This document shows, in pieces, positions 1-64,000 of a DNA stretch of 64,000 nucleotides. The notes under the pieces are model-generated. The model was not told the DNA's origin and made no database searches. It saw only the letters and a program-made list of their open reading frames with translations. The position numbers and the translations under genes were made by a program. Each line of letters opens with the position of its first letter. Positions within the stretch are counted from its first letter, which is position 1. The stretch comes from a virus. The DNA lies in IMG/VR virus record IMGVR_UViG_3300020156_000025, positions 25,985 through 89,984 of that record. One strand, written 5' to 3'.

Positions 1-2
1 CC

Positions 3-2471
3 GCGGGTATGAGTGCCAAGGAGTCCACGACCGCCCTTGCCGACGTGGTGGATCTGAGCATTGCAGGGGAAATGGACATGGCGCGGGCGTCCGAGATCGT
101 GGTCGCCTCGCTTACCGCGTTCAAGCTGGAGGCGGAAAGCACGGCACGGGTCACGGACGTGCTCGCGCGAGCCGCCAACGCGTCGCCAGCATCCGTCAAC
201 GATCTCGGGGAGTCGCTGAAATTCGTGGCCCCCATCGCGCAGGCGCTCAAGGCCCCGATCGAAGACATCGGAGCCGCCCTTGCGATCCTCGCCAACAGTG
301 GGATCAAGGGAGGGAACGCGGGCCGCGGTCTGTCTTCCGTGATGGCGAAGCTGGTCGCACCGACCGCGGAGGCTAAGTCGATGCTGGACTCGCTGGGAAT
401 CTCTCTGGAGTCGATCAACCCGTCCATCGTCGGAATGGAGCGGGCGATGGCACAGCTTTCCAAAATGAACCAGCAGACGCTGGTGCGGATGTTCGGGGTA
501 GAAAACCTCGACATTGCCAACGTGCTCGCATCGAACGCGGACCGGATGGGCGAGTTCAGGCAGGCCATGTCGGACAGCACCATCACGGCGAGGGGGATGG
601 CGAAAGCCATGTCGGACACGCTGAAAGGGGACATGCAGGAGGCGAGCAGCGCGATCGAAGCGGTCCGCAAGGCAATCGGGAATCTGTTCAAGGGGGATCT
701 GCGTTCCCGGGTGCAGGGGTTCACGGAGTGGTTGCGGGAAAACCAGCAGGCCATCGTCGGGGTGGCGGACACGATGCGCGACCTTGCCCCTGTCGTGGTC
801 ACGGTGCTGGGGCACTACGTCGCGTTCAAGGGTTTGGCGATGGGGCTGACGCTCGGGAGGCAGGCCGTGGCGTGGGCTCTGGAAACCGCCGCGGTGGTGC
901 GGAACACGGCGTCGATCATGGCGAACGCCAATGCCCGCCGATACATGATGCAGGTCGGAATGTTCAACGCGGGTATTCCGATGGGGGTGGCCACGGCGCT
1001 CACGTCGAACGTGAGTTCGTTGTTCGCCGCCGCGTTCGGGGGAGGAGCCACCATTGCCGCGGTCAAGGCGGGATTGACGTTGGTGGGCAGTTCGGCCATC
1101 GCCGCCATCATCGGGTGGGGGCTGGGGAGTTACATCGAGTCTCAATTCAAGATCGGGGACCGGGTAGCCGCCGCGGTGTTCAAAACCTTCGATTCGCTGA
1201 ATGCCGCCGCGGACGATTCGATCAAGACGGTGCAAGGGATGATCGATGCGGCCAAGACGGAGGAACAGCTCGGTGAGGCCCGGGTGCGCGGGGAAAGGGA
1301 GCTTGCCAAATGGAAGGAGATTTCCAACCGGGCGGAGGACGAGTCGAAGACGCTGGCGGAGACCGTCGTGCAAACTTTGCAAAGACGGATGGAGCTGGCC
1401 GACCGGACGTTTGCGCGCAATCAGGCGAACCTCGCGCAGCAGCGGGAAGGTGCCGCCCTTGCCGAGGAGGAACTCAAGAGCAAGCAGGTCGCGCTCTACC
1501 ACGAGGAGAAGGCGATCGCGTTGCGCAAGTCTCAGCTCGACATGGAGAAGAGCACCCGGAGGAACGCCGTGGGCGTCAACCGGAATCTTCTGGAGCGGTC
1601 CGACGCCGGAACGAAGGAGGCGGCATACGATGCCGAGGAGCGTAGGATCACGTCGCTGGCCAATCACTACCGGACCCGATTCAACGCGGTGGCCGCGGCG
1701 GCGGGAGTGACAGTCATCAACGGGGACCGTGAGATCCGGACCGTGGACGGGGTGATCGCTTACTTCCGTGCCGCGATGCGCGCCGCGGGTGAGACGGGGA
1801 GCGCGGCGGTCCGCGGGGACGCCAGCCTGCATATCCTGACCAGATTCGCGCAGAGTGCGGACGCGATCATCCAAGCCCGGACGAAGCTGAACGAGACCGT
1901 CGCGAAGGACGAGAAGGCGGAGGAGAACGCGCTGCTCAAGAAGCGGGACCTGATGCTGGAGATCCAGATCGCGGAAGCGAAGGCAGCGGGGAACAACACC
2001 GGGGCGGAGAGGCTTGAGAGGGAGCTTCGCGTCTTGCAAGAGAAGCGCCGGATCATGGACGAGTTGAAGGTGTCGGAACGCGAAGCGACCGCCCTTGCGA
2101 CACGGAAGGTGGATGCGGAGATAGCGGCCAACCGACCGCCATCGGAGAGACCGGTGGACGTGGTGGCATCGTCGCTCCAGCAGGTAGGAGGCGGCGGGGG
2201 CTTCTTCATCGCGGGAACACAGAGCATCGGGGAGCGGCAGGTCCGGCTTGCGGAACAAGCCAACGCGCACCTTGCTGGAATCGCGGCCCGGTTGGGGGTG
2301 GGACTCTCTCCGGGAATCCTTCCGGGCGGGCCGCAGGTGACTGGATTGAACGGGCTCGGACGCACGCGGGAAACCGAATTGCTTGGACGGATCGCGGAGT
2401 TGCTGAACAGCATCGACGAACGCGGTAGGCGCAATCCCGGGAGCACGGCGCTCACGGTGGAAACACTCTAA
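3..2471 (+). CDS. Phage tail tape measure protein (5'-truncated by window)
   Basis: TP901-type tape-measure core (DLGESLKFVAPIA...ILANSGIKGGNAGRGL), long Ala-rich helical sequence, frame open to window start. Confidence 0.9.
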   Translation, partial: AGMSAKESTTALADVVDLSIAGEMDMARASEIVVASLTAFKLEAESTARVTDVLARAANASPASVNDLGESLKFVAPIAQALKAPIEDIGAALAILANSGIKGGNAGRGLSSVMAKLVAPTAEAKSMLDSLGISLESINPSIVGMERAMAQLSKMNQQTLVRMFGVENLDIANVLASNADRMGEFRQAMSDSTITARGMAKAMSDTLKGDMQEASSAIEAVRKAIGNLFKGDLRSRVQGFTEWLRENQQAIVGVADTMRDLAPVVVTVLGHYVAFKGLAMGLTLGRQAVAWALETAAVVRNTASIMANANARRYMMQVGMFNAGIPMGVATALTSNVSSLFAAAFGGGATIAAVKAGLTLVGSSAIAAIIGWGLGSYIESQFKIGDRVAAAVFKTFDSLNAAADDSIKTVQGMIDAAKTEEQLGEARVRGERELAKWKEISNRAEDESKTLAETVVQTLQRRMELADRTFARNQANLAQQREGAALAEEELKSKQVALYHEEKAIALRKSQLDMEKSTRRNAVGVNRNLLERSDAGTKEAAYDAEERRITSLANHYRTRFNAVAAAAGVTVINGDREIRTVDGVIAYFRAAMRAAGETGSAAVRGDASLHILTRFAQSADAIIQARTKLNETVAKDEKAEENALLKKRDLMLEIQIAEAKAAGNNTGAERLERELRVLQEKRRIMDELKVSEREATALATRKVDAEIAANRPPSERPVDVVASSLQQVGGGGGFFIAGTQSIGERQVRLAEQANAHLAGIAARLGVGLSPGILPGGPQVTGLNGLGRTRETELLGRIAELLNSIDERGRRNPGSTALTVETL

Positions 2472-2482
2472 CCTAGACACTC

Positions 2483-3250
2483 ATGCCCATAGACTATGAT
2501 ACGACGCTCCCGGGGGTGGTATGGCGGAATGGCCAGAAGCTCGCGACCTTGCTTGAGACCACGGGGGGTGAGGTGGTGTTCGACGACGTTGGGGTCGCTT
2601 CGGGCACGCTGGTCTATCAATGCATGTATGCGAACTCGGTCGCCCTTGTGGCTAGCTTCACCCGGCATCCCAGCTTCGCGTTCCTGAAACGGAAGAATGC
2701 CCGGATCGTGCGCGAGGAGGCCGGGATGGCGAGGGTGACGATCAATTTCGAGGGTATTCCGACGGGGGAAGAAAACGAGAACCGCAAGACCTATACGCTC
2801 CACGGGGGGACGGGAACGGAGCCGATCGAATCGCACACCCAGTTCGGGACTTTTGCAGGGAAGTGGAACGATCCCGCGACGTGGGTAAACGGTGCCCGGT
2901 TCGCCACGCAAGGGGAGGACAGGGGCAAGTTCTTGGGCTTCGTGGCCGCGCAGGGGGACGATGACCCGAATCCGAAAGCGGGGGTGCAGTCCTACTATGC
3001 GCCCACGCTGGTGTATTCGGAGGTGGAGCTGCGGTCCAAGGCGAACTCGTCGAGCATCGCGGTGAACATGAACAACCTAGGCAAGATCGACACGCCCCCC
3101 AATTCCGACGTGCTGCCGCAGGTGTCGTCGGGGAGGGACTGGCTGCTGACGGATTGCACGGTGGAGGAGGTGGGGGACGGGGTTCGGATCACCCGCCGCT
3201 GGAGATTGTCGGGACGGAACGGGTGGGACCCGGACATTTACGGAGATTGA
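2483..3250 (+). CDS. Putative tail/baseplate protein
   Basis: Directly after tape measure; beta-rich composition; no recognised motif. Confidence 0.55.
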   Translation: MPIDYDTTLPGVVWRNGQKLATLLETTGGEVVFDDVGVASGTLVYQCMYANSVALVASFTRHPSFAFLKRKNARIVREEAGMARVTINFEGIPTGEENENRKTYTLHGGTGTEPIESHTQFGTFAGKWNDPATWVNGARFATQGEDRGKFLGFVAAQGDDDPNPKAGVQSYYAPTLVYSEVELRSKANSSSIAVNMNNLGKIDTPPNSDVLPQVSSGRDWLLTDCTVEEVGDGVRITRRWRLSGRNGWDPDIYGD

Positions 3251-3253
3251 CCT

Positions 3254-4921
3254 ATGGCCGCATCTGCAAACGTGACGCTCGGGGGGAGGACCCGGTTGAA
3301 GGGATTCAAGGTGCCGGGACAACCCGCCCTTGAAGCCGCGTTGAACCGCTTGGCTACCGAGATCAATTCGATCCCGGACGTTCAGTTCGAGGGAGGACAG
3401 GGACTGGACGTGACGGAGCACAACGGTAAGATCGTTGTAGCATTGCGCAACGGTGCGCGGGGATGGCGTCCCCGTTACGAGCCGACGTTCGTGGACGGGA
3501 AGCTGCGCATCGGGCTAGGGACGGTGGGGTTGCACGCGGACGGGAACGGGGCGGGCGGGGTGGTCGAGCCGTATTTCCCTAGGTTCGAGGGGAAGGTGCT
3601 GAACCATGCGATCCCGCCCGAGCTGCCGGTGGAGCAGATAGACGACGGGGACAACAAGATCATCCTGCGCTGCTGTCTCTACGATTCTCGGATCGAGGTG
3701 GTGTCCGCGGAGGAGGACATGGACAAGGACGTGGGGGAGTGGATTATCACGCTCGCGACCTTTACCAAGGAGGGTGCGAAGATCTCGGACCTCCGGCACC
3801 TGTTCACTTCGGACGTGCTGATTCTGGACGCGTCGGAGTCGTGCGACATCGAAGGCTCGGACGATCCGGACCCGAGCGACGATTCCGACGGCGACGATAG
3901 CGACGATAGCGACGAGCCGCCGCCGTCCGATTCGGACGAGAGCGATGATTCCGACGATAGCTCGGGGAGCGGGGACGGGTGCTGCCCGGAAATCGCGCTC
4001 GACGCTACGGTGGTGAGTCCGGCGTCGCCGTTCTGTTTCTCCAGCGGGGATTCGCCGTATCCCTACTGGGTGGCGGGGTCGGTGAGTATTTCCAAGGCGT
4101 CCACCTGCGACGGATGCGAGGAAAAGCCCGTGTCGGTGCACGTGCAGGTGGGGGACGCGAGCACCAGTGCCAACCTGTTCCCGGGCGGTCCGCCCTTCAC
4201 GTTCCTGCTTCATCCGTCGTTCGGTTCGCCGTGCGCCACGGTCCCGGTGACGGCCACCATCGCTTCCCTTACCAGTGTGGCGGGGACCTGCCCGTGCTTC
4301 GCCACTAAGTCGGTGGACATCACCCTGCCCGGTCTGGAGCCGGACTGCGAATGCTCGGACGACTCCAGCGGAAGCTCCGACGATAGCGACGGAGGGGAGC
4401 TTCTGATGATGGCCCCGCCCGGGGAGATGATGCTGATGACGGAGGGTAGCGACGACTCCGCGCTCGATGACAAGGAGGCGGTGGTCGAGTCGTCCTTGTT
4501 CCCGACGGGGTATGCGGCGATGCGTTGCGTGGAGTCGCCGGAGACGTGGTTCACCGACACGTTCCGGGTGGAAATCACGGGGCGCGTCACGTTGCACCGG
4601 ATCGATGCAATGTTCGCCGACGTGTGCGATCCCGGGACGATCCGCGTTGTTTCCGCCGTGCCCGACTTGCCGCGACCTGTGGGATGTGTTGCACGCGAAT
4701 TCCCGCCGATGCACTGGAGTGTCTTGCTGAACCGCATGGTGCCGTCCTCGGAGGAGGGGGCGCATGTCGTGGTGCGCTGCGGATGGTTCTTGCGCCCGCG
4801 CAGCGTCATGGTCACGGTGGCCGGAATCCGCAAGGGCCGTTCGGGGCAGCGATTCGTGCCGAGGTCCAAGGAGGAATTCGACCGGAGCCAGGCGTTCTGG
4901 TCACAGCTCAAGGACCGATGA
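3254..4921 (+). CDS. Putative tail/virion protein with Ser/Asp-rich tracts, Cys-rich domain and tail-fibre-like C-terminal domain
   Basis: SDD/SD tracts at ~3850-3975 and ~4355-4390; many Cys; C-terminal CVESPETWFTD...IDAMF resembles domains at the ends of phage fibre proteins. Confidence 0.55.
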   Translation: MAASANVTLGGRTRLKGFKVPGQPALEAALNRLATEINSIPDVQFEGGQGLDVTEHNGKIVVALRNGARGWRPRYEPTFVDGKLRIGLGTVGLHADGNGAGGVVEPYFPRFEGKVLNHAIPPELPVEQIDDGDNKIILRCCLYDSRIEVVSAEEDMDKDVGEWIITLATFTKEGAKISDLRHLFTSDVLILDASESCDIEGSDDPDPSDDSDGDDSDDSDEPPPSDSDESDDSDDSSGSGDGCCPEIALDATVVSPASPFCFSSGDSPYPYWVAGSVSISKASTCDGCEEKPVSVHVQVGDASTSANLFPGGPPFTFLLHPSFGSPCATVPVTATIASLTSVAGTCPCFATKSVDITLPGLEPDCECSDDSSGSSDDSDGGELLMMAPPGEMMLMTEGSDDSALDDKEAVVESSLFPTGYAAMRCVESPETWFTDTFRVEITGRVTLHRIDAMFADVCDPGTIRVVSAVPDLPRPVGCVAREFPPMHWSVLLNRMVPSSEEGAHVVVRCGWFLRPRSVMVTVAGIRKGRSGQRFVPRSKEEFDRSQAFWSQLKDR

Positions 4922-6648
4922 TCTTCGATGAATATTTCGACAAGGTGGTGCTGATCGCGATGGACCCTGCGGGGGAACGCGCGGCAAGGGCCGCGGGGGA
5001 GATGGTGCGGCTGGGTCTGTCGGACAAGACGGAGATCGTGCGCGGGATGCCCGGTAACGAGATGGGCAAGCCGGGATGGTGGCCGAACGGACGGGGTGCG
5101 TGGGGGTGCTACCTGTCGCACTTGGCGCTGCTGATGCGGATGAAGCAAGAGGGCTGGGAGACGTTGCTGCTGCTGGAGGAAGACGTGGTGTTCCAAGAGG
5201 ACACGGCAACGCTGCTGCCCGAGGTGATGGCGTCGCTGCCCTCGGACTGGACGCAGTTGTATCTCGGGGGCCAGCACAGGGTGCCGCCGCACCGGCTGCC
5301 CGGAACGCCCGCCCTTGTGAGGGGGAGTAGCATCCACCGCACTCATGCATACGCGGTGCACCGGAAGGGGTTGAACCATTTGATCGCGCACCTGATGGAA
5401 CTGCCCGCGTTCCAACAGGCGAAGAAAGGCGGGACGAAGCTGCACATAGACCACCATTACGAGATGGCTCACCGGGCCAACCGGTGGAAGGTCTATGCGC
5501 CGTCGTTCTGGCTGGCCGGGCAGGGTGCGGGGTGGTCGGAGATACGGGCCAAGCAAGTGACCGCCGCGTGGTGGCACCGGAAGGAGACGCACCGCGAATA
5601 CCGCGGCTTGCCGGTGCTGCTGGGGGAGGCTGCCGCGGCCAACTACGGGAACGACGAAACGGAGAAGACCTTGCAGGCGATGGCGGAGGAGGACCCGAGG
5701 GAATTCGAGCGCATCCTTGTGGTTCTCGCGCAACAGGCGTTCCTGCATCAAACCTTGCCCGCGATCCGAAAGGTTCGACCGTGGCAACGGGCATGGCTAG
5801 AGGCCAATTGGCCCGCCGGGGTGGCGCAGCCCGATGATTTCGACCGACTGAGGGATTACCCGAGGGCCAAGCTGTTCGAGCATTCTTGGCTGAATCCCGT
5901 GCGCCGGAAAACCAGAATCGCAACCGAGAACGATAACATGACACCTGATATTTCGACAGCCGGAGGGGGCAGCCCGTTGTTCGTGTTCAGCTCGCCGCGC
6001 AGCGGAAGCACGCTGCTGGTATCCATACTGGACGGGCACGGGGACATCACGATGAACGGGGAACGCCGGGATTTCCTGTGGAGTCTCCGCAATCTGTGGG
6101 ACCACCGGGGGGCTTTGCAGAAAAACTCCCCGCGGGCGTTCCTTCCGATCGACGAGCAGGTGCAACAGGGGAACTTCCCTTCGCACGTGAACCATTCGAC
6201 GGAAGAGTCGTGGGCGGAGGGGGTGCGGGCGCTGTTGCGCGGGTGGGTCAATCCGGGGGAAGGGGACCGTTGGTGGGGGATGAAGGACGTGCATGTCGCC
6301 AAGCTAGGGATGGGTATGGGGGTCGAGATGTGGAGCTGGCTCCAGACCGTGATGCCCGATGCCCGGATCGTGTTTCTGACGCGCGACACGGGAGCGGTGG
6401 AGAGGAGCATGGAGCGGACGCTGGCGTGGTGGGTGCCTAGTTACGGGAACTGCATCGGGAACTGTATGCGCAAGGTGAAGGTGCAGCAGAACGCCTTCCG
6501 GGAATATCACGCGCTCAACCCGTCCACCACGGCACTTGTGGATTACGAGGACCTGACGGATTTCGCCCGCTTGCAGGCGAGCCTAGGGACCATCGGGGTC
6601 AAGCTCGATCCGGAGGTGCACGCGGAAAGAATCGCGGTAAGATTGTGA
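4918..6648 (+). CDS. GT25-like glycosyltransferase fused to a C-terminal sulfotransferase domain
   Basis: GT25 motifs FDKVVLI, GAWGCYLSH, LLLEEDV, THAYAV; sulfotransferase 5'-PSB loop FSSPRSGSTLL and IVFLTRD; ATGA overlap with upstream gene. Confidence 0.8.
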   Translation: MIFDEYFDKVVLIAMDPAGERAARAAGEMVRLGLSDKTEIVRGMPGNEMGKPGWWPNGRGAWGCYLSHLALLMRMKQEGWETLLLLEEDVVFQEDTATLLPEVMASLPSDWTQLYLGGQHRVPPHRLPGTPALVRGSSIHRTHAYAVHRKGLNHLIAHLMELPAFQQAKKGGTKLHIDHHYEMAHRANRWKVYAPSFWLAGQGAGWSEIRAKQVTAAWWHRKETHREYRGLPVLLGEAAAANYGNDETEKTLQAMAEEDPREFERILVVLAQQAFLHQTLPAIRKVRPWQRAWLEANWPAGVAQPDDFDRLRDYPRAKLFEHSWLNPVRRKTRIATENDNMTPDISTAGGGSPLFVFSSPRSGSTLLVSILDGHGDITMNGERRDFLWSLRNLWDHRGALQKNSPRAFLPIDEQVQQGNFPSHVNHSTEESWAEGVRALLRGWVNPGEGDRWWGMKDVHVAKLGMGMGVEMWSWLQTVMPDARIVFLTRDTGAVERSMERTLAWWVPSYGNCIGNCMRKVKVQQNAFREYHALNPSTTALVDYEDLTDFARLQASLGTIGVKLDPEVHAERIAVRL

Positions 6649-7208
6649 TGCAGGTGTTCCGGATCAGTGACGCGCCCCGCGAGGGGGAAACCCCGATAAA
6701 ACCCGTGTGGGGGTTGGGGAAGGTGCGGGGGAATTGCTCGGCGCAGGCGTCGGCGATGGCCGCGGTGCTGCGGACGGACGTGTATCCGGCGGTGGTGCTG
6801 GAGCACGACGCGGAGCGTCTGCGGGAGGGGTGGCCGGATTTTGCACAATGTGCAAACGCGGGCATGGACTGGTTGTGGTTGGGGGGTTCAACCATCTGGT
6901 GCGATGAGCGGGGGGAGGAAGTCCGGGACAGGCCGATGCCGTGGATGCCGTCTCCGGTGGCGGGGGTGGCGAAGGTGGACGGGCTCTACACGACGCACGC
7001 GGTGGCGATCCTGACGCCGGACGGGGCGATGCGGGCGCTGTGCGCCGCACTGCAAGGAATCCGCAAGGGGTGGCCGGTGGACGTGGCGATCATCATGGAG
7101 TGCAGGCATATGGGCTGGGAACGCTGGTGCGTGACCGAGCCGTGGTTCTGCCAGCGGGGGGTGAACCGCAGGTGGACGGACAAACCGCTGCCGCCGCCCT
7201 TGCCATGA
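6645..7208 (+). CDS. Divergent GT25-like glycosyltransferase
   Basis: VVLEHDA, WLWLGG, YTTHAVAI, WPVD match GT25 motif order. Confidence 0.55.
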   Translation: MMQVFRISDAPREGETPIKPVWGLGKVRGNCSAQASAMAAVLRTDVYPAVVLEHDAERLREGWPDFAQCANAGMDWLWLGGSTIWCDERGEEVRDRPMPWMPSPVAGVAKVDGLYTTHAVAILTPDGAMRALCAALQGIRKGWPVDVAIIMECRHMGWERWCVTEPWFCQRGVNRRWTDKPLPPPLP

Positions 7209-7945
7209 GGACTCTGGTGCTGTCCTGCGACACGCTGGGAATGGAGGTGATTCCGACCGTGATCCGCTCGGTCGAACGGCACACGGAGGGGGCGCTGCGG
7301 GTGGTGGTGTATTCACGGGGAATGCATGCGGAGGGGTTCAGGAGGGGTAGGCTGGAGGTGGAGTTCCGCAGACCGAGGGAAGAATTCGGGCAAGCCAAGG
7401 GGCGGATCGCCGCGGAAATGTTCGACCGCTTGTGGTGCATTGCGGATTTGCAGGACACGGAACGGGTGATGATTCTGGACTGGGACCAACTGGCGGTCGG
7501 ATGTCTGGAGGAGCTGTGGGACGTGGAGATGACGGGGCAATTCGGGGCGTTCGTGCGCTCGCCCTTCGGCAAGACGTTCAAGTCGTCCCGGTGGATAGGG
7601 GAAGGTTACTGGGCGCAGGACATGCCGGGGGTGGAGCAACCGTTTTTCCGTTTCGGGGGGATGTTGAATCTGGAGGAGTGCCGGAAGGCGGGGATTTTGC
7701 AAACCGTGCAAGGGTTGGCGGGGAATGGATCGACCGAGCAGGCGTTGCTGGCCCACGCAATGGGAGGGAACTACGCGGGGTTGGACCGGAAATGGAACAA
7801 TCTTGTCAAATACGAGGGCTTGGTTCCGGATGCCCGCATCCTGCATTGGCACGGGGGGAAGAAGCCTTGGAGCCACGACGGGCTGGACCATGCGGAGTTG
7901 TGGCACGCGGCCCGGTGCTCGTGGAGGGAAATCCGGTTGACTTGA
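7205..7945 (+). CDS. GT8-like glycosyltransferase
   Basis: RVMILDWDQL (DxD), GMLNL, EQALL, LDRKWN, ILHWHGGKKPW are GT8 signatures; ATGA overlap. Confidence 0.8.
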   Translation: MRTLVLSCDTLGMEVIPTVIRSVERHTEGALRVVVYSRGMHAEGFRRGRLEVEFRRPREEFGQAKGRIAAEMFDRLWCIADLQDTERVMILDWDQLAVGCLEELWDVEMTGQFGAFVRSPFGKTFKSSRWIGEGYWAQDMPGVEQPFFRFGGMLNLEECRKAGILQTVQGLAGNGSTEQALLAHAMGGNYAGLDRKWNNLVKYEGLVPDARILHWHGGKKPWSHDGLDHAELWHAARCSWREIRLT

Positions 7946-7972
7946 AGTGTCGGGGTGGGGCATGGTCCGGGC

Positions 7973-10324
7973 ATGGAGCTGGTCCTCAACCTTAACACCG
8001 TCACCTTCGTTCAAAAGGTCGATGTGAGTCTGGAAGTCACGGGGTTTTCTTGCAAGGTGAGGGATACCTTGCAGCTCGACGTGAAATTCTCGAACGGTCT
8101 GGCGCTGGTCGCCCCGGGGGAGGAAGTATCGCTGGTGTTCGGTATCAAGGAGACGCTGGCCGACACGGAATTCCTGGCCTATATCGCGACGTGGACGGAG
8201 GTGGAGGCCGGACATTACCGGGGTCAGTTGTCGCTCAACACGGCGAATCTGGTGGGGGCCATCGGGAGTGCCGAATCGCTGGCCGCGCTCGGGGAGTTGA
8301 CGTGGAGCACGGACGGAGGGGAGCAATGGCAGTCCAGTCCGACGCTGAACGTGACGATCCGGGGGGACGTGGTGACGGGGCTGGAATCCGCGCCCTTGAA
8401 CATGCCCACGGCGAACGGGGTGCCGTCGCCCATCGACATTTCGGGGGAGCCGTTGAACGAGACGCTGGCAATGGCGTCGATCAACTCCACGCTGGTCGAT
8501 GCGGTGGACGGGGAGACCCTGACTTTGAACGGGGTGGTGTTCACGTTCCGGGATTACCCCGCGAGCGAGCCGCTCGACGTGCTGATCGCCATAGGGGACC
8601 CGGGTGCCACGCGGGCCAACCTTGCCGCGAAGCTGGTCACGTATGAGGCCAACACGCGCGTGATCGCGACGAACGGGTCCGGGATCTCGCTCACGTCCCG
8701 GGACCGCGGGGTGGACGGGAATGCCATGACTCTTTCGACGGACTCCGCGGGGTTTGAGGTCACGCCTTTCGCGGGCGGGGTGGACGGGACGCCGGGAGGA
8801 CGGGGGCAGTTGGCGTATTCGGACAACGGACTGACCTACGAATGCTCGGACGATTTTCCTTACACGTGGGTGGGGCATGCGACCGGGAACTCGTCGCAAG
8901 GGGCGCAGGGGGAGGCCGATGCCGGGAAGCTGGCGGAATTCGCGGCGGACGGGGCACTGGCCGCATCGGAGAAGTTCACGGTCCGGGACAACACGCCGCC
9001 CGCCGGAACGTGGGATGTCCGGTTGCGGTCATCGTCCGGGGTGCAGCGTGTCGAGTTCCAGCAGAACGCTCATGAGCTTCTGGTCGCCGCCCCGACGTTG
9101 ACGGGAGACCTGACGCAGACGCACCAGAACCGGAGTGGAACGATTCCGGCGGCGCGCTCCTACGCGACCGAGGCAGCCGCCCTTGCGGCCAATTCCTCGG
9201 GCAATACCAAATTGCTCAAGAACGGGGAGATCTACGAGGACGTGGCGAGCGGGGTGGTGCGGGCCGTGCCCGGATACCCCACGGTGACGACATCCAGTCC
9301 GGCAAGCGGAGGGTCCGTCACCTTGACCGATCTGGTGGATTCGCTGTATATCGTCAATTCTTCAGGGGTGTTGGCCGCGCTCACGGTGAACTTTCCGGGG
9401 GTGTCGGCGTGCCGGAACGGGCAGACCATCAGCATCCGGTTCGACTGCAACGTGACCGCACTGACGTGGGCGGCGGGATTAGCCACGATCCTTAACGCGC
9501 CGGTGTCGGCGGGGGCGAACCAGACATACACCTTCGTCTGCTACGGTGTGTCGGGACTGGGCAGCCCCGTGTGGCAGTGCGTTTCGCGCACCTTCCCCCA
9601 GTCGGAGGCGATCGAATCCTTGTGGGACATGCACCGCGTGGTGCAGTTGCCGTATTTCACTTCCGTGGTATCGGGGACGGCCTCAAGCTCGGCGGCTTTG
9701 CAGGTCCTCGGAATCGGGGTGCACTGCGGAACGTCGAACGGGAGTTACGCCCGCGGGATCGTGGGTGCATCGACGAATTTCGATCCGCAGACCACGGGAG
9801 GAAACATGCGCGCGGGGCAGCGCATGCGCTTCTGCGCCGTGGGGGAGTTCGTCGCTCTGGCGGTGGCCAACGGCGGGGTGCTCCGCATGCTGGTCGGGGC
9901 CACGGTCGCCGCTCCGCCCCTTGCCGACGCGAACGCGCTTTCCGCCGCGGGCTTCGGGGTCGAGTGGGCCTACGACGGTGCGAACTCCCGCATGCAGGTC
10001 AGGTTGGTGAGCCACAACGGCACGACCTACCAGACTTCCGCGTGGGCTCCGTTCCGTGCGGAACACAACCGCAGATGCGCGATCATTCTGGACCACGTGG
10101 GGGACGGGACGCTGAACCTTTACGCGGCGGAAAACGGACCGACGGACCGCGGGTGTCCGAGGCCCAATCCGGTCGCGGTGGCGACGTTGTTCGGGGTGCC
10201 CACGGGGACACTCGGCGGGGGCTATGTCGCGTTCGACGCCGTATCCGCATCCGCCGCATCCGCACCGTCCTTCGGATCGTCGCTGAGGTTCAAGCTCAGG
10301 GAGGTCAGGCTGGTGCTGGATTGA
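7973..10324 (+). CDS. Tail fibre / receptor-binding protein
   Basis: Large Gly/Thr/Ser/Ala-rich beta-type protein at end of tail module, with an adaptor-like N-terminus. Confidence 0.65.
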   Translation: MELVLNLNTVTFVQKVDVSLEVTGFSCKVRDTLQLDVKFSNGLALVAPGEEVSLVFGIKETLADTEFLAYIATWTEVEAGHYRGQLSLNTANLVGAIGSAESLAALGELTWSTDGGEQWQSSPTLNVTIRGDVVTGLESAPLNMPTANGVPSPIDISGEPLNETLAMASINSTLVDAVDGETLTLNGVVFTFRDYPASEPLDVLIAIGDPGATRANLAAKLVTYEANTRVIATNGSGISLTSRDRGVDGNAMTLSTDSAGFEVTPFAGGVDGTPGGRGQLAYSDNGLTYECSDDFPYTWVGHATGNSSQGAQGEADAGKLAEFAADGALAASEKFTVRDNTPPAGTWDVRLRSSSGVQRVEFQQNAHELLVAAPTLTGDLTQTHQNRSGTIPAARSYATEAAALAANSSGNTKLLKNGEIYEDVASGVVRAVPGYPTVTTSSPASGGSVTLTDLVDSLYIVNSSGVLAALTVNFPGVSACRNGQTISIRFDCNVTALTWAAGLATILNAPVSAGANQTYTFVCYGVSGLGSPVWQCVSRTFPQSEAIESLWDMHRVVQLPYFTSVVSGTASSSAALQVLGIGVHCGTSNGSYARGIVGASTNFDPQTTGGNMRAGQRMRFCAVGEFVALAVANGGVLRMLVGATVAAPPLADANALSAAGFGVEWAYDGANSRMQVRLVSHNGTTYQTSAWAPFRAEHNRRCAIILDHVGDGTLNLYAAENGPTDRGCPRPNPVAVATLFGVPTGTLGGGYVAFDAVSASAASAPSFGSSLRFKLREVRLVLD

Positions 10325-10361
10325 GGATTGACTCGGGCGGGCTGACAGGGGATGAAGGGGC

Positions 10362-10688
10362 ATGCCAAATCCCATTGTCTCCATCAGTCCGGTCGATGAT
10401 GCCAACGCTTGCTTGCTGCCGGTGCAGCCGGGACCGGAGAAGACATGTGCCGTGGCCGTGGCGTGCGAGGACGCATCCGATGCCGCGGTGGTGGATTTCA
10501 CGTGGGAACTCCAGTTCAAGCCCGCCGGGGCCGCGACGTGGCACGGTATCCCGGAGGAGGAGGGGGGCACGGCAACGCGGACGGGTCCGGGGCTGGTGGA
10601 GTTCAGTCCCACGCACCTGTGTGAATATCGGGTGGCGGTGACGGCGCTCGGAACCGGCGGTGCGGCGGTGTTCGTGACCACGAACTAG
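10362..10688 (+). CDS. Hypothetical protein (possible virion-associated)
   Basis: ORF in operon context. Confidence 0.5.
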   Translation: MPNPIVSISPVDDANACLLPVQPGPEKTCAVAVACEDASDAAVVDFTWELQFKPAGAATWHGIPEEEGGTATRTGPGLVEFSPTHLCEYRVAVTALGTGGAAVFVTTN

Positions 10689-10753
10689 AGGGGGGTGGAA
10701 TCGGGGCTTGGCATGATGGTCGGGATAGTCTAGGTATCCTGACCATTCAAGCC

Positions 10754-11425
10754 ATGAGACCTAACCGATGGATCGCGCTGGCCGCGTGCATGCTCGCCCT
10801 TGCGGGATGCGCGGGAACACAGAAGGTAGCCCCGCGGGTAGTGCAGGCCGAGGTGCCCAAGGCACGGGCCGTCGCGCCGGTCGCCGGAAAGGTGCGGGAC
10901 AACGCTCATGCCGTGGAGGTGTCCGCGGCCAAGGTGGAGGTGACGGCGGCGAACGTGTCGCGGGAGGCGAAGGACTTGCGCCGCATCGTGGGCTCGCTGA
11001 CGACGGAAGCGGAACGCCTGCGGAAGGTGGAGGCGATGACGGCGCAGGAGAAGGCCGACCTGTGGGCCAAGCTCACGGAAGTGTCCCGGTCCTCGGCGCT
11101 GCTGGAGTCCTACGTGGAGGAACAGAACAAGGCACTGTCGGTCCATCACGAGCAACGCAGGCAACTGACGGTGGCGATCGCCGAGCTGGAGGGGGCGGTG
11201 CGGGAAAAGGACACGGAGGTGGCGGGTCTGAGGTTGCAGCTCAAGGACGAGGAGGAGAGCGCGAAGACGCAGGCCGAGTTCGCCCGCACGGAATCGCAGC
11301 GGGCCGACCGGGAAGCGGCGAAGGCGGCGACCTCGAAAGGGACCGCGAAAGCCTTGGGCTGGGGGCTGGTAGCGGTGTCGCTGCTGCTGGCAGGGGCATG
11401 CGTGGTGATCTATCTCCGCAGGTAA
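10754..11425 (+). CDS. Candidate unimolecular spanin (lipoprotein, coiled coil, C-terminal TM)
   Basis: Lipobox LALAG-C, long heptad-like helix, C-terminal hydrophobic segment LGWGLVAVSLLLAGACVVIYL-RR; next to holin and endolysin. Confidence 0.65.
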   Translation: MRPNRWIALAACMLALAGCAGTQKVAPRVVQAEVPKARAVAPVAGKVRDNAHAVEVSAAKVEVTAANVSREAKDLRRIVGSLTTEAERLRKVEAMTAQEKADLWAKLTEVSRSSALLESYVEEQNKALSVHHEQRRQLTVAIAELEGAVREKDTEVAGLRLQLKDEEESAKTQAEFARTESQRADREAAKAATSKGTAKALGWGLVAVSLLLAGACVVIYLRR

Positions 11426-11456
11426 ACGGCTGGAGGAAACAAAACGAACCGACATT

Positions 11457-11855
11457 ATGAAATTCGACACGCTGAAATCGAACTGGCGGGAGTTGCTGGG
11501 AATCCTGCTGACGCTAGGGTTGCTGGTCGTGCTCGCCCTTGCGCTGGGATCGAGGGAGGTGGCGGGGGGTGCGCCCCCGGAACCGCTGCCGGAGGGATAC
11601 GGGGAAGGACGGCCTTACTTGGCTCTGATCCTGACGTTCCTCTTGGGGATGGTGGGGAACATGCTCCAGTTCTGCCTGTGCCTCGGGATGGCATGGTTCG
11701 GGTTGCGGGTGACGCTGCCGGAATCGGCCAAGGTGATTTTCTCCCGCACGTTCGACACGTGGTGGAAGGGGGGGACGACGCAGGAGCATATCCGGATCGG
11801 GCTGGTGGCCGCGGCGGTGCTCGCCCTTGTCGCCGGGTTGGTGTCGATCAACTGA
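11457..11855 (+). CDS. Putative holin
   Basis: Small protein with 3-4 hydrophobic segments immediately before endolysin. Confidence 0.6.
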   Translation: MKFDTLKSNWRELLGILLTLGLLVVLALALGSREVAGGAPPEPLPEGYGEGRPYLALILTFLLGMVGNMLQFCLCLGMAWFGLRVTLPESAKVIFSRTFDTWWKGGTTQEHIRIGLVAAAVLALVAGLVSIN

Positions 11856-11862
11856 CAACCTT

Positions 11863-12600
11863 TTGCAAACCGTGCAAAAACGCCTGCGACCGAATGGACT
11901 GGAGTGGTCATTGACGGTGCTCACCGCGTTGGCGTGGGGCACCTTGCTGTTGTTCCTGATGCAGACGTGCAAGGGGGCCACGGGGAACATTGCAGCGGGA
12001 CCGCTGGAAATCTCCCCGCAGGCGCATGCGCTGATCGTCAAGCATGAGACGGGAGGGGAAGCGTATTACCGGCGCTACCTGTCGAAGCCGTCTTGGCCGG
12101 GGGGTCAGAGCGGGGTCACGGTGGGCATCGGCTACGATGTGGGGTATAACACGAAGGCGCAGGTGCTGGCCGATTGGAAGCGGCTGCCGGAGGTGCAGCG
12201 GAACGCGCTCGCCACGGCTGCCGGGGTGAAGGGGGCGCTGGCCAAGCAACGTGCCCGGGGGTTGCGATGGTTCGGGGTGCCGTGGCCGCAGGCCAAGGAG
12301 GTGTTCGAGGCGCGGAGCATGCCCCGGTTCGGGGTGCTCGTGGCCAAGGCGTTCCCGGGAGTGACCACGATGCACCCGCACGTTCAGGGGGTGATGCTGT
12401 CGCTGGGGTTCAACCGGGGGACCGCGATGGCGGGGGCGTCCCGGCTGGAGATGCGGCAGTGCCGGGAGGCAATCCCGGAGAACCCGCGCGCCTTGCCGGG
12501 GTATATCCGCAGGATGAAAAGGCTGTGGGTCGGGAAGGGACTGGACGGATTGTTGCAACGGAGGGAAGAAGAAGCTTGCCTGATCGAGCGGGCCTTGTAG
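11863..12600 (+). CDS. Endolysin, pesticin/T4-lysozyme-like muramidase with N-terminal TM segment (start uncertain)
   Basis: HETGG...PSWPGGQSGVTVGIGYDVG, SLGFNRG, GLLQRREEEA. Confidence 0.8.
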   Translation: MQTVQKRLRPNGLEWSLTVLTALAWGTLLLFLMQTCKGATGNIAAGPLEISPQAHALIVKHETGGEAYYRRYLSKPSWPGGQSGVTVGIGYDVGYNTKAQVLADWKRLPEVQRNALATAAGVKGALAKQRARGLRWFGVPWPQAKEVFEARSMPRFGVLVAKAFPGVTTMHPHVQGVMLSLGFNRGTAMAGASRLEMRQCREAIPENPRALPGYIRRMKRLWVGKGLDGLLQRREEEACLIERAL

Positions 12601-12667
12601 GGTGGGCGTCGGTTTCCCGCGCCGGGGGGTGCACAAGGGGAGCCGTCCATAAGAGACTAAAGTCACA

Positions 12668-12710
12668 CCCCGCGCGCATGATCCAAGGGGAGGCATGCCG
12701 CGGGGTGTTT
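12668..12710 (+). terminator. Possible hairpin ending the late/lysis operon
   Basis: CCCCGCG-CGCATG...CATGC-CGCGGGG inverted repeat followed by TGTTT. Confidence 0.3.
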
Positions 12711-12745
12711 CGTGCCCGCGTGTCACACTCTATAATACGGCGTGC

Positions 12746-12889
12746 CGTGTAACCGCTGCTAACCCCCCGGAACCGAAAATAATCGGATTTCGCCGTCAAG
12801 TAATACTCAATGAGTTACGACGATTTATACCCCTCGTTAATGCAAACTTTGCAAAATCGACTTGCTAAACGAAACCCGGACTGTATCCT
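12746..12889 (+). promoter_or_regulatory. Composite early-promoter module, copy 1
   Basis: CGTGTAAC...TCAATGAGTTAC...TGCAAACTTTGCAAAATCGAC-TTGCTA-N16-TATCCT; same architecture at 36334 and 40838. Confidence 0.7.
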
Positions 12890-12916
12890 GTGGACACATT
12901 CGATCTGCTTCCGCCC

Positions 12917-13252
12917 ATGACTCTCGCCACTAAAATCCGCCGCCGCTTGTCCGCCCTTGAACGGGTGCTGAATCGCCGCAACCCTTACAGCCATCCTAGC
13001 TATGGACGTGCGTATGATACGTCGCTGAAAATTGGAGGAAAATTCGTTTCCCTGACTCGGCTAGGTGTTACCACTGAACTGTTCGAGGTGGGGTTCGATT
13101 ACACGGAACTCTCCGTCTATTCGGTATACGTGAAGCCCTCCGATGAGCCTCTGGCCACCAGCCAATTCATGGTGTTCGGCGCAAACACGCCATCCGAGGT
13201 TCTTTCAATCCTGAACCAATACTGGCCTTCCGCGCTCTGCCGCCCCGCCTGA
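12917..13252 (+). CDS. Hypothetical early protein
   Basis: ORF right after promoter module. Confidence 0.55.
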   Translation: MTLATKIRRRLSALERVLNRRNPYSHPSYGRAYDTSLKIGGKFVSLTRLGVTTELFEVGFDYTELSVYSVYVKPSDEPLATSQFMVFGANTPSEVLSILNQYWPSALCRPA

Positions 13253-13302
13253 TTTTTGCACACTGTTCAAAACCGCCTGAAACCCTCCACCCTCACACGA
13301 CC

Positions 13303-13575
13303 ATGCAAACGATTTCCGGATACTACGAATTGAAAGGTTCCACGTGGAACATCGAGGCCGAGGTGGAGACCTCGGAGGTGGCATGCGGGGTGGAAGCCCG
13401 CCGGGGCCGCGAAGGTGCGGAAACCCGCGACCTGACCCGCACCGCACCGACCGCCCTTGCCGACGTGACCGTCCGCCGCGTGCTGCCCGACGGGCGCACC
13501 GGGGAGATTGTCCGGGGAGAGGAAAAACAGGAACTCGCCGCCGCGCTGCTGGAGCAGCTTGCGGAAATGTGGTGA
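13303..13575 (+). CDS. Hypothetical protein
   Basis: ORF with A/C-rich leader. Confidence 0.55.
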   Translation: MQTISGYYELKGSTWNIEAEVETSEVACGVEARRGREGAETRDLTRTAPTALADVTVRRVLPDGRTGEIVRGEEKQELAAALLEQLAEMW

Positions 13576-13584
13576 CGCAAAATC

Positions 13585-13613
13585 TTGCTAAACGAAACCC
13601 GGTGCCGCATGCT
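13585..13613 (+). promoter_or_regulatory. Sigma70-like phage promoter
   Basis: TTGCTA-AACGAAACCCGGTGCCG(17)-CATGCT. Confidence 0.7.
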
Positions 13614-13657
13614 GCGCACCGTTCGCAAATCGAAACCGACCGACCAAATACCGACCG

Positions 13658-15307
13658 ATGAGTGCAAAGAGTGATTATACCGATACGATGGACGTGCATA
13701 ACCTAGCCGGGGTGGGGGTGTTCCTGACCCGGACAAGGGAACCTAACCGCACGATCGACGCCTTGCGGGAACTGGCGCAGAAGGACGGGCAGCCGTTCGA
13801 GAAGTGGGACCTCGCGATGGGGTGGCAGAAGTGGGTGATGCGCAATAACGTCATCGTGCACGAGAAGGACGGGTTGACGGAGCCGCTGGCCGCGCTCAAG
13901 AGCGTCGGGGGGATGCCGACGGGGACGCCCAAGACCGGGTGGAGCGTGATGGAGTGCATGCACCCGTTCCTAGGGGGGTATTCGGGACCGCCGAATCCGA
14001 CGATGGTGCAGGTGCTTCGGCACTATGCGTTCACTTTCGCGGAAACGGGGCAGCGGCTGGTGATCGTGGCCCCGGAGGGTTTCACGCTGCCGCAGGAACT
14101 CCAGCACGATCTGGTGGTGGTGGATTATGACCTGCCCGACAAGGAGGAGCTTGACGGAATGCTGGACGCCGCCCTTGCGTTCGCGTTCAAGGACCCCCGG
14201 CAGAGGGCGAGCGTGTTCACCGCGGAGCAGCGTGAAACGCTGGTCGGGAACGCGTCGGGAATGACCCGTCTTGAGGCGGAGGGGGCGTTCGCGGAAGCCG
14301 TGGTGCGGAACCGGAAACATTTGTCCGACCCGATCCCGAACCTGCCCTTCGAGCAGATGAACCGGGTGGTGATGAGCGCCAAGACGCAGGTGGTGAAACG
14401 CTCGGAGGTGCTGGAACTGATGCCGGTCGGGAACATGGCCGAGGTGGCGGGACTGGAGAATCTCAAGAGCTGGGTGCGCCGCCGCAAAACCTGCTTCACG
14501 AAGGCGGCGGAGGCCGCGGGGGTTGACCGCCCGAGGGGGTGCGCGCTGATCGGACCGCCGGGAACGGGAAAGAGTCTCTCGGCCAAGGCGATCGCGCACG
14601 AGCTGGGAATCCAGTTGATCCGCTTCGACGTGGGGCGGGTGTTCGGTTCGCTGATCGGGCAATCGGAACAGCGGGTGCGCGCCGCGTTGAAACACTTGGA
14701 GGCGATGGCCCCGTGCGTGGCCTTCATCGACGAGGTGGACAAGGCGGGGTTCGATCCGCGCCAAGGAGGCGGGGATTCGGGGGTGGGGAAAAGGGTGATG
14801 GGGTCGATCCTGACGTTCATGCAGGAGACCACGCAGCCGGTGTTCTGGCTGTTCACCGCGAACCGGGTATCCGGGATGCCGCCGGAGATGCTCCGCAAGG
14901 GGCGTCTGGACGAGGTGTTCGCCGTGATGCCGCCCACGTCGGCGGAACGCATGCAGGTGCTGCGCTTGCACCTTGCCAAGCGGAAACAGGACCCCGACAA
15001 GATCAAAGGACTGGAACGGGTGGTGGCCATCAGCGAAGGCTACGTCCCGGCGGAAATCGAGGCCGCGGTGAAGGAGGCCGTGGTGCGCGTGTTCGCCGAC
15101 GGGATCGAACTGACGGCGGACATCCTGTGCGAGGAATTGCAGAACATGAAACCGATGAAGGATGCCTTCCCGGAGGATTTCGCGGAGATGAACGCGTGGG
15201 CGGAGAACAACGCCCGGCACGCGTCGGAGCCGGAAACGGAACTCGCCGTGGTGATGGTGAACCCGACGCAAGGGGGAGTCCGCCGCCGCAGGGGGGGCAA
15301 CCTGTAG
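13658..15307 (+). CDS. AAA+ ATPase, Ycf46-like
   Basis: Walker A GPPGTGKS, Walker B FIDEVDK, SRH TANR...PPEMLRKGRLDE; degenerate N-terminal AAA domain. Confidence 0.9.
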   Translation: MSAKSDYTDTMDVHNLAGVGVFLTRTREPNRTIDALRELAQKDGQPFEKWDLAMGWQKWVMRNNVIVHEKDGLTEPLAALKSVGGMPTGTPKTGWSVMECMHPFLGGYSGPPNPTMVQVLRHYAFTFAETGQRLVIVAPEGFTLPQELQHDLVVVDYDLPDKEELDGMLDAALAFAFKDPRQRASVFTAEQRETLVGNASGMTRLEAEGAFAEAVVRNRKHLSDPIPNLPFEQMNRVVMSAKTQVVKRSEVLELMPVGNMAEVAGLENLKSWVRRRKTCFTKAAEAAGVDRPRGCALIGPPGTGKSLSAKAIAHELGIQLIRFDVGRVFGSLIGQSEQRVRAALKHLEAMAPCVAFIDEVDKAGFDPRQGGGDSGVGKRVMGSILTFMQETTQPVFWLFTANRVSGMPPEMLRKGRLDEVFAVMPPTSAERMQVLRLHLAKRKQDPDKIKGLERVVAISEGYVPAEIEAAVKEAVVRVFADGIELTADILCEELQNMKPMKDAFPEDFAEMNAWAENNARHASEPETELAVVMVNPTQGGVRRRRGGNL

Positions 15308-15401
15308 GAGGATTTCAACCGGGGGACGCGGGGCGGCGGTTTTCTGTAAGGGAACGTCTTTGCAAACTTTGCAGAATCCGCCCCGTCTCCCCCGTATTTT
15401 A

Positions 15402-15430
15402 TTGCTAAACGAAACCCGATACCCTAACCT
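15402..15430 (+). promoter_or_regulatory. Sigma70-like phage promoter
   Basis: TTGCTA-AACGAAACCCGATACCC(17)-TAACCT, with a TGCA box at 15359. Confidence 0.65.
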
Positions 15431-15482
15431 GTCCTTGTCGCCCGCCAAACCGCGACTTTCCACTCCAAACCGCCAAACCGCC

Positions 15483-16112
15483 ATGCCTGCGATCCAGACC
15501 CTCACGGGGGATGTCAATCTCCGCGCCGCTTCCGCCAAATGCCACGTGTGGCATGCGTCCGCTCCGGGAACCGCCACGTTCGGATTCGCGGAAGCGTTGC
15601 TCTTCGTCAACGCCCGCAACGGGAGGGGGGCGAGCACGCTGTCGATGCCCGATCCGCAGGGTTCGGTGCTTGGATTCTCCCCGGACATCGGGGGGAAGAT
15701 GACCGCCGCCGCGTATGACGTTTGCGAAGGGGAAATCCTGAAACTCATATCATCCGTGCGTTCGGGGCCGATGGCGGTGCACCAGTGCGCGACCATGTTC
15801 CTGCGGGTGCGGGCCAACGCCGCGGTGCAGCGGGTGGACATGCCGCTCTTGAACGATCCGTCGTGCAGGTTTACCGGGGGCTTCATCCAAGGACCTTTCG
15901 ACGTGCTGACGCCCGAGCAGGTGGACGCGCTGGAAGTCAAGGTGCCCGAGGCGTTCCGCCGCCTGATGATGCCGGGGCCGATGACGGAGCGGCTGTTCCG
16001 TGTCACTGTCCTGCAAGAGGCGAAGGCGGAGGTGGTGGCCGTGACCATGCGCGACGGGAAACAGGTGCAGGTGGAGACCGCCGTGCGCCGCCGCAAGCTC
16101 CGTCTCGACTGA
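15483..16112 (+). CDS. Hypothetical protein with C-terminal RRRKLRLD tag
   Basis: ORF between AAA ATPase and DUF1257 gene. Confidence 0.65.
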   Translation: MPAIQTLTGDVNLRAASAKCHVWHASAPGTATFGFAEALLFVNARNGRGASTLSMPDPQGSVLGFSPDIGGKMTAAAYDVCEGEILKLISSVRSGPMAVHQCATMFLRVRANAAVQRVDMPLLNDPSCRFTGGFIQGPFDVLTPEQVDALEVKVPEAFRRLMMPGPMTERLFRVTVLQEAKAEVVAVTMRDGKQVQVETAVRRRKLRLD

Positions 16113-16158
16113 GGACCGATTTTCAACCGTAACCAAACAATAACCAGAGCCGACACTT

Positions 16159-16650
16159 ATGAGCCATACCACATCGATCAAAACCGTGGCGATCAAAAGC
16201 ATCACCGCCGTGCGCGCCGCGGTGGAGGAGCTGAACCGCAAGGGCATCCGCTGCGAATTGCGGGAAAACTCCGTGCCGCGCATGTATTACCCGAACCAGC
16301 TACAGATGCACAAGGGGCGCAAGAACGAGATCGCGGATGCCGTGATCCATCTTCCGGGTTCGCGGTATGACGTGGCGCTGCTCAAGCAGGAGGACGGCAG
16401 CTACGAATGCGTGTTCGACGATTGGCAGAAGGAGGTGGCGAAGGTGCTGGGGCAGCCGTTCAAGGGCACCACGGAGCACTGGAGCGGAAACCGCCCGGAC
16501 ACCGAGCAGACGTTGCATTCGGTGGGGAAATTCTTGCAGGAATACTCGGTGTGCGCCGCGGTGGAAGCGGCGACGATGGCCGGGTATTCGGTGCTCGGGC
16601 ATTCGACCGATGCCAACGGGTGCGTGCAACTGCAAATCTCCGTGGACTGA
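16159..16650 (+). CDS. DUF1257 (Ycf35-like) protein
   Basis: MSHTTSIKT start, YDVALLKQEDGSYECVFDDW, QEYS...GY, ends in beta strand; typical partner of Ycf46 ATPases. Confidence 0.75.
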   Translation: MSHTTSIKTVAIKSITAVRAAVEELNRKGIRCELRENSVPRMYYPNQLQMHKGRKNEIADAVIHLPGSRYDVALLKQEDGSYECVFDDWQKEVAKVLGQPFKGTTEHWSGNRPDTEQTLHSVGKFLQEYSVCAAVEAATMAGYSVLGHSTDANGCVQLQISVD

Positions 16651-16700
16651 AACCCGCCCGCCCTTGACTCCCGCCCTCTCATCTTCCGATCCGAATTCTC

Positions 16701-16898
16701 ATGAAGACCATAACCGTTACCATTGATCAGGTAGGCCGCCCGAAAATCGAAGCAAACGGCTTCGCGGGTTGCGGATGCACGGACGCTACCCGTCCGATTG
16801 AAAACGCATTCTCCACCAATCCCGCCGACAAGGTGGTGGACGTGAAGCCCGAGATGCACCAAGGCGGGGAGATGGAACACCATCTCTACCAGCAGTAA
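16701..16898 (+). CDS. DUF2997 protein
   Basis: ITVTID..G...IEANGFAG.GC.DATRPIE...KPE. Confidence 0.8.
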   Translation: MKTITVTIDQVGRPKIEANGFAGCGCTDATRPIENAFSTNPADKVVDVKPEMHQGGEMEHHLYQQ

Positions 16899-17035
16899 CC
16901 CTTTCTCGCCCGGCCCCCCGGAGACAACACAGTGAACGCGGGGAGGGGTAACACCCTCCAGAACCCCCCGGAATCCCCCTCCCCGCTTCACCCTTCCCTT
17001 TCCCTTTTCCTTTCCACACCAACCGCCAAACCACC

Positions 17036-17407
17036 ATGAACACACAGCTTATCACGATCGCCCCGGACGGATCGATTTCCGGACTCGACTTCAAACGCAA
17101 GGGTCTCGACCTGCGACAATTCGGACACGCCGCGACGCGCCGCATCTCGGAGGTGGAGTGGGATGAGGAGCGCCAGAAATGGCGGGTGGTGTTCCTGATG
17201 GGGGGATGGGCCGGTGACGTGGCCACCGCGGAACATTGCGTGCGGGTGGGGTTGCCGCTGCCGGGGTCCGCAACGCTGGCGGACGGGGCGGTCAAGCCAA
17301 AGAACATGCTCATGTTCACCGATTATGAAGACGCGGTGGCATTTGAAATCACGATTGTGCAGGCCGCGCGCCTGTCCGGGAATGCCGCCCTTGTAGGGAA
17401 CGCCTGA
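17036..17407 (+). CDS. Hypothetical protein associated with the AAA/DUF1257/DUF2997 locus
   Basis: ITIAPDGSI...LDLRQFG..RRISEVEWD...W. Confidence 0.6.
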   Translation: MNTQLITIAPDGSISGLDFKRKGLDLRQFGHAATRRISEVEWDEERQKWRVVFLMGGWAGDVATAEHCVRVGLPLPGSATLADGAVKPKNMLMFTDYEDAVAFEITIVQAARLSGNAALVGNA

Positions 17408-17433
17408 ACTTCACCCTGAACCACATTAATCCG

Positions 17434-17622
17434 ATGAGTCCTGAACGATTTCTTACCTGCCTGAACCTGCTTATCTTCGCCGCTGCGGGGGCTACCTTGG
17501 TCTTTTTTATCCGTGATGCGAACGCGCTCGCGAGGGTGAGTCCGGAAGCGGGAAAAGCCGTGTGGTCCTTGTTCTGGTTCATGATTGCGGTTGCCAATCT
17601 TCCCTCCTACCCGCGCCGATGA
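17434..17622 (+). CDS. Small two-TM membrane protein
   Basis: Two hydrophobic segments. Confidence 0.5.
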   Translation: MSPERFLTCLNLLIFAAAGATLVFFIRDANALARVSPEAGKAVWSLFWFMIAVANLPSYPRR

Positions 17623-17993
17623 AAACGCACCTGATTCATTTCGTTCCGGAAATCGACCTGTCCTTGACCCATGCCGAAATGGCCCTGCTGTGGGCGTCGG
17701 CAAACGTTCATCCCGCCGCAAGGGAACACGCCGGGTTCTTCGGGCACATGCTGATCCGGCAGAAGGACGGGGGTGAGGCGTGCGAGCACCGGCTGACACA
17801 GGCTCAGGTGACGCTGTTGATCGAGGTGCTGGAAGGGCCTAAACTGCATGCCGACGAGGAAACCCTGAATGATCTGCACCGGCTTAAAATCGACCTTTAC
17901 GGGGCGCTGGAGGCGATGGCCGCAATGGAGGGGACGATTCCCGCCGTGGAGGCTGCACCGCCTGCGACCGACTCCTCCACCCGGAAGGGGTAA
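17619..17993 (+). CDS. Hypothetical protein
   Basis: ATGA-coupled ORF. Confidence 0.55.
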   Translation: MKTHLIHFVPEIDLSLTHAEMALLWASANVHPAAREHAGFFGHMLIRQKDGGEACEHRLTQAQVTLLIEVLEGPKLHADEETLNDLHRLKIDLYGALEAMAAMEGTIPAVEAAPPATDSSTRKG

Positions 17994-18055
17994 GAACAAC
18001 CGTTCCGGGAAACATTGCACTGACAACCGACCGAATATCAACCGACCGAACCACC

Positions 18056-18547
18056 ATGAAAATTCAACTCGACTCATCCGCACTCACGACCCTGATGGAG
18101 GCCGCGGGGCCGGAATTCATCGTCGAAATCACGCAGGCCGTGGCCGATAACTTTTCCCGCCGCTACCTGCATTCGCTGGCGTCCGCGCCCGAAATCAAAC
18201 AATCTCTGGAGAGAGCCCGGACGGCGGTGAACGATGCCGTGAGGGAGGAATTCATGAAAATGTTCGGGAGTCTAGACACCCGGACCTACCTCGGGAACGT
18301 GCGGGTGAACCTGCGACCGGAGGTCAAGGAGGCGATCCGGGGACACGCGCTCGAATGCTACCAGACCGACCTGCGCGAGGCGGTGAAGGAGGAGGTGGGG
18401 AGACTTTCCCGGGAAGTGATCGAGGACCGGGTGAACAGGCGGCTGGAGCGGCTGATGGACGAGGAGATCAACGAACGCGCGCAGAAATTGTTCAACGCGA
18501 AGCTCGCGGAATTCCGCCGGGCTGCGGATGCCGCAACCGCGACGTGA
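18056..18547 (+). CDS. Hypothetical helical/coiled-coil protein
   Basis: ORF with A/C-rich leader. Confidence 0.6.
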   Translation: MKIQLDSSALTTLMEAAGPEFIVEITQAVADNFSRRYLHSLASAPEIKQSLERARTAVNDAVREEFMKMFGSLDTRTYLGNVRVNLRPEVKEAIRGHALECYQTDLREAVKEEVGRLSREVIEDRVNRRLERLMDEEINERAQKLFNAKLAEFRRAADAATAT

Positions 18548-18594
18548 GGATTTCCCGCCGGGTGCTTGGCGGTGCCCGGAGGGGGTTGACAGTG

Positions 18595-18636
18595 GAAAGA
18601 CAAAACGCCCGGTTCCCTTTGGCGGGGAACCGGGCG
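18595..18636 (-). terminator. Intrinsic terminator-like hairpin (U-tract on the minus strand)
   Basis: Perfect 12-bp stem CGCCCGGTTCCC/GGGAACCGGGCG (18606-18636), preceded by GAAAGACAAAA. Confidence 0.55.
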
Positions 18637-18809
18637 AATTGCTCTCTGACTAACACGACTCGTGAAGGTTTGCCGGGGCGGCTCGCTGCCTGCGACACCC
18701 CGGGACCTGCAAGCGCGGCCACTCTCGGACGGGAGGGGCGGGGGAGGCAAGGCAAAATTTCCTTGAGTCGTCCGGACGGGAACATACCGTAAGGATTCCT
18801 GAATAACCG

Positions 18810-19265
18810 ATGAGAAAAACCGATTCTCGGGGAAAGCTGCCCTCCCCGGCGCAATTGCGGGCACGCGCGTGGAGAAAGAAGGCGGAGGGGTGGGCGGAGT
18901 GGCTCGATCCGGACGAGCATGCCGTGGCGATGCACGTGCACAATTGCACGGCGGGGATGACGTGCGACGCGTCGGGAATCCTCTGTCCGCACCATTTCAC
19001 GGAGGGGTTGTTTTACCATGACACGCTGATCGTGCATCCGCCGCGGATCGCGGGGTTGTGCTGGGAACGGGTGAGGGGGTTGCTGGAGACGCTGGTGCGG
19101 AGGGGGGCGCTGCACATGGAGGAGGCGGGGGACAGGGACGGGACGCATTTCTGGTTCACGCTGCGATACGGATGGAAGCCGGGGAAACGGGAACAGAAGA
19201 GGATCGCCCTTGCACGTGCGCTGGAGCGCGAAGCTTACGGGGAGAAAGGAGAAGGGGAGCGATGA
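18810..19265 (+). CDS. Hypothetical protein
   Basis: ORF coupled to initiator gene. Confidence 0.5.
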   Translation: MRKTDSRGKLPSPAQLRARAWRKKAEGWAEWLDPDEHAVAMHVHNCTAGMTCDASGILCPHHFTEGLFYHDTLIVHPPRIAGLCWERVRGLLETLVRRGALHMEEAGDRDGTHFWFTLRYGWKPGKREQKRIALARALEREAYGEKGEGER

Positions 19266-20635
19266 TCGCGGAATTCGAGACCAAGGAGGAGGAGCAGGCG
19301 TATTTCGGATCGTTCTACAGATACAAGCTGTGGAGCATGCGGATGATCCGCGACTGGTGGCCGCTGCTGACGAACTCGCAGAGGATCGTGCTGACCTTCG
19401 TGTTCGACCGCACGATCGGGTGGCGGAAGAGATGGGAGCAGGTGACGTTGCACCACCTGACCCACGGGGTGGAGTCGGAGGACGGGAAGGAATGGATCGG
19501 GGGAACGGGGTTGTCGAAACCGACCCTGATCGAGGCGATGCGGGGGTTGCGGGACATGGGGTTGATACTGGACCGGTGGAACCCGCAGAGGCAGCGCAAC
19601 GAAATCTGCATCGAACTGGAATGGAACCTCGTGGAAGGGGAAACGATCGAAACGAGCCGACATATGGGAGGATTACCGGAACCGAAGAGAGGGCACCGCG
19701 GGGGGCGCGGGGCGGGGAATTTTGCAAACCGTGCAAAGCCCGGAAGGGGGGAAGGGGAGGTCCCGGAAGGGGGGGAGGGTGTAAAGAAACCTTACCCTGC
19801 GGGTGTAAAGAAACTTTACCCTAATAATAAGAAAGGGAAAAACCATAGGTTGAATGCTACGCATTCAACGGGTTCCCCGGGGGAAGGGGAGGCTCCGGGG
19901 ACGGAGGGGGAGACCCCTGCCGATGCCGATGCAGCACCCGCTGCCGCCCTTGCCGATGTCGCCGCATCCGCTCTTGCCCGCACGCGGGAACGCCGGGAGG
20001 CGAAAAAGGGGAAGGGAGGAGCCGCGGGGATCGCGGCGGTGTGGGACGACGCGGTGCGTGCCGCCTTGCCCGATGCGCCGCGGGTGGCGGTGACGAAGGC
20101 GGACGTGGCAATCCTCGGGAAATATGCCCGCCGTTTCGCTGCCGCGAATCCCGCGACGCCGTTCGCGGAATACGTGGGGTGGTGCGTAGGGTGGTGGGCG
20201 GTGATCCGCGCGCAGGAGTTCGGGTGGATGCGGGACGGGGGGCCGGAGTTGCCGTCGATCCGCTTTCTCGTGAAGTTCTCGGACCGGTTCGAGCAATGCC
20301 ACGCGCACCGCGCCGCCCTTGAGCAGAGGGCCGCGATGACGGCGAGGGAACTGGAGATCGACCGCAGGGTGCGGAGGGGGCAGACGCGGGACGCCGCGGA
20401 GCTGGAGGTGGACAAGGTGGACGCGCTGCGCCGGGAGCAGCGGAAGTTGGAGGATGCGCGGAGGGCGCTGGCGCAGGAGCGCAGGATGGGGGAGGCGGCG
20501 TCGGCCCGGAGAGCGGAGGCGGAACGGCGGAAGGCGGAACTGCGGGAACGCCGGGAACGCATCGACGTTGCCCGCCGCCGCGCCGCGGAATCGCCCGATC
20601 CGTCCGGGGCCGGGGGCTTCGGAACGTGGGATTAG
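19262..20635 (+). CDS. Replication initiator protein (lambda O-like winged-helix N-terminus)
   Basis: LTNSQRIVLTFVFDRTIGWRK...GTGLSKPTLIEAMRGLRDMGLI; internal iterons; upstream of loader and helicase. Confidence 0.7.
   Translation: MIAEFETKEEEQAYFGSFYRYKLWSMRMIRDWWPLLTNSQRIVLTFVFDRTIGWRKRWEQVTLHHLTHGVESEDGKEWIGGTGLSKPTLIEAMRGLRDMGLILDRWNPQRQRNEICIELEWNLVEGETIETSRHMGGLPEPKRGHRGGRGAGNFANRAKPGRGEGEVPEGGEGVKKPYPAGVKKLYPNNKKGKNHRLNATHSTGSPGEGEAPGTEGETPADADAAPAAALADVAASALARTRERREAKKGKGGAAGIAAVWDDAVRAALPDAPRVAVTKADVAILGKYARRFAAANPATPFAEYVGWCVGWWAVIRAQEFGWMRDGGPELPSIRFLVKFSDRFEQCHAHRAALEQRAAMTARELEIDRRVRRGQTRDAAELEVDKVDALRREQRKLEDARRALAQERRMGEAASARRAEAERRKAELRERRERIDVARRRAAESPDPSGAGGFGTWD
19777..19845 (+). 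repeat. Candidate replication origin: two 22-bp iterons plus an A-rich tract
   Basis: GGGTGTAAAGAAAC(C/T)TTACCCT at 19777 and 19801, then AATAATAAGAAAGGGAAAAA. Confidence 0.6.
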
Positions 20636-20720
20636 ACGGAAACATTGCAAGGCTGCCGGGGTGTGACCATGATTGGCACATGCCCGTTGAACGGAACACC
20701 CGACCGAACCCGACTCACCG

Positions 20721-21377
20721 ATGATCGAACCGACCGAACCGAACGAAACGACGAAGCCATTGGCCGGACCGCGCAACCTGCTGCCGGATTCGGACGTGGA
20801 GAAGATGCTGGAGAACGCGGGAATCCCGCGCCGCTGGAGGGGGAAGGAGTGCACGCTGGCGGGGCTCGGGACGGAGCCCGCGAAACTGCTGCGCCAGTGG
20901 CTGGAGGGAGGGGAGCACCGGGAGGTGACGGGGAGGGTGCTGGACGTGGGGCAGGACTCGCGCGAATCGCTGGACCTGTGCATGCGGCTGGCACGGGGGA
21001 TGGTGCTGACCGGGTGCGGGGTGCGGGTAATGTCCATCGTCGCCTTGCTCGACCTGATACAGGGAGGGGAGGACGAGAGGGGGAGGACGATGGCGGAGCT
21101 GCTGAACGTGTCGTGGTTGATGGTGCTGGGGGTGATCGACGCGTGGTCGCCGGAGAACGCGCCGTTCAAGGGGGAGGACAAGTTGCGGCTGGACTGGTTC
21201 ATGCGCCGCTGGCTGATCGACGGGAGGAACCTGATCTTGCAGGGGGACAGGGCGATGGCGGAGGACCGGTTCTGGTCGCAGGGGCTGCGCTCGCTGGCGA
21301 ACGGGGCGCTGGTGCTGCCGCCCGTCTTTCCCCCTCGGAACGACTCCCGCACCTTTCACGATACCGCACCTAGATGA
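20721..21377 (+). CDS. Degenerate DnaC/IstB-like helicase loader
   Basis: AGIPRRW, position between initiator and DnaB; no intact Walker A. Confidence 0.45.
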   Translation: MIEPTEPNETTKPLAGPRNLLPDSDVEKMLENAGIPRRWRGKECTLAGLGTEPAKLLRQWLEGGEHREVTGRVLDVGQDSRESLDLCMRLARGMVLTGCGVRVMSIVALLDLIQGGEDERGRTMAELLNVSWLMVLGVIDAWSPENAPFKGEDKLRLDWFMRRWLIDGRNLILQGDRAMAEDRFWSQGLRSLANGALVLPPVFPPRNDSRTFHDTAPR

Positions 21378-22657
21378 GCACGCTCGGGAATCAATTCCTG
21401 CGCGCGGTGGTGGATGCGCAGGACACGGCGGCTTTCCGGCGGACGCAACGGCGTCTGTTCGTGGAGGCGGAGGTGCCGGTGTATGACGCGGTGATGGCGC
21501 ACGTGATGGCGCACGGAAGGGTGCCGTCGCTGTCGGCGCTGTCGGTGGCGGGGGTGACGCTGCCGGAGGCGAGGCACGACGAGCCGGTGTCGTGGTTCGC
21601 GGAACGTCTCAGGAACCGGGCGGCGTGGGGGGCGATGAACGAGAGGCACCCGGCGTTCGTGCAGGCGATGCGCGACAAGGACGTGGTGCAGGCGGAGGCC
21701 GTCGCCGCGGAGATGCTGGCGGAGGCGCGCGCGATGCTCGGGGCCGGGGGGTCGTATTCGTCGTTCGCGGCGGAGGCGGAGGCGATCGGGGCGCTCTACC
21801 ATTCGGCCAAGATGCACACGGGGTTGATGGGGGTGACGATGCGCTGGCCGACGCTGAACGCGCTGACCGACGGGGCGCAAGGGGGGGACGTGATCGCGCT
21901 GGTCGGGAGGCCGGGGGAGGGGAAGTCGTGGAACTTGCAGGAACTCGCCCTTGCCGCGCATGAGGACGGGTTGGAGACGGCGGTGGTTTCGATGGAGATG
22001 GGCGTGCGGCAGTTGTGCCGACGCATGATCGCGCGCAAGATCGGGGCGAATCCGCGGGACATCAAACGGGGAACGCTGCCGCACTGGGCGGAGGGGGATT
22101 TGTTCGGGGCCATCGCGGAGTTGACCGATGCCGCCCCGATGCACGTGCTGGCGGGGGACATGCAGAAGGAGGTGGGGGGAATCGAGAGCATGCTGGACGA
22201 CCGCAACGTGTCCGCCCTCTACGTGGACGCGGCTTACCTGCTGTCGCCGTCGGCGAGGATGTCGAACGGGGTGTCGAAGTGGGAGACCATCGGGCAGGTG
22301 ATCAAGGAATTGAAGCAGCTTGCGGTGAGGAGGGACATCCCGGTGTTCATCACGGTGCAGTTCAACCGGAACCAGAAACGCAAGGCGTCCCGGGAAATGG
22401 ACCTCGGGGACATCGCGGGTTCGGACTCGATCCCGCAGGACTGCTCGATAGTGGTGGGTATCAGGCGGGGACCGGCACCGTTCGACGAGGTGATCCGGGA
22501 GCATCACGTGCTCAAGAACCGGGAGGGGGATGCGGGGAAATACAACGTCAATTTCCGCTTCCAGCCGGTGAATTTCGACGAGGTGGAACTGGAGGTGACG
22601 GAGAACGGGAACGCTTCGGCGGGAGCGCCGTCGGCATCGACCGACTGGATGGTGTAG
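21374..22657 (+). CDS. dnaB: Replicative DnaB-like helicase
   Basis: GRPGEGKS, SMEM, LYVDAAYL, VQFNR, SDSIPQD, KNREG. Confidence 0.9.
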   Translation: MSTLGNQFLRAVVDAQDTAAFRRTQRRLFVEAEVPVYDAVMAHVMAHGRVPSLSALSVAGVTLPEARHDEPVSWFAERLRNRAAWGAMNERHPAFVQAMRDKDVVQAEAVAAEMLAEARAMLGAGGSYSSFAAEAEAIGALYHSAKMHTGLMGVTMRWPTLNALTDGAQGGDVIALVGRPGEGKSWNLQELALAAHEDGLETAVVSMEMGVRQLCRRMIARKIGANPRDIKRGTLPHWAEGDLFGAIAELTDAAPMHVLAGDMQKEVGGIESMLDDRNVSALYVDAAYLLSPSARMSNGVSKWETIGQVIKELKQLAVRRDIPVFITVQFNRNQKRKASREMDLGDIAGSDSIPQDCSIVVGIRRGPAPFDEVIREHHVLKNREGDAGKYNVNFRFQPVNFDEVELEVTENGNASAGAPSASTDWMV

Positions 22658-22704
22658 GCAGGAATATGCACACTTTGCAAAAAGGCACGAAACGGAACGA
22701 CACG

Positions 22705-25596
22705 ATGAAAAGAAGAGCAAGCAAGCACATCAATAGCGTGGGTAATCTGGACGATCCGGACGTGGTGTTCGTGTGCGATTCGCCGTGGCAACAGGTGTGG
22801 GACGAAGGGGGGGTGATGACCGGACCGCAAATGGACATCGTGCGGGAGGCGTGCGCGGGGGCCGGGTTGAAGGGGAACCGCTGCGCGTTCATCACCTGTT
22901 CCCCGCCGATTCCGCCGGAGGCGGCGGCGACGGACGCGAGGACGAGGGATTTCCTCGCCTTGCACGCGGAGGAGTTCGCGGAGGAGTTGGGGCGCTTGCT
23001 GCCGACGGCGAAGCTGGTGGTGCCGTTCGGGAAAACCGCGCTGCGGATGGTGGCGGGGAAGTCGGTGGAGATTTCCAAGTGCCGGGGCACCGTGGGGAGG
23101 TTCGCGAACGCGGGGGAGGTGCCGGTGCTGCCGTTGTTCTCGCCCGCGCACGTGTTGCGCAAGCCCGAGGTGAGGGGGGTGTTCGAGTCGGACTTCGGGC
23201 AGATACGGGCGTTGCGGGAATCGGGCTGGGACGGGACGATCTTCGAGCGTTCGATCGCGGGGGCGCACTACGAGTGGGTGACGGACCTGTCGCCCTTGCT
23301 CGCGGAGAGGCCGAAGCGGCTGGCCTTGGACACCGAGACGCTGGGTTACGAGTGGCGGCACGGGAGGCGCATCCTGACGGTGCAATTGACGTGGAAGAAA
23401 GGGCACGCGTGGGTGGTGCCGTTGCAGCGGGGTTACTTCAACAATCCGGAGTTGCGGGGGGAATCGACCCGGCACCTGCCCTTGTTGTCGAAGGTGGACG
23501 TGCGGAGACTGGAAGGGCAGTTGCGGGAGCTGCTGGGGGACCCCCGGACCAAGGTGGTGGGGCACAACCTGAAATACGACCTCCACCACCTGCGCAACCA
23601 CGGGATCGAGGTGGCGAACTGGTATGCGGACACGATGCAGTTGGCGTTCCTCGCGGACGAGAACATGCTGTCGAAGTCGTTGGACGATTGCGCCCGGCGC
23701 TGGGTGCCGGAGCTGGGGGGGTATGCGGACGCGTTCAACACCGATCCGGTGCATCAAGGGAAGAGCAGGATGGATCTGGTGCCGCACGACAAGATGATCC
23801 GTTACGGGGGCGGGGACACGGATGCGTGCTTCCGCCTGTGCGAACGGTTGGTGGAGCTGGGGATGCAGGACGAGCGGCAATGGACCACGTTCCGGCGGGT
23901 TCAGATGCCGGGGTTGAGGACTTTTTTCGAGATGGAACGGAAGGGCATCCGGATCGACCGCGACGCGCTGCGCGAACTCGGGACGGTGCTGGCGAGGCAG
24001 GAGCAGGAGATGTATCAGTCGCTGATGCGGCAGGCCGCGGCCAAGGCTCCCGCCGTGCTGCGCAGGCACGAGGCGGCGGGGTTGTCGTTCACTCGGTCGG
24101 CGTTCACGGCGGACCTGTTGTTCTCGACCGACGGGTTCAAGTTGAAGCCGATCGTGTTCACGGACGGGACCAAGAACCTGCCGGACGAGGAGAAGATACC
24201 GAGCACGAGCACGAAAACGCACCTGCCCTTTTTCGACCATATCCCGTTCGTGGCGGAGTTGATCGAATACCAGCAGGTGCAGAAGATGCGCAGCACCTAC
24301 GTGGGATTGCCGGGAGGGGAGGAATCCGTGCTGCTCAAGCGGACGGCGAAAGGGAAGGTCAACGCGGCGGTGGTGCGGTTGTTCCGGGAGGCGGGAAGGG
24401 AGGATGAACTGCCCCCGGCCAAGACCGTGCCGGTGCGGTCGCGCAACCGGATGATGAAGATAGAGCCGGTGAAGGCGGAGGTGGTGGCCTCGGTGACATC
24501 GCCGAAGGGGGGGTTCCGGATCGACGTGGACACGGCGGGGGATTGCTGGAAGGTCGGGCAACGCGAACCGACCGGGTTCTGGCAGTATCTCGGGGAGGGT
24601 CTGGAGGGGGACATCATCCATCCTTCGTTCCGTCTGGACAATACGGTGACGGGCCGCTCGTCGTCGCAGAATCCGAACGCGCAGAATTTCCCGAAGCGGG
24701 GGAAGCTGGCGAAGGCATACCGGAAAATCTTCAAGCCCCGGCCCGGGTTCGTGTTCATCGAGTGCGACCTTTCGCAGGCTGAACTCCGGATCGCGGCGTG
24801 GATGGCGAACGATCCGGTGATGCTCCGCATTTACCGCGAGGGCGGGGACATCCATACGATGATCGCGGCCCGGTCGATGGGACTCACGGACGGGGCGTTC
24901 GCGGAACTTCCCGCGGAGGAACGCAAGGCGGCGCGGCAGAAGGCGAAGGCGGTGAACTTCGGGTTCCTCTACGGGATGTGGTGGAAGAAATTCAAGAATT
25001 ACGCCAAGACGCAATACGGGGTGTCGCTGACGGACCGGGAGTCGGAGAAGATGCGGGAAATGTTCTTCCGCACGTTCCCGGCGCTGGAGGGGTGGCACAC
25101 GGACATGAAGGCGTTCGTGAACCGGCACGGGTTCGTGCGTTCGTTGCACGGGGCGTTGCGGCGGTTGCCGGACATCAACTCCAACGACAAGGGGGTGCAG
25201 CAGGAGGCGGAGCGGCAGTCGGTGAACTCGCCCGTGCAACGCTTCGCGTCGGACGTGGGGATCATGGCGATGGCCAGGTTCGGGAGGGATTGCCCGTGGG
25301 ACGACATGTTCCCGGTGGCGTTCATCCATGACGCGCTCGTGGTGGAGGCGAGGGAGGAACGCGCGGAGGAGTGCGCGGCGGCAATGAAATATTGCATGGA
25401 GACGGTGCCGTTGGAGGCGTGGTTCGGAATCGTGCCGCCCTTGCCTATCGTGGCGGACGTGAGTATCGGAACCTCGCTGGGGGAGATGGAGGAGAGGCCG
25501 GACATCGTGGCCGCGATGCCCGCGTGGTTCCGTCCGGAACTCGACCTTGCGCCCCCGGCGGGGAGTGTTTTGCAAACCGTGCAAAATCGCGGGTGA
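22705..25596 (+). CDS. polA: Family A DNA polymerase with N-terminal UDG-like domain and 3'-5' exonuclease (SPO1-type architecture)
   Basis: Exo motifs LDTET, GHNLKYD, YGGGD; pol motifs TGRSSSQNPNAQNFP, DLSQAELR, KAVNFGFLYG, IHDAL. Confidence 0.93.
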   Translation: MKRRASKHINSVGNLDDPDVVFVCDSPWQQVWDEGGVMTGPQMDIVREACAGAGLKGNRCAFITCSPPIPPEAAATDARTRDFLALHAEEFAEELGRLLPTAKLVVPFGKTALRMVAGKSVEISKCRGTVGRFANAGEVPVLPLFSPAHVLRKPEVRGVFESDFGQIRALRESGWDGTIFERSIAGAHYEWVTDLSPLLAERPKRLALDTETLGYEWRHGRRILTVQLTWKKGHAWVVPLQRGYFNNPELRGESTRHLPLLSKVDVRRLEGQLRELLGDPRTKVVGHNLKYDLHHLRNHGIEVANWYADTMQLAFLADENMLSKSLDDCARRWVPELGGYADAFNTDPVHQGKSRMDLVPHDKMIRYGGGDTDACFRLCERLVELGMQDERQWTTFRRVQMPGLRTFFEMERKGIRIDRDALRELGTVLARQEQEMYQSLMRQAAAKAPAVLRRHEAAGLSFTRSAFTADLLFSTDGFKLKPIVFTDGTKNLPDEEKIPSTSTKTHLPFFDHIPFVAELIEYQQVQKMRSTYVGLPGGEESVLLKRTAKGKVNAAVVRLFREAGREDELPPAKTVPVRSRNRMMKIEPVKAEVVASVTSPKGGFRIDVDTAGDCWKVGQREPTGFWQYLGEGLEGDIIHPSFRLDNTVTGRSSSQNPNAQNFPKRGKLAKAYRKIFKPRPGFVFIECDLSQAELRIAAWMANDPVMLRIYREGGDIHTMIAARSMGLTDGAFAELPAEERKAARQKAKAVNFGFLYGMWWKKFKNYAKTQYGVSLTDRESEKMREMFFRTFPALEGWHTDMKAFVNRHGFVRSLHGALRRLPDINSNDKGVQQEAERQSVNSPVQRFASDVGIMAMARFGRDCPWDDMFPVAFIHDALVVEAREERAEECAAAMKYCMETVPLEAWFGIVPPLPIVADVSIGTSLGEMEERPDIVAAMPAWFRPELDLAPPAGSVLQTVQNRG

Positions 25597-25605
25597 CGCA
25601 AAATC

Positions 25606-25634
25606 TTGCTAAACGAAATCCGGTATGCTACGCT
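25606..25634 (+). promoter_or_regulatory. Sigma70-like phage promoter
   Basis: TTGCTA-AACGAAATCCGGTATGC(17)-TACGCT, with a TGCA box at 25569. Confidence 0.65.
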
Positions 25635-25669
25635 GCCCTCGTCCTTTGCAGGAAACCAAATAACCGATC

Positions 25670-26095
25670 ATGAGTGCTCAACCTGTCCGCAAACGCCGTG
25701 TCCAAGTCGAAGCTCCCGCCGTGCCGCAGGAAATCCGGGACAAGGCGGTGAAATTCTACACGGAAAACCTCGCCGCGAACGCCGCCCTTGCCTTGGCCGC
25801 GAAGAGTCGCAAGGAGCTGCTGGCCGCGATGAACGCCGCCGGGCTTTCGAGCGCGCAGATCGAGGGACTGGTGAACAACAAGCTCCAGACCCTCGACGTG
25901 ACGGTCGCCCCGTCCGTGCGTCAGGTCGTGTCGGTGCCGGTGCTGTCCAAATTGACCAGCGTGGACGTGCTGGTGGAGGTCTGTTCCGCGTCGCAGGAGT
26001 CGGTCCGGAACGCGCTGGGGGAGGCGGTGTTGCAACAATGCCTCGTCACCGTGGAGGGGGAGGTGAATGTCTCCGTGAAGGTGCCGAAGGCGTGA
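25670..26095 (+). CDS. Hypothetical protein (N-terminal PVRKRR)
   Basis: ORF after promoter. Confidence 0.65.
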   Translation: MSAQPVRKRRVQVEAPAVPQEIRDKAVKFYTENLAANAALALAAKSRKELLAAMNAAGLSSAQIEGLVNNKLQTLDVTVAPSVRQVVSVPVLSKLTSVDVLVEVCSASQESVRNALGEAVLQQCLVTVEGEVNVSVKVPKA

Positions 26096-26149
26096 GCCTT
26101 GCCTGTTCCGACGAAACATTGCACCCCTTCCGTAGCCATCTATCCGCCC

Positions 26150-26842
26150 ATGCCCGTGAAACCATCGACCAAACCCTCCCGTCCCGATCCCGTTGCATCG
26201 TTCGTGTCGGACGTGACCCGTCTGCTGCTGCCGGTGACCCCGGGGGAGGTGAGGGACCCGGCGCGGCTGGTCCGCTTCGTGCAGGACGTGATCGCGGACG
26301 CTCCCCTTGCCGGACATCACGACCACGGAACCGGGCACTGGCACTCGGTGCTGCGGAACGGGTGCAGGCTGTGCCCGGAGACGGGAGAAGGAGAGGGGAT
26401 GGACGGGGACCGTGCCAAAATCCGCGCTACGGTGGGGTTGTTCGCGCTGTTCCATGACTGCCGCCGCACGCACCCTTACGCCGATGTGTCGCACGGGGCC
26501 TTGGCGCAGGGCTACCTGCTGTCTCTCCGCAACGTGCTCCGTTCACTCGGGGTTCCGGACCGGGTGGTGCTCGCCGCGGGGTGGGCGTGCGCGTGGCATA
26601 CCGTGATCGACAAGCCGCGGGAGAGTGTGTTGTTCGGGGCCGTGGACCTGCGCATCGCGGGACGGAAGATGCTGCCGGGTTGGAAGCCGTGGTGGTTCGA
26701 TGCCATCGGAACCTGCCTCGACGCGGACCGGCTGGATTTGCCCCGGGTGGGGATCGCGCCGTCGCCGGAATACCTGTGGACGGACAGGGCGAAAGAAGAG
26801 GCAAGGAACAACACCGCCCTTCGCGGGGCGAAAGCGGAATGA
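26150..26842 (+). CDS. HD-domain phosphohydrolase
   Basis: HG.GHW..V, FALFHDCRR, HG, DADRLDL.RVG. Confidence 0.8.
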   Translation: MPVKPSTKPSRPDPVASFVSDVTRLLLPVTPGEVRDPARLVRFVQDVIADAPLAGHHDHGTGHWHSVLRNGCRLCPETGEGEGMDGDRAKIRATVGLFALFHDCRRTHPYADVSHGALAQGYLLSLRNVLRSLGVPDRVVLAAGWACAWHTVIDKPRESVLFGAVDLRIAGRKMLPGWKPWWFDAIGTCLDADRLDLPRVGIAPSPEYLWTDRAKEEARNNTALRGAKAE

Positions 26843-27177
26843 GCTTGCAGGTCTACATGGTCAGGCCGGTGATGGCGTTCCGCTCGGAATTTCCCGTTGT
26901 CGCGCACGTGCGGAGGTGGGTGGACCCGGGGGCCGCGCTGGCGTTCGAGGCGGAATCCTTGGAGGATGCGGAGCGGATCGCGTGGAACCGGTTGCGGGGA
27001 AAATTCATACCCAAGACCCCGGCGTTGCGGGTAGCGGGGCTGTGCGTGGTCGAAATGGAGGGGGAGGAAGCGGAGATCGCGCGCGCCGCCGTGCGCGGGG
27101 CTGCTCCGGCCCCGCCGGGGCCGGTGGAAGAGGGGAATTCAGGAACGGAGGAAACCGGAACCGGGGACGCGGAATGA
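26839..27177 (+). CDS. Hypothetical protein
   Basis: ATGA-coupled ORF. Confidence 0.55.
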   Translation: MSLQVYMVRPVMAFRSEFPVVAHVRRWVDPGAALAFEAESLEDAERIAWNRLRGKFIPKTPALRVAGLCVVEMEGEEAEIARAAVRGAAPAPPGPVEEGNSGTEETGTGDAE

Positions 27178-28181
27178 ACGAAGGAAAACTGCGCTTCATC
27201 ATGGGGCAGCTCGGGGTCGAGATCTTGCACGTGAACGACAAGGGGTGGATGGTGGCGAGGTGTCCGCTGGCCCCCTATACGCATGACCGTGCGATTGACC
27301 GCACCCCGTCCTTCAATGTCCGCGCGTCGGAAAACAAGCTCTCCGGATTCCATTGTTTCCAGTGCGGTGAGTCGGGCCGGATTTCTAAGCTAATCAACAA
27401 GCTGGGGCATTACCGGGAGGAGGATTATGCGCATTTGGCGTTGTTGGCGGAGATGGCGGAGACGCCGGAACATTTCGGGGAGTTCGAGGAGGACGAGCGG
27501 GTGGTGGAGGAGCCGGAATTGGACAAGCTGGTGTATCTGACCATGTATCCCCTGCCTTATGAGGAGAGGGAGGCGAGGGAGTATCTGGAGCGGCGCGGGA
27601 TCGGGAGAGATACCGCCCGCTTGCTGGAGTTGCGGTATGACCCGGAGAAACGACGCATCCTGTTCCCGGTGTTCGATTGGCAGCACGGATTGAAGGGGTT
27701 TTCGGGGCGGACGATCATCCCGGACGAGCGCAGGCCGAAGCATGTGCCGAAGGTGAAGGACTATGTGGGGATGAAAAAGGAGCGCGTCGTGCTGGGGGAG
27801 CACCTGATCCAGACGGAGCATCCGTTGCTGGTAGTGGAGGGGTTGTTTGCCTATGCGCACGTCGTGGAGGTGGGGGCGAGGGAGTTTTGCAACCCGGTGG
27901 CGACGCTGGGGTCGGCAATGTCTCGGACGCAACGGAATTTGATCGTAGCGTGGGACAGGCCGGTCATCATGTTATACGACGATGACGCGGCGGGGGACAA
28001 GGGGTTGTTCGGGAATCTGGATCGCGCGGCGGGGAAGCATGAGGGGGGAGGAGCGATTGACTTGTTGAAGATGCATGTGCCGGTGGGGGTGGGAATGTTC
28101 CCGAAGCGGACCGGGGACCCGGACGATCTCACGACCGGGGAATTGCGACGCATCGTGACGCGGGGGACCGAATGGAAATAG
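27174..28181 (+). CDS. DNA primase (Zn finger plus Toprim)
   Basis: CPLAPYTH...HCFQC Zn finger; VVEGLFA; YDDDAAG Toprim; DPDD. Confidence 0.85.
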   Translation: MNEGKLRFIMGQLGVEILHVNDKGWMVARCPLAPYTHDRAIDRTPSFNVRASENKLSGFHCFQCGESGRISKLINKLGHYREEDYAHLALLAEMAETPEHFGEFEEDERVVEEPELDKLVYLTMYPLPYEEREAREYLERRGIGRDTARLLELRYDPEKRRILFPVFDWQHGLKGFSGRTIIPDERRPKHVPKVKDYVGMKKERVVLGEHLIQTEHPLLVVEGLFAYAHVVEVGAREFCNPVATLGSAMSRTQRNLIVAWDRPVIMLYDDDAAGDKGLFGNLDRAAGKHEGGGAIDLLKMHVPVGVGMFPKRTGDPDDLTTGELRRIVTRGTEWK

Positions 28182-28200
28182 ACGGGGAAGCAAGGAAAAC

Positions 28201-28229
28201 TTGCGTAACAAAACCCGATCTACTACGTT
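28201..28229 (+). promoter_or_regulatory. Sigma70-like phage promoter
   Basis: TTGCGT-AACAAAACCCGATCTAC(17)-TACGTT. Confidence 0.6.
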
Positions 28230-28237
28230 CGCCCTAC

Positions 28238-28621
28238 ATGTCCGACGAACACCCAACCGAAGCCGTCCGCGCCATGATCCGGGGCGTTTTCGGAAGCTGC
28301 GAAGACTTCGAAGACCGTCCTTGCGCGGTGGCGGTGGTGGAGTTGCCCGGGGGTGCGGTGATGGTGGCGATGGAGGACAACGGGTGCGTGGTGGTGCCCG
28401 ATTTGCGGGAGTTGTCGGTGCTGCGGCTGGTCGCGGCTGGATTCGACTACTTCACCGCGGAGAGACTTTCGGTGTGGCTGGCCGGGACAACTTTGCAAAC
28501 CGTGCAAAGCTCCGGACCGGAGACACCGTTGATGGAAAGCAGCGAGGCTGCATCGAACCGCCCCGGAGGGGCATTGAAAGAAGAAACAAACCAAACGACA
28601 CAGGACAATGGCCAAGAATAA
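28238..28621 (+). CDS. Hypothetical protein
   Basis: ORF after promoter. Confidence 0.5.
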   Translation: MSDEHPTEAVRAMIRGVFGSCEDFEDRPCAVAVVELPGGAVMVAMEDNGCVVVPDLRELSVLRLVAAGFDYFTAERLSVWLAGTTLQTVQSSGPETPLMESSEAASNRPGGALKEETNQTTQDNGQE

Positions 28622-29780
28622 CAGGGACGACGAAGAGTGGGGGCAGACCGGACAAGCCGCCCTTGAACGCATGAACCGTGCCGACGAGGAACATGCCAAG
28701 CGGAAGGCCCGCGGTTTCATGCCGCTGCGCTTCTGGTTGAGCAACACGCCGGAGGCGATCAAGAAGGGGGACAACGAGTGCGAGCTGGTGATCCTCGACG
28801 ATTGCGTGGTCTCGGACAAGCCGGGGAAGGGAGCCATCCTGATCCGGGAGCACAACCTGCAAGGGCCGGACGGGAAGTGGGGGAATCACGAATCGTGCGC
28901 CGCCGATTTCGACGATTGCCCGATTTGCGCCAAGACGGGCAAGGAGGGATATCACATCCTGTTCCTGACCGTGCTGGTGTTGAAGCCGTGGGAATCGAAG
29001 GACAAGAAGAGATCGTCGGAGTATTCCAAGATGCTGCTGCCGATTTTCCTCAGCCAACGGGACACGTTCCTCGACCTCCAGAAACATGCGCTCAAGAGCA
29101 GGGGCACGATGCGGGGCATGAAAATCCGCTTGCGCCGCGGGAAGGACTCCAAGCGGTCGATCGGGGAACCGGTGCTTATGGAGGACGGGAACATGTTCAA
29201 GGTCATGTCGGAGAAGTGGCTGGAGAAATGGTTCGGCCACGAGGCGGTGATTTCCCGCGACGGCAAGACCGTGCTCAAGGAGGCGAACGAGGACATCCAG
29301 CCGTTCGACTACAAGAAATTGTTCCCGAAGCCCGACGTGGAGGAGTTGCGCGAGCGATTCGGGGGCAAGACCCGGGCAGGCTCGAAGCGTGAGTTCGAGG
29401 AGGAGTTCCCGGACCAGCAGACGAACCGCGTGGGTGGTCGCCGCCGTTTCGACGATGACGACGATGACCCGGAGGACGACATTCCGGGGAACGCCGGGGC
29501 TGCGGCCAAGAAGCAGGGCGCGAAGGGGCGCTTTGCGGACGACGAGGACGAGCCCGAGGAAACGCCTGCCGCCGGGAGGGCCGGTAAGGCGGACGCGGAC
29601 GAGGGGGACGATGATCCGCCCGTGCGCTCGCGCCGCCCGTCAACGGCGAGGGAGGAAACCGGGGATGCGCCGGTCCGTTCCCGCCGGACGGGGGGCACAG
29701 CCGCTGCATCCGCTGCGAAAGAACCGATCGGGGACGATGATCCGGACGACCCGGACGCCGACGATGGCTGGAACGACTGA
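28608..29780 (+). CDS. Single-stranded DNA-binding protein (gp32-like, Zn site, acidic tail)
   Basis: RFWL...ILDD...EH...C.....CPIC core; long acidic disordered tail ending DDGWND. Confidence 0.7.
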   Translation: MAKNNRDDEEWGQTGQAALERMNRADEEHAKRKARGFMPLRFWLSNTPEAIKKGDNECELVILDDCVVSDKPGKGAILIREHNLQGPDGKWGNHESCAADFDDCPICAKTGKEGYHILFLTVLVLKPWESKDKKRSSEYSKMLLPIFLSQRDTFLDLQKHALKSRGTMRGMKIRLRRGKDSKRSIGEPVLMEDGNMFKVMSEKWLEKWFGHEAVISRDGKTVLKEANEDIQPFDYKKLFPKPDVEELRERFGGKTRAGSKREFEEEFPDQQTNRVGGRRRFDDDDDDPEDDIPGNAGAAAKKQGAKGRFADDEDEPEETPAAGRAGKADADEGDDDPPVRSRRPSTAREETGDAPVRSRRTGGTAAASAAKEPIGDDDPDDPDADDGWND

Positions 29781-29821
29781 TCCGCCCTTGACCGCTTGAA
29801 CCGACCACGGGGGAACGCACG

Positions 29822-31315
29822 ATGAAACGAGTGAACTGCAAGGCAACGAACGCCACGTCCGGAACCACGCCCGGAACCGCACGGGTGGGGGCGATGGTGG
29901 GGTTGCCGCTGGAATGGTTTTCCCGCGAGGAAGCCATCCGGCTGAGGAAGTCGTTGACGTGCACCCCCGTGGTTTCGTCGGTGGCGCTGTCGTATGGACC
30001 GCCGCCTGAACCGATCGAACAATACCGGGTGGACCGGGATGCCGGGGTGGTTCACGTGCCGCTGTGCACGGGGTTGAGGTGGCTGCGGGAGAACCGGAAG
30101 CCGTGGGTGGACGAGCGGGTAAAGGGGGAGGACCTGACCTATCCGCGCGGACCCCGGGCGAGGGACGAGGGGCAACAGGAATTCTTCAATGCGCTGCTTG
30201 CGGGAATGCTGTTGCAGTGGACGCCGGAGGGGGAGGGAGGGGTGTTCGCGCAGGCTCCGACGGGGAGCGGCAAGACCGTGGCGCTGCTGTGGTGCATTGC
30301 ACGGGTGGGGAAACCCGCGCTGGTAATCGTGCCGTCCGTCGAACTCGCCCTTCAATGGAAGCAGGAGGCGATGGACAAGCTCGGGTTGGAGGACGCGCAG
30401 GTGGGGATCGTGGGAGGTGGGTCGAAGACGGGATGGAAGGGGAAGCATCTCGTGGTGGCGGTGATCAACTCGGCGGTGAAACAGGGGGAGGAGTTTTGCA
30501 AATCGTTCGGGATCGTGGGATGGGACGAGGGGCACAGGGTCCCCGCCAACACGTTCTCGCGCTCCTTGACCATGTTCCCGGCGGCAATCCGGGTGGTGTT
30601 GTCCGCGACGCCGGAGCGCAAGGACGGGATGCACGTGATGATCCATAACGCGGTGGGGGAGGTGTCGGTGGCTTCCAAGGTGAGGGTGATGCCGCTGGTT
30701 TACATGGAGACGAATTACCGGGATACCCGTGCGGTGAAGTGGGGGGATCTCCAACTGTCCCGGATTCTCACGCTGATTTCCAAGGACGAGGTGCGGAACG
30801 GATGGATCGGGAGGAAAGCCGCGGAGCTGGTGCTGCGCGAGGGGCGTTGCGTGCTGGTGCTGTCGGACCGGATCGAACAACTCTACCGGATCGAACAACA
30901 CGCCTTGCGCGCGGGGGTGCCCGCGGAGGCGATCGGGACTTTCGCCGGGCAGCAGGTGACGGGCATTTCCAAGCAACGCGGGCGCAAGGTGGTGGAAGGG
31001 GGGGAGGTATCGCGGGAGGCCCGGAAGAGGATCAAAACCGACGAAGGGGTGCGGTTGATATTGGCGACGTTCGGGAGCATGAAGGAGGGGGTGGATATTC
31101 CGCGCATAGATGCCGGGATCGAGGCGATGCCGAAATCCACCGCGGTGCAGGCTTGCGGACGCGCCCGCCGATACATGGAAGGGAAGAGGACTCCCGTGTG
31201 GTATTCGATTGTGGATACGGGGGTGCCGATGCTAAAAGGATTCGCTTCGGCCCGGAGGAAAGAACTGACCCGGGCGAAGAATGTCACTTTCAAACTCATA
31301 CCGGACATCGAATGA
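29822..31315 (+). CDS. Superfamily 2 DNA helicase
   Basis: APTGSGKT, DEGH, SAT, EGVDIP, QACGRARR. Confidence 0.9.
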   Translation: MKRVNCKATNATSGTTPGTARVGAMVGLPLEWFSREEAIRLRKSLTCTPVVSSVALSYGPPPEPIEQYRVDRDAGVVHVPLCTGLRWLRENRKPWVDERVKGEDLTYPRGPRARDEGQQEFFNALLAGMLLQWTPEGEGGVFAQAPTGSGKTVALLWCIARVGKPALVIVPSVELALQWKQEAMDKLGLEDAQVGIVGGGSKTGWKGKHLVVAVINSAVKQGEEFCKSFGIVGWDEGHRVPANTFSRSLTMFPAAIRVVLSATPERKDGMHVMIHNAVGEVSVASKVRVMPLVYMETNYRDTRAVKWGDLQLSRILTLISKDEVRNGWIGRKAAELVLREGRCVLVLSDRIEQLYRIEQHALRAGVPAEAIGTFAGQQVTGISKQRGRKVVEGGEVSREARKRIKTDEGVRLILATFGSMKEGVDIPRIDAGIEAMPKSTAVQACGRARRYMEGKRTPVWYSIVDTGVPMLKGFASARRKELTRAKNVTFKLIPDIE

Positions 31316-31872
31316 GATCTAAACTGGAGCAAGCCGCGAGTCGGATCAAAACGGAACAAGCCAAGGTGCCGTATCATCTCGGTCCGGCGTATAAGTCGGC
31401 GCGCCGCGCGCGCTATCAGGAGGACGAGGAATATCGCCAGAGGTGCATCGAGACCGCGACGGAACACCGCCGGAAGGTGATGCGGGAGTCGCCGTCGGCG
31501 AGGGAATACCGCGATACCGTGACCGGGAACCTGTCCCGCATGGAAGACTTCGGGACGTGGCACGCGATCCGCGTTCAGGTGGGCCGGAAGCCGTCGCATA
31601 CCAGCGGGGTGACGTTCAGCACGAACCAGATCGCGCGCCTGATCGCAAGACGACCGGAGGCGGTGGCCGGGTGGCAGGACAGGGGGCTGTTCCCCGAGCC
31701 CAGGCACGCCGTGCTGGACGAGAACGGGAAGGAGACCGGGCGACGGGTCTATACCGCGGAGGAGGCAAGGAAACTCGCCCTTGCCGCCAAGAAGTGGTTC
31801 TACGGGAAGAGCACGCACCTTGCGTCGCAGGGGCCGAAGGCGGTGGCGGAATTCCACGCCGCTTGCTGCTGA
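31312..31872 (+). CDS. Putative HTH (MerR/Xis-like) DNA-binding protein
   Basis: FSTNQIARLIARRPEAVAGWQDRGLFPEP...RRVYT. Confidence 0.6.
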   Translation: MRSKLEQAASRIKTEQAKVPYHLGPAYKSARRARYQEDEEYRQRCIETATEHRRKVMRESPSAREYRDTVTGNLSRMEDFGTWHAIRVQVGRKPSHTSGVTFSTNQIARLIARRPEAVAGWQDRGLFPEPRHAVLDENGKETGRRVYTAEEARKLALAAKKWFYGKSTHLASQGPKAVAEFHAACC

Positions 31873-31930
31873 TCCCGACGGGAACCGCTTTGCATGCTTT
31901 GCAAAAATCAACCGACCAAACAGACAACCG

Positions 31931-32302
31931 ATGAACGAGGATGAACCGAACCAAACCCCGGTGCGCTCGCGCCGTGCGCGTGCCGCGGGGGCAGTGAACC
32001 GGCACGAGGGTGCCGCGACCGTGGAGACGGAATTGAAAACCCCGGACGTGGAGCGCCCGTCCAAGACCCGCGCGCTCGCCCTTCCGGTCGAGGGTCTGCC
32101 GCCCGATCCGGCCTACGTGACGATAGGCGCGGGGTTCATGGAGAATCTCGGTAACTATGAATCGCTGCGGATTTATGCCTCCGTGACCTTGCCGTGCGAC
32201 AACACGCGGAGCGCCATCGTGAAGGCGAAGGACCGGGCACTCGCCTTGGTCGAGGAGTTCGTGGAAGACGAACGCCGCGCGATGCTCCAGACGAGGAGTT
32301 GA
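31931..32302 (+). CDS. Hypothetical phage protein (N-terminal PVRSRR)
   Basis: NLGNYESLRI motif seen in phage replication-region proteins. Confidence 0.65.
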   Translation: MNEDEPNQTPVRSRRARAAGAVNRHEGAATVETELKTPDVERPSKTRALALPVEGLPPDPAYVTIGAGFMENLGNYESLRIYASVTLPCDNTRSAIVKAKDRALALVEEFVEDERRAMLQTRS

Positions 32303-32377
32303 TGCTCCCCGTTTCTACCTGCTGCCCCCCGCCCTGCCCTGTAACCCCCCGAACCACCCTATACCAGCCCAACTAAA

Positions 32378-33673
32378 ATGCCTGCGAAGAAAGCCGCCAA
32401 GAAGACCGCGACGAAACAAGCCAAGGGGAACGACGCGCCCGTCCGTTCCCGCACCGGAGGGGGAGGGGAGCTAGCCCGACTGAGGACGGAGATCAATGCC
32501 AAGAAAGGACCGGACACGGTGATGACGGGGAACACCCTGCCGCCCGCGCGACATATCCCGACCGGATCGTTCCTGTTGGACCTTGCCACGATGGGGGGAA
32601 TTCCGGAGCGGCAGGCGACGATGCTTTATGGTTACGAATCGTCGGGGAAGACCGCGGTGCTGATGCGGAACATTGCCGAGTTCCAGCGAAAATATCCGAA
32701 GCAGGTCGCGGTGCTGATCGATGCGGAGCACATGTATGATCCGCTGTGGGCGGCGCAGTTGGGGGTGGACACGTCCCGATTGGAGGTAGCTAGGCCGGAG
32801 ACCGGGGAGGAGGCGGTGGACGTGTTCATCGCCATGATGGAGTGTCTGGAGGTGGGGTATATTGCGCTGGATTCCGTGCCTACGTGCGTGCCGCAGGTGG
32901 TGGTGGAGAGGTCGGCGGAAGACGACACGATGGCTTCCCTTGCCCGGTTGATGGGTAAGTTCTGCTCCAAGGTGTTGACGACGTGGGGTAAGGAGCGCAA
33001 GCGGGGGCACTATGTCACGGTGGCGTATATCAACCAGTTCCGGTCCAAGGTGGGGCTGGTGTTCGGGGACCCGCGAACGCTGCCCGGTGGCAGGCAGATC
33101 AATCACTTGCCGACGACCAAGATCGAACTCAAGGGGGACGAGGTGATGGGGGAGGACTCGGTGGGAAACAACGTCTCGCTCCACAACAAAATGACATTCA
33201 AGGTGACGAAGGCCAAGAACGGCTGTTCGATCCGCTCCGGGGAGGTGATGATGGTCATGTCGCCCGACAACGAGCACGGGATGCCGACGGGGGCTTACGA
33301 CGATTACAAGACCGTGTTGGTGTATGCGCAACGCTTCGGGCTGTTGACGGGGGCGGGGGCGAACTACCGGTTGGACCTGCTGGGATATGCCAAGATGAAG
33401 CTGGGGGACATCGAGCGCGCGCTGCGGCGCGACCAAGGGAAATTCGACCGGCTCAAGGCGTGCATGATCGTCATGCAACGCGTGTCCAAAAACCTGCCGC
33501 CCTTGCCGCCCGACAATTTTCTCGTGGGACCGGGAGTGACGGTGCCTGCCGAATTCATTGCCGTCGTGGTGAGGGACCACGAGCGTAAGAAAAACGCCGA
33601 ATCGCCTCCCGCGCCCGCGGTGGAGGAAGATGACGGCTTCGACGATAGCGACGAAGAGGACGAAGCGGCTTGA
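32378..33673 (+). CDS. recA: RecA/UvsX recombinase
   Basis: IPTGSFLLD, YGYESSGKT, IDAEH, LDSV, INQFR.K.G..FGDP...PGG. Confidence 0.92.
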   Translation: MPAKKAAKKTATKQAKGNDAPVRSRTGGGGELARLRTEINAKKGPDTVMTGNTLPPARHIPTGSFLLDLATMGGIPERQATMLYGYESSGKTAVLMRNIAEFQRKYPKQVAVLIDAEHMYDPLWAAQLGVDTSRLEVARPETGEEAVDVFIAMMECLEVGYIALDSVPTCVPQVVVERSAEDDTMASLARLMGKFCSKVLTTWGKERKRGHYVTVAYINQFRSKVGLVFGDPRTLPGGRQINHLPTTKIELKGDEVMGEDSVGNNVSLHNKMTFKVTKAKNGCSIRSGEVMMVMSPDNEHGMPTGAYDDYKTVLVYAQRFGLLTGAGANYRLDLLGYAKMKLGDIERALRRDQGKFDRLKACMIVMQRVSKNLPPLPPDNFLVGPGVTVPAEFIAVVVRDHERKKNAESPPAPAVEEDDGFDDSDEEDEAA

Positions 33674-33696
33674 ACCCCTGACGGGAGGATACTGCC

Positions 33697-34296
33697 GTGC
33701 CTGAGAGAGACATTCCCTTGTCGCAGCTATTCGAGCTGGTGGAGAAGCCCAAGAAGGGTATTTGCGTGGTCAAATACTGCCGGAAGAAGCGTGCGGTCAC
33801 GAGCACACTGTGCGCGATGCACAAGATGCATGCGTTCCGGATGCGCAACCCGTTGCTGGCGACCTACCTCCGGTTGCGGGACGGGGCCAAGCGCCGGGGG
33901 CTGGAGTTCGGATTGACGCGCGAACAGTTCCGCGAGCTGTGCGAGATCACCGGGTATCTGGAGGGGAAAGGAACGAGCCCGTTGTCCATGACGCTCGACC
34001 GGATCGATGCGCGGAGGGGATATGTGCCGGGAAACTTGCAGGTGATGACGTTGCGGGACAACGTGGCGAAGGGGAACCGGGAGAGGGAAATCACGTTCCG
34101 GGACGGGATACGGATTCCGTGGACGGAGATTTCGGTGCAGGCCGAACTGTTCAATGCCCGGGAAGTCGAACGGAGGAAAAGCTACGTGGTGTATTTCCGG
34201 GGGGAGGAGCGAACCGCCCCGCCCTTGCCTGACATGCAGGGGAGACATTGGCTGGACGATGATGCCGGTGATGATACAGGGAACGAACCGTTTTGA
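33697..34296 (+). CDS. HNH-like endonuclease
   Basis: AKRRGLEFGLT...TLDRIDARRGYVPGNLQ....DN. Confidence 0.7.
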   Translation: MPERDIPLSQLFELVEKPKKGICVVKYCRKKRAVTSTLCAMHKMHAFRMRNPLLATYLRLRDGAKRRGLEFGLTREQFRELCEITGYLEGKGTSPLSMTLDRIDARRGYVPGNLQVMTLRDNVAKGNREREITFRDGIRIPWTEISVQAELFNAREVERRKSYVVYFRGEERTAPPLPDMQGRHWLDDDAGDDTGNEPF

Positions 34297-34300
34297 AGCT

Positions 34301-34693
34301 ATGAACGAGGATTACCGATCGAGACGTGGACTGGCCGTGCCGAAAAGGGAGCGCGGGGTGAAAACGGTGTCGCATGTGCGGGCACCGAAGCAGGAGAGGG
34401 CAATGGCCGAGAGGCTGGGGGGCAGGTGCACGCCCGCCAGCGGATCGCGGGACGTGAAGGGGGACGTGAGGGTGGAGGGGGTGCTGCGTCTGGAATGCAA
34501 GAACACGACCAAGCAATCGTTCTCGGTGACGCGGGAGATGATCGAGAAGATCGAGCAAGCCGCGATCAACGCCGGGGAATTGCCCGCGGTGCAGATAGAC
34601 TTCATCGACGCGCGCGGAAACGTGGAGGCCAGTGTGGCGGTGGTGCCGTGCTGGGTGCTGGACTCGCTGGCACAGGGAAGGGGGGAGGGATGA
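34301..34693 (+). CDS. Hjc-like PD-(D/E)XK Holliday junction resolvase
   Basis: QERAMA..LGG..TPASGS...KGDV....LECKNT. Confidence 0.75.
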   Translation: MNEDYRSRRGLAVPKRERGVKTVSHVRAPKQERAMAERLGGRCTPASGSRDVKGDVRVEGVLRLECKNTTKQSFSVTREMIEKIEQAAINAGELPAVQIDFIDARGNVEASVAVVPCWVLDSLAQGRGEG

Positions 34694-35712
34694 GTCTTGC
34701 CCGCCGCGTGTTGCAGACGATGCGGGAACCCCGGAATCCCGGGCCGCAGAGCGTTCCGGTGCGCTCGCGCCGTCCTGTTTTGCAAACCGTGCAAACCGAG
34801 AGTCCCGCCGCCGGAACGGAAGAGGAGGAGGAGGACGAGCCGTGCGTGACGGCGGGATGGGACGTGGAGCAGGCGTTCGTGACCCGCGCCGCCCTTGTGA
34901 TGGACCGACAGGGGGAGGAGTCCCGGACGGGTAGCGAGCTAATCCACCTGTCTTCCATGCTGGCGAAAGACTGGTGCCCGAGGAGACACGTGTTGGCGGC
35001 GCGACACGGGGAACGCCAACTCAAGAGGGTGATGGCTCAGGACCGGATCGTGTGGGAGATGGGACGGGCGGCGGAAAGGCACCTGCGGAACCAGTTCATC
35101 GCGTCGCACGGGAGGACTCGGGTGGTGGGCAGATGGCAATGTGCGTGCGAGGCGCTCAAGGTGGACGGAAGGGGGCTGTCTGCCGCCGCCTTGCGTTCGG
35201 GCAGGCATCGCTGCGCACGTTGCAACGGGAACCCGATACACTACGGGGAGCTTCCGGTGACGGGGGACAACCTGACGGGTTCCCCGGACTTGCAATTCAT
35301 TGAGGGTGCCTCGGTGGGGCGGCACGTCACCGAGATCAAATCGATCAACAAGCGGGAATACGACCTGCTGACGGGTCCGCTGCCGGTGCACGTGCTCCAG
35401 TTGTCGGGCTATGTGCTGATGCTGCGGGCGGCGGGGGTGGTGGTCGATACAGCCCGGGTGGCGTATGTCTGCAAGGACTACGTGCCGCCGGGAACCAGTC
35501 CCTACAAGGAGTATGTGGTGATGCGACCGGGGCTGGAGTTGCCCGCCGCGCAACGGGCCGGGATCGGGCTGATCCAAGAGCAGGCGTCCGCGCTGGGAGC
35601 CACGCTCAGGAACTCGGGGCCTTTGCCGCCCCGGCTGACCAAGTGCACGGCTCCGACCGCGACGGCGGCGAAGGGGTGCAGCCAGTGCGCGCTGTGCTTT
35701 TCCTTGGACTGA
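34690..35712 (+). CDS. Cas4-like/RecB-family exonuclease
   Basis: WCPRR, GSPDL, EIKS, QLSGY, C-terminal Cys cluster; extra CAC...CARC insert. Confidence 0.75.
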   Translation: MSLARRVLQTMREPRNPGPQSVPVRSRRPVLQTVQTESPAAGTEEEEEDEPCVTAGWDVEQAFVTRAALVMDRQGEESRTGSELIHLSSMLAKDWCPRRHVLAARHGERQLKRVMAQDRIVWEMGRAAERHLRNQFIASHGRTRVVGRWQCACEALKVDGRGLSAAALRSGRHRCARCNGNPIHYGELPVTGDNLTGSPDLQFIEGASVGRHVTEIKSINKREYDLLTGPLPVHVLQLSGYVLMLRAAGVVVDTARVAYVCKDYVPPGTSPYKEYVVMRPGLELPAAQRAGIGLIQEQASALGATLRNSGPLPPRLTKCTAPTATAAKGCSQCALCFSLD

Positions 35713-35746
35713 GGCCGGGGACATGCTAGGGCTACCGGAGCAACCG

Positions 35747-36340
35747 ATGAACAGCCAACCAGTGAGGAGCAGGAGATCGCCGCGGGGGATAAAAACGATG
35801 GGCATAGACCCGTCCTTGAACGGCACCGCGGTGGTGGCGTGGCAGAAGGAGCTTGACCCGGAACTCTACGGACCCGCGGGGGCGGTGCTGGAGATGCATC
35901 TGACTCCCAAGCTCACGGGCATGGAGAGACTGGTGTGGCTGAGGGAGCAAATGCTCGCCATTATCGAGGGGGCGAGACCGGACGTGATCGTGCTTGAGGA
36001 CTATGCGCTGGGGATAAGGGGGAAGGGACTGATCGGGTCGCTGGAGTTCGGCGGGGTGCTCAGGTTGCTGTTGCACGAATGGTCCCGGATGAGGAACGTT
36101 CCGGTGTGGAAGATACCCCCGGCCAACCTTAAACAATTCACGACGGGGAAAGGGAATGCGGATAAGCCGCAGATGGTGATGGCGTGCTATAAGCGATGGA
36201 GCTACGATCCGTTGGGGTCGAGTCACGATTTGGCCGACGCCTATGCGCTGGCGCGGGTGGGACACGCGCTGGTCGATCCCTCCGTGAAAACAACACAGGT
36301 GGAACGCTCCGCGCTGTCAAAGGCGGTGCGTCTCGTGTAA
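35747..36340 (+). CDS. ruvC: RuvC-like Holliday junction resolvase
   Basis: GIDPSLNGTA, VLEDY, LKQFTTGKGNADK, DLADAYALA. Confidence 0.88.
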   Translation: MNSQPVRSRRSPRGIKTMGIDPSLNGTAVVAWQKELDPELYGPAGAVLEMHLTPKLTGMERLVWLREQMLAIIEGARPDVIVLEDYALGIRGKGLIGSLEFGGVLRLLLHEWSRMRNVPVWKIPPANLKQFTTGKGNADKPQMVMACYKRWSYDPLGSSHDLADAYALARVGHALVDPSVKTTQVERSALSKAVRLV

Positions 36341-36493
36341 CTGCCCGTATCCCTGAAATTAGGCGATAGGGGGGAATTTTCCTCGGTTAAGAATCAACGA
36401 GTTATACCGGTTTCTGCAAAGATTTGCTGCAAACTTTGCAAAATCGACTTGCTAAACGATACCCGGTGCCGCATGCTGTCCCCCGTCAACCGA
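36334..36493 (+). promoter_or_regulatory. Composite early-promoter module, copy 2
   Basis: CGTGTAAC...TCAACGAGTTA...TGCAAACTTTGCAAAATCGAC-TTGCTA-N17-CATGCT; 36428-36493 matches 40930-40995 except for one base. Confidence 0.75.
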
Positions 36494-36501
36494 AACCGCC
36501 A

Positions 36502-36798
36502 ATGAAAACCGATCCTGATACTTCCACGTTGTCTATCGCTGCCGACAAGTTCCGTTTGTTCGATTTCACCGATCCGGACAACAAAACCCTCCGCACCTAC
36601 GCAACCCGCGAGCGACTGAATACCGCAATCGATCGTCTTGCGTCCGGTTTGTTGCAATCCTTTCGCTCCAGCGTGACGCTGGTGCCGCTGTGCACGCCTG
36701 CCGGTCGCCATACCGCGCTGTTTATCCTTCGTTCTGACACCGCCCACTTGACTACGTTTTTCGTGAATCGCGGATTCGCGGTCTATGTGGGAGGCTGA
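36502..36798 (+). CDS. Hypothetical early protein
   Basis: ORF after promoter module. Confidence 0.55.
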   Translation: MKTDPDTSTLSIAADKFRLFDFTDPDNKTLRTYATRERLNTAIDRLASGLLQSFRSSVTLVPLCTPAGRHTALFILRSDTAHLTTFFVNRGFAVYVGG

Positions 36799-36909
36799 TC
36801 CTTGTCCCCCGTCCGCCCCGGAACTTTTTGCAAACTGTGCATTGCGTTCCGGGGCGGGAGGGAGCCAAGCTCCGCTCCGCAACAAAAACAACCGACCAAA
36901 AACAGAGAA

Positions 36910-38007
36910 ATGAAAGCAACTGCCAAGCCTAGCCAACAGATCGAAAATGGCACCGAGGTGGAATTCAAGGGGTATTCGGAACCGGTGGACAAGCCGGTGC
37001 TGACCGCCGGAGAACGCGTGTTCATCGTGGGCTTCAACGAGGACGAGGCCACCTATAACGTCGCCAAGACCGCCCGCGGGGCGGGGGTGGAATCCCTGCT
37101 CCCGAGCGAATTCGTGGTGATGGGGGCCAAACCCTCCGTGGTGGCCAAGAAAGCCGCGAAGAAAGCGGCGAAGAAAGCCGCCAAGGTCGCGACCCCGGAA
37201 ACCGAGACGGAGGAGACCGAGGAACATGAACCGCCCGTGGTCGTGGACGGAACCAAGGAATCCGCCGCCCCTTCCGCGAAGCCCGCGGCCAAGAAAGTCG
37301 CTGCCAAGAAGGCGGCGAAGAAAGCCGCGAAAAAGGCGGAAACGGTCCCGGTCGTGTTCCAGCCCGTGAAACTGTCCGCCGCCATGAAGGCGGAGGTGGA
37401 AGCGGCCAAGGGGAATCTGGTTCAGGCGGCGAAACGCTGCTGCGCCAAGAGCGATGTCATGGACTTCACCCTAGGGGGTTTGCTTGCCAAGATCTATGAT
37501 GACAAGCTCCACGAGGAGGTGAAGGATGAGGCAGGGAACCAGATGTATGAGGGTTCCAGCGGCTTCGGGGCGTTCTGCGAGGTGTTCATCGGGTGCGGGG
37601 GCCGCAAGGCGTTCTACCTGATCGATACGTTCCGCACCTGCCAGCGCCTGAAGATCACGGAGAAAATGGTGGAGGGAATCGGCTGGTCGAAGCTGAAAGA
37701 GGCCCTCCGCGCCTTGACCGAGGAAAACGTCAACGAAATCCTGACGCTCGCCCGGTCCACCCCGTATGACCAGTTCCGCACGGCCATGCGCCAGCGGATC
37801 GTGGACGCGGGGGACAATGCACACGGGAACCGCAATACCGTGGTGCTCACGTCGATGCGCTTCGCCTTCCACGCCGACAAGGCCGAGGTCGTGAAGGCCG
37901 CACTTGACAAGGCCAAGGCGTCGCTCGGCCTCAAGGGGGACGACGTGAAGACGAACTCCGATGCATTCGCGCACATTGTCAGCGAATGGTATCAGATCGC
38001 AGAGTAA
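36910..38007 (+). CDS. Protein with histone H1-like AKKAAKK repeats (putative DNA-binding)
   Basis: Two blocks of (AKKA)n between an N-terminal beta domain and a C-terminal helical domain. Confidence 0.7.
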   Translation: MKATAKPSQQIENGTEVEFKGYSEPVDKPVLTAGERVFIVGFNEDEATYNVAKTARGAGVESLLPSEFVVMGAKPSVVAKKAAKKAAKKAAKVATPETETEETEEHEPPVVVDGTKESAAPSAKPAAKKVAAKKAAKKAAKKAETVPVVFQPVKLSAAMKAEVEAAKGNLVQAAKRCCAKSDVMDFTLGGLLAKIYDDKLHEEVKDEAGNQMYEGSSGFGAFCEVFIGCGGRKAFYLIDTFRTCQRLKITEKMVEGIGWSKLKEALRALTEENVNEILTLARSTPYDQFRTAMRQRIVDAGDNAHGNRNTVVLTSMRFAFHADKAEVVKAALDKAKASLGLKGDDVKTNSDAFAHIVSEWYQIAE

Positions 38008-38091
38008 ACCTCGACTCGGGGCGGAGCAGCCGCCATCCTTTAACCGGGATGTCGGCCTCCGCCCGCCCTTTCTTTCCAACCGCTGCCAACC

Positions 38092-38532
38092 ATGCCTGCC
38101 AAACGCATCGCCAAGAAAACCGCCGCACGGGAGGTCCAGCCCGATGCACCGACGGACGCTCCTTTGCAGGAGCGCAAGCTGGGGGACACCTACCGTCACG
38201 CGGGGTATACCTACCACAAGATGGACCGGGAGGGGGACGTTGCAATGTATGCCGCTGTCCGCCCCGGGGAATCCGCCCCGTTCGCATATGAGGTGTTCAT
38301 CGTCCAGCACAACCCCGGGGGCTCTATTGCACGGAAAAACCCCAAGCCCGACGAGTCTCCGTATTCCGTGATCGCTCCCGGGGAGAATCCACCCGCCGGG
38401 TCGAAATGGGGAATCCTAGGGTGGACGTTCATGGCGTGCGAACTCGATCGTGCCCGGGCACGCTATCAGGCCCTGCTGATCGAAAAGGGCGTGCGCAAAT
38501 CGGTCCCCGTGCGCTCGCGCCGTCCGGCGTGA
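38092..38532 (+). CDS. Hypothetical protein (C-terminal PVRSRR)
   Basis: YEVF...P..SKWG..GWT phage-type motif. Confidence 0.65.
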   Translation: MPAKRIAKKTAAREVQPDAPTDAPLQERKLGDTYRHAGYTYHKMDREGDVAMYAAVRPGESAPFAYEVFIVQHNPGGSIARKNPKPDESPYSVIAPGENPPAGSKWGILGWTFMACELDRARARYQALLIEKGVRKSVPVRSRRPA

Positions 38533-38567
38533 ACGGGAGGGAATAAAACCGCACGCCCTCCCTTGCT

Positions 38568-39062
38568 ATGGACAGGATCGTGGTGCATACCGACGGCGCA
38601 TGCTGGCCGAACAACGGGAGAGGAACGGGAGGCTGGGCCTTCGTGGCGGAGTGGGGTGTCCGCCGGGTGACGCGGCACGGGTTTGAACGTCCCTCGACTA
38701 ACAACCGCATGGAGCTGATGGCGGTGGTGCGCGCGCTCCAATACGTCAGGCTCACGGCGCACCCGCTGGTGGTCCGCACGGACAGCATGTATGTGTTCAA
38801 CGCGTTGACGGCATGGGGTGCCCGCTGGAGACGTTTCGGCTGGAGAACCTCCGCCGGGGAGCCTGTCAAGAATCGTGAATTGATTGAACCCGCCCTTGCG
38901 CTGATCGAACGCCACCGCACTGTCCGACAAATCGATTTGGAGTGGGTCAAGGGGCATGCGGGGGACAAGGGAAACGAACATGCCGACCGTCTTTCGGTGA
39001 TTGCCCGGCAGCAGTGCACCACCACGTGGACGGAGAATTGCGCGAGGGTGGACGTGGGCTGA
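38568..39062 (+). CDS. rnhA: Ribonuclease HI
   Basis: TDGAC, STNNRMELMA, TDSMY, VKNREL, WVKGHAG..GNEHAD. Confidence 0.95.
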   Translation: MDRIVVHTDGACWPNNGRGTGGWAFVAEWGVRRVTRHGFERPSTNNRMELMAVVRALQYVRLTAHPLVVRTDSMYVFNALTAWGARWRRFGWRTSAGEPVKNRELIEPALALIERHRTVRQIDLEWVKGHAGDKGNEHADRLSVIARQQCTTTWTENCARVDVG

Positions 39063-39066
39063 TTTC

Positions 39067-39095
39067 TTGCATAACGAAACCCGATGCTCTAACCT
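39067..39095 (+). promoter_or_regulatory. Sigma70-like phage promoter
   Basis: TTGCAT-AACGAAACCCGATGCTC(17)-TAACCT. Confidence 0.6.
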
Positions 39096-39119
39096 GTCAC
39101 GCACATCACCTGAACCGAT

Positions 39120-39323
39120 ATGAAGCGAACCGAATACAAGGCATTGGTCGAACGCATGATGAGGGAGAACCCCCGGATCACGTTGGACGAGGCGGAACAC
39201 TTGGCCCGCACGCCGTTCCAGCGCGTGGTGACGGGGGTGTTTGAATACCTGCTCATGATCGTCGTATTTGCGGCGCTGGCGTGGGGGTATGCGCTCTTGT
39301 TCATTGCAACCTCCGCGCCTTGA
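39120..39323 (+). CDS. Small membrane protein
   Basis: C-terminal hydrophobic segment. Confidence 0.5.
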   Translation: MKRTEYKALVERMMRENPRITLDEAEHLARTPFQRVVTGVFEYLLMIVVFAALAWGYALLFIATSAP

Positions 39324-39330
39324 CACTCCG

Positions 39331-40128
39331 ATGCTATTGGAAAAGGGAAAGACGGAACTTGCTTCCGACGGATCGCTGATCGCGAGTGAGGAGGACCGGG
39401 ACGAATTGATGAGGCTGGCCGACAGGCTGAAACAGATGCTGGATACCTCGAACAGCACGCCCCTTGCCGCGGAACTGGCCTCGACGTTGACACAGGGGCC
39501 GGTGGGAACGTGGGTCCGGCATCCGCTGTGCGTGACGCTCTACATTCCCGGGATGGAACCGATGCTGAACGCCCGGCTTGAGAACGTGCGGGAACTGGTG
39601 GACGGTTATTGGGCGAAGGGCAGATGGTCCAATTACGTGTATGCCCATGAACGTCCGTTCCGATTGACCGCCCTGTTGCGGGTGATCCATGACGGATCGC
39701 CGAAGGACAGGGAATTGTGGGAGCTGCTGTCGTGGACGTGGAGGGATTCGGAGCATCCGTGGGTCAACCGCCGGATGTGGGAAACGCTTTGGACGATGGA
39801 TCGTCCGGGAATCCAGTTCGCGACCGCTTACCGTGACCGCAAGGAACTGGCCCGTTTGCACGCTTTGCAAAAGGTGACGGTTTACCGGGGAACCCCGGGG
39901 TCGAAGGGCCGGAAGGGGATTTCATGGACGCTGGACAAGGAGCGCGCGAGGTGGTTTTCCCTGCGCTTCGCCACGGCCAAGGAACGTCCGAGGGTGTGGA
40001 CTCTGGAGGTGCCCGGGGAGATGATCCTTGCCTATCTGACCGACCGGAACGAGGACGAGGTGGTGATCGATCCCCGGTATCTGAACGGGATTCATTCCCG
40101 GAAATTCAAGGAGGCGGGAGATGAATAG
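39331..40128 (+). CDS. Putative ADP-ribosyltransferase-fold protein (R-S-E type)
   Basis: VTVYRG, GISWTLD...ARWF, NEDEVVI. Confidence 0.55.
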   Translation: MLLEKGKTELASDGSLIASEEDRDELMRLADRLKQMLDTSNSTPLAAELASTLTQGPVGTWVRHPLCVTLYIPGMEPMLNARLENVRELVDGYWAKGRWSNYVYAHERPFRLTALLRVIHDGSPKDRELWELLSWTWRDSEHPWVNRRMWETLWTMDRPGIQFATAYRDRKELARLHALQKVTVYRGTPGSKGRKGISWTLDKERARWFSLRFATAKERPRVWTLEVPGEMILAYLTDRNEDEVVIDPRYLNGIHSRKFKEAGDE

Positions 40129-40834
40129 CAACGTGTATATCGATACCCGCTATGCGGTCCGCAGGGGGGCATGGTGGATGCTGGTAAGGGTGCGCGGAAC
40201 CTGCGTGCTTCGCGCGATACACCGCACGGAGGCCGACGCATGGGAGGTGTGGGACTTGGAGATTCCGCTGAATGATAGAGACCGGGAATATTCGAGCGCA
40301 CGCCTGTCCGTGCTGGACGACGTGCATGCGGGGGATGTCACGGTGGCATTCGAGGCAACCCTTTCGTGCCGGTTTGAAATCATAACGGGGGTCAACTTGC
40401 GGATGCGCCTGACCCCCCGTGAAACGATACGGGTGCACGTGCTTATGCCTGTGATCGAGACTGTCCGGCAGGAGGGTAGGAGAAAGGAATTTGCTAAGGC
40501 AATGCTCTCGCCCCGGGAATCTCCGCGCGCGCTCGTGGAGGAGCATTGGACGGTCAAGCTGAACTTTCTGGCGTCTTACCCCCACGAACGCAGGCTTTCG
40601 ACTCATGACAGCGGGGTTGCGAGGGAGACACTCGGAGAGCTGACGGAAGCCGATGCCCGGTTGAGCTGGGTGTGCCATGCGCTGCCCAGCATTGATCCGG
40701 ACAAGCTGCTCGTGGATCTGGACGGGAGCGCGGAGAGGGAACGACTCAGGGTTCAGGCCGAACATGATCGTCAGGTCGAGGAGGCGTTCCGGGCCTCCCT
40801 GTCCGAATCCCGCCGGAGGGAAATCCGTCTCTGA
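40121..40834 (+). CDS. Hypothetical protein with C-terminal RRREIRL tag
   Basis: Coupled ORF. Confidence 0.6.
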   Translation: MNSNVYIDTRYAVRRGAWWMLVRVRGTCVLRAIHRTEADAWEVWDLEIPLNDRDREYSSARLSVLDDVHAGDVTVAFEATLSCRFEIITGVNLRMRLTPRETIRVHVLMPVIETVRQEGRRKEFAKAMLSPRESPRALVEEHWTVKLNFLASYPHERRLSTHDSGVARETLGELTEADARLSWVCHALPSIDPDKLLVDLDGSAERERLRVQAEHDRQVEEAFRASLSESRRREIRL

Positions 40835-40837
40835 CTC

Positions 40838-40995
40838 GTGTAACCGCCGCTAGGGGAGAATTCTGGGTAATCCCCGGAATTTTTTGTTTTTGCGTATCAA
40901 CGAGTTACGACGGAAATCCGGTAAATTCGTGCAAACTTTGCAAAATCGACTTGCTAAACAATACCCGGTGCCGCATGCTGTCCCCCGTCAACCGA
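40838..40995 (+). promoter_or_regulatory. Composite early-promoter module, copy 3
   Basis: Same CGTGTAAC / TCAACGAGTTAC / TGCA box / TTGCTA-N17-CATGCT arrangement. Confidence 0.75.
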
Positions 40996-41005
40996 CAACG
41001 CCACA

Positions 41006-41437
41006 ATGACCGTCGCCCTTTCCACTGCCGATATGATCGACGCGCTGATTGCCGCCGCCCGTGATCGCGTCGCCGCCGCCCCGGAACACTTCACTGCTCA
41101 CTACGTGGAGAATTACACCGCCGTGCTCCGCCAGAGGACGGAGCGGGAGGTGCAGGGCGAATACGCATGGGTGTTTTGCGCCAGCTACGATGCCCCGGCT
41201 AGAATCCGTTTCGCGGTGTCGGGGGAGCACACGTTCGGTTACGTGCTTCCGCACCAGCCCGATACGCTGCATATTCTCGCATCCAAGCCGCAGAAGGGTG
41301 CGACGTTCGGACCGTTTGACGGGAGCTGTCCGCTAGGGGACTCCCGCCATGCCACGCTCGCCGACTTCGAGGACTATCGCGTGGTGTCCACCGGTTACGC
41401 GGCTGATTCTGCCCGCTACGAGTTTCCGACCGCCTGA
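41006..41437 (+). CDS. Hypothetical early protein
   Basis: ORF after promoter module. Confidence 0.6.
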   Translation: MTVALSTADMIDALIAAARDRVAAAPEHFTAHYVENYTAVLRQRTEREVQGEYAWVFCASYDAPARIRFAVSGEHTFGYVLPHQPDTLHILASKPQKGATFGPFDGSCPLGDSRHATLADFEDYRVVSTGYAADSARYEFPTA

Positions 41438-41470
41438 TTTTTGCACACTGTTCAAAACCGCCAAACCGCC

Positions 41471-42163
41471 ATGACCGCCAACGTCGAAACCTACACTATC
41501 CGCAACCCGAAAAACGGGGAATCCATCGAGTCCGCGTTCCAGACCGATCCGCAGGCCGCTCGTGCGCTGATCGCCCGTCTCGACCGTCTGAATCCCCGCA
41601 ACCGCGCTTTCGCGGAGGACCTGATCCGTGCGGAGGAACGCTCCACGGGATCGCGCCCGCTGTCCCCGTCGCAATCGTTCTGGTTGCACAAGCTCGCGAT
41701 GCCGGAGGCTGCCCGCCCCGCGCCGGAGCCTGCGGCGATCATCCCGCTCGCCCCGCTGAACGCGCTGTTTTCCCGCGTGGGGCAGAAGCTCAAGCGTCCC
41801 GCCGTCGTGCTCGCCCTTCCATCCGGGGGAGAGATGAAGGTGTCGCTCGCGGGCAGCAGCTCCCGCTACCCGGGCCAGCTCATGGTGGCATCGCCCGAAT
41901 TCGGGGGTGCCTACTACGGCAGGGTGGACGGGGAAGGCAGATTCTTCCCGGGGCGCTCCGCCGATGCGGAATCGCTCGGGCTGTTGGAACGCTTCGCTGC
42001 TGATCCGCTCAAGGTGGCCGCGGAGCACGGGCACCTGACGGGCCGCTGCTGTTTTTGCAACCGTGCCTTGTCCGATGACAAATCGACCGCCCTTGGCTAC
42101 GGGCCGGTGTGCGCGAAAAAATGGAACCTCGAACACTCCGCCGCTGCCGCTCGCCGCGCCTGA
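41471..42163 (+). CDS. DUF6011-like Zn-finger protein
   Basis: GRCCFCNRALSD..S...GYGPVCAKKW. Confidence 0.7.
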   Translation: MTANVETYTIRNPKNGESIESAFQTDPQAARALIARLDRLNPRNRAFAEDLIRAEERSTGSRPLSPSQSFWLHKLAMPEAARPAPEPAAIIPLAPLNALFSRVGQKLKRPAVVLALPSGGEMKVSLAGSSSRYPGQLMVASPEFGGAYYGRVDGEGRFFPGRSADAESLGLLERFAADPLKVAAEHGHLTGRCCFCNRALSDDKSTALGYGPVCAKKWNLEHSAAAARRA

Positions 42164-42184
42164 TCTTCCAGCCCCTCTGAAACC

Positions 42185-42601
42185 ATGAGCTATCTGCAAA
42201 CCATTCTGGACCTGATCCGTTCGGGTGCCGTTGACGAATTTCTGGACCTGATCGGAAGGGACGTGCTGGACCGGAAGAAATACACCGCGCGCCAACGCAC
42301 CTTGCCTCAGACGCTGGAGGAATTCCCTGTGGGGTGCACCGTCCGGTTCAAGCCCTCGGTCCGTCCGCGCTACCTTGCCGGGCATACGGCTACGGTGACG
42401 GGTCACGATGGTGCCCGCAAGGTCCGCCTTGCCCCGATCGCAATGGGTCGGTTCGAGGGAAGGGGGGAGGTGCGTTGTCCGGTGAACCTGATCGAACGGC
42501 TGACACCGCTTGAGCCCGCGCCGCAACCGCAGGCGCAGAACGCCCCGGTCCGCTCGCGCAAACCCGCCCCGGGCGCACGGAGGAAAATCCGTCTCGACTG
42601 A
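42185..42601 (+). CDS. Hypothetical SH3-like protein carrying both PVRSRK and C-terminal RRKIRLD
   Basis: FPVGCTVRF...ATVTG..KVRL beta-barrel pattern. Confidence 0.65.
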   Translation: MSYLQTILDLIRSGAVDEFLDLIGRDVLDRKKYTARQRTLPQTLEEFPVGCTVRFKPSVRPRYLAGHTATVTGHDGARKVRLAPIAMGRFEGRGEVRCPVNLIERLTPLEPAPQPQAQNAPVRSRKPAPGARRKIRLD

Positions 42602-42685
42602 TTCCCGCCATGCCCGCCCTTCTAGCCACCGCCGTGTCGTGCGGTTACACCCTGACGTTGATCGCCCTTTTCTGGAACTGACGCC

Positions 42686-42883
42686 ATGCATTACCGCCCC
42701 ACTCAACTAGACCTTGCGGAATCCGGACGACGCCGCGCCGCGCGTGCTGCACATGCGCTCGCGTTCATGATCGATTCACCGCAACGTCCGACACGTGCCG
42801 AACTCGCCCGCCTGCGGGAGAAACGCCCCGCCGTGTGGAATCGCTTCCCTGAATCCCGCTGCATTGACGCGGAAGGAGACTAA
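42686..42883 (+). CDS. Hypothetical protein
   Basis: Short ORF in gene run. Confidence 0.4.
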   Translation: MHYRPTQLDLAESGRRRAARAAHALAFMIDSPQRPTRAELARLREKRPAVWNRFPESRCIDAEGD

Positions 42884-42890
42884 ACCAATC

Positions 42891-43121
42891 ATGAATATCG
42901 AGATCATAGACCATGCCAGCCTCGCCATCATTGCCACGGTAACAGGATACGACCGTCCGTGTGCGGGGGAGCGAATCATCCTGCACCGTGACGCGCCGCA
43001 AGAGGGGCAGCTAACCTGCGAACAGTTTCGCGTGGTCGAGGTGCGACACCGCTACCGGGACCTGTCTTTGAGCAACTTCCCGGTGGAGGTGGTGGTGGAA
43101 CCCATCCAACCCGAACAGTAA
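42891..43121 (+). CDS. Hypothetical protein
   Basis: Short ORF with A/C-rich leader. Confidence 0.5.
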   Translation: MNIEIIDHASLAIIATVTGYDRPCAGERIILHRDAPQEGQLTCEQFRVVEVRHRYRDLSLSNFPVEVVVEPIQPEQ

Positions 43122-43228
43122 CCTTTACCCCCGGACAACAGGGTCCCCGCCTGCCGCGCCATCCCCCCGGAGCGCGATGCCGGGCGGGGACTTGCATTTT
43201 TCAGGCCCTGCTCCAATTTCATACCGCT

Positions 43229-43717
43229 ATGAACAATCAGCCAGTTAGAAGCCGCCGCCGTCCCGCGGAACACCCTCCGGAAACGCACCAGACCGGGCCT
43301 GTGCGCTCGCGTCGCGCGACTGCCGTTGCCACATCCCCGCCGATTCCCGATCCGCCGGAGCGGCTCGTGGAGGCTCCCGTGCGCTCCCGCCGATCGCCCT
43401 TGCCCGACGATGATCGTTGTTTGGGCACGGGGAGACATTCCTACGCCGCCGAGAATATGGAAACGGGGGTGATGGTCATGTCCTATGTCGATTCCACCCG
43501 CGCGGATTACACGCTGGGGGATTTGCGGCGCGAGCGTTCGGCGAGGGGTTGCAGGATCAGGACGGTCGCCACCTATTCGTTTGCCGGGGACGGGAAGCGG
43601 ACGCTGTGGCACGACATCAAACCGGAGGATTCGGTCAAATGGCAGGAGCACCTGACTTGGTGCCTGAGCCGTTTTCCGTCGCCGCCGCAGACTTCGGAAC
43701 GCTCAAAACTTGCGTAA
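43229..43717 (+). CDS. Hypothetical protein with three PVRSRR repeats
   Basis: Pro-rich disordered N-terminus with 3 motif copies. Confidence 0.65.
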   Translation: MNNQPVRSRRRPAEHPPETHQTGPVRSRRATAVATSPPIPDPPERLVEAPVRSRRSPLPDDDRCLGTGRHSYAAENMETGVMVMSYVDSTRADYTLGDLRRERSARGCRIRTVATYSFAGDGKRTLWHDIKPEDSVKWQEHLTWCLSRFPSPPQTSERSKLA

Positions 43718-43738
43718 CAAAACCCGGCATGACATGCT
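43710..43738 (+). promoter_or_regulatory. Sigma70-like phage promoter
   Basis: TTGCGT-AACAAAACCCGGCATGA(17)-CATGCT. Confidence 0.6.
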
Positions 43739-43768
43739 TCCATCCTAGCGACAAACCACCGCGACAAG

Positions 43769-45070
43769 ATGGAAGCACTCGATTTGGCACAATGCAATGC
43801 ACGATACGGAGCCCCCGCCGGAATGGAGGACAGGGTCAGGACCCTGCCGCTTTACCGTTCCGACGTGGGGACCACTTCTTTTTTCCAGCCGACGCCGGAG
43901 GAACTGGAGAGGTTGAACGCGGGGGGTATCATCTCGCTGACGCAGATGAGCACGGTGGTGTTCCCGTTCCACCTGTCGGTGGCGGGGATGTGCTCCGCGG
44001 AGGAGGCCCGTGCCCATTATGACGTGCCGGGAGGGCCGGAGTGGCCGTTCGGTGACGACGGGCGACCGGTGGCGGTGAACGCGGGAATCAATGCATCGAA
44101 CCGGGATCAGGTGTTCGTGGACCCGGCATCGATCGCGCAACGGCTGCCGAGGACGACGCACCCGGATAGCGACGGATTCTGGTGGGTGCGGGAGCACGGG
44201 GGTAGCTGGAGCCTCGCGCGCCTAGGCCAATCGGAAGGGGTGGTCGGGGTGGACCTTTACGTCCCGGTCATCGCCCGGGAACTGGATGACGTGACGGGGG
44301 AGGGGTGGGAGTGGATGCCCGCACTCATGCCTAGTCCCGGAGAGGCCACAGATAAACGAATCTGCCCTTGCCCGCGGTGTGTTAGTAAGAGGGATGCGAA
44401 CACTCCCGGGGAAATGCAGGTGGAGCAGTTCGATCCGGCTCCGGTGCAACCGCCGGAAGAATCACCGGCCATCCCCCTGCAACTGTCTTCGATTGTGCCG
44501 CTGGGGCTGTTCGAGGACCTGCTGAACACGGGGAATATTTCCCGGTGGCACCGGTTCGGTTCCCTGTTGCGCCATGCGCCGTTCAGGACAGCGGGTGCGC
44601 TGGACGACGACGTGTCGGACGTGTTGGCCAGTTCGACCTTGGCTCGGTCGATTGCATTCCGGCTGGAGAATGTCAATGATCCCCGGACCAAGGAGCTGAT
44701 GGAGATCCCGCACGGGGAACTTATCCGCGACCTGATGCTGGCGTTCATCCGGGACGTGAACGCCGCCCGCGATCCCGGGCATCCGGAGAGAGCACCACGT
44801 AGCCAGCGTCACGCGACGTGGAACGACTACGTGAGTGTGACGCTCGTGGTCTGCGGATTGCTTCTGGTGGGTATTTCGTTTTTTGCCGATTCCCCGGTGG
44901 GTGCCGTGCTGCGCGTGACGTGTGGATTGGCGGCAATGGCCCTCGGGGTGATGCAGATCCGCGATAGCGCGATGCGCGGCTTGGCCGGTGACGTGAACCG
45001 GATGCTGAACCGGATGGAAGAGAGCAACAAACTAAACGCCCGCAGCGGCCCGGAGCAGGACCCGGACTGA
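43769..45070 (+). CDS. Mosaic hypothetical protein with C-terminal TM hairpin
   Basis: Long ORF; two hydrophobic helices near C-terminus. Confidence 0.6.
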   Translation: MEALDLAQCNARYGAPAGMEDRVRTLPLYRSDVGTTSFFQPTPEELERLNAGGIISLTQMSTVVFPFHLSVAGMCSAEEARAHYDVPGGPEWPFGDDGRPVAVNAGINASNRDQVFVDPASIAQRLPRTTHPDSDGFWWVREHGGSWSLARLGQSEGVVGVDLYVPVIARELDDVTGEGWEWMPALMPSPGEATDKRICPCPRCVSKRDANTPGEMQVEQFDPAPVQPPEESPAIPLQLSSIVPLGLFEDLLNTGNISRWHRFGSLLRHAPFRTAGALDDDVSDVLASSTLARSIAFRLENVNDPRTKELMEIPHGELIRDLMLAFIRDVNAARDPGHPERAPRSQRHATWNDYVSVTLVVCGLLLVGISFFADSPVGAVLRVTCGLAAMALGVMQIRDSAMRGLAGDVNRMLNRMEESNKLNARSGPEQDPD

Positions 45071-45123
45071 CTGCGTGCACCCTCCCGCAACCGATCCACC
45101 TTTTGCACACTTTGCATAATCCT

Positions 45124-45426
45124 ATGGTTGACGAACCGTATAAAATCATGTTCAAGCGGATGCCCGAACAAGCGCACGGGAAGACGTGGCTGGTGCAATA
45201 TGGGGAGGCCGGGAAGGGGCAGGCCATTGTTGCGTTCCAAGGCCCTAGGGCCACGTGCGCCGAGGCGCTACTCATTGCCGCGTTGCTCATGCATGACACG
45301 CTGCCGGAACCGGGAATCGACCTGCATTTCTACGGGGAGCCCCCGGAGATTCTCCATCATCCCAAGGCGAAGAAGATCTTCGCCCGAATGGAGAAGGAAT
45401 GGAAGGAAACGCAAAAAGACCGATGA
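45124..45426 (+). CDS. Hypothetical protein
   Basis: ORF in gene run. Confidence 0.5.
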   Translation: MVDEPYKIMFKRMPEQAHGKTWLVQYGEAGKGQAIVAFQGPRATCAEALLIAALLMHDTLPEPGIDLHFYGEPPEILHHPKAKKIFARMEKEWKETQKDR

Positions 45427-46097
45427 ACGGGGAGCAATGGCTGTTCGAGGTGCACCAGGACCTGCCCTTGACTGGGACTGGTAGGGTCCGGGCCTACACG
45501 GGGAACGTGATCGAGGAGGTCGCGTGCGCGTGCCTGCGCTGGGAACGGCAGCGGATCGACGGGAACCGCAAGGTGTGCGTGGACGCCGTGGACCGTGACA
45601 AGCAACCGGTGGAGATCAAAGCGGTGTCCATGTCGAAAGGTGTCCCGGCTTCGGTGATCTACGATTTCCGCATCCGCAAGGAGCTGGAGGCATATCCGGA
45701 CATGGACTATGCGTTCGTGCTGCACCGGGCGAAGCAGGCCGGGTCGTTGCGCAAGCTGCGGGAAATGATCGCGTCGCAACCGCTGGAGGTGATCCGGGTG
45801 AGGGCGTGGATCGTGTGGCAGATGCTGGAACACCTGCCCTTGCGGAAAATAGTCCGGGAAGCCCCGGTAAAGGGGGAGAGAACCGGATACAAGAGGACGG
45901 GTTACCGGGAGGGATACCGGTGTCTGGACGTGCGCGAATTTCTCAAGAACCTGTCACCGTGGGAATATACCGGAGGGGTGACGCTACAGGGATTGGAATA
46001 TACGGCCAGAATCGCCCGGCACGGGACAGCCTTGTCGGAACCGCTCCGCAGCCGTGTCCGCCGGGAGGCACAAAACATTGCACGAATTACACGCTAA
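45423..46097 (+). CDS. Putative PD-(D/E)XK nuclease-fold protein
   Basis: GNVIEE...VDA......VEIKA. Confidence 0.45.
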   Translation: MNGEQWLFEVHQDLPLTGTGRVRAYTGNVIEEVACACLRWERQRIDGNRKVCVDAVDRDKQPVEIKAVSMSKGVPASVIYDFRIRKELEAYPDMDYAFVLHRAKQAGSLRKLREMIASQPLEVIRVRAWIVWQMLEHLPLRKIVREAPVKGERTGYKRTGYREGYRCLDVREFLKNLSPWEYTGGVTLQGLEYTARIARHGTALSEPLRSRVRREAQNIARITR

Positions 46098-46098
46098 C

Positions 46099-46671
46099 AT
46101 GAATCCGGTAATACCTTCGTTCAACCTTGCGCCCGGTGCCCGGATGATGATTAACGGCCAGATGTGCGTGTTACAGGAATACACGATCCAGAGGGACGGG
46201 GGGAGGGCCAGTGACTTTGACACGCTGGAGCTTAGATTCGTGATGCTGAGTGAGCCTGTCGCCGCGCCGTCCCGTGTGACCGAGACCGGTAGGATAAGTG
46301 TCGAATGTGACCTTTCTGCTTGGGAACAGGCAATGGCCGAGAGGCTGGCCGGAGCATCAAGGGTCCCGTCCGCCGCTGAACCCGCAAGATACGTGCCGGG
46401 GTTCCGTTATTTCCGGGACGAGATCGACGGGGAAGAATTCAAGATGCCTCCGGACGGCGGCTTGGGGTATCGGAGCGAGCCGGGCGGGTGGTGGATTGCT
46501 TCTGCCGTGATGCGTATAGACAATTTCAGGGACGGAAAAAGATACTGGAGCAATGGAGGGATGCAGCAGGTGACGAGCTGCCCTGAATTTTTTCCCTTGG
46601 AATCGCCCGGACCGGACAAGCCCAAAGACCCGTTGCCCGTGTCGCCGAAGAGGGTCATCCGCTTGGATTGA
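46099..46671 (+). CDS. Hypothetical protein with C-terminal KRVIRLD tag
   Basis: ORF in gene run. Confidence 0.6.
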   Translation: MNPVIPSFNLAPGARMMINGQMCVLQEYTIQRDGGRASDFDTLELRFVMLSEPVAAPSRVTETGRISVECDLSAWEQAMAERLAGASRVPSAAEPARYVPGFRYFRDEIDGEEFKMPPDGGLGYRSEPGGWWIASAVMRIDNFRDGKRYWSNGGMQQVTSCPEFFPLESPGPDKPKDPLPVSPKRVIRLD

Positions 46672-46759
46672 CACCGGAAGGATTTTGCAAACCTTGCAAA
46701 ACCGGTTTTTGTTTTGCTCAAAACTTGAGCATGCCCTGCGGGTATGCCATGCTGACGAC

Positions 46760-47404
46760 ATGCCGCCGCTGCCATCCCCCGCCGAATTCCCCTATCTGTG
46801 CTCCGATTTGGTCGCATGGGAGAAGCTCGGTTCCAGCTATGAAGTAATCCGCGTCTTCGCGGTTGTTACGAGGCTGTGCAGGGATATGACGGATGACATG
46901 CAAACACCGGCGGGATGGACCGGTTGGCACCAAATGGTCACGGCCCTATGGACAGGAGGACGAACACCCTTGTTGTCCAAGTTGGCCGATATAGGCCGAG
47001 CATCCGGTCCGTGGGAGATGAACGTCAGGCTGCTACGCGAATTGGGGACTCCTCGAATGGTGGCAGTAGCCGGGTCTTCCCCCGAGATGGGTCTAGGGCG
47101 GGCGTATTCGCGTCGAATCGATCTTGAAAGCGGCTGGCGCAGACTCGGATATTCTCCGGTTGATGAGGTCACGGGGCCGGTGATGGAAGTGATCCGGGAG
47201 TTGCAGGAGTTGGAATGGGATCTGATCAAAGACTCGACCTATACCGCGCTGCACGACATGTCGTGGAATGCCATCGATACTCTCTGGCATCGGTATTCGG
47301 ACCAATACGCCGGAGCGTGGATTCAGGTATCCCGGACGACGAAGCGCCAGCCCGTGCCCGCCGTCGATCCGTTGCAGCGCCGCCGCATCATCCGTCTCGA
47401 CTGA
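46760..47404 (+). CDS. Hypothetical protein with C-terminal RRRIIRLD tag
   Basis: ORF after TTGAGC-N17-CATGCT promoter-like site. Confidence 0.6.
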   Translation: MPPLPSPAEFPYLCSDLVAWEKLGSSYEVIRVFAVVTRLCRDMTDDMQTPAGWTGWHQMVTALWTGGRTPLLSKLADIGRASGPWEMNVRLLRELGTPRMVAVAGSSPEMGLGRAYSRRIDLESGWRRLGYSPVDEVTGPVMEVIRELQELEWDLIKDSTYTALHDMSWNAIDTLWHRYSDQYAGAWIQVSRTTKRQPVPAVDPLQRRRIIRLD

Positions 47405-47412
47405 CCCGACCC

Positions 47413-48132
47413 ATGAACTACTCCGTTGCACCTACCCCCGGAATGGAACGCTTGCGCGAATTCATCTTTCGCGCGTTGACGCTGATGCACGCCGCCGCCC
47501 TTGAGCATCCGGAGATGGCACCGGAAGACATGGACGACCTGCTGGTAGGTCGCCTGATCGTGCGCGAATGCGGGGAATGTGTCGCGTGCTGCGTCTATCC
47601 GTCGATTTCCGGGGAATCGGTCGATGCCACCCCGGAGGTCCCGGCGAAGGCCGCGGGGGTGAAGTGCGTGCATTGCACGAACACGGGGTGCGGGATATAC
47701 GCCCGCCGCCCGAAGGTGTGCAAGGGGTATGCCTGCCTTTACTCGATGGGGGTGGTGGACGAGCGACCCGACAAGGCACTGGTGGCATGGACCTTGCAAC
47801 CGGACATGAACCGCCCGATCGATGCCGACGGGGTGCCGCAAATGCTCCTTGTGGGACATTGCGATGACATCGACGAGGTGCTGGACGATGCGCGCAACCG
47901 GCAGGTGGTGCGGGACGCGCTGGTGCAGCCTTCCGTCGCTGCGGTGACGCTCAGGAGTGCACGCGTGGCCGTGGCGTTCATGCCCGACGGGAAGGTGATG
48001 CAGGTGGAGGTAAACCAAGCGGACGCGCTGAAATCCGCCCTCGTGCTCGAAACGGCCAAGGAAAGCAAGGACTGGCGGCATCCGTTCGATTGCCCCGCTT
48101 TTTTGAACACTTTGCAAAAACATACCGACTGA
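47413..48132 (+). CDS. YkgJ-like Cys-cluster (CxxCxxCC) protein
   Basis: CGECVACC...CVHC...GCGIYARRPKVCKGYAC. Confidence 0.7.
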   Translation: MNYSVAPTPGMERLREFIFRALTLMHAAALEHPEMAPEDMDDLLVGRLIVRECGECVACCVYPSISGESVDATPEVPAKAAGVKCVHCTNTGCGIYARRPKVCKGYACLYSMGVVDERPDKALVAWTLQPDMNRPIDADGVPQMLLVGHCDDIDEVLDDARNRQVVRDALVQPSVAAVTLRSARVAVAFMPDGKVMQVEVNQADALKSALVLETAKESKDWRHPFDCPAFLNTLQKHTD

Positions 48133-48668
48133 TGAATCCCCTGACTTACGAAATGCTGCGACGATTGGTGCCGACACACTTCGCGGCCAAGGTGTTTTTC
48201 GAGACCGGAACCTACCGGGGCCAAACGATCCGCAACCTAGGGGCGGTGTTCAGCCGGTTCTATTCGGTGGACTTGGACACGTCCCTGCGGAGGGGACACT
48301 TCCCGGGAAACGTGACGTTTTTCGAGGGGGATTCGGTGGAGGTCTTGCGCGCGCAATTGCCCGTGCTCGCCCGGTCATACAAGAACATAGTGTTCTATCT
48401 GGACGCGCACTGGTCCTGCGGAGACACGGCGAAGGGCGAGGTGGAGGTGCCGTTGCTGGGGGAACTTGCCGCGATCCGGGACACTTGGCCGTGGCATGCC
48501 GCGATCGTCGTGGACGACCTGCGCTTGTTCGGGAAGGGGCCGCATGACAAGAGCGAACGGGTGGATTGGTCGCAAATCTCGCTGGCCGCGGTGACGGGAC
48601 TGATGGAACCCCGATTGCGCTCCTTGCACGTGCACCGGGAGGATGACAAGGTGGTGGTCTCGATCTGA
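48132..48668 (+). CDS. Class I SAM-dependent methyltransferase-like protein
   Basis: FFETGTYRG, SVDLD, GDS, FYLDAH, IVVDD. Confidence 0.65.
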   Translation: MNPLTYEMLRRLVPTHFAAKVFFETGTYRGQTIRNLGAVFSRFYSVDLDTSLRRGHFPGNVTFFEGDSVEVLRAQLPVLARSYKNIVFYLDAHWSCGDTAKGEVEVPLLGELAAIRDTWPWHAAIVVDDLRLFGKGPHDKSERVDWSQISLAAVTGLMEPRLRSLHVHREDDKVVVSI

Positions 48669-48674
48669 ACGGTC

Positions 48675-49010
48675 ATGGGATACATACCTCCAGCACCGCC
48701 CCTGCGGGTCCGTCTCTGGTCGGAAGACTACGGCGAGGGTATTTGCGGCTGGTGCCGCGATCTGGACTTCATGGTCCTGATTGAACCCGACTGCGCGGTG
48801 TGCCTGAAATGCTACTGCAAGGCGGTGCATATGCCGCGGAGGAGGAAGCGGGGCTGGTGGCGGAAGCCGAGGCTGGAGGACATCGTGAATGAATACGTGG
48901 AACTTTGCGAATTCGCGCTGCGCTATGATCCGCTGGAGGCGATGGTTCGGATCAATCACCCTCCCGATGACGAATTGCGCATACCGCAACCCATGCCGGG
49001 AACCCGTTGA
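48675..49010 (+). CDS. Hypothetical Cys-rich protein
   Basis: CGWC...CAVCLKC. Confidence 0.45.
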   Translation: MGYIPPAPPLRVRLWSEDYGEGICGWCRDLDFMVLIEPDCAVCLKCYCKAVHMPRRRKRGWWRKPRLEDIVNEYVELCEFALRYDPLEAMVRINHPPDDELRIPQPMPGTR

Positions 49011-49027
49011 AACAAGAAACTCACGCC

Positions 49028-49546
49028 ATGAACGAAAACAACACACCGCCCTTGCAGGGCGTAGGTATCATCCTGATGGACATGGGGAGGACGGGCTTGT
49101 GGCTATCGCTGCGCCGCAACCGTGCCAAGGAATGGTTCGGGTATCTCCAGACACCGGGCGGACGGGTAGAGCCCGGGGAGAGCCATTGGGAAGCCGCTTA
49201 TCGCGAGCTGAAGGAGGAAACGGGCTTGGTCGTGCGGGAAGCCCGCGCCATCACCGGGTGCGTGGAATGGGTCCAGCCTAGGAGCCGGGAACACTATCGG
49301 TCCACGCACTACGTGGGGTTCACCGCACGTGTGCCTAACCGGGAAGACGCGGGGCATGGTCCGTGGCGTTTTCAGCCGTTCTCGACCGTATGGGAAATGG
49401 ACTATCCGTTGCTTCCGGCCATCGAGCACGCGCTGCACCGGTATGCGCGGGGTCACGACGCACCGCGAACGCTCGCACCCTGCCCTTGGGCCGCACCTTG
49501 GTGGGAGGACAACGCGCTCTTGACGCCGGAACAAACCGCACTGTGA
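49028..49546 (+). CDS. NUDIX hydrolase
   Basis: GGRVEPGESHWEAAYRELKEETGL Nudix box. Confidence 0.9.
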   Translation: MNENNTPPLQGVGIILMDMGRTGLWLSLRRNRAKEWFGYLQTPGGRVEPGESHWEAAYRELKEETGLVVREARAITGCVEWVQPRSREHYRSTHYVGFTARVPNREDAGHGPWRFQPFSTVWEMDYPLLPAIEHALHRYARGHDAPRTLAPCPWAAPWWEDNALLTPEQTAL

Positions 49547-49553
49547 ACCGACG

Positions 49554-50702
49554 ATGACAAGACCGAAATTGGCACTGCGGGTGGGTGCGACATATGAGTG
49601 CCGCGACGGCGGGACCGCCCGGGTGATATGCGTGGACATGGCGGGTGCCTCTCCGCGATACTGCATCGCGTTGAAGGCGGTCCGCGACAAGAACGGGGAC
49701 GTGACGGAGCATGTGTTTCACTATGCGCCCGATGGCACTACCGGGGATATCGAACAGGCGCGCGATCTGATCCGGGAGATAGAGCCGGTATCGCCGTTCC
49801 CGGGATCGAACCGGAGGGTGCGGCTGGGATTGGACGAAGGGCTCATGCAACCGCCCCCGCAGGAAGGTAGCAGGGAGGCGATGGTGGTGCATTTCCGCGG
49901 GCTCGGGTGGCAGGAAATCCGCTTGCCTTCCGAAAGGGTCGTGTGGGTGAGCACGGAGGAGCAGGTTTTCACGGAATCCAAAATGTGGGAGGTTTACCGG
50001 GAATTTCTGGCTCGGCAGAGACCGGAGCCGCAGGTCCGGGACAAGACACCCCCGGCTCATCGGGTGGAAAGGTTCAGTGCGGCGCAGACACTTCCGACGG
50101 ACTGGACAATGGTTTTAATTGATATGCATTTGGGCAGGCGTATCCGTGTCATTAACCGTTCTCGTAATGGGTGGGGCACCGTATGGGTGTTTGATGCGAT
50201 GATTTCGCGCCCGGACGGGGACTGGGACCATCATCTGATCGAGGAAAGGAGCAGCGAAGAGGCAATGGCGTTCGCCCGGGCGCTGATTAAAACCCAGGTG
50301 CTTAAGGAATTGATAGGGGTGGCGGACGCTTTGGACGCGGAGGCAGAGCCGGATTCCGTCGCTTTGCCGCAGGCGACGACAACGTTGGGACGGAACGAGG
50401 CGCTCCCCTTTAACGGAGTGTCGGTTCACGGGCAAACTTACCGGGGCATTCGCTTCGTGGTGTCCCTGCGTGATTCGGTGAGTTGCCCAGCCGGAGGACA
50501 TGATGTGCTTATCCGCCGCCGGGAGGCGGATGATTGGCATTATTACGCTTTGGAGTATGCGTCCCGACATTACGCGATCGGTCAGGCTCTGCGGATAATC
50601 CGGGAATCGCCGCTGTGGCGCTTCGAGTGTGACGTGGAATGGCCGACCGGGGAGGACTATGGTGATGGGGACGGGGATGATGACGGCTACAATCCTTTTT
50701 GA
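49554..50702 (+). CDS. Mosaic hypothetical protein
   Basis: N-terminal YECRDG..ARVICVD phage domain; acidic C-terminus ending NPF. Confidence 0.6.
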   Translation: MTRPKLALRVGATYECRDGGTARVICVDMAGASPRYCIALKAVRDKNGDVTEHVFHYAPDGTTGDIEQARDLIREIEPVSPFPGSNRRVRLGLDEGLMQPPPQEGSREAMVVHFRGLGWQEIRLPSERVVWVSTEEQVFTESKMWEVYREFLARQRPEPQVRDKTPPAHRVERFSAAQTLPTDWTMVLIDMHLGRRIRVINRSRNGWGTVWVFDAMISRPDGDWDHHLIEERSSEEAMAFARALIKTQVLKELIGVADALDAEAEPDSVALPQATTTLGRNEALPFNGVSVHGQTYRGIRFVVSLRDSVSCPAGGHDVLIRRREADDWHYYALEYASRHYAIGQALRIIRESPLWRFECDVEWPTGEDYGDGDGDDDGYNPF

Positions 50703-50757
50703 TCCGGCGACAGTGCTTGCGTGCGCCGCAATGCCCGGGTAGAAGCAGCGGAGACTC

Positions 50758-51606
50758 ATGCCACGCGTCCGAAATACCCCGCCTGCCGCTGATCCCGCGG
50801 TGCAGAACATTGCCGCGATCCGCCTTGAGCGGAAGGCACTGGAGGACCTGATCCCGCATCCACGCAACCCGCGGGTGCACCCGGAACCGGGAACGCCGCA
50901 ATGGAATGCGTTGCAGGCGTCGCTGGCGCACGATTATTTCGACCCGATGGTATGGAACGAGCGGAACGGGAAACTGGTCTCGGGACATTTCCGCAAGAAG
51001 GTGATGCGGCACAACGGGGTGACGCACGCGGACGTGGTAGTGGTGAGCTATGACGAACCGACACACCTTGCCCGGATGATCGCGGCGAACAAGGCGGCGG
51101 GGGAGGATGACGAGGACGCGCTGCGGGTGCTGTTCTCGGAACTGCGCGAGGAGGACGGGGGAATGCTCGCCCTTACCGCGTATGACGAGACCGAGCTGGC
51201 CAACCTGTTCCCCGATCTGGAGGACGAGCAGGACGAGGAGGACACGGGGGATTCGCAGGAAGCACAGATTTCGCCCGTGGGGACGAACGAGTTCAGGCAG
51301 AATATCGAGGCGATCCATGCGCCCGCGATTCCGGTGGCGAGGGGGGAGTTGTGGCAGTGCGGGGAGCACCTGATCGCGTGCATCGACCCGGTGCGGGAGG
51401 GCTACCGCATCGCGCCCTTGCTCGATGAAACGCGCTGGCTGTTCATTGCGCCCGACCCGTTCTGTCTGGTGGGATGGGTATACGAGGACTCGTATGCGCT
51501 GATTCTCCAGCCGAACGCGGTGGTGGCGTCTTACACGGTGAGTGCGTGGGCCTCGGCCCATCCCGATCAACCGCCCGTGCCGGTGGAGTGGCCGGAGACC
51601 GAATGA
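50758..51606 (+). CDS. ParB/sulfiredoxin N-terminal domain protein
   Basis: LIPHPRNPRVH...PMVWNER.G.LVSGHFR; GELWQCGEH resembles the linker of ParB-methylase fusions. Confidence 0.75.
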   Translation: MPRVRNTPPAADPAVQNIAAIRLERKALEDLIPHPRNPRVHPEPGTPQWNALQASLAHDYFDPMVWNERNGKLVSGHFRKKVMRHNGVTHADVVVVSYDEPTHLARMIAANKAAGEDDEDALRVLFSELREEDGGMLALTAYDETELANLFPDLEDEQDEEDTGDSQEAQISPVGTNEFRQNIEAIHAPAIPVARGELWQCGEHLIACIDPVREGYRIAPLLDETRWLFIAPDPFCLVGWVYEDSYALILQPNAVVASYTVSAWASAHPDQPPVPVEWPETE

Positions 51607-51830
51607 AGACCACGCCTGCCGATTTCGACAAGGAACCGTCCCGGCAAAGGTTCGGGAAGGTGCCCCGGTTCACGTATTCCGTGAGGTGGGGGAACTGGTG
51701 GTTGCAGCCCGGGGGTTTGTTCCGGTGGACGCGATATGATTTCGTGGCAGGGGGTAAGCCCACGGTCAGGTATGACTGGCGGCGAATCCGGGGACCCGTG
51801 GACTTTTTGCAAACCGTGCAAAACCGATGA
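51603..51830 (+). CDS. Hypothetical protein
   Basis: ATGA-coupled short ORF. Confidence 0.45.
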   Translation: MKTTPADFDKEPSRQRFGKVPRFTYSVRWGNWWLQPGGLFRWTRYDFVAGGKPTVRYDWRRIRGPVDFLQTVQNR

Positions 51831-52507
51831 CGACGGAGGAGCAATTGAAGGAGGCGCTGGAGGAGAACCGCAGGCTCAAGGAGGGGCTGCTGCGGAACCG
51901 CAACCATGACGAGCGGCTGTCGGCGTTCATGGCAAAATACCGCGCCTACCGGCAGGCGCTTGCCTCGGTGGGCGGGCCGCTGGACGAGGACGTGCTGCGC
52001 GCCGCGGTCATGGAGCTGTGCTTGCCCTACGAGCTGGAGCTGGAGACCTTGACCGCACGCTTGAACCGCTGGAGGGAGGCGATGCGGGAGGTCAACGTGG
52101 ACGCATACCGGGAACGGAAATCCGTCTTGGACGGGGAATACAGGGAACTTCCGATGCCGCTTGAGCAACGATCGCGCTACCGGGGGATCATGCCTAGGTT
52201 GCGGGGGGTGGCGAGGCAGCTCGGGTATGCGCTGGCGGTGCACGGATCGGAGTCCCGGGATTTCGACATCGTGGCCGCTCCTTGGACCGCGGAAGCGGTG
52301 ACGCCGGAGGAACTGGCGGAGGGGTTGCGGAAGGCTATCGGGCCACGGGCCACGTTCCTTGCGGACGCGCAGGGGGTCGCGTGGGCGGACAAGCCGCACG
52401 GGAGACGCGCGGTGCTGATCATGCTGGATCATCTGGATTTTGTGCACGGGATACTGGACCTGTCGGTGATGCCCTGCTTGACTGTGGCCCATGAGGACGC
52501 TGGCTGA
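51827..52507 (+). CDS. Coiled coil plus minimal nucleotidyltransferase-like domain
   Basis: GYALAVHGSESRDFDIVA (GS...DxD). Confidence 0.55.
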   Translation: MTTEEQLKEALEENRRLKEGLLRNRNHDERLSAFMAKYRAYRQALASVGGPLDEDVLRAAVMELCLPYELELETLTARLNRWREAMREVNVDAYRERKSVLDGEYRELPMPLEQRSRYRGIMPRLRGVARQLGYALAVHGSESRDFDIVAAPWTAEAVTPEELAEGLRKAIGPRATFLADAQGVAWADKPHGRRAVLIMLDHLDFVHGILDLSVMPCLTVAHEDAG

Positions 52508-53441
52508 AAATCCGCCCGAGGGGGTGAAGGTGACGGGGGGCGGGATGAGCGATCGTTTGCTCGGACGGTGGTTCTGCGTATCGTCGCTGGAACCCGCGAT
52601 TTACACCGCGATCGATGCGGGGGTGGTGGACTCGGTGCTGGTGTCGCTGTCCTACTGCAAGGCCCGGATGAAGGACGGGGTGCTGGGGAACACGCAGAAG
52701 TTCGACGATTTTCTGGCCCTTTGCGAGGACCGCGGGGTGAAGGTGTTCATGGACTGCGGGGCGTTCACGATGTGCATGGCGCTGGCGAAGGAGCACAACC
52801 TGCCCTTGTCAACGGTGTTCGCGTGGGAGGAGGACCAGTTCGGGGACCATCTCACCCGGTTGATGGAATTCTACATGGCCGCAATGTCGCGGTGGGAGGA
52901 CCAGTTGTGGGGCTACGTGGAGGTGGACGTGGGGCCGTGGGAACAGCGCGTCGCGCGCCGTTTGTGGATGGAGGCGCAGGGGATCGCGCCGATTCCGGTA
53001 TTCCGCGCCGCTACCGATCCGTGGGTGAGTCTGGACGTGCTGGGGCAACAATACGACCGCATCTGCATGGGGGGAGGGGTGAAGGCCCGGCCCGCGGTGC
53101 GGACGATGCTGTTCCACGAGCTGTCGCTGCGCTTGAGGCAATACCCGTGGCTATACGTGCACGCGCTGGGGATGACGTGGACGGGGAGCCTCACGTCGTT
53201 TCCCATCGGTTCGTGCGACTCGACTACGTGGTTGAATATCGCGAAATTCGGGAATGAGAAGACCGTGAGTCTGGCGGGATATACCTCGACCCGGACCAAC
53301 CGGGACGCGATGGAAGAACCGATGACCGGGGAATTCCGGAACGTGCTGCGCGTCGCCGGAATGGCGCAATATGGGCTGACCTCCCGGGTGCGGAGGGAAC
53401 AGAACGAATCGACGCGCTCCGCCCTTGCCGGGGAGGGGTGA
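52491..53441 (+). CDS. TGT-fold (DpdA-like) guanine transglycosylase
   Basis: VFMDCGAFT, EVD, IPVF, ICMGG, VHALG, SCDSTTW. Confidence 0.7.
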   Translation: MRTLAENPPEGVKVTGGGMSDRLLGRWFCVSSLEPAIYTAIDAGVVDSVLVSLSYCKARMKDGVLGNTQKFDDFLALCEDRGVKVFMDCGAFTMCMALAKEHNLPLSTVFAWEEDQFGDHLTRLMEFYMAAMSRWEDQLWGYVEVDVGPWEQRVARRLWMEAQGIAPIPVFRAATDPWVSLDVLGQQYDRICMGGGVKARPAVRTMLFHELSLRLRQYPWLYVHALGMTWTGSLTSFPIGSCDSTTWLNIAKFGNEKTVSLAGYTSTRTNRDAMEEPMTGEFRNVLRVAGMAQYGLTSRVRREQNESTRSALAGEG

Positions 53442-53504
53442 ATTTGCACACTGTGCAAAACAGAAACCGGAAGACAAAACTTCCGTCCGCGGGGGAGCTG
53501 TGCC

Positions 53505-53876
53505 ATGATGCTCCCCGCAATGAACATGCTTGGTTGGTTAGAACAGAGGAACTTTGTTAAGTCTGCTCATCCCGTGGCCGAATTCGAGGGACAGACCGAA
53601 GACCTGTGCACGCTCTTGGAGATGGTGGCAGAGGATCGGGGCTGGGGGTGTTTTTCCAACGGCGGCGAGGTGATGGACGACGTGGAGAATGCGGTGGTTC
53701 CGGAGGAAGACGGTATCCGCTTCGTTTACGTGCTGTCTGCCGATTACGACTTGAGGAAGAGTCTTGCGCTGACGGTGACGGGGCACGTGTCACAGACTTC
53801 CGAAGGACATCCGGACATGTTCGTGGTATCCGACGTGCAAAAGACCAAGCTGCCGTCCTATTACAGCGAAGCGTGA
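53505..53876 (+). CDS. Hypothetical protein
   Basis: ORF after TGCA box. Confidence 0.5.
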   Translation: MMLPAMNMLGWLEQRNFVKSAHPVAEFEGQTEDLCTLLEMVAEDRGWGCFSNGGEVMDDVENAVVPEEDGIRFVYVLSADYDLRKSLALTVTGHVSQTSEGHPDMFVVSDVQKTKLPSYYSEA

Positions 53877-53906
53877 TAATCAGGAACCTGAACCGACACC
53901 TAATCC

Positions 53907-54749
53907 ATGAGCTGGAGAATCTACAATGCATGGCGTGTGAAGGCCGAGGTGCTGCCTGCCTTCGTTGCTGCCGCCCGGGAGCACGCACTTGCCGCCGCGG
54001 TGAAACGGGTGTGCGAGATGGTGGAGCCCGTGACGGACGAGACGCTCCGGGAAATCTATGATTCGGGGGGCTTTGCCGCGGAAAAAAACCCTCAACCGTT
54101 CGAGGAGTTCGTGAAGGAGCGACGCGGTCCGATGGTGTTCCGGACCGGAATGAAGAGAGCGTTCCTTGCCAGCCACACGGAGCTTCGGGACTGGGACTGT
54201 GTGGACGCGTCGCTCAATATCTGGTTCGACCCGGAGGACCCCAAACGTTTCTACGTGATGCCTTACGGCGATGCGCCGCGCTGGGCGGACTGGATGCCTT
54301 ACGGGCTATCGGCTAGCGTGAAGGAATTCGGGTGGTGGAACGGCAGCGACCGACCGGACTCGATCACCGCAAGGGAATGGAGTCGCCGGGAGAAGGTGTG
54401 GCGTCGATTGGTCACGGACCACGACCGTTACCGCATGTCGCATGTGCTGATCGAATTGAAGGGGCCTATGTCGCCGGGGGCCTATGAGATCGAGAAGGCG
54501 ATCTTGGGCGAACGGAAGGGTGAGCACATGCCGTGGTATCTCGGGGCCAAGATCGATGCCGAGCGACAACTGCGTAAGACGGAGGACGCGAGGCGGATGG
54601 AACGGACCCGCAACGGAACCCATCCCGCGGGACTGCTGTGCGAGGACCTGAAACCGCTCCTTGACGCGGTGAAGGACGACGCGATGTATCGAACCGTCTA
54701 TGAGGGGCTTGCCGCTAAATACCCGAGAGCTGAAATTTTTTCACGTTGA
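53907..54749 (+). CDS. Hypothetical protein
   Basis: MSWRIYN...WNGSDRPD.IT.REW.RRE..W phage-type motif. Confidence 0.65.
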   Translation: MSWRIYNAWRVKAEVLPAFVAAAREHALAAAVKRVCEMVEPVTDETLREIYDSGGFAAEKNPQPFEEFVKERRGPMVFRTGMKRAFLASHTELRDWDCVDASLNIWFDPEDPKRFYVMPYGDAPRWADWMPYGLSASVKEFGWWNGSDRPDSITAREWSRREKVWRRLVTDHDRYRMSHVLIELKGPMSPGAYEIEKAILGERKGEHMPWYLGAKIDAERQLRKTEDARRMERTRNGTHPAGLLCEDLKPLLDAVKDDAMYRTVYEGLAAKYPRAEIFSR

Positions 54750-54949
54750 TGCCTGCGCTCAAAAACGCCGACGCGGAGGAGATTGCCGCACGCTGTGCCT
54801 GTGTTTTGCCCAGCCGGGATAGGGCTTCCGTAATTCTGAGCGAGTGGATGCAGGGTAAGGCGCTCAAGCAATGGGAGGTGGCGGTCATAATTAGCCGTGC
54901 GTGGGAAATCCACGAAGTTGAAGCAACCGCAAGGAGGGCCGAACAGTGA
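54746..54949 (+). CDS. Hypothetical protein
   Basis: Coupled short ORF. Confidence 0.4.
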   Translation: MMPALKNADAEEIAARCACVLPSRDRASVILSEWMQGKALKQWEVAVIISRAWEIHEVEATARRAEQ

Positions 54950-55173
54950 TCTTCTGGTGGCAGACCCTGTCGTTCGTGCTCGTGGTGCTGATCGTGTGCA
55001 AGGAGTGGCACTTCAACCGTTATGCCCGGGTATGTCAGGTGCTGCCGTCCATCACGTTCGCCGTGCGCCGTTACCGCGGGGAACCGGAACGGGAATGCGT
55101 CACGATCATATTCGGGTGGCTGTGGTGGTATGCGGAGACATGGATGTGGGACATCAAACGAATAAACCGATGA
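54946..55173 (+). CDS. Small membrane protein
   Basis: Hydrophobic N-terminus; GTGA overlap. Confidence 0.45.
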   Translation: MIFWWQTLSFVLVVLIVCKEWHFNRYARVCQVLPSITFAVRRYRGEPERECVTIIFGWLWWYAETWMWDIKRINR

Positions 55174-55625
55174 AACAATGGACCCGTCCTTGCAACGAGT
55201 GCCCGTTCTCCCGGAAATGTCCGCCGGGAGAATTGGGAGGGGGAGATCCCATGACCTACCTCGGGCAGGCGGCATTGCCGTTTTTCCTGCCCTGCCATTG
55301 CTCGCCCGGCTACCGGGGGAACGCTACCACCCCGATCGATGCGGACGTGATGGACTGTGCGGGAGCCGCAATCTTCCGCGCGAACATCGGGGTGTATGGC
55401 TGGAGCCCGTTCGCGCCTAGCTGGTCGCCGCACCTGCTGCGCTTGCCCGCGCAATCCGACCTGACCGTGTTCGCGACCGCCGCGGAATTCTACGCCTACC
55501 ACGTGCAATGCACGCCGGAGGAGGCCAAGGAACGCACGACCATGCGGAGAGTCGGGGAGGCTGCCGCGCGCGAACTGCGCCTTGCCATTGAACTCAACCG
55601 AATGACCCTGACACCGAAGCCATGA
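55170..55625 (+). CDS. Cys/His-rich hypothetical protein
   Basis: PCNECPF...CH...CAG. Confidence 0.6.
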   Translation: MKQWTRPCNECPFSRKCPPGELGGGDPMTYLGQAALPFFLPCHCSPGYRGNATTPIDADVMDCAGAAIFRANIGVYGWSPFAPSWSPHLLRLPAQSDLTVFATAAEFYAYHVQCTPEEAKERTTMRRVGEAAARELRLAIELNRMTLTPKP

Positions 55626-55801
55626 CGGACCGTCAACAACGCATCATATCCATATGGTTCGAGCATGAGGATGCCGAGCCGGACATTTCCACCGAACGGC
55701 TTTTCGCGATGACGCTAGATAGCGTGCGCGTCGAGTTCGCGGATGAAAGCATCGACGAAGACGACATAAGCGAGGCGCTCCAACAAGTGGACGGCAAATG
55801 A
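55622..55801 (+). CDS. Small acidic protein (59 aa, below ORF-track cutoff)
   Basis: MTDRQQRIISIWFEHEDAEPDISTERLFAMTLDSVRVEFADESIDEDDISEALQQVDGK; ATGA overlap. Confidence 0.55.
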   Translation: MTDRQQRIISIWFEHEDAEPDISTERLFAMTLDSVRVEFADESIDEDDISEALQQVDGK

Positions 55802-55831
55802 AGGACACTCCGAATACCTGATACCGAGATC

Positions 55832-56647
55832 ATGACGATGACCAATACCTACCCCCGCGTGCTGGAGTGGCTGGAGCAGACCTACGCCCAACGCTCGGAT
55901 GAGCGGCAGAAATCGATGGGCCTCGCCTACATGGAGGCGGAGACGCATGATCTTGCCCGGGAAATATCCCGCCTGCTACTGCGTGAGACCATCGTGCCGG
56001 GGGTGTGGCATTGCCGCACCTGCGGACTCGTGCAATACCGGAGCGTGCTGAATCCCGAGACCGGGGCTTGCGGGGCGAACCGGGAAACATTGCAGGAGCC
56101 GTGCCCGAACGACGGGGATGTCATGTTCCCGATGACGTGGAGGGAGGAACTGGAACGCACGGAACGACTGCTGACGCGCGTGATGCCCGTCCTTCCCGTG
56201 CTGCGCGCTGCTAGGGACTATCTGGAGAACGTGACGCATCACGAATTCAAGACCCGGCACGGATTTGAATGGGGAGAGGTGCTGCCGAGAATTAACCGGG
56301 TCTTGCAGGGAGTCGAGTCCCCGGCGGAACACCCCATCGACCGTGCCATCCGGCACGAGGGGGCGGAAGAGTGGCGACCCGAACCCGGCCTTGCCCGGGT
56401 GGTCTGTGCCGCGATGCGTTTCCGGGAAACGGGGAGGATCATTTGCGGGGCGCGGCACTGGGACCCGATCATGCGCCAGCAGAAGCGGGAGGACGAGCCG
56501 TGGGATGGATGGGAGGACGGATTCATCGACCAATTCAACCAGTTCCTGACCCGTGCGGAGGCGTGGGACATTGCCGTCAGGCAGGGGCAGATCCACCGCA
56601 AGCTCGATACCCCGGAGGGAACCCTCTATAGCGAGCACCTTTACTGA
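55832..56647 (+). CDS. Mosaic hypothetical protein
   Basis: CRTC...CPND Zn ribbon; C-terminal VCAA...GARH...GFIDQ...LYSE phage domain. Confidence 0.65.
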   Translation: MTMTNTYPRVLEWLEQTYAQRSDERQKSMGLAYMEAETHDLAREISRLLLRETIVPGVWHCRTCGLVQYRSVLNPETGACGANRETLQEPCPNDGDVMFPMTWREELERTERLLTRVMPVLPVLRAARDYLENVTHHEFKTRHGFEWGEVLPRINRVLQGVESPAEHPIDRAIRHEGAEEWRPEPGLARVVCAAMRFRETGRIICGARHWDPIMRQQKREDEPWDGWEDGFIDQFNQFLTRAEAWDIAVRQGQIHRKLDTPEGTLYSEHLY

Positions 56648-56654
56648 GCACCCC

Positions 56655-57176
56655 ATGAAAGCAAGAGACATGCTATTGACCGATCTGGACGGGATTTTCA
56701 CGGCGAACGTGATGAACCCCGCTCCGGGGGAGGAGTTCGAGCGATGGGTCCGCAGGACCCGGGTTGCACGCTCCGCGATGGTCCCGCTTTACTTGCCGAG
56801 GGTCAAACCGCGACCGCCCGCACGGGCACCGGGGTGGGGGATCGTGTCGGGACGGGTGAAAGAGGACGAGGCGTTGACGCTCCGCTGGATCAAAACGAGA
56901 TTCTGGCACAACCCGCCGTGTGTCGTTCATGCGGCGCGGGAGGCACACTTGCATTCGTCCCCGCAATACAAGGTGGGCCGGTTGGTGTTTCATGCCCATG
57001 ATCCGGAAACGGAACGGGTCACCTACGTGGAATCGTCGCCGCGGGAGGCGAAGGAAATCCGCGCCCTGTTGAAGCGATGCAAGGAGCCGGAAGCGGCCAA
57101 GCTCTCGGTGGTGACATTCCGGGAGGCTCTGGAGAGCGGACTGTGGTGGAAATACTTCACGTTTACCGAAGAATGA
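56655..57176 (+). CDS. Hypothetical protein
   Basis: ORF in gene run. Confidence 0.5.
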   Translation: MKARDMLLTDLDGIFTANVMNPAPGEEFERWVRRTRVARSAMVPLYLPRVKPRPPARAPGWGIVSGRVKEDEALTLRWIKTRFWHNPPCVVHAAREAHLHSSPQYKVGRLVFHAHDPETERVTYVESSPREAKEIRALLKRCKEPEAAKLSVVTFREALESGLWWKYFTFTEE

Positions 57177-57367
57177 GTGAACACGCCAGATGGGTCCATT
57201 TGCTGAGCGCGGGGGAGTGGCTGGGGAAGCCTTTGCTTGCGGAATGGTTGGAAACGAAACACCCTGCCGTCCGCCCTTCCCTGCGCGCCATCGTGGAAGC
57301 CGCGTGGAGGAACGGTGCCCGCCGGAAACCCCGCTGATTTTGCAAACTGTTCAAAACCGATACCGAT

Positions 57368-57694
57368 ATGAGAGTTACCGAGGATGAACTTGCTGCCATA
57401 CTGCGTGCCCATGCATCGCAGGAAAATGCCGACGGGGAACCGTTCGACACCATGATGGCGCTGGCCGACGTGCTGACGGGAAAGAGGGAAGAACTGCCGC
57501 CGCGGGGGGTGTTCGATTTTACCCGCCTGTCGCCCATGCTGCGCTTGCGCCTGTGCGACCTGCTGACCCGGGAACAGAACGAGATCGGGCGGAACCTGCT
57601 GGACTATCCGGAAACCGATACCAAGCGGGAAATGCAGGGATGGCTAGATGCCGCGACCGAGCTGCGCCGGGCGCTGGACTTGAAACCGGATTGA
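57368..57694 (+). CDS. Hypothetical protein
   Basis: ORF after TGCA box. Confidence 0.55.
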   Translation: MRVTEDELAAILRAHASQENADGEPFDTMMALADVLTGKREELPPRGVFDFTRLSPMLRLRLCDLLTREQNEIGRNLLDYPETDTKREMQGWLDAATELRRALDLKPD

Positions 57695-57695
57695 C

Positions 57696-57977
57696 ATGAC
57701 CCCGACGCTGCGAGCTTACGCGCTGGAACGCTACCCGGGGGAGCTGCACCCGGACGCACTGAGCGCCGAGATCGTGCTCTACTTGAAAGGGCAAGGGGAG
57801 GAAGCGCTGAACACCGCCCTTGCCGCCACGAATGATTGCACGGAGCTGAACCCGGAGGACCCCCGCCCTTGCGGGAAATGCAACGGGTGTATCTCGCGTT
57901 GGAACGCGCTGTTGACCGTTGCGGAGGTGGAGGAATTCCCGGAACATTGGTATCGAATTGCACCCCCTTGGAGATGA
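57696..57977 (+). CDS. Hypothetical Cys-containing protein
   Basis: PCGKCNGC. Confidence 0.5.
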   Translation: MTPTLRAYALERYPGELHPDALSAEIVLYLKGQGEEALNTALAATNDCTELNPEDPRPCGKCNGCISRWNALLTVAEVEEFPEHWYRIAPPWR

Positions 57978-58333
57978 ACGAAGGAGACACCTTGATCGTG
58001 AGCCGGAACTCGCCGCATTATGCCGAGGTCCGAAGTGCGGCGCTTGTCGCGTTGAACGAAAACGAAGACCGCGAGGATAGGAAAAGGGCGGTCCGGGCTT
58101 TGATGGACCGCTATCCTGAAATTTTCGTCCGGCAGGACGACCTGATGGCCATGATAGACACCGAGCATCCGGAGGGGCTTTCGATCCTGCTCGAAAGTAA
58201 GGAGGGGAGGGAACGGAGAGAGAAACAGGAGCGGGACGCGCAGGTCTACAAGACCATGTTTTTCGAGCCTCCGCCGGTTGCCCCGGGCACCCGCAAAATC
58301 CGCTTGGATCGGACGCCGGACAAAACTTGCTAA
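57974..58333 (+). CDS. Hypothetical protein with near-terminal RKIRLD
   Basis: ATGA-coupled ORF. Confidence 0.55.
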   Translation: MNEGDTLIVSRNSPHYAEVRSAALVALNENEDREDRKRAVRALMDRYPEIFVRQDDLMAMIDTEHPEGLSILLESKEGRERREKQERDAQVYKTMFFEPPPVAPGTRKIRLDRTPDKTC

Positions 58334-58363
58334 ACGATACCCGATGTGCGAACATGCGTTCCG

Positions 58364-59098
58364 ATGATCGCAACCGATGAACTCAAAAAGGTAGGCTTCA
58401 AGGAACGCGCGGGGAGTCTTTATCTCGGCTATTGGCCGTGGATGTGGTGCAATGATGAGCAGACGTTCCCTCACGTGACGCGGAGGCACATGATCCACCG
58501 CGAGTGCGAGATGCTGGAGTGGCTGACGAAGCGGACCGCGAGGCACGAATACTTCATGAGCCTGACGCCCCGGACTTACTCCTACGGGAACCGCGGAACC
58601 GGGGATGAAACCTACGCGTCGAAACCGTTCGAGCCGTGGACGCTGACCCTCATGGGGAAGTTGAACGATTTGCTGGGGACCCGGTTCAACGTCTGTTTCC
58701 TGAACAAATACGACGACGAGCACCAGCACCTCGGGTGGCATGCGGACGACTTTCCGGGAATGATCTCGGAGGAGCCCATCGCTGTCGTGTCGTTCGGGGC
58801 GGAGCGGGAGATTTGGGTAAAACTCCAGAAAGAACCCTGCGATGCATGTGCCGGAACCGGATGCACTTTTCGGGAGGGAAGTTCGCCGGAAGACAAGATC
58901 GACTGCCCGCAATGCAAGGGCACCGGAAGCTGTCCCTCGAAAGGCATCGTGCCGCCTGAGCAACGCATCCTGCTGGAACAGGGTTCGGTGTTCCTGATGC
59001 CGCCCGGCTATCAGGACACGCATTTCCACCGCATCCCGAAACACTCCCGCCCTTGTGGTCCCCGGATCAGCCTCACGTTCCGATCTTTCGCCGATTAA
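58364..59098 (+). CDS. alkB: AlkB-family 2OG-Fe(II) dioxygenase with inserted CxxCxGxG Zn finger
   Basis: FNVCFLNKY, GWHADD, SFGAER, HRIPK, RISLTFR. Confidence 0.88.
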   Translation: MIATDELKKVGFKERAGSLYLGYWPWMWCNDEQTFPHVTRRHMIHRECEMLEWLTKRTARHEYFMSLTPRTYSYGNRGTGDETYASKPFEPWTLTLMGKLNDLLGTRFNVCFLNKYDDEHQHLGWHADDFPGMISEEPIAVVSFGAEREIWVKLQKEPCDACAGTGCTFREGSSPEDKIDCPQCKGTGSCPSKGIVPPEQRILLEQGSVFLMPPGYQDTHFHRIPKHSRPCGPRISLTFRSFAD

Positions 59099-59145
59099 CC
59101 ATTGACCGAAGCCCCGAATAAACGACCTCGCACAGGCACCCGTCC

Positions 59146-59355
59146 ATGAACAGACAAAGGAGGTGGCAGCACCGCATGACCGGAGAAAACCGATGCAACC
59201 AATGCGGACAACCGAAACCGGGGAGGGAAGGATTGAAACGCTGCCGCCCTTGCCAAGAGAAGGCCACCGAACGCTCCAGAAACGACTATCGCAAAAAACA
59301 TGGAATACCGCTCGATAGCCCCTTGTTCCACTCCTTGACCAGAAAACGCAAATAA
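59146..59355 (+). CDS. Small basic Zn-finger protein
   Basis: CNQC...CRPC. Confidence 0.5.
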   Translation: MNRQRRWQHRMTGENRCNQCGQPKPGREGLKRCRPCQEKATERSRNDYRKKHGIPLDSPLFHSLTRKRK

Positions 59356-59405
59356 ACCTGCCAAGCTCGAACATTGCACCGATCCACCCCACGCCTGACA
59401 CTCCG

Positions 59406-59717
59406 ATGAACGCCGATTTTGAACAATCCCCCGATGAGGTAACTTCGCCGCCCGTGATCCGCTTTTCCATCCCGGAGAATTGGACCAAGGAGGAGCACTT
59501 GAAGCATCCGCTCGTGCAGCGATACCGGGAGCAGGTGATCGACGTGGTGAATGATCCGGACCTCGTGGACGGGGAAGACGTGACCGCTGAGGAGCTTCTG
59601 TATGAGCAGGACTTCTATTCGATCGCGGTAGGCTTCGCGCTGGCCTACGGACTGAACGCTGGCCAAGCGATGGCATTTGCCACGTTCACCCGTTACAATC
59701 TCCCCGACGGGGTATGA
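59406..59717 (+). CDS. Hypothetical protein
   Basis: ORF in gene run. Confidence 0.5.
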   Translation: MNADFEQSPDEVTSPPVIRFSIPENWTKEEHLKHPLVQRYREQVIDVVNDPDLVDGEDVTAEELLYEQDFYSIAVGFALAYGLNAGQAMAFATFTRYNLPDGV

Positions 59718-59941
59718 AAATGCAAACCGTGCAAAACCGGGGAGACTCCGATGACGAGGTGGACGTGGAACGCGTGCATGAAACCGCGGGAGCGTATGCG
59801 CTGCGGCGCTGGGGGACAGAGGAGAAACCGGAGTGGTTCCCCCGCTCGCAGGTGCACTTCGCGTCTTACAATCTCAAAACCCGCCGGGGGAAGGCCGTGA
59901 TCCCGGGGTGGCTGCTCAAGGACCGTGGCTGGAACACCTGA
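59714..59941 (+). CDS. Hypothetical protein
   Basis: ET..AY...EWFPRSQV...IPGWL phage small-domain motif. Confidence 0.55.
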   Translation: MKMQTVQNRGDSDDEVDVERVHETAGAYALRRWGTEEKPEWFPRSQVHFASYNLKTRRGKAVIPGWLLKDRGWNT

Positions 59942-59954
59942 CCTTCTCACGAAC

Positions 59955-60416
59955 ATGAAACCGAAAATCACCAAGCAGCATCGCTCCAATATCGCCACGC
60001 TCGCCAAGGGCCTGATGACCCGCAGACTCAAGACGGGGTTCAGGATGTATCGCTTCTCGACGCATGCTAACCCCTCGCTGGTGAAGAACCGGTGCGGCAC
60101 TACCTGTTGCGCTGCGGGACACGGGCCTATACTCGTGACGCCAGCGGAAAGCTGGGAGAGCTGGCACAACTATACCGCCCGGGTCTTCGGGATGTATGCC
60201 GGGGACGACACGGGCCGGTTCGGCTGGCTATTCGGAAATAGGTGGCCCGCGGATAAGAAGCAATTCGCCGCCCGTGCCTACCATTACCTCAAGACCGGGC
60301 GCTTCCCGATAAACCACGCCTTCAAGCTCGTCCTGCCGGTCCCGGACCCGTCCGAGTTCGACCGCTGGATCATTCCCGCTGCGGAAAAAACCTCGCCTTG
60401 CTCCGGTAAGGCATGA
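59955..60416 (+). CDS. Hypothetical protein
   Basis: CGTTCCAAGHGP...WLFG..W motif. Confidence 0.6.
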   Translation: MKPKITKQHRSNIATLAKGLMTRRLKTGFRMYRFSTHANPSLVKNRCGTTCCAAGHGPILVTPAESWESWHNYTARVFGMYAGDDTGRFGWLFGNRWPADKKQFAARAYHYLKTGRFPINHAFKLVLPVPDPSEFDRWIIPAAEKTSPCSGKA

Positions 60417-60610
60417 CTGATTGGCCAATGCAGAGGCTTGCTGTATCCCCGTCCCGGCGGGGTCTGCACACCGGGAAACTCTCCAACCAACGACAGGGCG
60501 GCGCACGAGAAGTGCTAGGCCAGCGGTGCCGAATGAGCGGGGACGCATCTGGTATAGCTCCGCTCAACAAGCCGGTGAAAATCCGGCCCCTGTCTCCAAC
60601 TACTGCCACG

Positions 60611-60898
60611 ATGACACCTGAGCGCGCCAAAGATCTATTACCGTGCATTATCGCCCATTCCGAGCGGAAGACGATTCAGTCCCGGCGCGGGCCGGAAGAC
60701 CCTTGGCGAGACAACCCTGATCCCACGTTTTACGGCCCCGATGAATACCGCATCAAGCCCGGGCCGCGCGAGGTGTGGATGAACCTTTATCCGGGTGGAC
60801 CCGCGAGGATTTACTACGCCTCCCGAGAGGAGGCCGACAAGGCAGCCGAAAACGACCGCATCCACTGCGCCCGGATCGAGTTGCCGCCGCAGGAATGA
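60611..60898 (+). CDS. Hypothetical protein
   Basis: YRIKP.PREVW phage motif. Confidence 0.55.
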   Translation: MTPERAKDLLPCIIAHSERKTIQSRRGPEDPWRDNPDPTFYGPDEYRIKPGPREVWMNLYPGGPARIYYASREEADKAAENDRIHCARIELPPQE

Positions 60899-60938
60899 AC
60901 ACCTCGCGATCCATCGAACAATTACAATCGACACCGAA

Positions 60939-63371
60939 ATGAACCGACCGAACGAACAGACCGAGCCCTCCGCCGCCCTGAAACCCGACGATGCCGGTAG
61001 CGTGCCGCGGGTGATGACCGATGCACGGACGATGGAGGCATTGCCGGAACCCTACCACAGCCGGGCCAAGACGAGGCTCAGGGAGTATCTTGTGGCGAAA
61101 TACAATCTCGGGGAGGGAGAACCCGTGACCGCGGAAGCGGTGAATTCCCTCGTGTCCGGGGGGCTCTATTACGCGTTCGTATGGGACGAGACGCCGGAAG
61201 GACTGAATTTCTGGCGTCAGGTGGATGACGCGCTCCACAAGGGGAAGGGAACGCCGCTGCCGCCCTTCCCGTCATCGGAAGGAACATCGCGGGTGATGAG
61301 GGTGGAGCAATCGACAGGCATCGCGCAGGCGCTGCCGGAGCAATACAGGGAGCGGGTCGAACTCCGGGTGCGGGAATACGTCCGCACGCTGCACACGGAT
61401 ACGGAAAAGATCGAGGCCGAAGTCCGCGAAAGGTTGAATTCGTCGTTATGGCAGGCGTTTCCGTGGGGCAGCACACCTGAAGGGTTTCGATTCTGGCGGA
61501 AGGTGGATGCTGCCGTGAAACTCAGAGCCGGGGCGGAGCTGCCGCCCCTGCCTCCGTTGATGATCCATGCGAGGAACCAAGCCGGGGAGGTGGTAGCCAC
61601 GGCAGTGTATGACGACCCGGTGCGGAAGGACGAACCCGAACCCCCGCCCTTCGCGGTGGGGGACTTGGTGACGTTCCGGCTCAAGACCCGTGCGGGAACG
61701 GCCCGGGTAACCGCGGTGGATGGTAACGGGGTGACGCTGGACAGGATGCTCGGGGGGTGGAACCGATGGGAGACCCACCTGCTGCGCAAGGCCGGGGAGG
61801 CGGAGAGTCCGGAGAAAAAACAGGAAGCGGCATTGAAGGACAAGATCACCGCCGAGGTGCGGGGAGCGTTGAAAGAGGACAGGAAAACGATCGGGCCGTC
61901 CTTGGGGCAGGAGAAGGTGAAGCTACCGAGACTCAACAAAGGGGATCTGGTGATGGTGGAACGGTTCACTCCCGAATCCGGGGAGGGGATTCCGTTCATC
62001 ATGGAGATGGAGAAGATGGTGGGGCAGATCGAGACCGTTACCGCGGTGTATGCCAACGGGGCCTGCCGGGTCAATAATTGCATATGGCCGCGGAGGGCGT
62101 TGAAGAAGGTGATCGCGGAGGTCATACCGAACGAAGAACCGCGGGGGGAGGAGAAAGAAACTCCGTCCTTGGAGGAGAAGTTACAATGGTCGGTCAACAC
62201 CATACCCGCACCGCGCGCACGTCTGAAGACCGTAGGGAAGAAAGAAGAAAAAGCCCAGCCGTGGGGAATCGTGAAGAGATACCGTGCGGGAGACAAGACG
62301 GTGAGGATTGCCACCCGGAACGGACAACTGGACTACCCGCTGGATGGAATCGAGCTGCACCCGGAGGATGACAGGGAGGCCACCGAAAGGATCAGGGCAC
62401 GTAAGCAGAGGGGGCAGGAGATCGAGGAGAAACGGAAAGAAAAGGAACCGGTCTTGCAAACTTTGCAAAAAGAGGAGCCGCCTCATGACCCCTCCGCCAA
62501 GGACAAGCCCCGGCTGGTGATCCTGTATTCGGGGGGCTTCGACTCGCTGGCCATGCTGAGAGTAGCGAAGGGCAAGCAGGAGGAGCACGGAACGTGGTCG
62601 GAGATCGTGTGCCTGACGGTGGGAATGGAGCACGGGTATGCCGCCGCCGAGTCCGCCGCGATCCGACGGCAACACGCCGCGGGGGAGTTCAAGGGGGTGA
62701 GGCATGTGAACCTCGGGCTGCCCTTGCACGTGTTGCACGGGAAGGAACTGCCGCAGGGAGGACAGGGGAGCCAGATCATCCCGATGCGCAACCTGATGCT
62801 CGCTTCCGTCGCGTCGATGCTCGGAGGGGAAATCTGGTTGGGGGCGTTGAAGGGGGAACAGCTCGGGAAGGAGAGGGACAAGTCGGAGGAGTTCCGCCGC
62901 AGGTTGAACCACGTGCTGGGATACACGGGGGAGGGAATCGGGCACAAGGCGGAGCTGATGTTCCCGTTCCAGAACTACACCAAGACGATGCTGATGGAGC
63001 GGGTGGTGACCCGGCTAGGGTGCGGGGCGCTCGCGGACATGCTGGAACGCACATCGTCGTGCTACCTGCCGGACGAGGAGGGGATGGCGTGCGGAACCTG
63101 CCTCGCTTGCGTGAAGCGGACGATGGCCGTGGTGGGGGCGACGGGATTCTCGGTCCCGAACCTGTCTTGGCAGGCCGTAAGGACGACGATGCACGCCCCT
63201 TATGCGCAGGAGCTGCGGAAGGCGATCGGACTCGCGACCGGGGACAACTACGACAAGGAGCGGTTCACGGAGGACCGCGTGCTGGAGTTCCGCAGGGTGG
63301 AGGCCCTGATCGTGGCGGCGGGTATCTGGAACGCCGTGCAGGGAATGCCCCGTAGCAAAGACAATCCGTGA
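60939..63371 (+). CDS. queC: Multidomain protein with C-terminal QueC (7-cyano-7-deazaguanine synthase) domain
   Basis: From ~62514: ILYSGGFDS, IPMRNLML, TSSCY....CGTCLACVKR Zn site; N-terminal ~520 aa with two F.W..TPEG..FW repeats. Confidence 0.8.
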   Translation: MNRPNEQTEPSAALKPDDAGSVPRVMTDARTMEALPEPYHSRAKTRLREYLVAKYNLGEGEPVTAEAVNSLVSGGLYYAFVWDETPEGLNFWRQVDDALHKGKGTPLPPFPSSEGTSRVMRVEQSTGIAQALPEQYRERVELRVREYVRTLHTDTEKIEAEVRERLNSSLWQAFPWGSTPEGFRFWRKVDAAVKLRAGAELPPLPPLMIHARNQAGEVVATAVYDDPVRKDEPEPPPFAVGDLVTFRLKTRAGTARVTAVDGNGVTLDRMLGGWNRWETHLLRKAGEAESPEKKQEAALKDKITAEVRGALKEDRKTIGPSLGQEKVKLPRLNKGDLVMVERFTPESGEGIPFIMEMEKMVGQIETVTAVYANGACRVNNCIWPRRALKKVIAEVIPNEEPRGEEKETPSLEEKLQWSVNTIPAPRARLKTVGKKEEKAQPWGIVKRYRAGDKTVRIATRNGQLDYPLDGIELHPEDDREATERIRARKQRGQEIEEKRKEKEPVLQTLQKEEPPHDPSAKDKPRLVILYSGGFDSLAMLRVAKGKQEEHGTWSEIVCLTVGMEHGYAAAESAAIRRQHAAGEFKGVRHVNLGLPLHVLHGKELPQGGQGSQIIPMRNLMLASVASMLGGEIWLGALKGEQLGKERDKSEEFRRRLNHVLGYTGEGIGHKAELMFPFQNYTKTMLMERVVTRLGCGALADMLERTSSCYLPDEEGMACGTCLACVKRTMAVVGATGFSVPNLSWQAVRTTMHAPYAQELRKAIGLATGDNYDKERFTEDRVLEFRRVEALIVAAGIWNAVQGMPRSKDNP

Positions 63372-63405
63372 CCTGTCCTTGCCCATGTGCCATACTGCCG
63401 GGAAC

Positions 63406-63711
63406 ATGACCGATAGATCCGGGCTGACGCTGGACAAGCTGCGGAAGGCCCGGGCGCTCCTTGAACGATCACATGCACCAAGCACCTATACCATGAGTGG
63501 AAACGGTAAATTCGAGGACCTGCCGCGCGAGCAACAGGAGTTGCTCAAGAAGGCCATGCGCGACATCGACGAACGGAAGAGAACCGTGGAGGCGTTCATG
63601 GCCGCTCAGGCGCTGGCGGAACTCCGGGGACCTGCGGGGGACGTGCCGCGGAAAAACAACCGCCCTTCTACCAAGGGGGCGTTCGGGAAGGGCAAGAGAC
63701 CACGCCGATGA
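63406..63711 (+). CDS. Hypothetical protein
   Basis: ORF after queC fusion. Confidence 0.5.
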   Translation: MTDRSGLTLDKLRKARALLERSHAPSTYTMSGNGKFEDLPREQQELLKKAMRDIDERKRTVEAFMAAQALAELRGPAGDVPRKNNRPSTKGAFGKGKRPRR

Positions 63712-64000
63712 GCACTGAATATCACGATCCTACCCCCTCCGCCCTGCGCGTGTTCCTCGCCGAGAGCATGGGGTGGCGCTTCTCGCCGCCTTGCGCGACA
63801 TCGGACAAACTCACTTCGACCCATTGCTGGGTTCATCCCGGCTACGAACGGTGGCAGACCGAGGAGCTTCCCGCCCTGACCCTCGACTGGCTGCACGAGT
63901 GCATCCGGGAGCTGCTGACCGATGATGTGCAGTGGTGCGCTTTCGATTATGAGCTGGATCGACTCACGCACCCTTGGATCGCCAAGACATACGGGGAGAA
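63708..64000 (+). CDS. Hypothetical protein (3'-truncated by window)
   Basis: ATGA overlap; frame open to window end (MSTEYHDPTPSALRVFLAESMGW...). Confidence 0.55.
   Translation, partial: MSTEYHDPTPSALRVFLAESMGWRFSPPCATSDKLTSTHCWVHPGYERWQTEELPALTLDWLHECIRELLTDDVQWCAFDYELDRLTHPWIAKTYGE

Follow-up and report, generated by a model that had tools for sequence, protein, structure and literature searches.

Dispersed dyad repeats have been known in several phage groups for a decade, without an assigned function or reader. In the temperate Streptomyces phage phiC31, 17-bp inverted repeats (CIRs) are found in many intergenic regions and are bound by the phage repressor. Proteins of the MerR family also act on dyads, binding their operators as dimers, and classical MerR operators lie between -35 and -10 elements with over-long (19-20 bp) spacers. 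In Cluster O mycobacteriophages such as Corndog, a 17-bp dyad (7-3-7) recurs about 30 times or more in a ~70-kb genome described as having no lysogeny genes (Cresawn et al. 2015, PMC4351075). As far as the available text of that study goes, many of these repeats are intergenic, about one-third lie in coding DNA and they are not tied to start codons; binding by a dimeric protein was predicted, the function being not known, and the authors saw no meaningful orientation and no promoter association for most sites (PMC4351075). Conserved 18-bp inverted repeats (GATCAACCNNGGTTGATC) have also been described in short intergenic regions of Microbacterium Cluster EG phages, where they are kept despite diverged flanks and are likened by the authors to the Cluster O repeats (PMC7302621). 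The stoperators of Cluster A mycobacteriophages (L5, TipsytheTRex), in the part of the literature consulted, are asymmetric 13-mers (13-14 bp) of temperate phages, bound by a monomer with two DNA-binding domains and functioning in an orientation-dependent manner (PMC9283540).

A genome-wide array of dyad sites and its relatives

The DNA analyzed here is a 64,000-nt window (bases 25985-89984) of an 89,984-bp virus record, referred to as G000; the carrier of the array is an uncultured ~90-kb soil phage. The exact sequence TTTGCA-N5-TGCAAA was found 11 times in the window, compared with 0.00 expected from 100 shuffles, and up to two mismatches gave 28 matches, compared with 1.32 expected and 6 in the largest shuffle. 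After exclusion of two poor, chance-like matches (38073-38089 and 49966-49982), 26 good sites remained, the number proposed in an earlier note made from the same DNA. In the whole record, 37 matches were found, and removal of three poor ones left 34 sites, where ~1 is expected. The shuffles bear out the claim that the array is non-random, and it resembles a set of protein-binding sites. The boxes listed earlier are real, but some of their positions were off by 1-2 nt (12841 is 12839, 36428 is 36426, 40930 is 40928, 22667 is 22665 and 1369 is 1367), and the sites at 36827, 45102 and 59719 were missing from that list. The peptides LQTVQ and FANRAK, said to be forced by boxes inside genes, were read correctly for two of the frames.

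The consensus in G000 is tTTTGCA-M-R-C-Y-K-TGCAAAa, a two-fold symmetric, degenerate 8-1-8 dyad of 17-19 bp. Conservation of the N5 centre, which was left unspecified in the search, equals that of the arms over the 34 sites: position 9 has C in 33 and A in the remaining one, position 8 has A29/G5, and position 10 has T22/C12. Positions 7 and 11 vary independently (A-G 14, C-T 7, A-T 7, C-G 5, T-T 1), which indicates degeneracy of the half-site and not base-pair covariation. Because the searched arms are palindromic, orientation must come from the centre bases, and a centre that is C in 33 of 34 sites and never G makes the co-orientation real in G000, where nearly all genes are on the + strand and no reliable opposite-strand block is present.

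The same kind of array, built on other half-sites, is present in 10 IMG/VR relatives and in four cultured phages, namely Aeromonas HJ05 (25 sites), Rhodobacter RcDurkin (37 sites vs 5 control), Rhizobium L338C (65 vs 3 control) and Pseudomonas SM1 (34 vs 3 control). Among the uncultured relatives, G001 has TTTGCA-N5-TGCAAA itself (28 sites), G004 has TTTGACCGTCGGTCAAA (23 sites), G010 TTTGAAAACTTTTCAAA (43-45 sites), G007 TTTGMAACTGTTGCAAA (22-30 sites) and G011 CTGCAACAGTTGCAG (29-30 sites), and 18-bp forms of the site occur in G002, G006 and G012. Both arms change together, symmetrically, between the sites of relatives, and spacer length shows 1-bp differences between relatives and even within L338C. 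All array carriers found have the replication module of G000; the array co-occurs with this module and not with the capsid module, and both capsid relatives examined were without it. 

The centre is strictly polar in G000 (C 33 : G 0), and G004 (T 21 : A 2) and G005 also show strong polarity, as would suit a DNA signal recognized on a single strand or in extruded hairpin form, such as a signal for nicks, or for lagging-strand priming or loading about one Okazaki fragment apart. Site-specific nicks are made in T5-type phages. The regular 2-4 kb spacing and the link of the array to a primase/helicase/polymerase module would also agree with a strand-specific signal. This explanation is nevertheless given a small chance, because polarity is weak or absent in G010 (26:17), G011 (19:10), G003, L338C and RcDurkin, whose site is a perfect even palindrome, because no nickase was identified, and because it leaves the promoter phasing described below unexplained. 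The statement that the boxes nearly always read the same way is thus valid for G000 and fails as a rule for the family.

Placement relative to genes and promoters

Placement was assigned by hand from reading frames, GC3 and homologue alignments. By this measure, 27/34 sites in G000 are intergenic or at gene junctions, 6/34 are mid-gene, and one (28492..28508) falls within the final 110 nt of ORF 28172-28621, 99 nt before gene 28608. All window sites are on the + strand and are given in window coordinates. The mid-gene sites are at 1367..1383 (CGTGCAAACTTTGCAAA), in a 1038-aa tape-measure-like ORF whose frame, with coding GC3, stays open for 2021 nt before the site and 1085 nt after it; at 6840..6856, the only site with a non-C centre (A); at 7696..7712, in ORF 6941-7945; at 19721..19737, inside a conserved 525-aa gene (19058-20635) whose copies in relatives have internal sites too; at 39855..39871 (gene 39268-40128); and at 62453..62469, in an 858-aa QueC-domain ORF. 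The site at 34779..34795, called coding in the earlier note, is located between a conserved Hjc-like resolvase gene (stop 34693) and the conserved part of an exonuclease gene, a junction that has a site in G001 too.

Sites often begin 0-10 nt past a stop codon. In G000, those at 53443..53459 and 59719..59735 begin 1 nt past the stop, as does 57339..57355, which is 12 nt before the next ATG. Two sites begin 2 nt past a TGA stop (13255..13271, 31 nt before the next ATG, and 41440..41456, ~14 nt before it), and others begin 6 nt (11862..11878, at a junction), 12 nt (46684..46700, intergenic) and 16 nt past the stop (31889..31905, after an HTH gene and 25 nt before the next ATG). The junction site at 51806..51822 precedes the next ATG by 4 nt, and 48102..48118, which overlaps the 3' end of gene 47215-48132, precedes the following ATG by 13 nt. 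The site at 22665..22681 is between DnaB-like helicase and DNA polymerase genes, 45102..45118 is intergenic, and 36827..36843 (TTTGCAAACTGTGCATT), 5' of gene 36802-38007, is enclosed by a GC-rich inverted repeat of 11 bp. An automatic, conservative test placed 22/34 sites at junctions vs 0.37 at random (p=1e-3), and enrichment at junctions was significant in 10/11 genomes. A site start between -6 and +10 nt relative to the upstream stop was significantly favored in 9/11 genomes, and in HJ05, 14/25 sites are at annotated junctions although 94% of the genome is coding. In long gaps, sites adjoin the stop of the upstream gene and not the downstream start. The next start is anywhere from 0 to >100 nt away, in some cases an ATG at 0-15 nt that has no Shine-Dalgarno sequence. 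Start-associated sequences of the Cluster K kind were discarded as a class, since this distance is not fixed at a ribosome-binding site.

A position between stop and start codons, at times directly before an ATG that has no Shine-Dalgarno sequence, could also be expected of an RNA-level element, in which the transcribed dyad would form an intercistronic hairpin that acts as a signal for processing, stability or translation. The shared orientation in G000, where nearly all genes are on the + strand, and arm changes that preserve self-complementarity between genomes are in line with such an element. However, the predicted hairpins are weak (0 to -6 kcal/mol for eight consensus sites, 0 to -8 for G000 sites), and the commonest G003 form is unfolded. 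Changes within a genome break pairs without compensation, with positions 7/11 mismatched in 22/34 G000 sites and C-T mismatches dominating in G003 and G005, while the stem sequence is invariant within a genome. Where an intrinsic terminator comes immediately before a phased site upstream of a promoter, as in HJ05, that site is in DNA that is not transcribed. The RNA reading therefore has a slim chance. Intrinsic terminators were rejected as a class for the sites themselves, whose hairpins of 0 to -8 kcal/mol are followed by A and not T; the 40 nt upstream of sites fold no better than random stretches (-10.0 vs -9.7), and counts of terminator-like structures are at shuffle level.

Sites that abut stop codons might alternatively be recombination boundaries, the 17-bp sequences at gene ends acting as microhomologies by which RecA, exonuclease and resolvase shuffle cassettes between related phages. 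PeSL elements of T4 and integron attC sites are precedents for such boundaries. Genes for RecA, a Cas4-like exonuclease and two resolvases occur in the family, and the orphan-rich right arm of G000 is dense in sites. We give this explanation a very slight chance, as half-sites differ between related genomes and would not pair across lineages, and the single accessory gene examined (genome 13968-14717) is flanked by a site at just one of its ends; regular spacing, mid-gene sites and promoter phasing would also be left unexplained.

The mean spacing of the 34 sites over the whole record is 2,652 bp, close to the ~2.5 kb estimated earlier, and spacing is over-regular in 6/6 genomes (CV 0.39-0.63 vs 0.87-0.99 for random junctions, P<=0.03). 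It is possible, if rather unlikely, that a protein of the replication/recombination module docks at the sites and compacts, anchors or organizes replicating DNA, with promoter proximity as a side effect of intergenic location. Such a genome-organizing role would account for sites inside long genes in which no junction is available (tape-measure, polymerase and helicase genes, and the gene at 19058) and for an array that tracks the replication module and not the capsid module. It does not account as readily for sites that adjoin the upstream stop codon even in long gaps, and the spacing of sites from promoters is hard to obtain without contact with RNA polymerase.

This last evidence comes from a promoter-like motif, TTGCTAAACGAwAyCCGr, present in seven copies on the + strand, of which one starts at 12862..12870 and the others at 13585, 15402, 25606, 36449, 40951 and 58327. 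A site is found upstream of 5/7 copies, with gaps of 6, 6, 6, 20 and 26 nt. The sites at 12839..12855, 36426..36442 and 40928..40944 are each 6 nt upstream of promoter-like TTGCTAAAC within a repeated unit (~80 bp at the first), 25569..25585, which overlaps the last polymerase codons, is 20 nt upstream, and 15359..15375, after an AAA ATPase gene, is 26 nt upstream. Over 11 genomes, a consensus-type promoter lies <=40 nt downstream of 34/269 sites vs 135/10,760 random positions, and 44/105 copies of genome-specific promoter motifs have an upstream site. The gaps between site and -35 are 6-9 nt (21), 16-20 nt (10) and 22-29 nt (13), with none at 0-5, 10-15 or 30-60 nt, counts that are not independent because many promoter-site pairs belong to repeated units within one genome. 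Three gap classes ~10 bp apart suggest helical phasing on one face of the helix, the phased sites being centred near -51, -61 or -71 of a sigma-70-like phage promoter. Promoter-proximal sites make up only 5/34 in G000 and 44/269 in the 11 genomes. Classical MerR-type promoter operators were also rejected as a class, since no conserved -35/-10 flanks the dyad and promoter-proximal sites end 6-29 nt upstream of -35.

The earlier note listed boxes just upstream of promoters and suggested a repressor/roadblock network or genome-organizing sites. Five of these boxes do precede the repeated promoter-like motif, but, being phased and located upstream of -35, they look more like transcription-factor sites than roadblocks. 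True stoperators would be oriented sites on which a prophage immunity repressor stops elongating RNA polymerase and silences the lysogen genome, as in Cluster A mycobacteriophages. With ~30 sites per genome, placed at promoters and in short gaps between genes and co-oriented in G000, the distribution matches that in L5 as far as the consulted part of its description extends (PMC9283540). The stoperator identity itself is very improbable, because the sites are dyads and not asymmetric 13-mers, both arms change together in relatives, orientation is lost in several of these, and promoter-proximal sites lie upstream of -35 and not over the promoter. Moreover, profile searches with PF00589, PF00239 and PF02195 gave no match in the whole record, rated 100% complete, while controls matched in 11-14 of 14 genomes. 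With neither a tyrosine integrase nor a serine recombinase, the genome shows nothing to suggest a prophage state that would need silencing. The parS reading and the ParB-like protein named as a possible binder are without basis, as no ParB N-terminal domain (PF02195) was found in the genome and 34 sites are spread genome-wide at ~2.65 kb instead of a few being clustered near par genes; no ParB match was obtained in Pfam scans of 79 window ORFs or phrogs scans of 20 ORFs.

A candidate reader and the preferred reading

The other binder named earlier, the HTH protein at 31312, remains the best candidate on grounds of synteny and MerR-type profile matches. The gene (31312..31872, + strand) encodes a 186-aa protein with a C-terminal MerR-type winged HTH and lies, in conserved synteny, between the genes for an SF2 helicase and RecA. 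A homologue occupies this position in 11/11 array-bearing uncultured genomes, in 4/4 cultured relatives and in 0/2 array-less capsid relatives. HJ05 gp82 is a homologue, and RcDurkin gp76, in the same place in the genome, carries the annotation helix-turn-helix DNA binding domain protein. The profile of the candidate matches the MerR-type DNA-binding domains of CarA (2jml, E 9e-6), CarH (5c8d, 9.5e-5) and 3whp (1.3e-4), and its nearest ESM Atlas clusters are viral MerR_1, with all Pfam matches under curated cut-offs. The N-terminal half is basic, with an AT-hook-like GRP in part of the homologues and no effector domain. Similarity to the DNA-binding domain of RacA, which would speak for a genome-organizing role, is weak and not significant (E 0.068). 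The protein is a putative reader of the sites, singled out only by synteny and fold type; because the whole replication module co-occurs with the array, any of its uncharacterized proteins could be the reader.

The explanation preferred here, tentative and somewhat short of an even chance, is based on sequence comparison and holds that the boxes are operator-like double-stranded DNA sites for a dimer of a phage-encoded protein, with the MerR-type protein as best candidate. A dimer would read the degenerate 8-1-8 dyad tTTTGCAMR-C-YKTGCAAAa. At promoter-proximal sites, the bound protein may contact or hinder RNA polymerase and so turn promoters on or off during infection. At the other ~80% of sites, just past stops and inside long genes, it might punctuate transcription as a roadblock or insulator, or merely be held along the genome. 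Further observations weigh on this operator reading. A dimer with two-fold symmetry is blind to how the central base pair is oriented, so the C 33 : G 0 count in G000 speaks against it; the 1-bp spacer differences between relatives are awkward for a rigid dimer; and a constitutive roadblock is hard to reconcile with sites in the middle of essential long genes.

A broader version, which we regard as unlikely, would make the array a promoter-phased, evenly spaced lattice of fast-evolving dyad operators in a large supergroup of 70-110 kb siphoviruses, reaching from uncultured phages of soil and water to cultured phages of Aeromonas, Rhodobacter, Rhizobium and Pseudomonas, where one MerR-type protein of the replisome/recombination module would switch sigma-70 promoters and punctuate or organize the chromosome every 2-4 kb, coupling transcription to replication. 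If true, this lattice would have no described counterpart among the regulatory architectures of lytic phages. The operator reading, if true, would explain a common, unannotated layer of phage genome organization and could improve promoter and operon annotation of uncultured phages.

Relation to described phage repeats

With tens of copies of one 14-18 bp dyad, mostly intergenic and kept within a phage group, the array belongs to the dispersed dyad repeats of lytic phages of the Cluster O kind, a kind and not a homologous family. What is added here is a quantitative anatomy (regular spacing, stop-codon adjacency and ~10-bp promoter phasing), one specific syntenic candidate protein, and cultured relatives (HJ05, RcDurkin, L338C and SM1) that make the array experimentally tractable.

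Like the CIRs of phiC31, the G000 sites are 17-bp inverted repeats found in many intergenic regions, presumably for one regulator, whereas phiC31 is temperate and its binder is a repressor. The candidate shares the winged HTH of the MerR family, but the sites lie upstream of -35 or far from promoters, and a basic N-terminal half replaces the effector domain. Cluster A phages, in the available description, have >20 sites per genome that follow the direction of transcription, lie at promoters and in short spaces between genes, and are read by one phage protein (PMC9283540). The array in G000 resembles these in number and placement, with one phage protein as the proposed reader; unlike the Cluster A sites as described there, those studied here are dyads, in a genome with no lysogeny genes, and their orientation is not kept across the family. 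Cluster EG repeats, in the part of that report consulted, number only 8-10 copies at the right genome end, 14-22 bp upstream of starts (PMC7302621), whereas the G000 array is genome-wide. The Cluster O repeat has another sequence (TGTTCGGNNNCCGAACA) in another lineage and host (PMC4351075), and, relative to the accessible account of it, the present array is set apart by a polar centre in G000, over-regular spacing and phased promoter-proximal sites.

The dyad site and its genome

The window contains 11 exact copies of TTTGCA-N5-TGCAAA (0.00 expected) and 28 matches when at most two mismatches are allowed (1.32 expected). Removal of two poor matches leaves 26 sites, far above expectation and in agreement with the number of boxes given in the earlier note. 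In the whole genome (G000), 37 matches less three gave 34 sites, with a mean spacing of 2,652 bp where about 2.5 kb had been claimed. In a position table of the 34 sites, the five central bases, which the search did not constrain, are as informative as the arms (position 7, A or C; 8, A in 29 and G in 5; 9, C in 33 and A in one; 10, T in 22 and C in 12; 11, G or T). This makes the element a degenerate 8-1-8 dyad, tTTTGCAMR-C-YKTGCAAAa, with T preferred on its 5' side and A on its 3' side. Its sole hard asymmetry is the central C, never G, so that all G000 copies are co-oriented with the genes; the co-orientation noticed earlier in the window extends to the full genome. The exact 17-mer was also found at 11 loci of viral_contigs, only as a single copy per contig, and at 120 or more loci (at least) of genome_contigs, with one copy per contig among the matches listed. 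These single-copy matches are read as chance and give no pointer to a host.

The record, 89,984 bp long with the window as its bases 25985-89984, has a G+C content of 62.9%, is rated 100% complete by CheckV and carries nearly all genes on the + strand according to GC3-based gene calling. One soil-metagenome DNA run contains the entire stretch and is probably the source of the record. Recognised structural genes encode the small and large terminase, portal, MuF-like protein, protease, major capsid protein and a tape-measure-like protein; those for replication and recombination comprise an AAA ATPase with DUF1257 and DUF2997 neighbours, DnaB-like helicase, family-A DNA polymerase, DnaG-like primase, SF2 helicase, RecA, Hjc-like and RuvC-like resolvases, and a Cas4-like exonuclease. 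Megablast against 50,697 phage records found no near relative of the window, and the large terminase of the record reaches no more than 32% identity with any of them. Identity as a Cluster O phage was rejected on this lack of a near match and on the published Cluster O motif, which is a different sequence.

Some features of gene content stand apart from the sites. A conserved block at 13658-17407 (AAA ATPase, a 210-aa protein without assigned function, DUF1257, DUF2997 and a 123-aa protein, phrog_38408) was found in eight uncultured IMG/VR relatives (G001-G005, G007, G010 and G011); in the cultured Aeromonas phage HJ05 its members are matched except the 210-aa protein, which gave no tblastn match. 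A QueC domain lies within an 858-aa ORF (60795-63371) and a QueE-like radical-SAM gene at genome positions 5398-6291, outside the window; judged by these domains, the pair suggests 7-deazaguanine modification of the phage DNA. Homologues of the two ORFs were not found by tblastn in G001-G004.

Arrays in relatives and readings of the site

A polymerase query retrieved four IMG/VR contigs at 42-54% identity, and a capsid-protein profile 58 loci. Every relative with the shared replication module has a dyad array of its own. G001 carries 28 sites of the G000 form, TTTGCA-N5-TGCAAA; the others have the 18-bp TTTGCACGATCTTGCAAA (G002), TTTGMAC-N3-GTKCAAA (G003), TTTGACCGTCGGTCAAA (G004, 23 sites), TTTGCMC-N3-GTGCAAA (G005), 18-bp forms (G006 and G012), TTTGMAACTGTTGCAAA (G007), TTTGAAAACTTTTCAAA (G010, 43 exact) and CTGCAACAGTTGCAG (G011, about 30). 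Because the arms change jointly from one genome to another, what is conserved is the two-fold symmetry. Among cultured phages, HJ05 has the complete syntenic module and 25 copies of TTTGCAAC-NN-GTTGCAAA, and the pattern TGCA-N4-7-TGCA is matched 37 times in Rhodobacter phage RcDurkin (mostly TGCAATCGATTGCA; 5 for a control pattern), 65 times in Rhizobium phage L338C (3 for the control) and 34 times in Pseudomonas phage SM1 (3 for the control). G000, G001, G004 and G005 show strong polarity of the centre, G007 and G011 show moderate polarity, and G003, G010, RcDurkin and L338C have little or none; varying in this way, polarity is not a general requirement. No dyad array was found in G008 and G009, capsid relatives with a different replication module. 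These two instead carry a direct, A/C-rich, start-associated repeat, ACCCGAACCCGAAAYGA, in 17-23 copies ending in the start codon.

Read as RNA, the dyads fold weakly: energies for the eight consensus sites range from 0 to -6 kcal/mol, and no fold was obtained for the form commonest in G003. Variation inside genomes breaks pairs without compensation, which speaks against an RNA element: positions 7 and 11 are mismatched in 22 of the 34 G000 sites, and G003 and G005 have many C-T mismatches. A terminator reading was set aside, since terminator-like counts are at shuffle level; no GC-rich hairpin was found upstream of the sites as a general feature. Sigma-54 promoters have a GC-to-GC spacing of 11, and the motif, with a spacing of 9, was rejected as one; a sigma-70 reading of the motif itself fails because the PWM has no conserved -10 downstream and no -35/-10 block lies beside the dyad.

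No ParB N-terminal domain, tyrosine integrase or serine recombinase is encoded in the genome. The suggestion of parS-like sites with a ParB-like binder is unsupported for want of the first of these, and a stoperator network is unlikely, as the other two are lacking and the sites are dyads. The stoperators described for temperate phages (PMC9283540) are asymmetric 13-mers to which a monomer binds, in contrast to the dyads of the G000 family.

Altogether, the boxes are best interpreted, on sequence evidence, as double-stranded DNA operators for a phage-encoded dimer, most likely the candidate MerR-type protein encoded at 31312-31872. Some features, the minority share of promoter-proximal sites among them, sit less easily with this reading. 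Spacer differences of 1 bp between genomes and inside L338C are awkward, fitting a rigid dimer poorly, and the ratio of C to G at the G000 centre (33:0) cannot be explained by a symmetric dimer.

Placement at gene ends and promoters

Hand placement from open frames, homologue alignments and GC3 periodicity puts 27 sites of the 34 in intergenic or junctional positions, six in mid-gene and one within the final 110 nt of a gene; nine begin 0-7 nt past the upstream stop codon and four overlap the final codons of the upstream gene. An automatic, deliberately conservative test placed 22/34 G000 sites at junctions, against 37% at random positions (p=1e-3), and 9/34 with their start at -6 to +10 nt from a stop, against 6.4% (p=2e-4). 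Ten of the 11 uncultured genomes show significant junction enrichment (the exception is G001, 16/28), and in nine of them closeness to the upstream stop is significant. In G010, G007 and G004, the TGA inside TTTGA-type arms is often the stop codon of the upstream gene, and in long gaps the site adjoins this stop, not the next start. HJ05, 94% coding by its depositors' annotation, has 14 of its 25 sites at junctions. Spacing is over-regular in all six genomes tested (CV 0.39-0.63, P <0.001 to 0.03) when compared with an equal number of gene ends picked at random (0.87-0.99).

Internal sites are frequent in long genes. Such sites in the conserved gene at 19058-20635 raised the idea of an origin inside an initiator gene; they occur in six of nine genomes, but their positions differ, and the presence of internal sites in other long genes weakens the idea further.

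Short A/C-rich leaders of the accga type, with no Shine-Dalgarno sequence, precede many gene starts (11879-11895, 22682-22706, 31906-31930, 41457-41471, 48119-48131 and 51823-51826). Outside the window, at genome positions 20300-20360, the major capsid gene is followed directly by a strong hairpin (-28.8 kcal/mol) that has a T-rich tail, and a dyad site comes immediately 3' of this hairpin. In the record, 59 copies of the octamer CGCCCTTG lie on the + strand (in the window, for example, throughout 32-59252) and one on the - strand; for CCGCCCTTG the counts are 46 and 0. This is a second polar motif, much shorter than the dyad and Chi/KOPS-like in character.

The earlier claim that boxes lie upstream of promoters is borne out for part of the array: a promoter-like motif, TTGCTAAACGAwAyCCGr, is present in seven copies in G000, and five sites, a minority of the 34, precede it with gaps of 6, 6, 6, 20 and 26 nt. 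With a strict sigma-70 consensus, a promoter-like pair was found at most 40 nt downstream of 34/269 sites, compared with 135/10,760 random positions. Among 105 copies of genome-specific repeated promoter motifs, 44 have a site upstream, and the gap from site end to -35 hexamer is 6-9 nt (21 copies), 16-20 nt (10) or 22-29 nt (13), never 0-5, 10-15 or 30-60 nt; these classes recur across several genomes, with counts that are not independent because many pairs within a genome are repeated units. The three classes, about 10 bp apart, put the centre of the site near -51, -61 and -71, positions taken to share one face of the helix. Contact with RNA polymerase from upstream in this geometry is established for class I activators. 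Promoter-proximal sites in HJ05 are preceded by what appears from the sequence to be the T-rich tail of an ordinary intrinsic terminator; if so, they belong to the promoter region and are not themselves terminators.

At such phased sites upstream of sigma-70-type phage promoters, the candidate protein would regulate initiation. Promoter-proximal sites are a minority, and the remaining ones, at gene ends and in long genes, may block or insulate transcription or, alternatively, may merely distribute the protein along the chromosome. Two soil metatranscriptome runs cover 12% and 7% of sampled words, in short low-depth contigs only, which gave no usable end, joint or strand signal.

Some sites are embedded in longer repeats. 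A unit of about 80 bp, caacgagttayrac ... dyad site ... ATCGAC-TTGCTAAACGAwACCCGG, is present three times (12790-12880, 36380-36470 and 40880-40970), and the metagenome assembly graph breaks at such repeats (12841-12879 and 13245-13277). The repeated units of G007 (L224-L228; for example at oriented positions 282, 2062, 18454, 22039, 53957 and 69068) consist of a dyad site, a TTGACR promoter and an ORF starting MKS(T/I). Only about 35-40 nt separate the -35 element from the start codon, which points to near-leaderless mRNAs from a family of small early genes.

The candidate reader and known systems

The ORF at 31312-31872, found by frame reading, has a C-terminal segment resembling an excisionase/MerR-type HTH. 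In all 11 array-bearing uncultured genomes examined, the SF2 helicase and RecA genes have a gene of 147-229 aa with these features between them; the homologues are 16-26% identical to the G000 protein, and some of them carry a GRP AT-hook-like motif at the N-terminus. Single-sequence Pfam matches (MerR_1, HTH_17) were obtained for six of nine homologues, all under curated cut-offs. Against DNA-binding domains, a nine-sequence profile matched CarA (2jml, E 9e-6), CarH (5c8d, 9.5e-5) and 3whp (1.3e-4), and RacA weakly (0.068); the nearest ESM Atlas clusters are viral MerR_1 families (score 0.90), a match at the level of a lead. The candidate profile matched nothing in G008 or G009 and found one homologue each in HJ05, L338C, SM1 and RcDurkin (E 6e-24 to 6e-9). 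The HJ05 homologue is gp82, at 67510-68031. That of RcDurkin, gp76, is annotated 'helix-turn-helix DNA binding domain protein' and is flanked by a 'DNA helicase' and, one gene further on the other side, a 'RecA-like DNA recombinase'.

The earlier proposal of this HTH protein as binder is therefore supported by co-occurrence, synteny and fold type but not proven, because the whole replication module co-occurs with the array. No other transcription-factor-like protein appeared in Pfam scans of 79 window ORFs or phrogs scans of 20 ORFs. PDB sequence searches with the conserved proteins starting at 19058, 28608 and 36802 (36802-38007) gave no matches, and 19058-20635 found no homologue either; the HTH alignment, used as a query, retrieved three proteins without names, including the window's own. 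Covariation of recognition helix and half-site, compared by eye in 11 genomes, was rejected as evidence, since it tracks phylogeny and is inseparable from it. The gene after that for the HTH protein (31931-32302) starts MNEDEPNQTPVRSRR and includes a PVRSR tag. The conserved 390-aa protein at 28608-29780 has no Pfam match; RcDurkin gp74, which occupies the corresponding position, carries the annotation T4 gp32-like ssDNA-binding protein.

A literature search with the motif strings of the supergroup found no report, and the main text of the RcF-cluster paper, searched by term, has no 'palindrom', 'motif' or 'inverted repeat'. The closest published analogue is the 17-bp 7-3-7 repeat of Cluster O mycobacteriophages, present in 34 copies in Corndog, with no function assigned and a dimeric binder predicted (PMC4351075). 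Similar intergenic inverted repeats are described for Microbacterium Cluster EG phages (PMC7302621). The kind of lattice is thus already known; the new parts are the promoter phasing, the spacing statistics and a named candidate protein, and the cultured phages add value as test systems.

What the first reader, a model, noticed from the sequence alone, without database searches (positions are those of the whole stretch)
32..59252. Chi-like, strand-polarised octamer CGCCCTTG heavily over-represented
Seen: about 40 copies on the + strand by manual count, against a rough base-composition expectation of 1-2. I did not notice the reverse complement CAAGGGCG. It occurs in more than one frame (GCC CTT G = Ala-Leu, using the otherwise uncommon CTT; CCG CCC TTG = Pro-Pro-Leu) and in intergenic DNA (16659, 29783), although the coding strand is G-rich. 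Established: Chi and KOPS are polarised, over-represented octamers. Inference: this could be the host's Chi-equivalent accumulated to resist RecBCD/AddAB and load the phage RecA, or a primase, packaging or translocation signal.
Basis: partly seen in the sequence, partly recalled or inferred. Interest (0 to 1): 0.75.

Follow-up and report, generated by a model that had tools for sequence, protein, structure and literature searches.

The report
One-strand DNA word saturating a phage

Summary
CGCCCTTG occurs 42 times on + and 0 on - in the window. It occurs 59:1 in the whole 89,984-bp phage contig, where it is the most frequent octamer.

Synonymous-codon shuffling expects 3.0 copies in genes; 50 are seen. 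All three reading frames and non-coding DNA are each enriched 11-20 fold. About 35% of all places that could carry the word synonymously do carry it. Spacing is more even than random (CV 0.72). The recognised unit is about 10 nt: Y-CGCCCTTG-not G.

Twelve relatives share the replication and recombination genes, but none has a comparable word.

The pattern matches Chi-enriched phages (LLS, P1, MD8; PMC12315714). However, the host is unknown, and I found no bacterial genome or other phage with the same polar word. The phage also has its own RecA, exonuclease and RuvC-like genes.

Alone in its clade, it carries a 7-deazaguanine DNA-modification set, which offers a bolder rival reading.

Best reading: a Chi-type polar signal, confidence about 0.4. 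The scan has noted similar polar words in other phages.

The parts
32..39 (+). CGCCCTTG copy; codons ACC GCC CTT GCC (T-A-L-A)
275..282 (+). CGCCCTTG copy; GCC GCC CTT GCG (A-A-L-A)
1454..1461 (+). CGCCCTTG copy; GCC GCC CTT GCC
2090..2097 (+). CGCCCTTG copy; ACC GCC CTT GCG
2641..2648 (+). CGCCCTTG copy; GTC GCC CTT GTG
3325..3332 (+). CGCCCTTG copy; outside my strict gene set (lies in ORF 3254-4921)
5310..5317 (+). CGCCCTTG copy; CCC GCC CTT GTG
7195..7202 (+). CGCCCTTG copy; GCC GCC CTT GCC
8391..8398 (+). CGCCCTTG copy; second frame GCG CCC TTG AAC (A-P-L-N)
9178..9185 (+). CGCCCTTG copy; GCC GCC CTT GCG
10795..10802 (+). CGCCCTTG copy; CTC GCC CTT GCG
11534..11541 (+). CGCCCTTG copy; CTC GCC CTT GCG
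11822..11829 (+). CGCCCTTG copy; CTC GCC CTT GTC
12952..12959 (+). CGCCCTTG copy; outside my strict gene set
13452..13459 (+). CGCCCTTG copy; ACC GCC CTT GCC
14170..14177 (+). CGCCCTTG copy; GCC GCC CTT GCG (in AAA+ ATPase gene)
16659..16666 (+). CGCCCTTG copy; intergenic, just after the stop of ORF 16159-16650
17386..17393 (+). CGCCCTTG copy; GCC GCC CTT GTA
19205..19212 (+). CGCCCTTG copy; third frame CGC CCT TGC (R-P-C)
19945..19952 (+). CGCCCTTG copy; GCC GCC CTT GCC
20314..20321 (+). CGCCCTTG copy; GCC GCC CTT GAG
21946..21953 (+). CGCCCTTG copy; inside the DnaB-like helicase ORF 21374-22657 (not in my strict gene set)
23291..23298 (+). CGCCCTTG copy; TCG CCC TTG CTC (in PolA)
25436..25443 (+). 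CGCCCTTG copy; CCG CCC TTG CCT (in PolA)
25783..25790 (+). CGCCCTTG copy; GCC GCC CTT GCC
28658..28665 (+). CGCCCTTG copy; GCC GCC CTT GAA
29783..29790 (+). CGCCCTTG copy; intergenic, between the stop at 29780 and the start at 29822
31776..31783 (+). CGCCCTTG copy; outside my strict gene set
33498..33505 (+). CGCCCTTG copy; CCG CCC TTG CCG (in RecA gene)
34220..34227 (+). CGCCCTTG copy; CCG CCC TTG CCT
34890..34897 (+). CGCCCTTG copy; GCC GCC CTT GTG (in exonuclease gene)
38891..38898 (+). CGCCCTTG copy; CCC GCC CTT GCG (in RNase H gene)
42088..42095 (+). CGCCCTTG copy; ACC GCC CTT GGC (the only copy followed by G)
43395..43402 (+). CGCCCTTG copy; outside my strict gene set
47496..47503 (+). 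CGCCCTTG copy; GCC GCC CTT GAG
49047..49054 (+). CGCCCTTG copy; CCG CCC TTG CAG
51413..51420 (+). CGCCCTTG copy; GCG CCC TTG CTC (in ParB-like gene)
53420..53427 (+). CGCCCTTG copy; TCC GCC CTT GCC (in DpdA-like gene)
57815..57822 (+). CGCCCTTG copy; ACC GCC CTT GCC
57864..57871 (+). CGCCCTTG copy; CGC CCT TGC (R-P-C); 49 nt after the previous copy, the closest pair
59048..59055 (+). CGCCCTTG copy; CGC CCT TGT
59245..59252 (+). CGCCCTTG copy; outside my gene set
21374..36340 (+). Context, not shown to read the word: replication and recombination block. It holds a DnaB-like helicase, PolA with a UDG-like domain, a DnaG-type primase, an SF2 helicase, RecA, a Cas4-like exonuclease and a weak RuvC-like match.
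   Evidence: Pfam and PHROGs. PolA, primase, SF2 helicase, RecA and exonuclease are each present in 12 of 12 relatives, none of which has a comparable word.
50758..53441 (+). Context, candidate private reader: ParB-like protein (50758-51606) and TGT/DpdA-like protein (52491-53441).
   Evidence: PHROGs: phrog_620 ParB-like, E 3.4e-26; phrog_887 queuine tRNA-ribosyltransferase, E 7.3e-14. Pfam finds nothing. The DpdA-like gene has no homolog in the 12 relatives.
60795..63371 (+). Context: ORF with a QueC-like domain (7-cyano-7-deazaguanine synthase family). The start of the ORF is probably over-called.
   Evidence: Pfam QueC E 4.4e-13; phrog_1550 E 2.3e-23.

Best explanation
The word is a selected, strand-specific DNA signal of about 10 nt: pyrimidine, CGCCCTTG, then any base but G. 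It is spread evenly over the phage chromosome so that an enzyme tracking along the DNA in one direction meets a correctly oriented copy every 1-2 kb.

Most likely it is the Chi-type regulatory sequence of the unknown host's end-processing helicase-nuclease (RecBCD, AddAB or similar). The phage would have accumulated it so that exposed double-strand ends, from injection, rolling-circle tails or packaging cuts, are spared and channelled into recombination rather than degraded.

Shown: the word is real, polar, frame-independent, evenly spaced and specific to this lineage.
For: 1. Selection at the DNA level.
- 59:1 polarity in the contig, and the most frequent octamer.
- 50 copies in genes against 3.0 +/- 1.7 under synonymous shuffling.
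- Each frame and non-coding DNA is separately enriched 11-20 fold.
- The word is carried at 34 of 96, 13 of 37 and 3 of 5 places where the protein sequence allows it.

2. Coverage-like layout.
- Spacing CV is 0.72 on the circle; only 0.46% of 5000 random placements are as even.
- In the left 62 kb the CV is 0.59; 0 of 5000 random placements are as even.
- There is no preference within genes, for gene ends, or for the TTTGCAAA boxes.
- Density is the same in clade-core genes (1/1490 bp) and accessory genes (1/1450 bp).

3. The word is sharply defined. Only positions -1 and +1 are constrained: -1 is C46 T10 G3 A0; +1 is C32 A14 T12 G1. Single-mismatch variants are near background, except ...TTC with 15:2.

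4. Published precedent with the same signature (PMC12315714, sections 15 and 18 read).
- LLS: 23 Chi, one per 1.86 kb, 20 in the active orientation.
- P1: 50 Chi in 94.8 kb.
- Pseudomonas phage MD8: 32 copies of the Pseudomonas Chi, all on one strand.
[quoted passage not shown] 5. Lineage-specific, as in lambdoid phages. None of 12 relatives has a comparable word, although they share the replisome and recombination genes. This fits a facultative adaptation to a host better than a requirement of the conserved phage machines.

6. One relative (G095) is modestly enriched in the canonical E. coli Chi on the same sense strand: 21:4, with 20 in genes against 7.4 +/- 2.4.
Against: - The host is unknown, so identity with a host Chi is untested.
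- Three sampled bacterial genomes have the word mostly antisense to genes (its complement encodes Lys-Gly) and show no replichore polarity. These genomes were picked by word density, not as hosts.
- The phage encodes RecA, an exonuclease and a RuvC-like protein. [quoted passage not shown]
- Copies are evenly spread rather than clustered at one end. Density is about 2-fold lower in the right-hand 30%. The physical ends are unknown.
- The word is pyrimidine-rich, whereas the Chi words I know are G-rich (partly recalled).
- The cultured relative SM1 does not hoard the Pseudomonas Chi: 3+3 copies.
- All genes lie on +, so polarity towards replication or packaging cannot be separated from polarity towards transcription in this genome.
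Confidence: 0.4

Rival explanations
1. Private self-tag. The word is the recognition site of the phage's own 7-deazaguanine insertion system (DpdA-like transglycosylase with a ParB/DpdB-like partner and QueC). Because a 10-nt site would occur only about twice by chance, the phage has multiplied it. All copies are oriented so that the modified G lies on one strand, for example to mark or shield DNA from a tracking nuclease, or to keep the bulky base off the template strand.
For: - PHROGs finds a ParB-like protein (E 3.4e-26), a TGT/DpdA-like protein (E 7.3e-14) and a QueC-like domain (E 2.3e-23) in the window (Pfam QueC).
- The DpdA-like gene has no homolog in the 12 relatives, and QueC has only one weak homolog. 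These relatives also lack the word.
- 59-79 sites would be about 0.1% of the roughly 56,600 G. Passages read in Cui et al. (10.1101/2023.04.13.536721) report under 0.1% of G for bacterial DpdA and DpdA2.
- Bacterial DpdA needs DpdB, a ParB-like ATPase. Its partly known site, CxGCxG, requires a C after the target G (PMC10164549, passages read). (C)CGC at the 5' end of the word, including the preferred -1 C, fits that core.
- An earlier scan note (e1-6008524) made the same guess for another phage. That note is not independent evidence.
Against: - The DpdA assignment rests on one PHROG match. Pfam finds no TGT, and neither a sequence nor a profile search finds a solved relative.
- FolE, QueD and QueE were not found among the proteins scanned.
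- Among 68 viral loci of at least 8 kb that encode this protein family, none had a comparable private word. Three carry GCGATCGC at 23-39 dispersed copies. Three AT-rich loci carry AAGTATTA at 12-13 copies. The rest have at most 9 dispersed copies of any octamer.
- No described DpdA site is over-represented or polar.
- About half of this phage's genes are unique to it, so the co-occurrence is weak evidence.
Confidence: 0.13
2. Signal for the phage's own replication or recombination machinery. Examples are preferred start sites for the DnaG-type primase on the lagging-strand template of a unidirectionally replicating genome, or a Chi-like site for the phage's own helicase plus Cas4-like exonuclease.
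For: - Mean spacing of 1.3-1.5 kb and significantly even spacing recall Okazaki-fragment lengths (recalled).
- The word sits on the G-rich strand, which would be the lagging-strand template if the skew reflected replication.
- The phage encodes a primase, DnaB, an SF2 helicase, an exonuclease and RecA.
- A long site would have to be multiplied to be useful.
Against: - The primase, DnaB-PolA, SF2 helicase, exonuclease and RecA are orthologous over their full lengths in 12 of 12 relatives. None of these relatives has a comparable word.
- The apparent N-terminal extension of the primase is an ORF-calling artefact.
- Known DnaG-type primases read trinucleotides (recalled).
- The strand is purine-rich (G>C and A>T). 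That looks like a coding-strand effect rather than a replication effect.
Confidence: 0.12
3. Transcription- or RNA-level polar signal. Examples are sites for a DNA-binding roadblock or regulator (stoperator-like), an RNA polymerase pause or anti-termination element on the non-template strand, or a protein-binding motif in every mRNA.
For: - All called genes are on +, so every copy is co-oriented with transcription and present in the mRNA.
- The word is pyrimidine-rich in an otherwise purine-rich transcript strand.
- Pieces of the phage are present in RNA libraries from two other studies.
Against: - There is no preference for intergenic DNA: 8-9 of 59 copies lie in the 18% of DNA I did not call as genes.
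- There is no preference for gene starts or ends.
- Only 38 of 88 genes carry a copy.
- Even spacing along the DNA regardless of gene borders is not what promoters, terminators, operators or translation signals show.
- The RNA-library contigs cannot show strand, ends or processing.
Confidence: 0.1
4. Guide sequence for a double-strand DNA translocase: KOPS/SRS-like for a host FtsK/SpoIIIE, or a polar signal for the packaging motor.
For: - Polarity is 98%. Exact 8-mer length and strict orientation are KOPS-like: KOPS skew is 0.79-0.91, and frequency runs from 1/12.6 kb down to 1/2.1 kb in L. lactis (PMC3384302, passages read).
- The complement contains AAGGG, which resembles the 3' part of the B. 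subtilis SRS quoted in that paper.
Against: - I know of no role for FtsK guidance in a phage (recalled).
- No FtsK-like gene appears among the proteins scanned.
- The terminase is shared with 8 of 12 relatives that lack the word.
- The density is 8 times that of E. coli KOPS.
Confidence: 0.07
5. No function: a by-product of codon, codon-pair or amino-acid usage, or of composition.
For: 34 of 59 copies use one codon pair, GCC-CTT.
Against: - Observed is 50 against 3.0 +/- 1.7 (max 10 of 1000) under synonymous shuffling.
- Three frames and non-coding DNA are each enriched.
- The word runs against the G-rich composition of the strand.
- Bacterial genes and other GC-rich phages carry the word on the antisense strand instead.
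Confidence: 0.02

Closest known systems
Chi-enriched phages: E. coli phages LLS and P1, Pseudomonas phage MD8 (Zheng et al. 2025, PMC12315714; abstract and sections 15 and 18 read)
   Same: An asymmetric octamer is the most frequent octamer of the genome. Nearly all copies are in one orientation (20 of 23; 32 of 32). Density is about one per 1.9 kb. The runner-up octamer overlaps by 7 nt. Codon usage does not explain the excess. The trait is present in some members of a phage group and absent in others.
   Different: In those phages the word is the experimentally known Chi of the host; here the host and its Chi are unknown. Those phages lack Rec modules; this one has RecA, an exonuclease and a RuvC-like gene. 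Their copies cluster near one DNA end; here they are evenly spaced. Here the polarity is higher (59:1) and the density slightly higher (1/1.5 kb). The word is pyrimidine-rich.
KOPS / SRS guide motifs of FtsK / SpoIIIE (Nolivos et al. 2012, PMC3384302; passages read)
   Same: Exact 7-8-nt polar words read by a tracking motor, with strong skew.
   Different: They are chromosomal, oriented towards dif, usually one per 10-20 kb, G- or purine-rich, and need FtsK. No such use is known for a phage (recalled).
Stoperators of cluster A mycobacteriophages (L5 gp71; recalled, no paper read here)
   Same: Tens of copies of an asymmetric site spread over the genome, in one orientation relative to transcription.
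   Different: They are 13 bp long, mostly in short intergenic gaps, and belong to temperate phages with a known repressor. Here the unit is 8-10 nt, the copies are mainly inside genes in all frames, and no repressor or integrase was seen among the proteins scanned.
Recognition site of bacterial DpdA/DpdB (Gedara et al. 2023, PMC10164549; passages read), and phage DpdA motifs GA/GGC (titles and abstracts of PMC7544227 and PMC10484667 seen in a listing)
   Same: The phage encodes DpdA-like, ParB/DpdB-like and QueC-like proteins. The number of sites fits the low modification level reported for bDpdA and DpdA2. The CxGC core fits the 5' end of the word.
   Different: No DpdA site is known to be long, over-represented or polar. 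Modification here is untested.
HIP1 (GCGATCGC) of cyanobacteria, also seen in phage contigs (name recalled; counts)
   Same: A host-lineage octamer written many times into viral DNA.
   Different: It is palindromic and therefore not polar. It was seen here only in three unrelated DpdA-family contigs, not in this phage.

Membership tests
Chi sites hoarded by a phage | Short asymmetric word over-represented beyond composition and codon usage | tested here: met
   59 copies against 1.8-2.3 (Markov orders 0-2). 50 in genes against 3.0 +/- 1.7 under synonymous shuffling. Most frequent octamer.
Chi sites hoarded by a phage | Copies overwhelmingly in one orientation | tested here: met
   59:1 in the contig; 42:0 in the window.
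Chi sites hoarded by a phage | Word is the Chi of the host: over-represented and skewed in the host genome, and recognised by its RecBCD/AddAB | not testable with these tools
   Host unknown. In 50 bacterial genomes found by a pair-pattern scan the word is 0.7-5.7 times its control. Three of them were examined at sequence level and show gene-antisense placement and no replichore polarity.
Chi sites hoarded by a phage | Phage lacks its own recombination module or RecBCD inhibitor (a correlate in lambdoid phages, not a definition) | tested here: not met
   RecA (E 7.7e-42), exonuclease (phrog_2506) and a weak RuvC-like match are present. No inhibitor was recognised, but many proteins have no match.
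Chi sites hoarded by a phage | Copies concentrated near the DNA end at which the nuclease enters | tested here: inconclusive
   Spacing is even (CV 0.72), and density is about 2-fold lower in the last 30% of the contig. The physical ends are unknown: the contig ends share 10 bp, and IMG/VR calls it linear.
KOPS / SRS | Polar 7-8-mer read by the FtsK/SpoIIIE gamma domain, oriented towards dif | not testable with these tools
   Polarity is met. No FtsK-like gene or dif was seen among the proteins scanned. Density is 8 times that of E. coli KOPS.
Primase recognition sites | Site specificity travels with the primase; orthologous primases should impose comparable words | tested here: not met
   The primase is orthologous in 12 of 12 relatives (30-49% identity over residues ~180-516). 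None of them has a comparable polar word.
Stoperators | Asymmetric sites co-oriented with transcription | tested here: met
   All called genes and 59 of 60 copies are on +.
Stoperators | Preference for short intergenic gaps; repressor of a temperate phage | tested here: not met
   8-9 of 59 copies lie in the 18% of DNA I did not call as genes, so there is no enrichment. No integrase or repressor appeared among the roughly 90 proteins scanned.
DpdA/DpdB target site | DpdA, a ParB-like partner and preQ0-pathway genes are present | tested here: inconclusive
   PHROG-level matches only. Pfam finds QueC but no TGT. No solved relative by sequence or profile.
DpdA/DpdB target site | G in the word is replaced by a 7-deazaguanine | not testable with these tools
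   Needs native DNA. Only contigs of the runs were available.
DpdA/DpdB target site | Other phages with this enzyme family also carry a private over-represented word | tested here: not met
   68 loci of at least 8 kb were examined. Three carry GCGATCGC and three carry AAGTATTA at 12-13 copies. The others have at most 9 dispersed copies of any octamer. 20-kb slices of this phage have 9-19.

The most novel reading that the evidence does not exclude
The phage writes and reads its own tag. CGCCCTTG would be a private, strand-specific address for the phage's DpdA/DpdB-like 7-deazaguanine transglycosylase, or for another phage-specific tracking enzyme. It would be multiplied to one copy per 1.5 kb so that the whole chromosome is marked as self on one strand. 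That would be a sequence-addressed, polar hypermodification system rather than a borrowed host Chi.
Probability: 0.15. Interest if true: 0.85.

Novelty: new variant of a known kind. Interest (0 to 1): 0.55.

Why it matters
If the word is a Chi-type signal, it would give the Chi sequence of an uncultured soil bacterium directly from its phage. It would also show that Chi hoarding extends to large lytic-type phages that carry their own RecA, which the lambdoid rule (Chi-rich means Rec-less) does not predict.

If instead the phage's own deazaguanine system or another private enzyme reads it, this would be the first case of a phage multiplying a long recognition site to mark one strand of its chromosome.

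Either way the word is a clean, testable handle. Sixty identical sites can be checked by native long-read sequencing, nuclease assays or recoding. The same statistics could also be used to link phages to hosts.

Tried and rejected
1. Apparent extreme polarity in a Geothrix genome (G035). The match listing showed 100 of 100 first matches on +. Fetched DNA showed 11/10, 19/5, 5/10 and 15/9 in four 100-kb blocks. The listing had given forward matches first. Lead rejected.

2. Host search by the word.
- I counted the word in 50 of those 80 genomes and co-oriented pairs in the same 50.
- The excess over the control is explained by the antisense of Lys-Gly codons.
- In 400 kb of the densest genome (Brevundimonas), the complement ranks 163rd among 1,446 frequent octamers (51 against 26.7) and follows gene strand, not replichore.
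- 41 genomes of the G035 family gave counts only.

3. Host search by proteins. RNase H was flat at 34-50% identity in 40 of 50 anchor genomes. The GT25-sulfotransferase matched 0 of 50. Two Atlas look-ups gave only weak Pseudomonadota or virus hints. No tRNA genes were found.

4. Same word in other viruses. I counted the word in all 80 loci and in the whole records of 50 of them, and fetched 7. Most are local tandem or peptide repeats. The best, G145 (15:0), has all its genes on the other strand, so it is the ordinary antisense Lys-Gly case.

5. Close relatives.
- PolA scans of viral contigs and metagenome contigs found only 40-54% identical proteins.
- The RecA word search found at most 57% identity.
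- The single-protein RecA scan found none; the alignment scan found 10 loci.

6. Reads. Only contigs were available. RNA-library pieces are identical to the window and show nothing about ends, nicks, strands or variants.

7. Known Chi and KOPS words in this phage. None stands out. GCTGGTGG at 18:1 is as expected from codon usage (14.5 +/- 3.1).

8. DpdA link. See the rival above: 68 loci tested with no general association. A structure prediction of the DpdA-like protein was not run.

9. Literature. The word and its complement occur in 4 papers, all as primers or unrelated. Other searches. Supplementary files were not opened; the supplementary tables of PMC12315714 (Chi counts per phage) might hold further comparable cases.

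10. Words in relatives. G002 GGCGGCT (58:1; 49 in genes against 12.2) and G004 TCTAACA (60:16; 27 non-coding) are enriched but not evenly spaced (CV 1.02 and 1.28). I do not count them as the same phenomenon.

Full report
WHAT THE DNA IS. The window is bases 25985-89984 of a single 89,984-bp virus record. The record comes from soil: the only DNA run that holds it fully is a soil metagenome.

It is a tailed phage. Pfam and PHROGs find these genes:
- a large terminase, a portal, a distantly T5-like capsid protein and a tape-measure protein;
- a DnaB-like helicase, a family-A polymerase with a UDG-like domain and a DnaG-type primase;
- an SF2 helicase, RecA, a Cas4-like exonuclease, a weak RuvC-like match and RNase H.

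My rough gene calls (88 ORFs, 82% of the contig) are all on the + strand. That strand is rich in G and A. The contig ends share 10 bp, and another assembly of the same phage is 93,755 bp long, so the assembly is probably circular. The physical ends are unknown.

- CGCCCTTG occurs 42 times on + and never on - in the window (shuffles give 4.1 +/- 1.8 for both strands).
- It occurs 59:1 in the contig, where it is the most frequent of all octamers.
- Low-order Markov models expect about 2 copies. Higher orders approach the observed count only because the word's own sub-words feed the model.
- Shuffling synonymous codons within each gene 1000 times gives 3.0 +/- 1.7 copies (maximum 10), against 50 observed in genes.
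- The excess is not one codon pair. For the frames NNC-GCC-CTT-G, NCG-CCC-TTG and CGC-CCT-TG, observed counts are 34, 13 and 3, against expected 1.66, 1.17 and 0.23. DNA outside my gene calls has 8 against 0.55.
- Of all places where the encoded protein would allow the word by synonymous choice, 34 of 96, 13 of 37 and 3 of 5 carry it. The same one-third saturation in the two main frames points to selection on the nucleotide word itself.
- The reverse complement is not avoided: 1 seen, 1.5-4 expected.

ANATOMY.
- No flank beyond one base is conserved. The base before is C (46), T (10), G (3), never A. The base after is C (32), A (14), T (12), G (1).
- The 7-mer CGCCCTT is 79:7 and is followed by G (59) or C (15). 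Other single-mismatch variants are near background and not polar.
- The read unit is therefore about Y-CGCCCTT-S-(not G). It is not part of a longer repeat.
- Copies are spaced more evenly than chance. CV is 0.72 on the circle (0.46% of 5000 random placements are as low), and 0.59 in the left 62 kb (0 of 5000).
- They show no preference for gene starts, gene ends or relative position in genes, and none for the 25 palindromic TTTGCAAA boxes.
- Density is the same in genes shared with relatives (1 per 1490 bp) and in genes private to this phage (1 per 1450 bp). It is about half as high in the right-hand 28 kb.
- So the layout follows the chromosome, not the genes.

RELATIVES. The nearest sequences are distant: PolA 36-54% and RecA at most 57% identity.

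I compared twelve genomes. They were eight IMG/VR records (G001-G004, G095-G098) and the cultured phages SM1 (Pseudomonas), HJ05 (Aeromonas), L338C (Rhizobium) and RcMenchie (Rhodobacter). All keep their genes essentially on one strand.
- PolA, primase, a conserved 390-aa protein, the SF2 helicase, RecA, the exonuclease and a 401-aa protein are each present in all 12. The AAA+ ATPase is in 11.
- The octamer is not enriched in the eleven relatives counted: 0-8 copies on the richer strand in ten, and 13 antisense copies in G096. The script for RcMenchie did not report this word.
- A codon-aware search for any over-represented 7- or 8-mer in all thirteen genomes found nothing comparable. This phage reaches z 20-25.
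- What the relatives do share are TGCAA-type palindromes and longer promoter-like words.
- G002 has GGCGGCT at 58:1 (49 in genes against 12.2). G004 has TCTAACA at 60:16. Both are randomly or patchily spaced (CV 1.02 and 1.28).
- SM1 does not hoard the Pseudomonas Chi: 3+3 copies.
- G095 is modestly enriched in the canonical E. coli Chi on its sense strand: 21:4, with 20 in genes against 7.4 +/- 2.4.
- The primase's apparent extra N-terminal domain is an ORF-calling artefact.

These results argue that the word is not a requirement of the conserved replisome, recombination or packaging proteins. It looks like a facultative acquisition of this lineage.

WHO READS IT? Co-orientation of an asymmetric site implies a reader that tracks along the nucleic acid in one direction. 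The candidates are an end-processing helicase-nuclease (Chi), a dsDNA translocase (KOPS/SRS or the packaging motor), the replisome, or RNA polymerase. A ribosome is excluded by the three frames.

The published case with the same signature is Chi hoarding (PMC12315714, sections 15 and 18):
- LLS has 23 Chi, one per 1.86 kb, 20 in the active orientation.
- P1 has 50 Chi in 94.8 kb.
- Pseudomonas phage MD8 has 32 copies of the Pseudomonas Chi, all on one strand.
[quoted passage not shown] - Related phages may have none.
This phage matches on every one of those points, at a slightly higher density and purity.

It differs in four ways:
- It has its own RecA, exonuclease and RuvC-like genes; in lambdoid phages Chi abundance goes with lack of a Rec module.
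- Its copies are evenly spread rather than clustered at an end.
- The word is pyrimidine-rich.
- The host's Chi is unknown.

THE HOST TEST FAILED TO FIND A HOST.
- In 50 of those genomes the word is 0.7-5.7 times as frequent as its reversed control.
- One genome seemed perfectly polar in the listing, but the fetched DNA disproved that.
- At sequence level the word lies mainly antisense to bacterial genes, because its complement encodes Lys-Gly. In the densest genome it is unremarkable: rank 163, with no replichore polarity.
- A GC-rich 37-kb phage with 15:0 copies turned out to be the same antisense effect.
- These controls sharpen the oddity here. This phage carries on its sense strand a word that ordinary GC-rich coding DNA carries on the antisense strand.
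- Protein-based host hints were uninformative.

A SECOND CANDIDATE READER.
- Late in the work, PHROGs showed a ParB-like protein (50758-51606), a TGT/DpdA-like protein (52491-53441) and a QueC-like domain (in 60795-63371) (Pfam QueC).
- These are the makings of a 7-deazaguanine DNA-modification system with a DpdB-like partner, as in the bacterial Dpd system (PMC10164549, passages).
- The DpdA-like gene is absent from all 12 relatives.
- One modified G per site would be about 0.1% of all G. That is the order reported for bacterial DpdA and DpdA2 (10.1101/2023.04.13.536721, passages).
- The CxGC core of the bacterial site fits the 5' end of the word.
- This gives a bolder reading: a private, strand-specific tag.
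- I tested one prediction. Of 68 viral loci (at least 8 kb) that encode this protein family, none has a comparable private word. Three have GCGATCGC and three have a 12-13-copy AT-rich word.
- The enzyme assignment itself rests on one profile match. Pfam and solved structures give nothing.
- I therefore keep it as a rival at about 0.13.

VERDICT. The word is a genuine, strongly selected, strand-polar, evenly spaced DNA signal specific to this phage lineage.
- Best-supported mechanism: a Chi-type signal for a host end-processing nuclease (about 0.4).
- Rivals: a private deazaguanine or other phage tag (0.13), a signal for the phage's own replication or recombination machine (0.12), a transcription- or RNA-level signal (0.10), translocase guidance (0.07), and artefact (0.02). 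The rest is unassigned.

The scan's notebook lists similar polar words in other uncultured phages (e1-3417562, e1-3420969, e1-3411225, e1-1940278), and one octamer tied by guess to DpdA (e1-6008524). The phenomenon therefore recurs. Those notes are unchecked and were used only as leads.

Noticed in passing
window 50758-53441 and 60795-63371: ParB/DpdB-like, TGT/DpdA-like and QueC-like genes suggest a 7-deazaguanine DNA modification system of the bacterial DpdA/DpdB type in a phage. The DpdA-like gene is absent from all 12 relatives. FolE, QueD and QueE were not seen among the proteins scanned. The family is large: 590 representatives at E<=0.001.
   Followed up: partly
window 1376, 7696, 11862, 12848, 15359, 19721, 22674, 25569, 28492, 30495, 31898, 34779, 36435, 36827, 39864, 40937, 46684, 48111, 51806, 57339, 62462 (and four upstream of the window): The palindromic box TTTGCAAA occurs 25 times against 0.8 expected; 10 copies lie outside my gene calls. 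Relatives have their own TGCAA-type palindromes (for example AATCGATT/TGCAATCGATTGCA in RcMenchie, CGCTTGCA in SM1, TGTTGCA in L338C). This looks like a clade-wide operator, promoter or parS-like site. It has no spatial link to the octamer.
   Followed up: partly
G002 (L011-L014), G004 (L019-L023), G095 (L202-L206): Other polar words in relatives. GGCGGCT is 58:1 in G002 (in all frames, 49 against 12.2). TCTAACA is 60:16 in G004 (27 copies non-coding). The canonical E. coli Chi GCTGGTGG is 21:4 in G095 (20 against 7.4 +/- 2.4). All are weaker and not evenly spaced.
   Followed up: partly
L394, L402, L410 (IMG/VR contigs of 97.5, 89.5 and 113.6 kb): Three viral contigs encoding the same DpdA-like family carry GCGATCGC at 23-39 dispersed copies per 20 kb (expected under 1). 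From memory this is the cyanobacterial HIP1 palindrome, so they are probably cyanophages or cyanobacterial proviruses.
   Followed up: no
window 14001-34000: Short contigs identical to the phage (23 of 25 and 15 of 16 laid pieces at 99% or more) occur in metatranscriptome libraries of two other soil studies. The same phage genotype is therefore widespread. Transcription is not shown.
   Followed up: partly
window 22015-25596 and 26625-28181: The longest-ORF starts of PolA and primase are over-called. The PolA ORF overlaps the DnaB-like gene (21374-22657). The first ~180 residues of the primase ORF are an Arg/Gly-rich stretch with no counterpart in relatives; the real start is probably near 27171.
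   Followed up: partly
window 49007-49546 and 58346-59098: A NUDIX hydrolase-like gene and an AlkB-like 2OG-Fe(II) oxygenase gene lie among the early genes.
   Followed up: no
contig ends (contig 1-10 and 89975-89984; window 63991-64000): The first and last 10 bases of the contig are identical, and another assembly of the phage is 93,755 bp. This suggests a circular assembly or a collapsed terminal repeat.
   Followed up: no
tool behaviour: In the genome search pattern listings, one large genome's rows were given with forward-strand matches first, which mimics perfect polarity. Strand order in those listings should be checked against fetched DNA.
   Followed up: yes

Follow-up and report, generated by a model that had tools for sequence, protein, structure and literature searches.

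The tail fibres of many uncultured phages are probably sugar-coated by the phages themselves, as suggested by a pairing of fibre-like proteins carrying serine-rich tracts with nearby glycosyltransferase genes that recurs in many unrelated phages. For the phage described here, we lean modestly towards the reading that its enzymes place a glycan, probably a sulfated one, on the serine tracts of its fibre, a judgement drawn from sequence and gene order. The phage is uncultured and has a 90-kb genome with a GC content of 64%. Its IMG/VR virus record comprises 89,984 bp (CheckV completeness 100), and the window, i.e. the whole stretch of DNA that was analysed, covers 64,000 nucleotides of it (positions 25,985 to 89,984). 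Four tightly packed + strand genes occupy positions 3254-7945 of the window, 3' of the tape measure gene (Table 1), with the gene boundaries that an earlier note on this DNA had given.

Table 1. Features of the tail region, in window coordinates
Feature	Position	Strand	Basis
Tape measure protein	1..2471	+	PF10145, E 9.8e-29; 20 PHROG tape-measure families
255-aa protein, conserved after the tape measure	2483..3250	+	no Pfam, PHROG or PDB match
555-aa Ser/Asp-tract protein (P0121), probable tail fibre and probable acceptor	3254..4921	+	C-domain family member, E 5.8e-42
Acidic Ser/Asp tract 1, residues 192-246	3827..3991	+	14 S and 20 D in 55; Cys-Cys-Pro motif at its end
Cys-rich middle domain, residues ~247-361	3992..4336	+	common to L002 and L003 only
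Ser/Asp tract 2, residues 362-385 and 397-408	4337..4477	+	composition
C-terminal beta-sandwich domain, conserved, family-defining	4451..4918	+	alignment A2; AF2 pLDDT 86.4
576-aa fusion, GT25 and Sulfotransfer_3	4918..6648	+	PF01755, 25.7 bits (cut-off 24); PF13469, 56 bits (cut-off 27)
187-aa protein, divergent, GT25-like (leads only)	6645..7208	+	Atlas look-alikes
246-aa GT8 glycosyltransferase	7205..7945	+	PF01501, 43.5 bits (cut-off 24.3), E 3.8e-11
789-aa protein	7955..10324	+	no Pfam or PHROG match

The tape measure gene begins 645 bases before the window (complete ORF of 1038 aa, genome positions 25339-28455). Homologues of the 255-aa protein that follows it are also found directly 5' of the Ser-tract gene in the loci L042/L187 (45% identity), L178, L197, L165 and L166. 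The earlier note had placed the cluster between tail and fibre genes, which is borne out upstream by the tape measure, but not downstream: the 789-aa protein has only Atlas leads below 0.8, and no homologue of it was found in any locus fetched for comparison. It may be a second fibre or a protein that binds the receptor, but the 555-aa tract protein looks more like a fibre. The translational coupling by ATGA overlaps that had been claimed applies to two of the three junctions (4918-4921 and 7205-7208), whereas the one at 6645-6648 is GTGA, or TGATG if the start codon is the ATG at 6648. Other glycan-type genes of the phage are scattered outside the tail module. The phage also encodes QueD, QueE and FolE-type genes, which have a role in 7-deazaguanine DNA modification.

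The 555-aa protein is most likely a tail fibre. Residues 362-385 of its second tract (24 aa) include 6 S and 6 D, and a short third stretch follows at 397-408. In the full-length model, pLDDT is below 50 at residues 67-220, hence for most of tract 1, and also in tract 2, while the Cys-rich middle domain is modelled as beta strands with pLDDT 58-78. Tyrosine is absent from both tracts. The fold of the C-terminal domain matches the C-terminal domains of tailspikes and fibres as well as H-type lectins, at weak to middling scores (Z 7.7 or less). A screen of the whole genome for S+D or S+T tracts found no serine-containing tract in any other + strand protein, the capsid protein included; two others passed the screen on Asp/Glu runs alone.

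The C-terminal domain defines a large phage family without an existing name, in which a Ser-rich tract is followed by the conserved beta-sandwich. The A2 profile of this domain retrieved 1171 clusters (at 50% identity) with E <= 1e-3, from contigs that span 37-66% GC, and the domain was C-terminal in the 150 listed matches. Among the listed matches that could be scored on the 30 residues directly upstream of the domain, 122 of 147 had at least 30% Ser there. The window protein matches the profile over residues 401-554 with E 5.8e-42, being itself one of the 22 sequences from which the profile was built, and shares 24-37% identity with the remaining 21 aligned sequences. Its residues 362-408 are rich in S, D, E and G, with more Asp and less Ser than in most family members.

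The 576-aa fusion consists of a GT25 domain (residues ~1-225), a linker (~226-345) and a Sulfotransfer_3 domain (~353-547), and its cofactor motifs are intact. The PF01755 match covers residues 60-108 only. The domain has an E-E-D motif (residues 87-89, in the context E-E-D-V) that aligns with E-D-D of COLGALT1, and E87 and D89 are invariant across the 10 aligned sequences of A1. GT-A enzymes use an acidic DxD-type motif to bind metal and nucleotide sugar. The PF13469 match, at residues 353-547, is the sole one in this genome. It contains the motif PRSGST (360-365), and S362, S364, R489 and S497 are invariant in A1; PAPS is bound by a 5'-PSB loop together with the Arg and Ser of the 3'-PB. With the family profile A1, the closest solved relatives are the procollagen galactosyltransferase COLGALT1 for the GT25 domain (1.8e-14) and the protein-tyrosine sulfotransferase TPST1 for the sulfotransferase domain (1.6e-12), the latter followed by TPST2 (2.5e-9), a further protein-tyrosine sulfotransferase (1.2e-8) and NodH (1.2e-7). 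The phage does not encode an APS kinase, so that sulfation would depend on PAPS from the host. The GT8 protein has the hallmark DxD and HxxGxxKPW motifs of its family as D-W-D (92-94) and HWHGGKKPW (214-222). The earlier note had described the 187-aa protein as GT25-like. This fits its nearest Atlas clusters, which are viral "GT25" proteins (feature score 0.97, TM 0.79-0.82), though only 14-30% of the members of these clusters carry PF01755, and a weak match to A1 by hhalign (probability 8.7%); Pfam (E <= 0.1) and PHROG gave no match. All enzymes appear to be soluble, with a maximum 19-residue hydropathy of 1.16 or less.

Across unrelated phages, the enzymes keep company with the Ser-tract protein, which is the expectation if the tract protein is the acceptor. 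The phage contig L002 (40% GC) encodes a tract protein, a GT25-Sulfotransfer_3 fusion and a GT8 in the same order as the window. Its tract protein has the identical five-part layout and its GT8 is 42% identical to that of the window, yet these three genes are the only ones that match the window genome (all ORFs of at least 80 aa in its 17 kb). The collinear relative L042 retains the tape measure, the 255-aa protein, the Ser-tract protein and GT25; absent from it are the sulfotransferase, the GT8, the 187-aa protein (also missing from L002) and the 789-aa gene. The core would thus consist of fibre and GT25, and the remainder of add-ons.

The linkage is seen from both sides. When viral loci were chosen by GT25 alone, 52/80 had a Ser-tract ORF on the same strand within 4 kb; when they were chosen by the C-domain alone, 33/61 had a GT25 downstream on the same strand, or 31/49 among those with at least 2.5 kb of downstream DNA. 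Since many loci are closely related, these raw counts overstate independence, and after clustering the figures are 13/19 clusters on the enzyme side and 8/15 on the fibre side (60% identity). The density of Ser-tract ORFs is 0.131 per kb within 4 kb of GT25 and 0.004 per kb further off, a difference of ~30-fold. The earlier note had proposed a survey of glycosyltransferases and sulfotransferases against Ser-rich tail proteins, and co-occurrence was found, most consistently for viral GT25-sulfotransferase loci, all 18 of which have a Ser-tract ORF nearby. The 28/80 viral GT25 loci without such an ORF were scored by a threshold of 12 Ser in 20 residues, which the Asp-rich tract of the window itself would fail. 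Conversely, 18/49 C-domain loci with enough DNA have no GT25. Eight GT25-less loci were examined, and in four of them other glycan, methyl or sulfo enzymes were found downstream above the cut-off (GT7C and a pyruvyl transferase; GT9; a methyltransferase; Sulfotransfer_4 and Caps_synth), while downstream matches were below the cut-off or absent in the other four. Thus, the content of the cassettes 3' of the family fibre genes varies widely. In loci from cellular genomes the link is weaker, with a Ser-tract ORF in 18/79 overall.

From the gene content, the cofactor motifs and the conserved linkage, we infer which protein is the acceptor, which sugars are added, in what order the enzymes act and where the sulfate sits. 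The fibre would be built from an N-terminal attachment part, two disordered acidic tracts around the Cys-rich domain, and a beta-sandwich knob at the C-terminus that resembles a lectin. All three downstream enzymes would be made together with the fibre from a late operon in the cytoplasm, and the serine tracts would be decorated before assembly. The GT25 domain may begin an O-linked hexose on Ser, the fused sulfotransferase domain may then sulfate this sugar with host PAPS, and the GT8 and the small GT25-like protein may lengthen the glycan or add branches to it. The tail tip would thereby bear a stiff stalk with a strong negative charge, akin to a mucin or proteoglycan. As a further step, which we consider quite unlikely, such a sulfated O-glycan brush on the Ser/Asp tracts could mimic sulfated polysaccharides produced or captured by verrucomicrobial or planctomycete hosts, so that the fibre would be bound or reeled in as food or self. 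The earlier note had proposed mimicry of such polysaccharides, or a shield, as candidate roles of the glycan. The sole hint of such a host comes from the phyla in which the cellular homologues of the fusion are found.

It is also conceivable, albeit rather unlikely in our judgement, that during infection the enzymes remodel envelope glycans of the host (LPS, capsule or a sulfated exopolymer). The receptor might thereby be hidden from superinfecting phages, or progeny be kept from sticking to debris. The location next to the fibre gene would reflect the co-evolution of receptor binding with receptor modification, or a site that tolerates accessory genes. The best-known role of GT25 and GT8 lies in the synthesis of the LPS core, and GT25 is listed in Pfam as an LPS biosynthesis protein. 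Accessory genes are known to insert 3' of tail fibre genes, and the widely varying cassettes resemble such genes. The solubility of the enzymes is of no help, since LPS core enzymes are likewise soluble and topology fits host glycans and phage proteins equally well. The GT25-Sulfotransfer_3 layout is moreover present in >100 cellular proteins of Planctomycetota and related genomes, and sulfated exopolymers resembling glycosaminoglycans are made by one of the Verrucomicrobiota (PMC7356697). However, remodelling of the host would leave unexplained why the neighbouring protein almost always has a Ser-rich tract (122/147 among the listed C-domain matches, 18/18 fusion loci), and why the tract protein, the fusion and the GT8 pass together from phage to unrelated phage. 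The overlap of the enzyme genes with late structural genes also argues against it, as does the finding that no integrase or resolvase was detected in the phage, which makes lysogenic seroconversion unlikely. In addition, proteins are the substrates of the solved enzymes closest to the two fusion domains, which counts in favour of modification of the fibre.

The same relatives raise the question of what exactly is sulfated. The earlier note had suggested a sulfated glycan on the Ser/Asp tracts. The linkage between enzymes and tracts across phages supports the tracts as the site, whereas the assignment of the sulfate to a glycan faces competition from the TPST-like character of the sulfotransferase domain, for which TPST1 and TPST2 rank ahead of NodH. 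The fibre might instead carry protein O-sulfate on Ser or Tyr hydroxyls, with the glycosyltransferases acting on the fibre independently. TPSTs favour acidic surroundings, which the highly acidic tracts would provide. Nevertheless, direct sulfation appears very unlikely, as neither tract offers a tyrosine, and we know of no Ser-O-sulfotransferase. PF13469 is broad and the TPSTs may just be its best-represented solved members, while the glycosyltransferase partner in the fusion points to successive reactions on a single glycan. Finally, there could be no functional link at all, with the tracts serving as plain flexible linkers and the enzymes as accessory genes with unrelated targets such as DNA or small molecules. 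Ser-rich linkers are common, and the glycan-type genes elsewhere in the genome would fit this view, but we consider it highly improbable in light of the enrichment of Ser-tract ORFs near GT25 and the three-gene unit common to the window phage and L002. For DNA modification the phage already has its QueD, QueE and FolE-type genes, and to our knowledge GT25 and GT8 are not DNA glycosyltransferases.

If glycosylation of the fibre is confirmed, adjacent, fast-changing enzyme cassettes would modify the fibres of uncultured phages throughout a very large, widespread family. Host recognition, particle stability, and interactions with mucus, exopolymers or immune systems would then gain a post-translational layer. 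A subset of these phages would also add sulfate. In agreement with the earlier note, which knew of no sulfated virion glycan, the literature searched contained no description of one for any phage particle, nor of a cassette that combines a fibre with sugar and sulfate enzymes. If the TPST-like domain were to sulfate the protein itself, this would be the first case of protein O-sulfation by a bacterial virus. The acceptor-enzyme pairs could be used for glyco-engineering, and the cassettes of L002 and the window are compact.

Among known enzymes, COLGALT1 and TPST1/2 are the closest solved relatives of the fusion domains, with a similarity at the family level only. The acceptor of COLGALT1 is collagen hydroxylysine and that of the TPSTs is tyrosine, whereas the phage protein lacks collagen repeats and its tracts lack Tyr. 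The cellular GT25-Sulfotransfer_3 fusions of Planctomycetota and related genomes share the two-domain layout, with 29-46% identity in the best BLASTP segment, but a Ser-tract ORF lies close by in just 5/12 of their loci, and phage DNA may account for some of these contigs. In staphylococcal SDR proteins, Ser-Asp-rich tracts are O-glycosylated by the dedicated enzymes SdgA and SdgB (PMC3794999, PMC8561734). The analogy that the earlier note had drawn with this system is loose: Ser/Asp-rich tracts are shared, with O-glycosylation established there and proposed here, but the phage tracts are irregular rather than strict SD dipeptide repeats, and the enzymes are unrelated, matching GT25 and GT8 models and not the Sdg family. 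We know of no sulfation in the Sdr system.

Self-glycosylation by phages is already known for capsids and tail tubes of Mycobacterium phages, where O-glycans are attached at the C-termini of capsid and tail-tube subunits (Freeman et al. 2023, as cited in PMC12619734). An acceptor of this type was not found here: by the screen for S+D or S+T tracts, no other + strand protein has a serine-containing tract. As in the mycobacteriophages, the glycosyltransferases are encoded by the phage and its own virion proteins would be their targets. Unlike there, the candidate acceptor consists of internal low-complexity tracts of a fibre-like protein, and the enzymes are GT25, GT8 and a fused sulfotransferase.

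The four genes described in the earlier note as a glycosylation and sulfation cassette next to a Ser/Asp-repeat virion protein are present and tightly packed at window positions 3254-7945. Of the ATGA overlaps, those at the 555/576-aa and 187/246-aa junctions were found, but the 576/187-aa junction consists of GTGA or TGATG. Pfam supports the proposed identities of the GT25-Sulfotransfer_3 fusion and of GT8, and PHROGs added only a weak glucosyltransferase match of the fusion (phrog_2835, E 0.0035). The 187-aa protein had been called GT25-like, which can be kept only as a lead: it had no match in Pfam, and its comparison with the fusion family in hhalign gave a probability of 8.7%, pairing L-E-H-D with L-E-E-D and T-H-A with R-T-H-A. 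The clusters closest to it in the Atlas hold viral proteins labelled GT25 (feature score 0.97, TM 0.79-0.82). The downstream 789-aa product had been taken for a fibre; this label was dropped, because the protein has no Pfam or PHROG match, Atlas scores below 0.8 and no homologue in the fetched loci. A distal tail protein label for the 255-aa protein was also abandoned in view of zero Pfam, PHROG or PDB-profile matches.

Genes of the cassette region and glycan-type or related genes in the first 20 kb of the phage genome
Feature	Position	Strand	Remarks
Tape measure	window, ends 2471	+	PF10145
255-aa gene	window 2483-3250	+	Pfam none
555-aa tract protein gene	window 3254-4921	+	Pfam none
576-aa fusion gene	window 4918-6648	+	ATGA overlap; PF01755 (GT25) and PF13469 (Sulfotransfer_3)
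187-aa gene	window 6645-7208	+	GTGA or TGATG overlap; Pfam none
246-aa gene	window 7205-7945	+	ATGA overlap; PF01501 (GT8)
789-aa gene	window 7955-10324	+	Pfam none
Sulfotransfer_2, sub-threshold	genome 188-952		L004
Methyltransferase	genome 964-1599		L004
Pectate-lyase-like beta-helix protein, 897 aa	genome 2238-4931		L004
QueD, QueE, FolE-type genes	genome 5000-6955		L004
DUF3431 protein	genome 11024-11815		L004
GT11-like gene	genome 17711-18397	minus	between protease and capsid genes; 25.5 bits, cut-off 23.9

By the usual definitions of GT25, sulfotransferase and GT8 cofactor motifs, these are intact in the fusion (E-E-D at residues 87-89, PRSGST at 360-365, and R489 and S497, which are invariant in the family alignment) and in GT8 (D-W-D, HWHGGKKPW). 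The maximal Kyte-Doolittle hydropathy over 19 residues does not exceed 1.16 in the cassette enzymes, which therefore look soluble. The GT25 and sulfotransferase domains of the fusion are separated by a linker of about 110 residues (window 5590-5950, residues about 226-345), which is also present in the database proteins P0003, P0006 and P0007 and missing from the 468-aa forms. GT25 matches from Verrucomicrobiota contigs run on into the linker, as far as query residues of about 320-350, and the contigs L091 and L086 match it weakly. When the fusion was used for a tblastn search of deposited sequences, the sole matches were two records of uncultured megaphages (24% identity, with 36-38% of the query covered). 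The first viral match to the fusion, a 211-kb contig with 35% GC (L001), was uninformative.

The full record comprises 89,984 bp with 64% GC and high third-position GC, has a CheckV completeness of 100 with ends classed as linear, and carries nearly all genes on the plus strand. Terminase, portal, prohead protease and major capsid genes lie 5' of the window; tRNA, integrase and resolvase genes were not found in the phage genome. The phage looks like a lytic siphovirus-type phage, judging in part from the presence of a tape measure gene and the fact that no ORF of at least 400 aa was seen between it and the capsid gene; sheath proteins have about 400 aa. Megablast of window positions 1-12000 identified no close DNA relative among deposited phages. 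A promoter and terminator scan of positions 1-13000 gave the same counts as shuffled sequences, which is neutral on a single operon. Further glycan-type genes are found amid the virion genes 5' of the window (L004, genome bases 1-20000; see the table). Downstream, the 223-aa protein at window 10754-11425 begins with a lipoprotein-type signal, in which a hydrophobic stretch precedes a Cys; its long middle part is coiled-coil-like, and another hydrophobic segment lies at the C-terminus. Judged by its translation alone it resembles a one-piece spanin, and would mark the start of a lysis block directly after the tail genes.

The Ser/Asp-tract protein was confirmed. Its first acidic tract spans residues 192-246, of which 14 are S and 20 are D (55 in total); the second lies at 362-385, and a short third stretch at 397-408. 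Among the plus strand proteins of the genome, it is the only one with such a serine-containing tract. Direct searches with this protein returned only itself and one database relative, P0122, and nothing among viral contigs; a tblastn search of deposited sequences with a marine family member (from L027) returned nothing. The family becomes visible only with a profile of the C-terminal domain (C-domain). Using an alignment of GT25-sulfotransferase fusions, 80 viral and 79 cellular-genome loci were fetched; among 161 loci, 34 had the C-domain just 5' of GT25. In all 34 ORFs (136-1277 aa, the shortest, in L065, being cut by the contig end), the N-terminal part varies and the conserved domain follows a low-complexity tract rich in Ser. 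A profile built from 22 C-domains matched 1171 clusters at E <= 1e-3 (746 at E <= 1e-10) among 1.84 billion representatives. The domain is C-terminal in all of the best 150 of the 1171 clusters and, among the matches listed, is preceded by 30 residues with at least 30% Ser in 122 of 147 scored; the other 25 include four domain-only fragments (P0236, P0238, P0252, P0255).

The AF2 model of the full-length 555-aa protein is poor (mean pLDDT 57.2, below 50 for residues 67-220), and the C-domain is predicted with confidence as a beta-sandwich (pLDDT 86.4). A Foldseek search of the PDB with this domain gave no match at E <= 0.001. Named matches in a viral structure library are tail proteins, a minor tail protein, and tail-fibre-like and collagen-repeat proteins. 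VIA-align places H-type lectins and the C-terminal domains of tailspikes (Pam1, LKA1, phi297) and fibres (R-pyocin, AP22) at the top, with Z of 5.4-7.7, which the tool rates as middling. Even at this level, the matches share a common fibre, tailspike or lectin theme. In L042, L178, L197, L165 and L166, the Ser-tract gene comes after a homologue of the 255-aa protein. Before this homologue, L042 has a 793-aa gene that is a tape measure by PHROGs, and L178 and L166 have ORFs that resemble tape measures by size alone (1186 and 1169 aa). On the basis of fold matches and gene context, we read the 555-aa protein as a putative tail fibre. A Cys-Cys or Cys pair often flanks the Ser tract, here as Cys-Cys-Pro after the first tract (window 3980-3988), and likewise in L002, L003, L051, L075 and many fusion loci. 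Among family representatives of at least 200 aa, Cys-Cys occurs in 22 of 139 and a Cys at the start of the last tract in 73 of 139. Such pairs may act as disulfide staples that keep the fibre chains in register.

P0122, the single relative from direct searches, shares the five-part layout of the window protein: an N-terminal part, an SD/SG tract, a Cys-rich domain starting with Cys-Cys-Pro, a second SD/SG tract and the C-terminal domain (31% identity over 147 residues). In its contig (L002, 67 kb, 40% GC), the next two genes encode a GT25-Sulfotransfer_3 fusion of 468 aa, with 41% identity to that of the window, and a GT8 of 257 aa, with 42% identity. Among the L002 ORFs of at least 80 aa, the tract protein, fusion and GT8 are the sole matches to the window genome. 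L003 (58% GC) carries the tract protein for a third time, in truncated form. Therefore, as judged by gene content, tract protein, fusion and GT8 are a unit common to otherwise unrelated phages. A true relative of the phage is L042 (IMGVR_UViG_3300021141_000030, 34 kb, 57% GC), in which 16 ORFs match collinearly. Its gene order is tape measure, 255-aa homologue, Ser-tract protein, plain 225-aa GT25, 471-aa ORF and AAA+ ATPase. The ATPase corresponds to window 13658 (matching block 13658-17212), and the tail module ends with the Ser-tract protein and GT25 genes. This gene content indicates that the putative fibre and GT25 are the conserved core, and that the lineage of the window phage has added the sulfotransferase domain, the 187-aa protein, GT8 and the 789-aa gene. 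L042 provides a natural comparison for the phage without sulfotransferase and GT8.

The association is seen from both directions. In viral loci picked by the C-domain, GT25 lies downstream on the same strand in 33 of 61 (31 of the 49 in which the contig continues for at least 2.5 kb downstream, and 8 of 15 clusters at 60% identity). Eight such loci without GT25 had downstream ORFs that were scanned. Downstream of the C-domain are a combined GT7C/GT2-like and pyruvyl-transferase protein in L166, GT9 in L167, a methyltransferase with a sub-threshold Stealth region in L168, and Sulfotransfer_4 followed by Caps_synth/GT32 in L185; L178, L180 and L212 have sub-threshold matches only, and the single ORF scanned in L203 has no match. 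Conversely, a Ser-tract ORF (at least 150 aa, at least 12 Ser in 20 residues, same strand, within 4 kb of GT25) is present in 52 of 80 viral loci picked by GT25 and in all 18 viral fusion loci, or, after clustering, in 13 of 19 GT25 and 3 of 3 fusion clusters. The density of such ORFs is 0.131 per kb near GT25 and falls to 0.004 per kb in the remainder of these loci. Cellular-genome loci show a weaker link (18 of 79 overall, 5 of 12 fusion loci). In many fusion loci the poly-Ser proteins lack the C-domain, their tract often starting after Cys or Cys-Cys; the link, as far as gene neighbourhoods indicate, is thus to Ser tracts and not to one protein family. On the same grounds, we consider the proposed enzyme-fibre link strong.

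One or two poly-Ser proteins without the C-domain accompany the viral fusions in L011-L014, L019-L024, L033, L040, L053, L059, L068, L070 and L074, which suggests a second family of putative acceptors. The same pattern occurs in Phycisphaerae, Gemmataceae and Planctomycetota MAG contigs (L121, L123, L125, L128, L151), possibly prophages or phage contigs binned into MAGs. A link between Asp-rich tracts and the sulfotransferase was dropped: the window, L002 and L003 agree with it, but there are other fusion loci in which the tracts are plain poly-Ser.

The reading that requires the fewest assumptions is that the cassette enzymes glycosylate the Ser tracts of the putative fibre. Enzymes and fibre would be synthesised side by side in the cytoplasm, where GT25 would start the glycan, the fused sulfotransferase would sulfate it using host PAPS, and GT8 and the 187-aa protein would extend it. 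Supply of PAPS by the phage was rejected, because neither APS kinase nor PAPS reductase was found in its genome. The main rival is that the enzymes remodel host glycans, which would fit the association of GT25 and GT8 with LPS and the many fusions encoded in cellular genomes of Planctomycetota and Verrucomicrobiota, but leaves both the Ser-tract signature and the three-gene unit unexplained. A role in DNA modification is unlikely, as the cassette genes overlap late structural genes and the phage already has QueD, QueE and FolE-type genes.

The nearest solved relatives of the fusion profile are procollagen galactosyltransferase 1 (1.8e-14) and the sulfotransferases TPST1 (1.6e-12) and TPST2 (2.5e-9), with NodH behind (1.2e-7). 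Procollagen galactosyltransferase 1 and the TPSTs all act on proteins, which fits a protein acceptor for the fusion. It also opens the alternative that sulfate is placed directly on the fibre protein, TPST1 and TPST2 being protein-tyrosine sulfotransferases; however, the tracts contain no Tyr. For glycosylation of the fibre, acceptor, sugars, order of steps and biological role are all inferred. The earlier interpretation of a sulfated virion glycan has thus gained ground in its enzyme-fibre part, through the linkage in both directions and the three-gene unit, but the chemistry and role of the glycan stay at the level of inference.

In the limited full-text collection searched, there was no description of a sulfotransferase-based phage, tail-fibre or virion glycan, or of O-glycosylation of serine-rich tail fibres. 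Self-glycosylation of phages is already known, and sulfation is potentially the new element here. In Mycobacterium phages, capsid and tail-tube subunits are described as carrying the glycans at their C-termini (PMC12619734), and in staphylococci SdgA and SdgB glycosylate the SDR proteins (PMC3794999, PMC8561734). Both systems differ from the window cassette in their enzymes and in acceptor layout.
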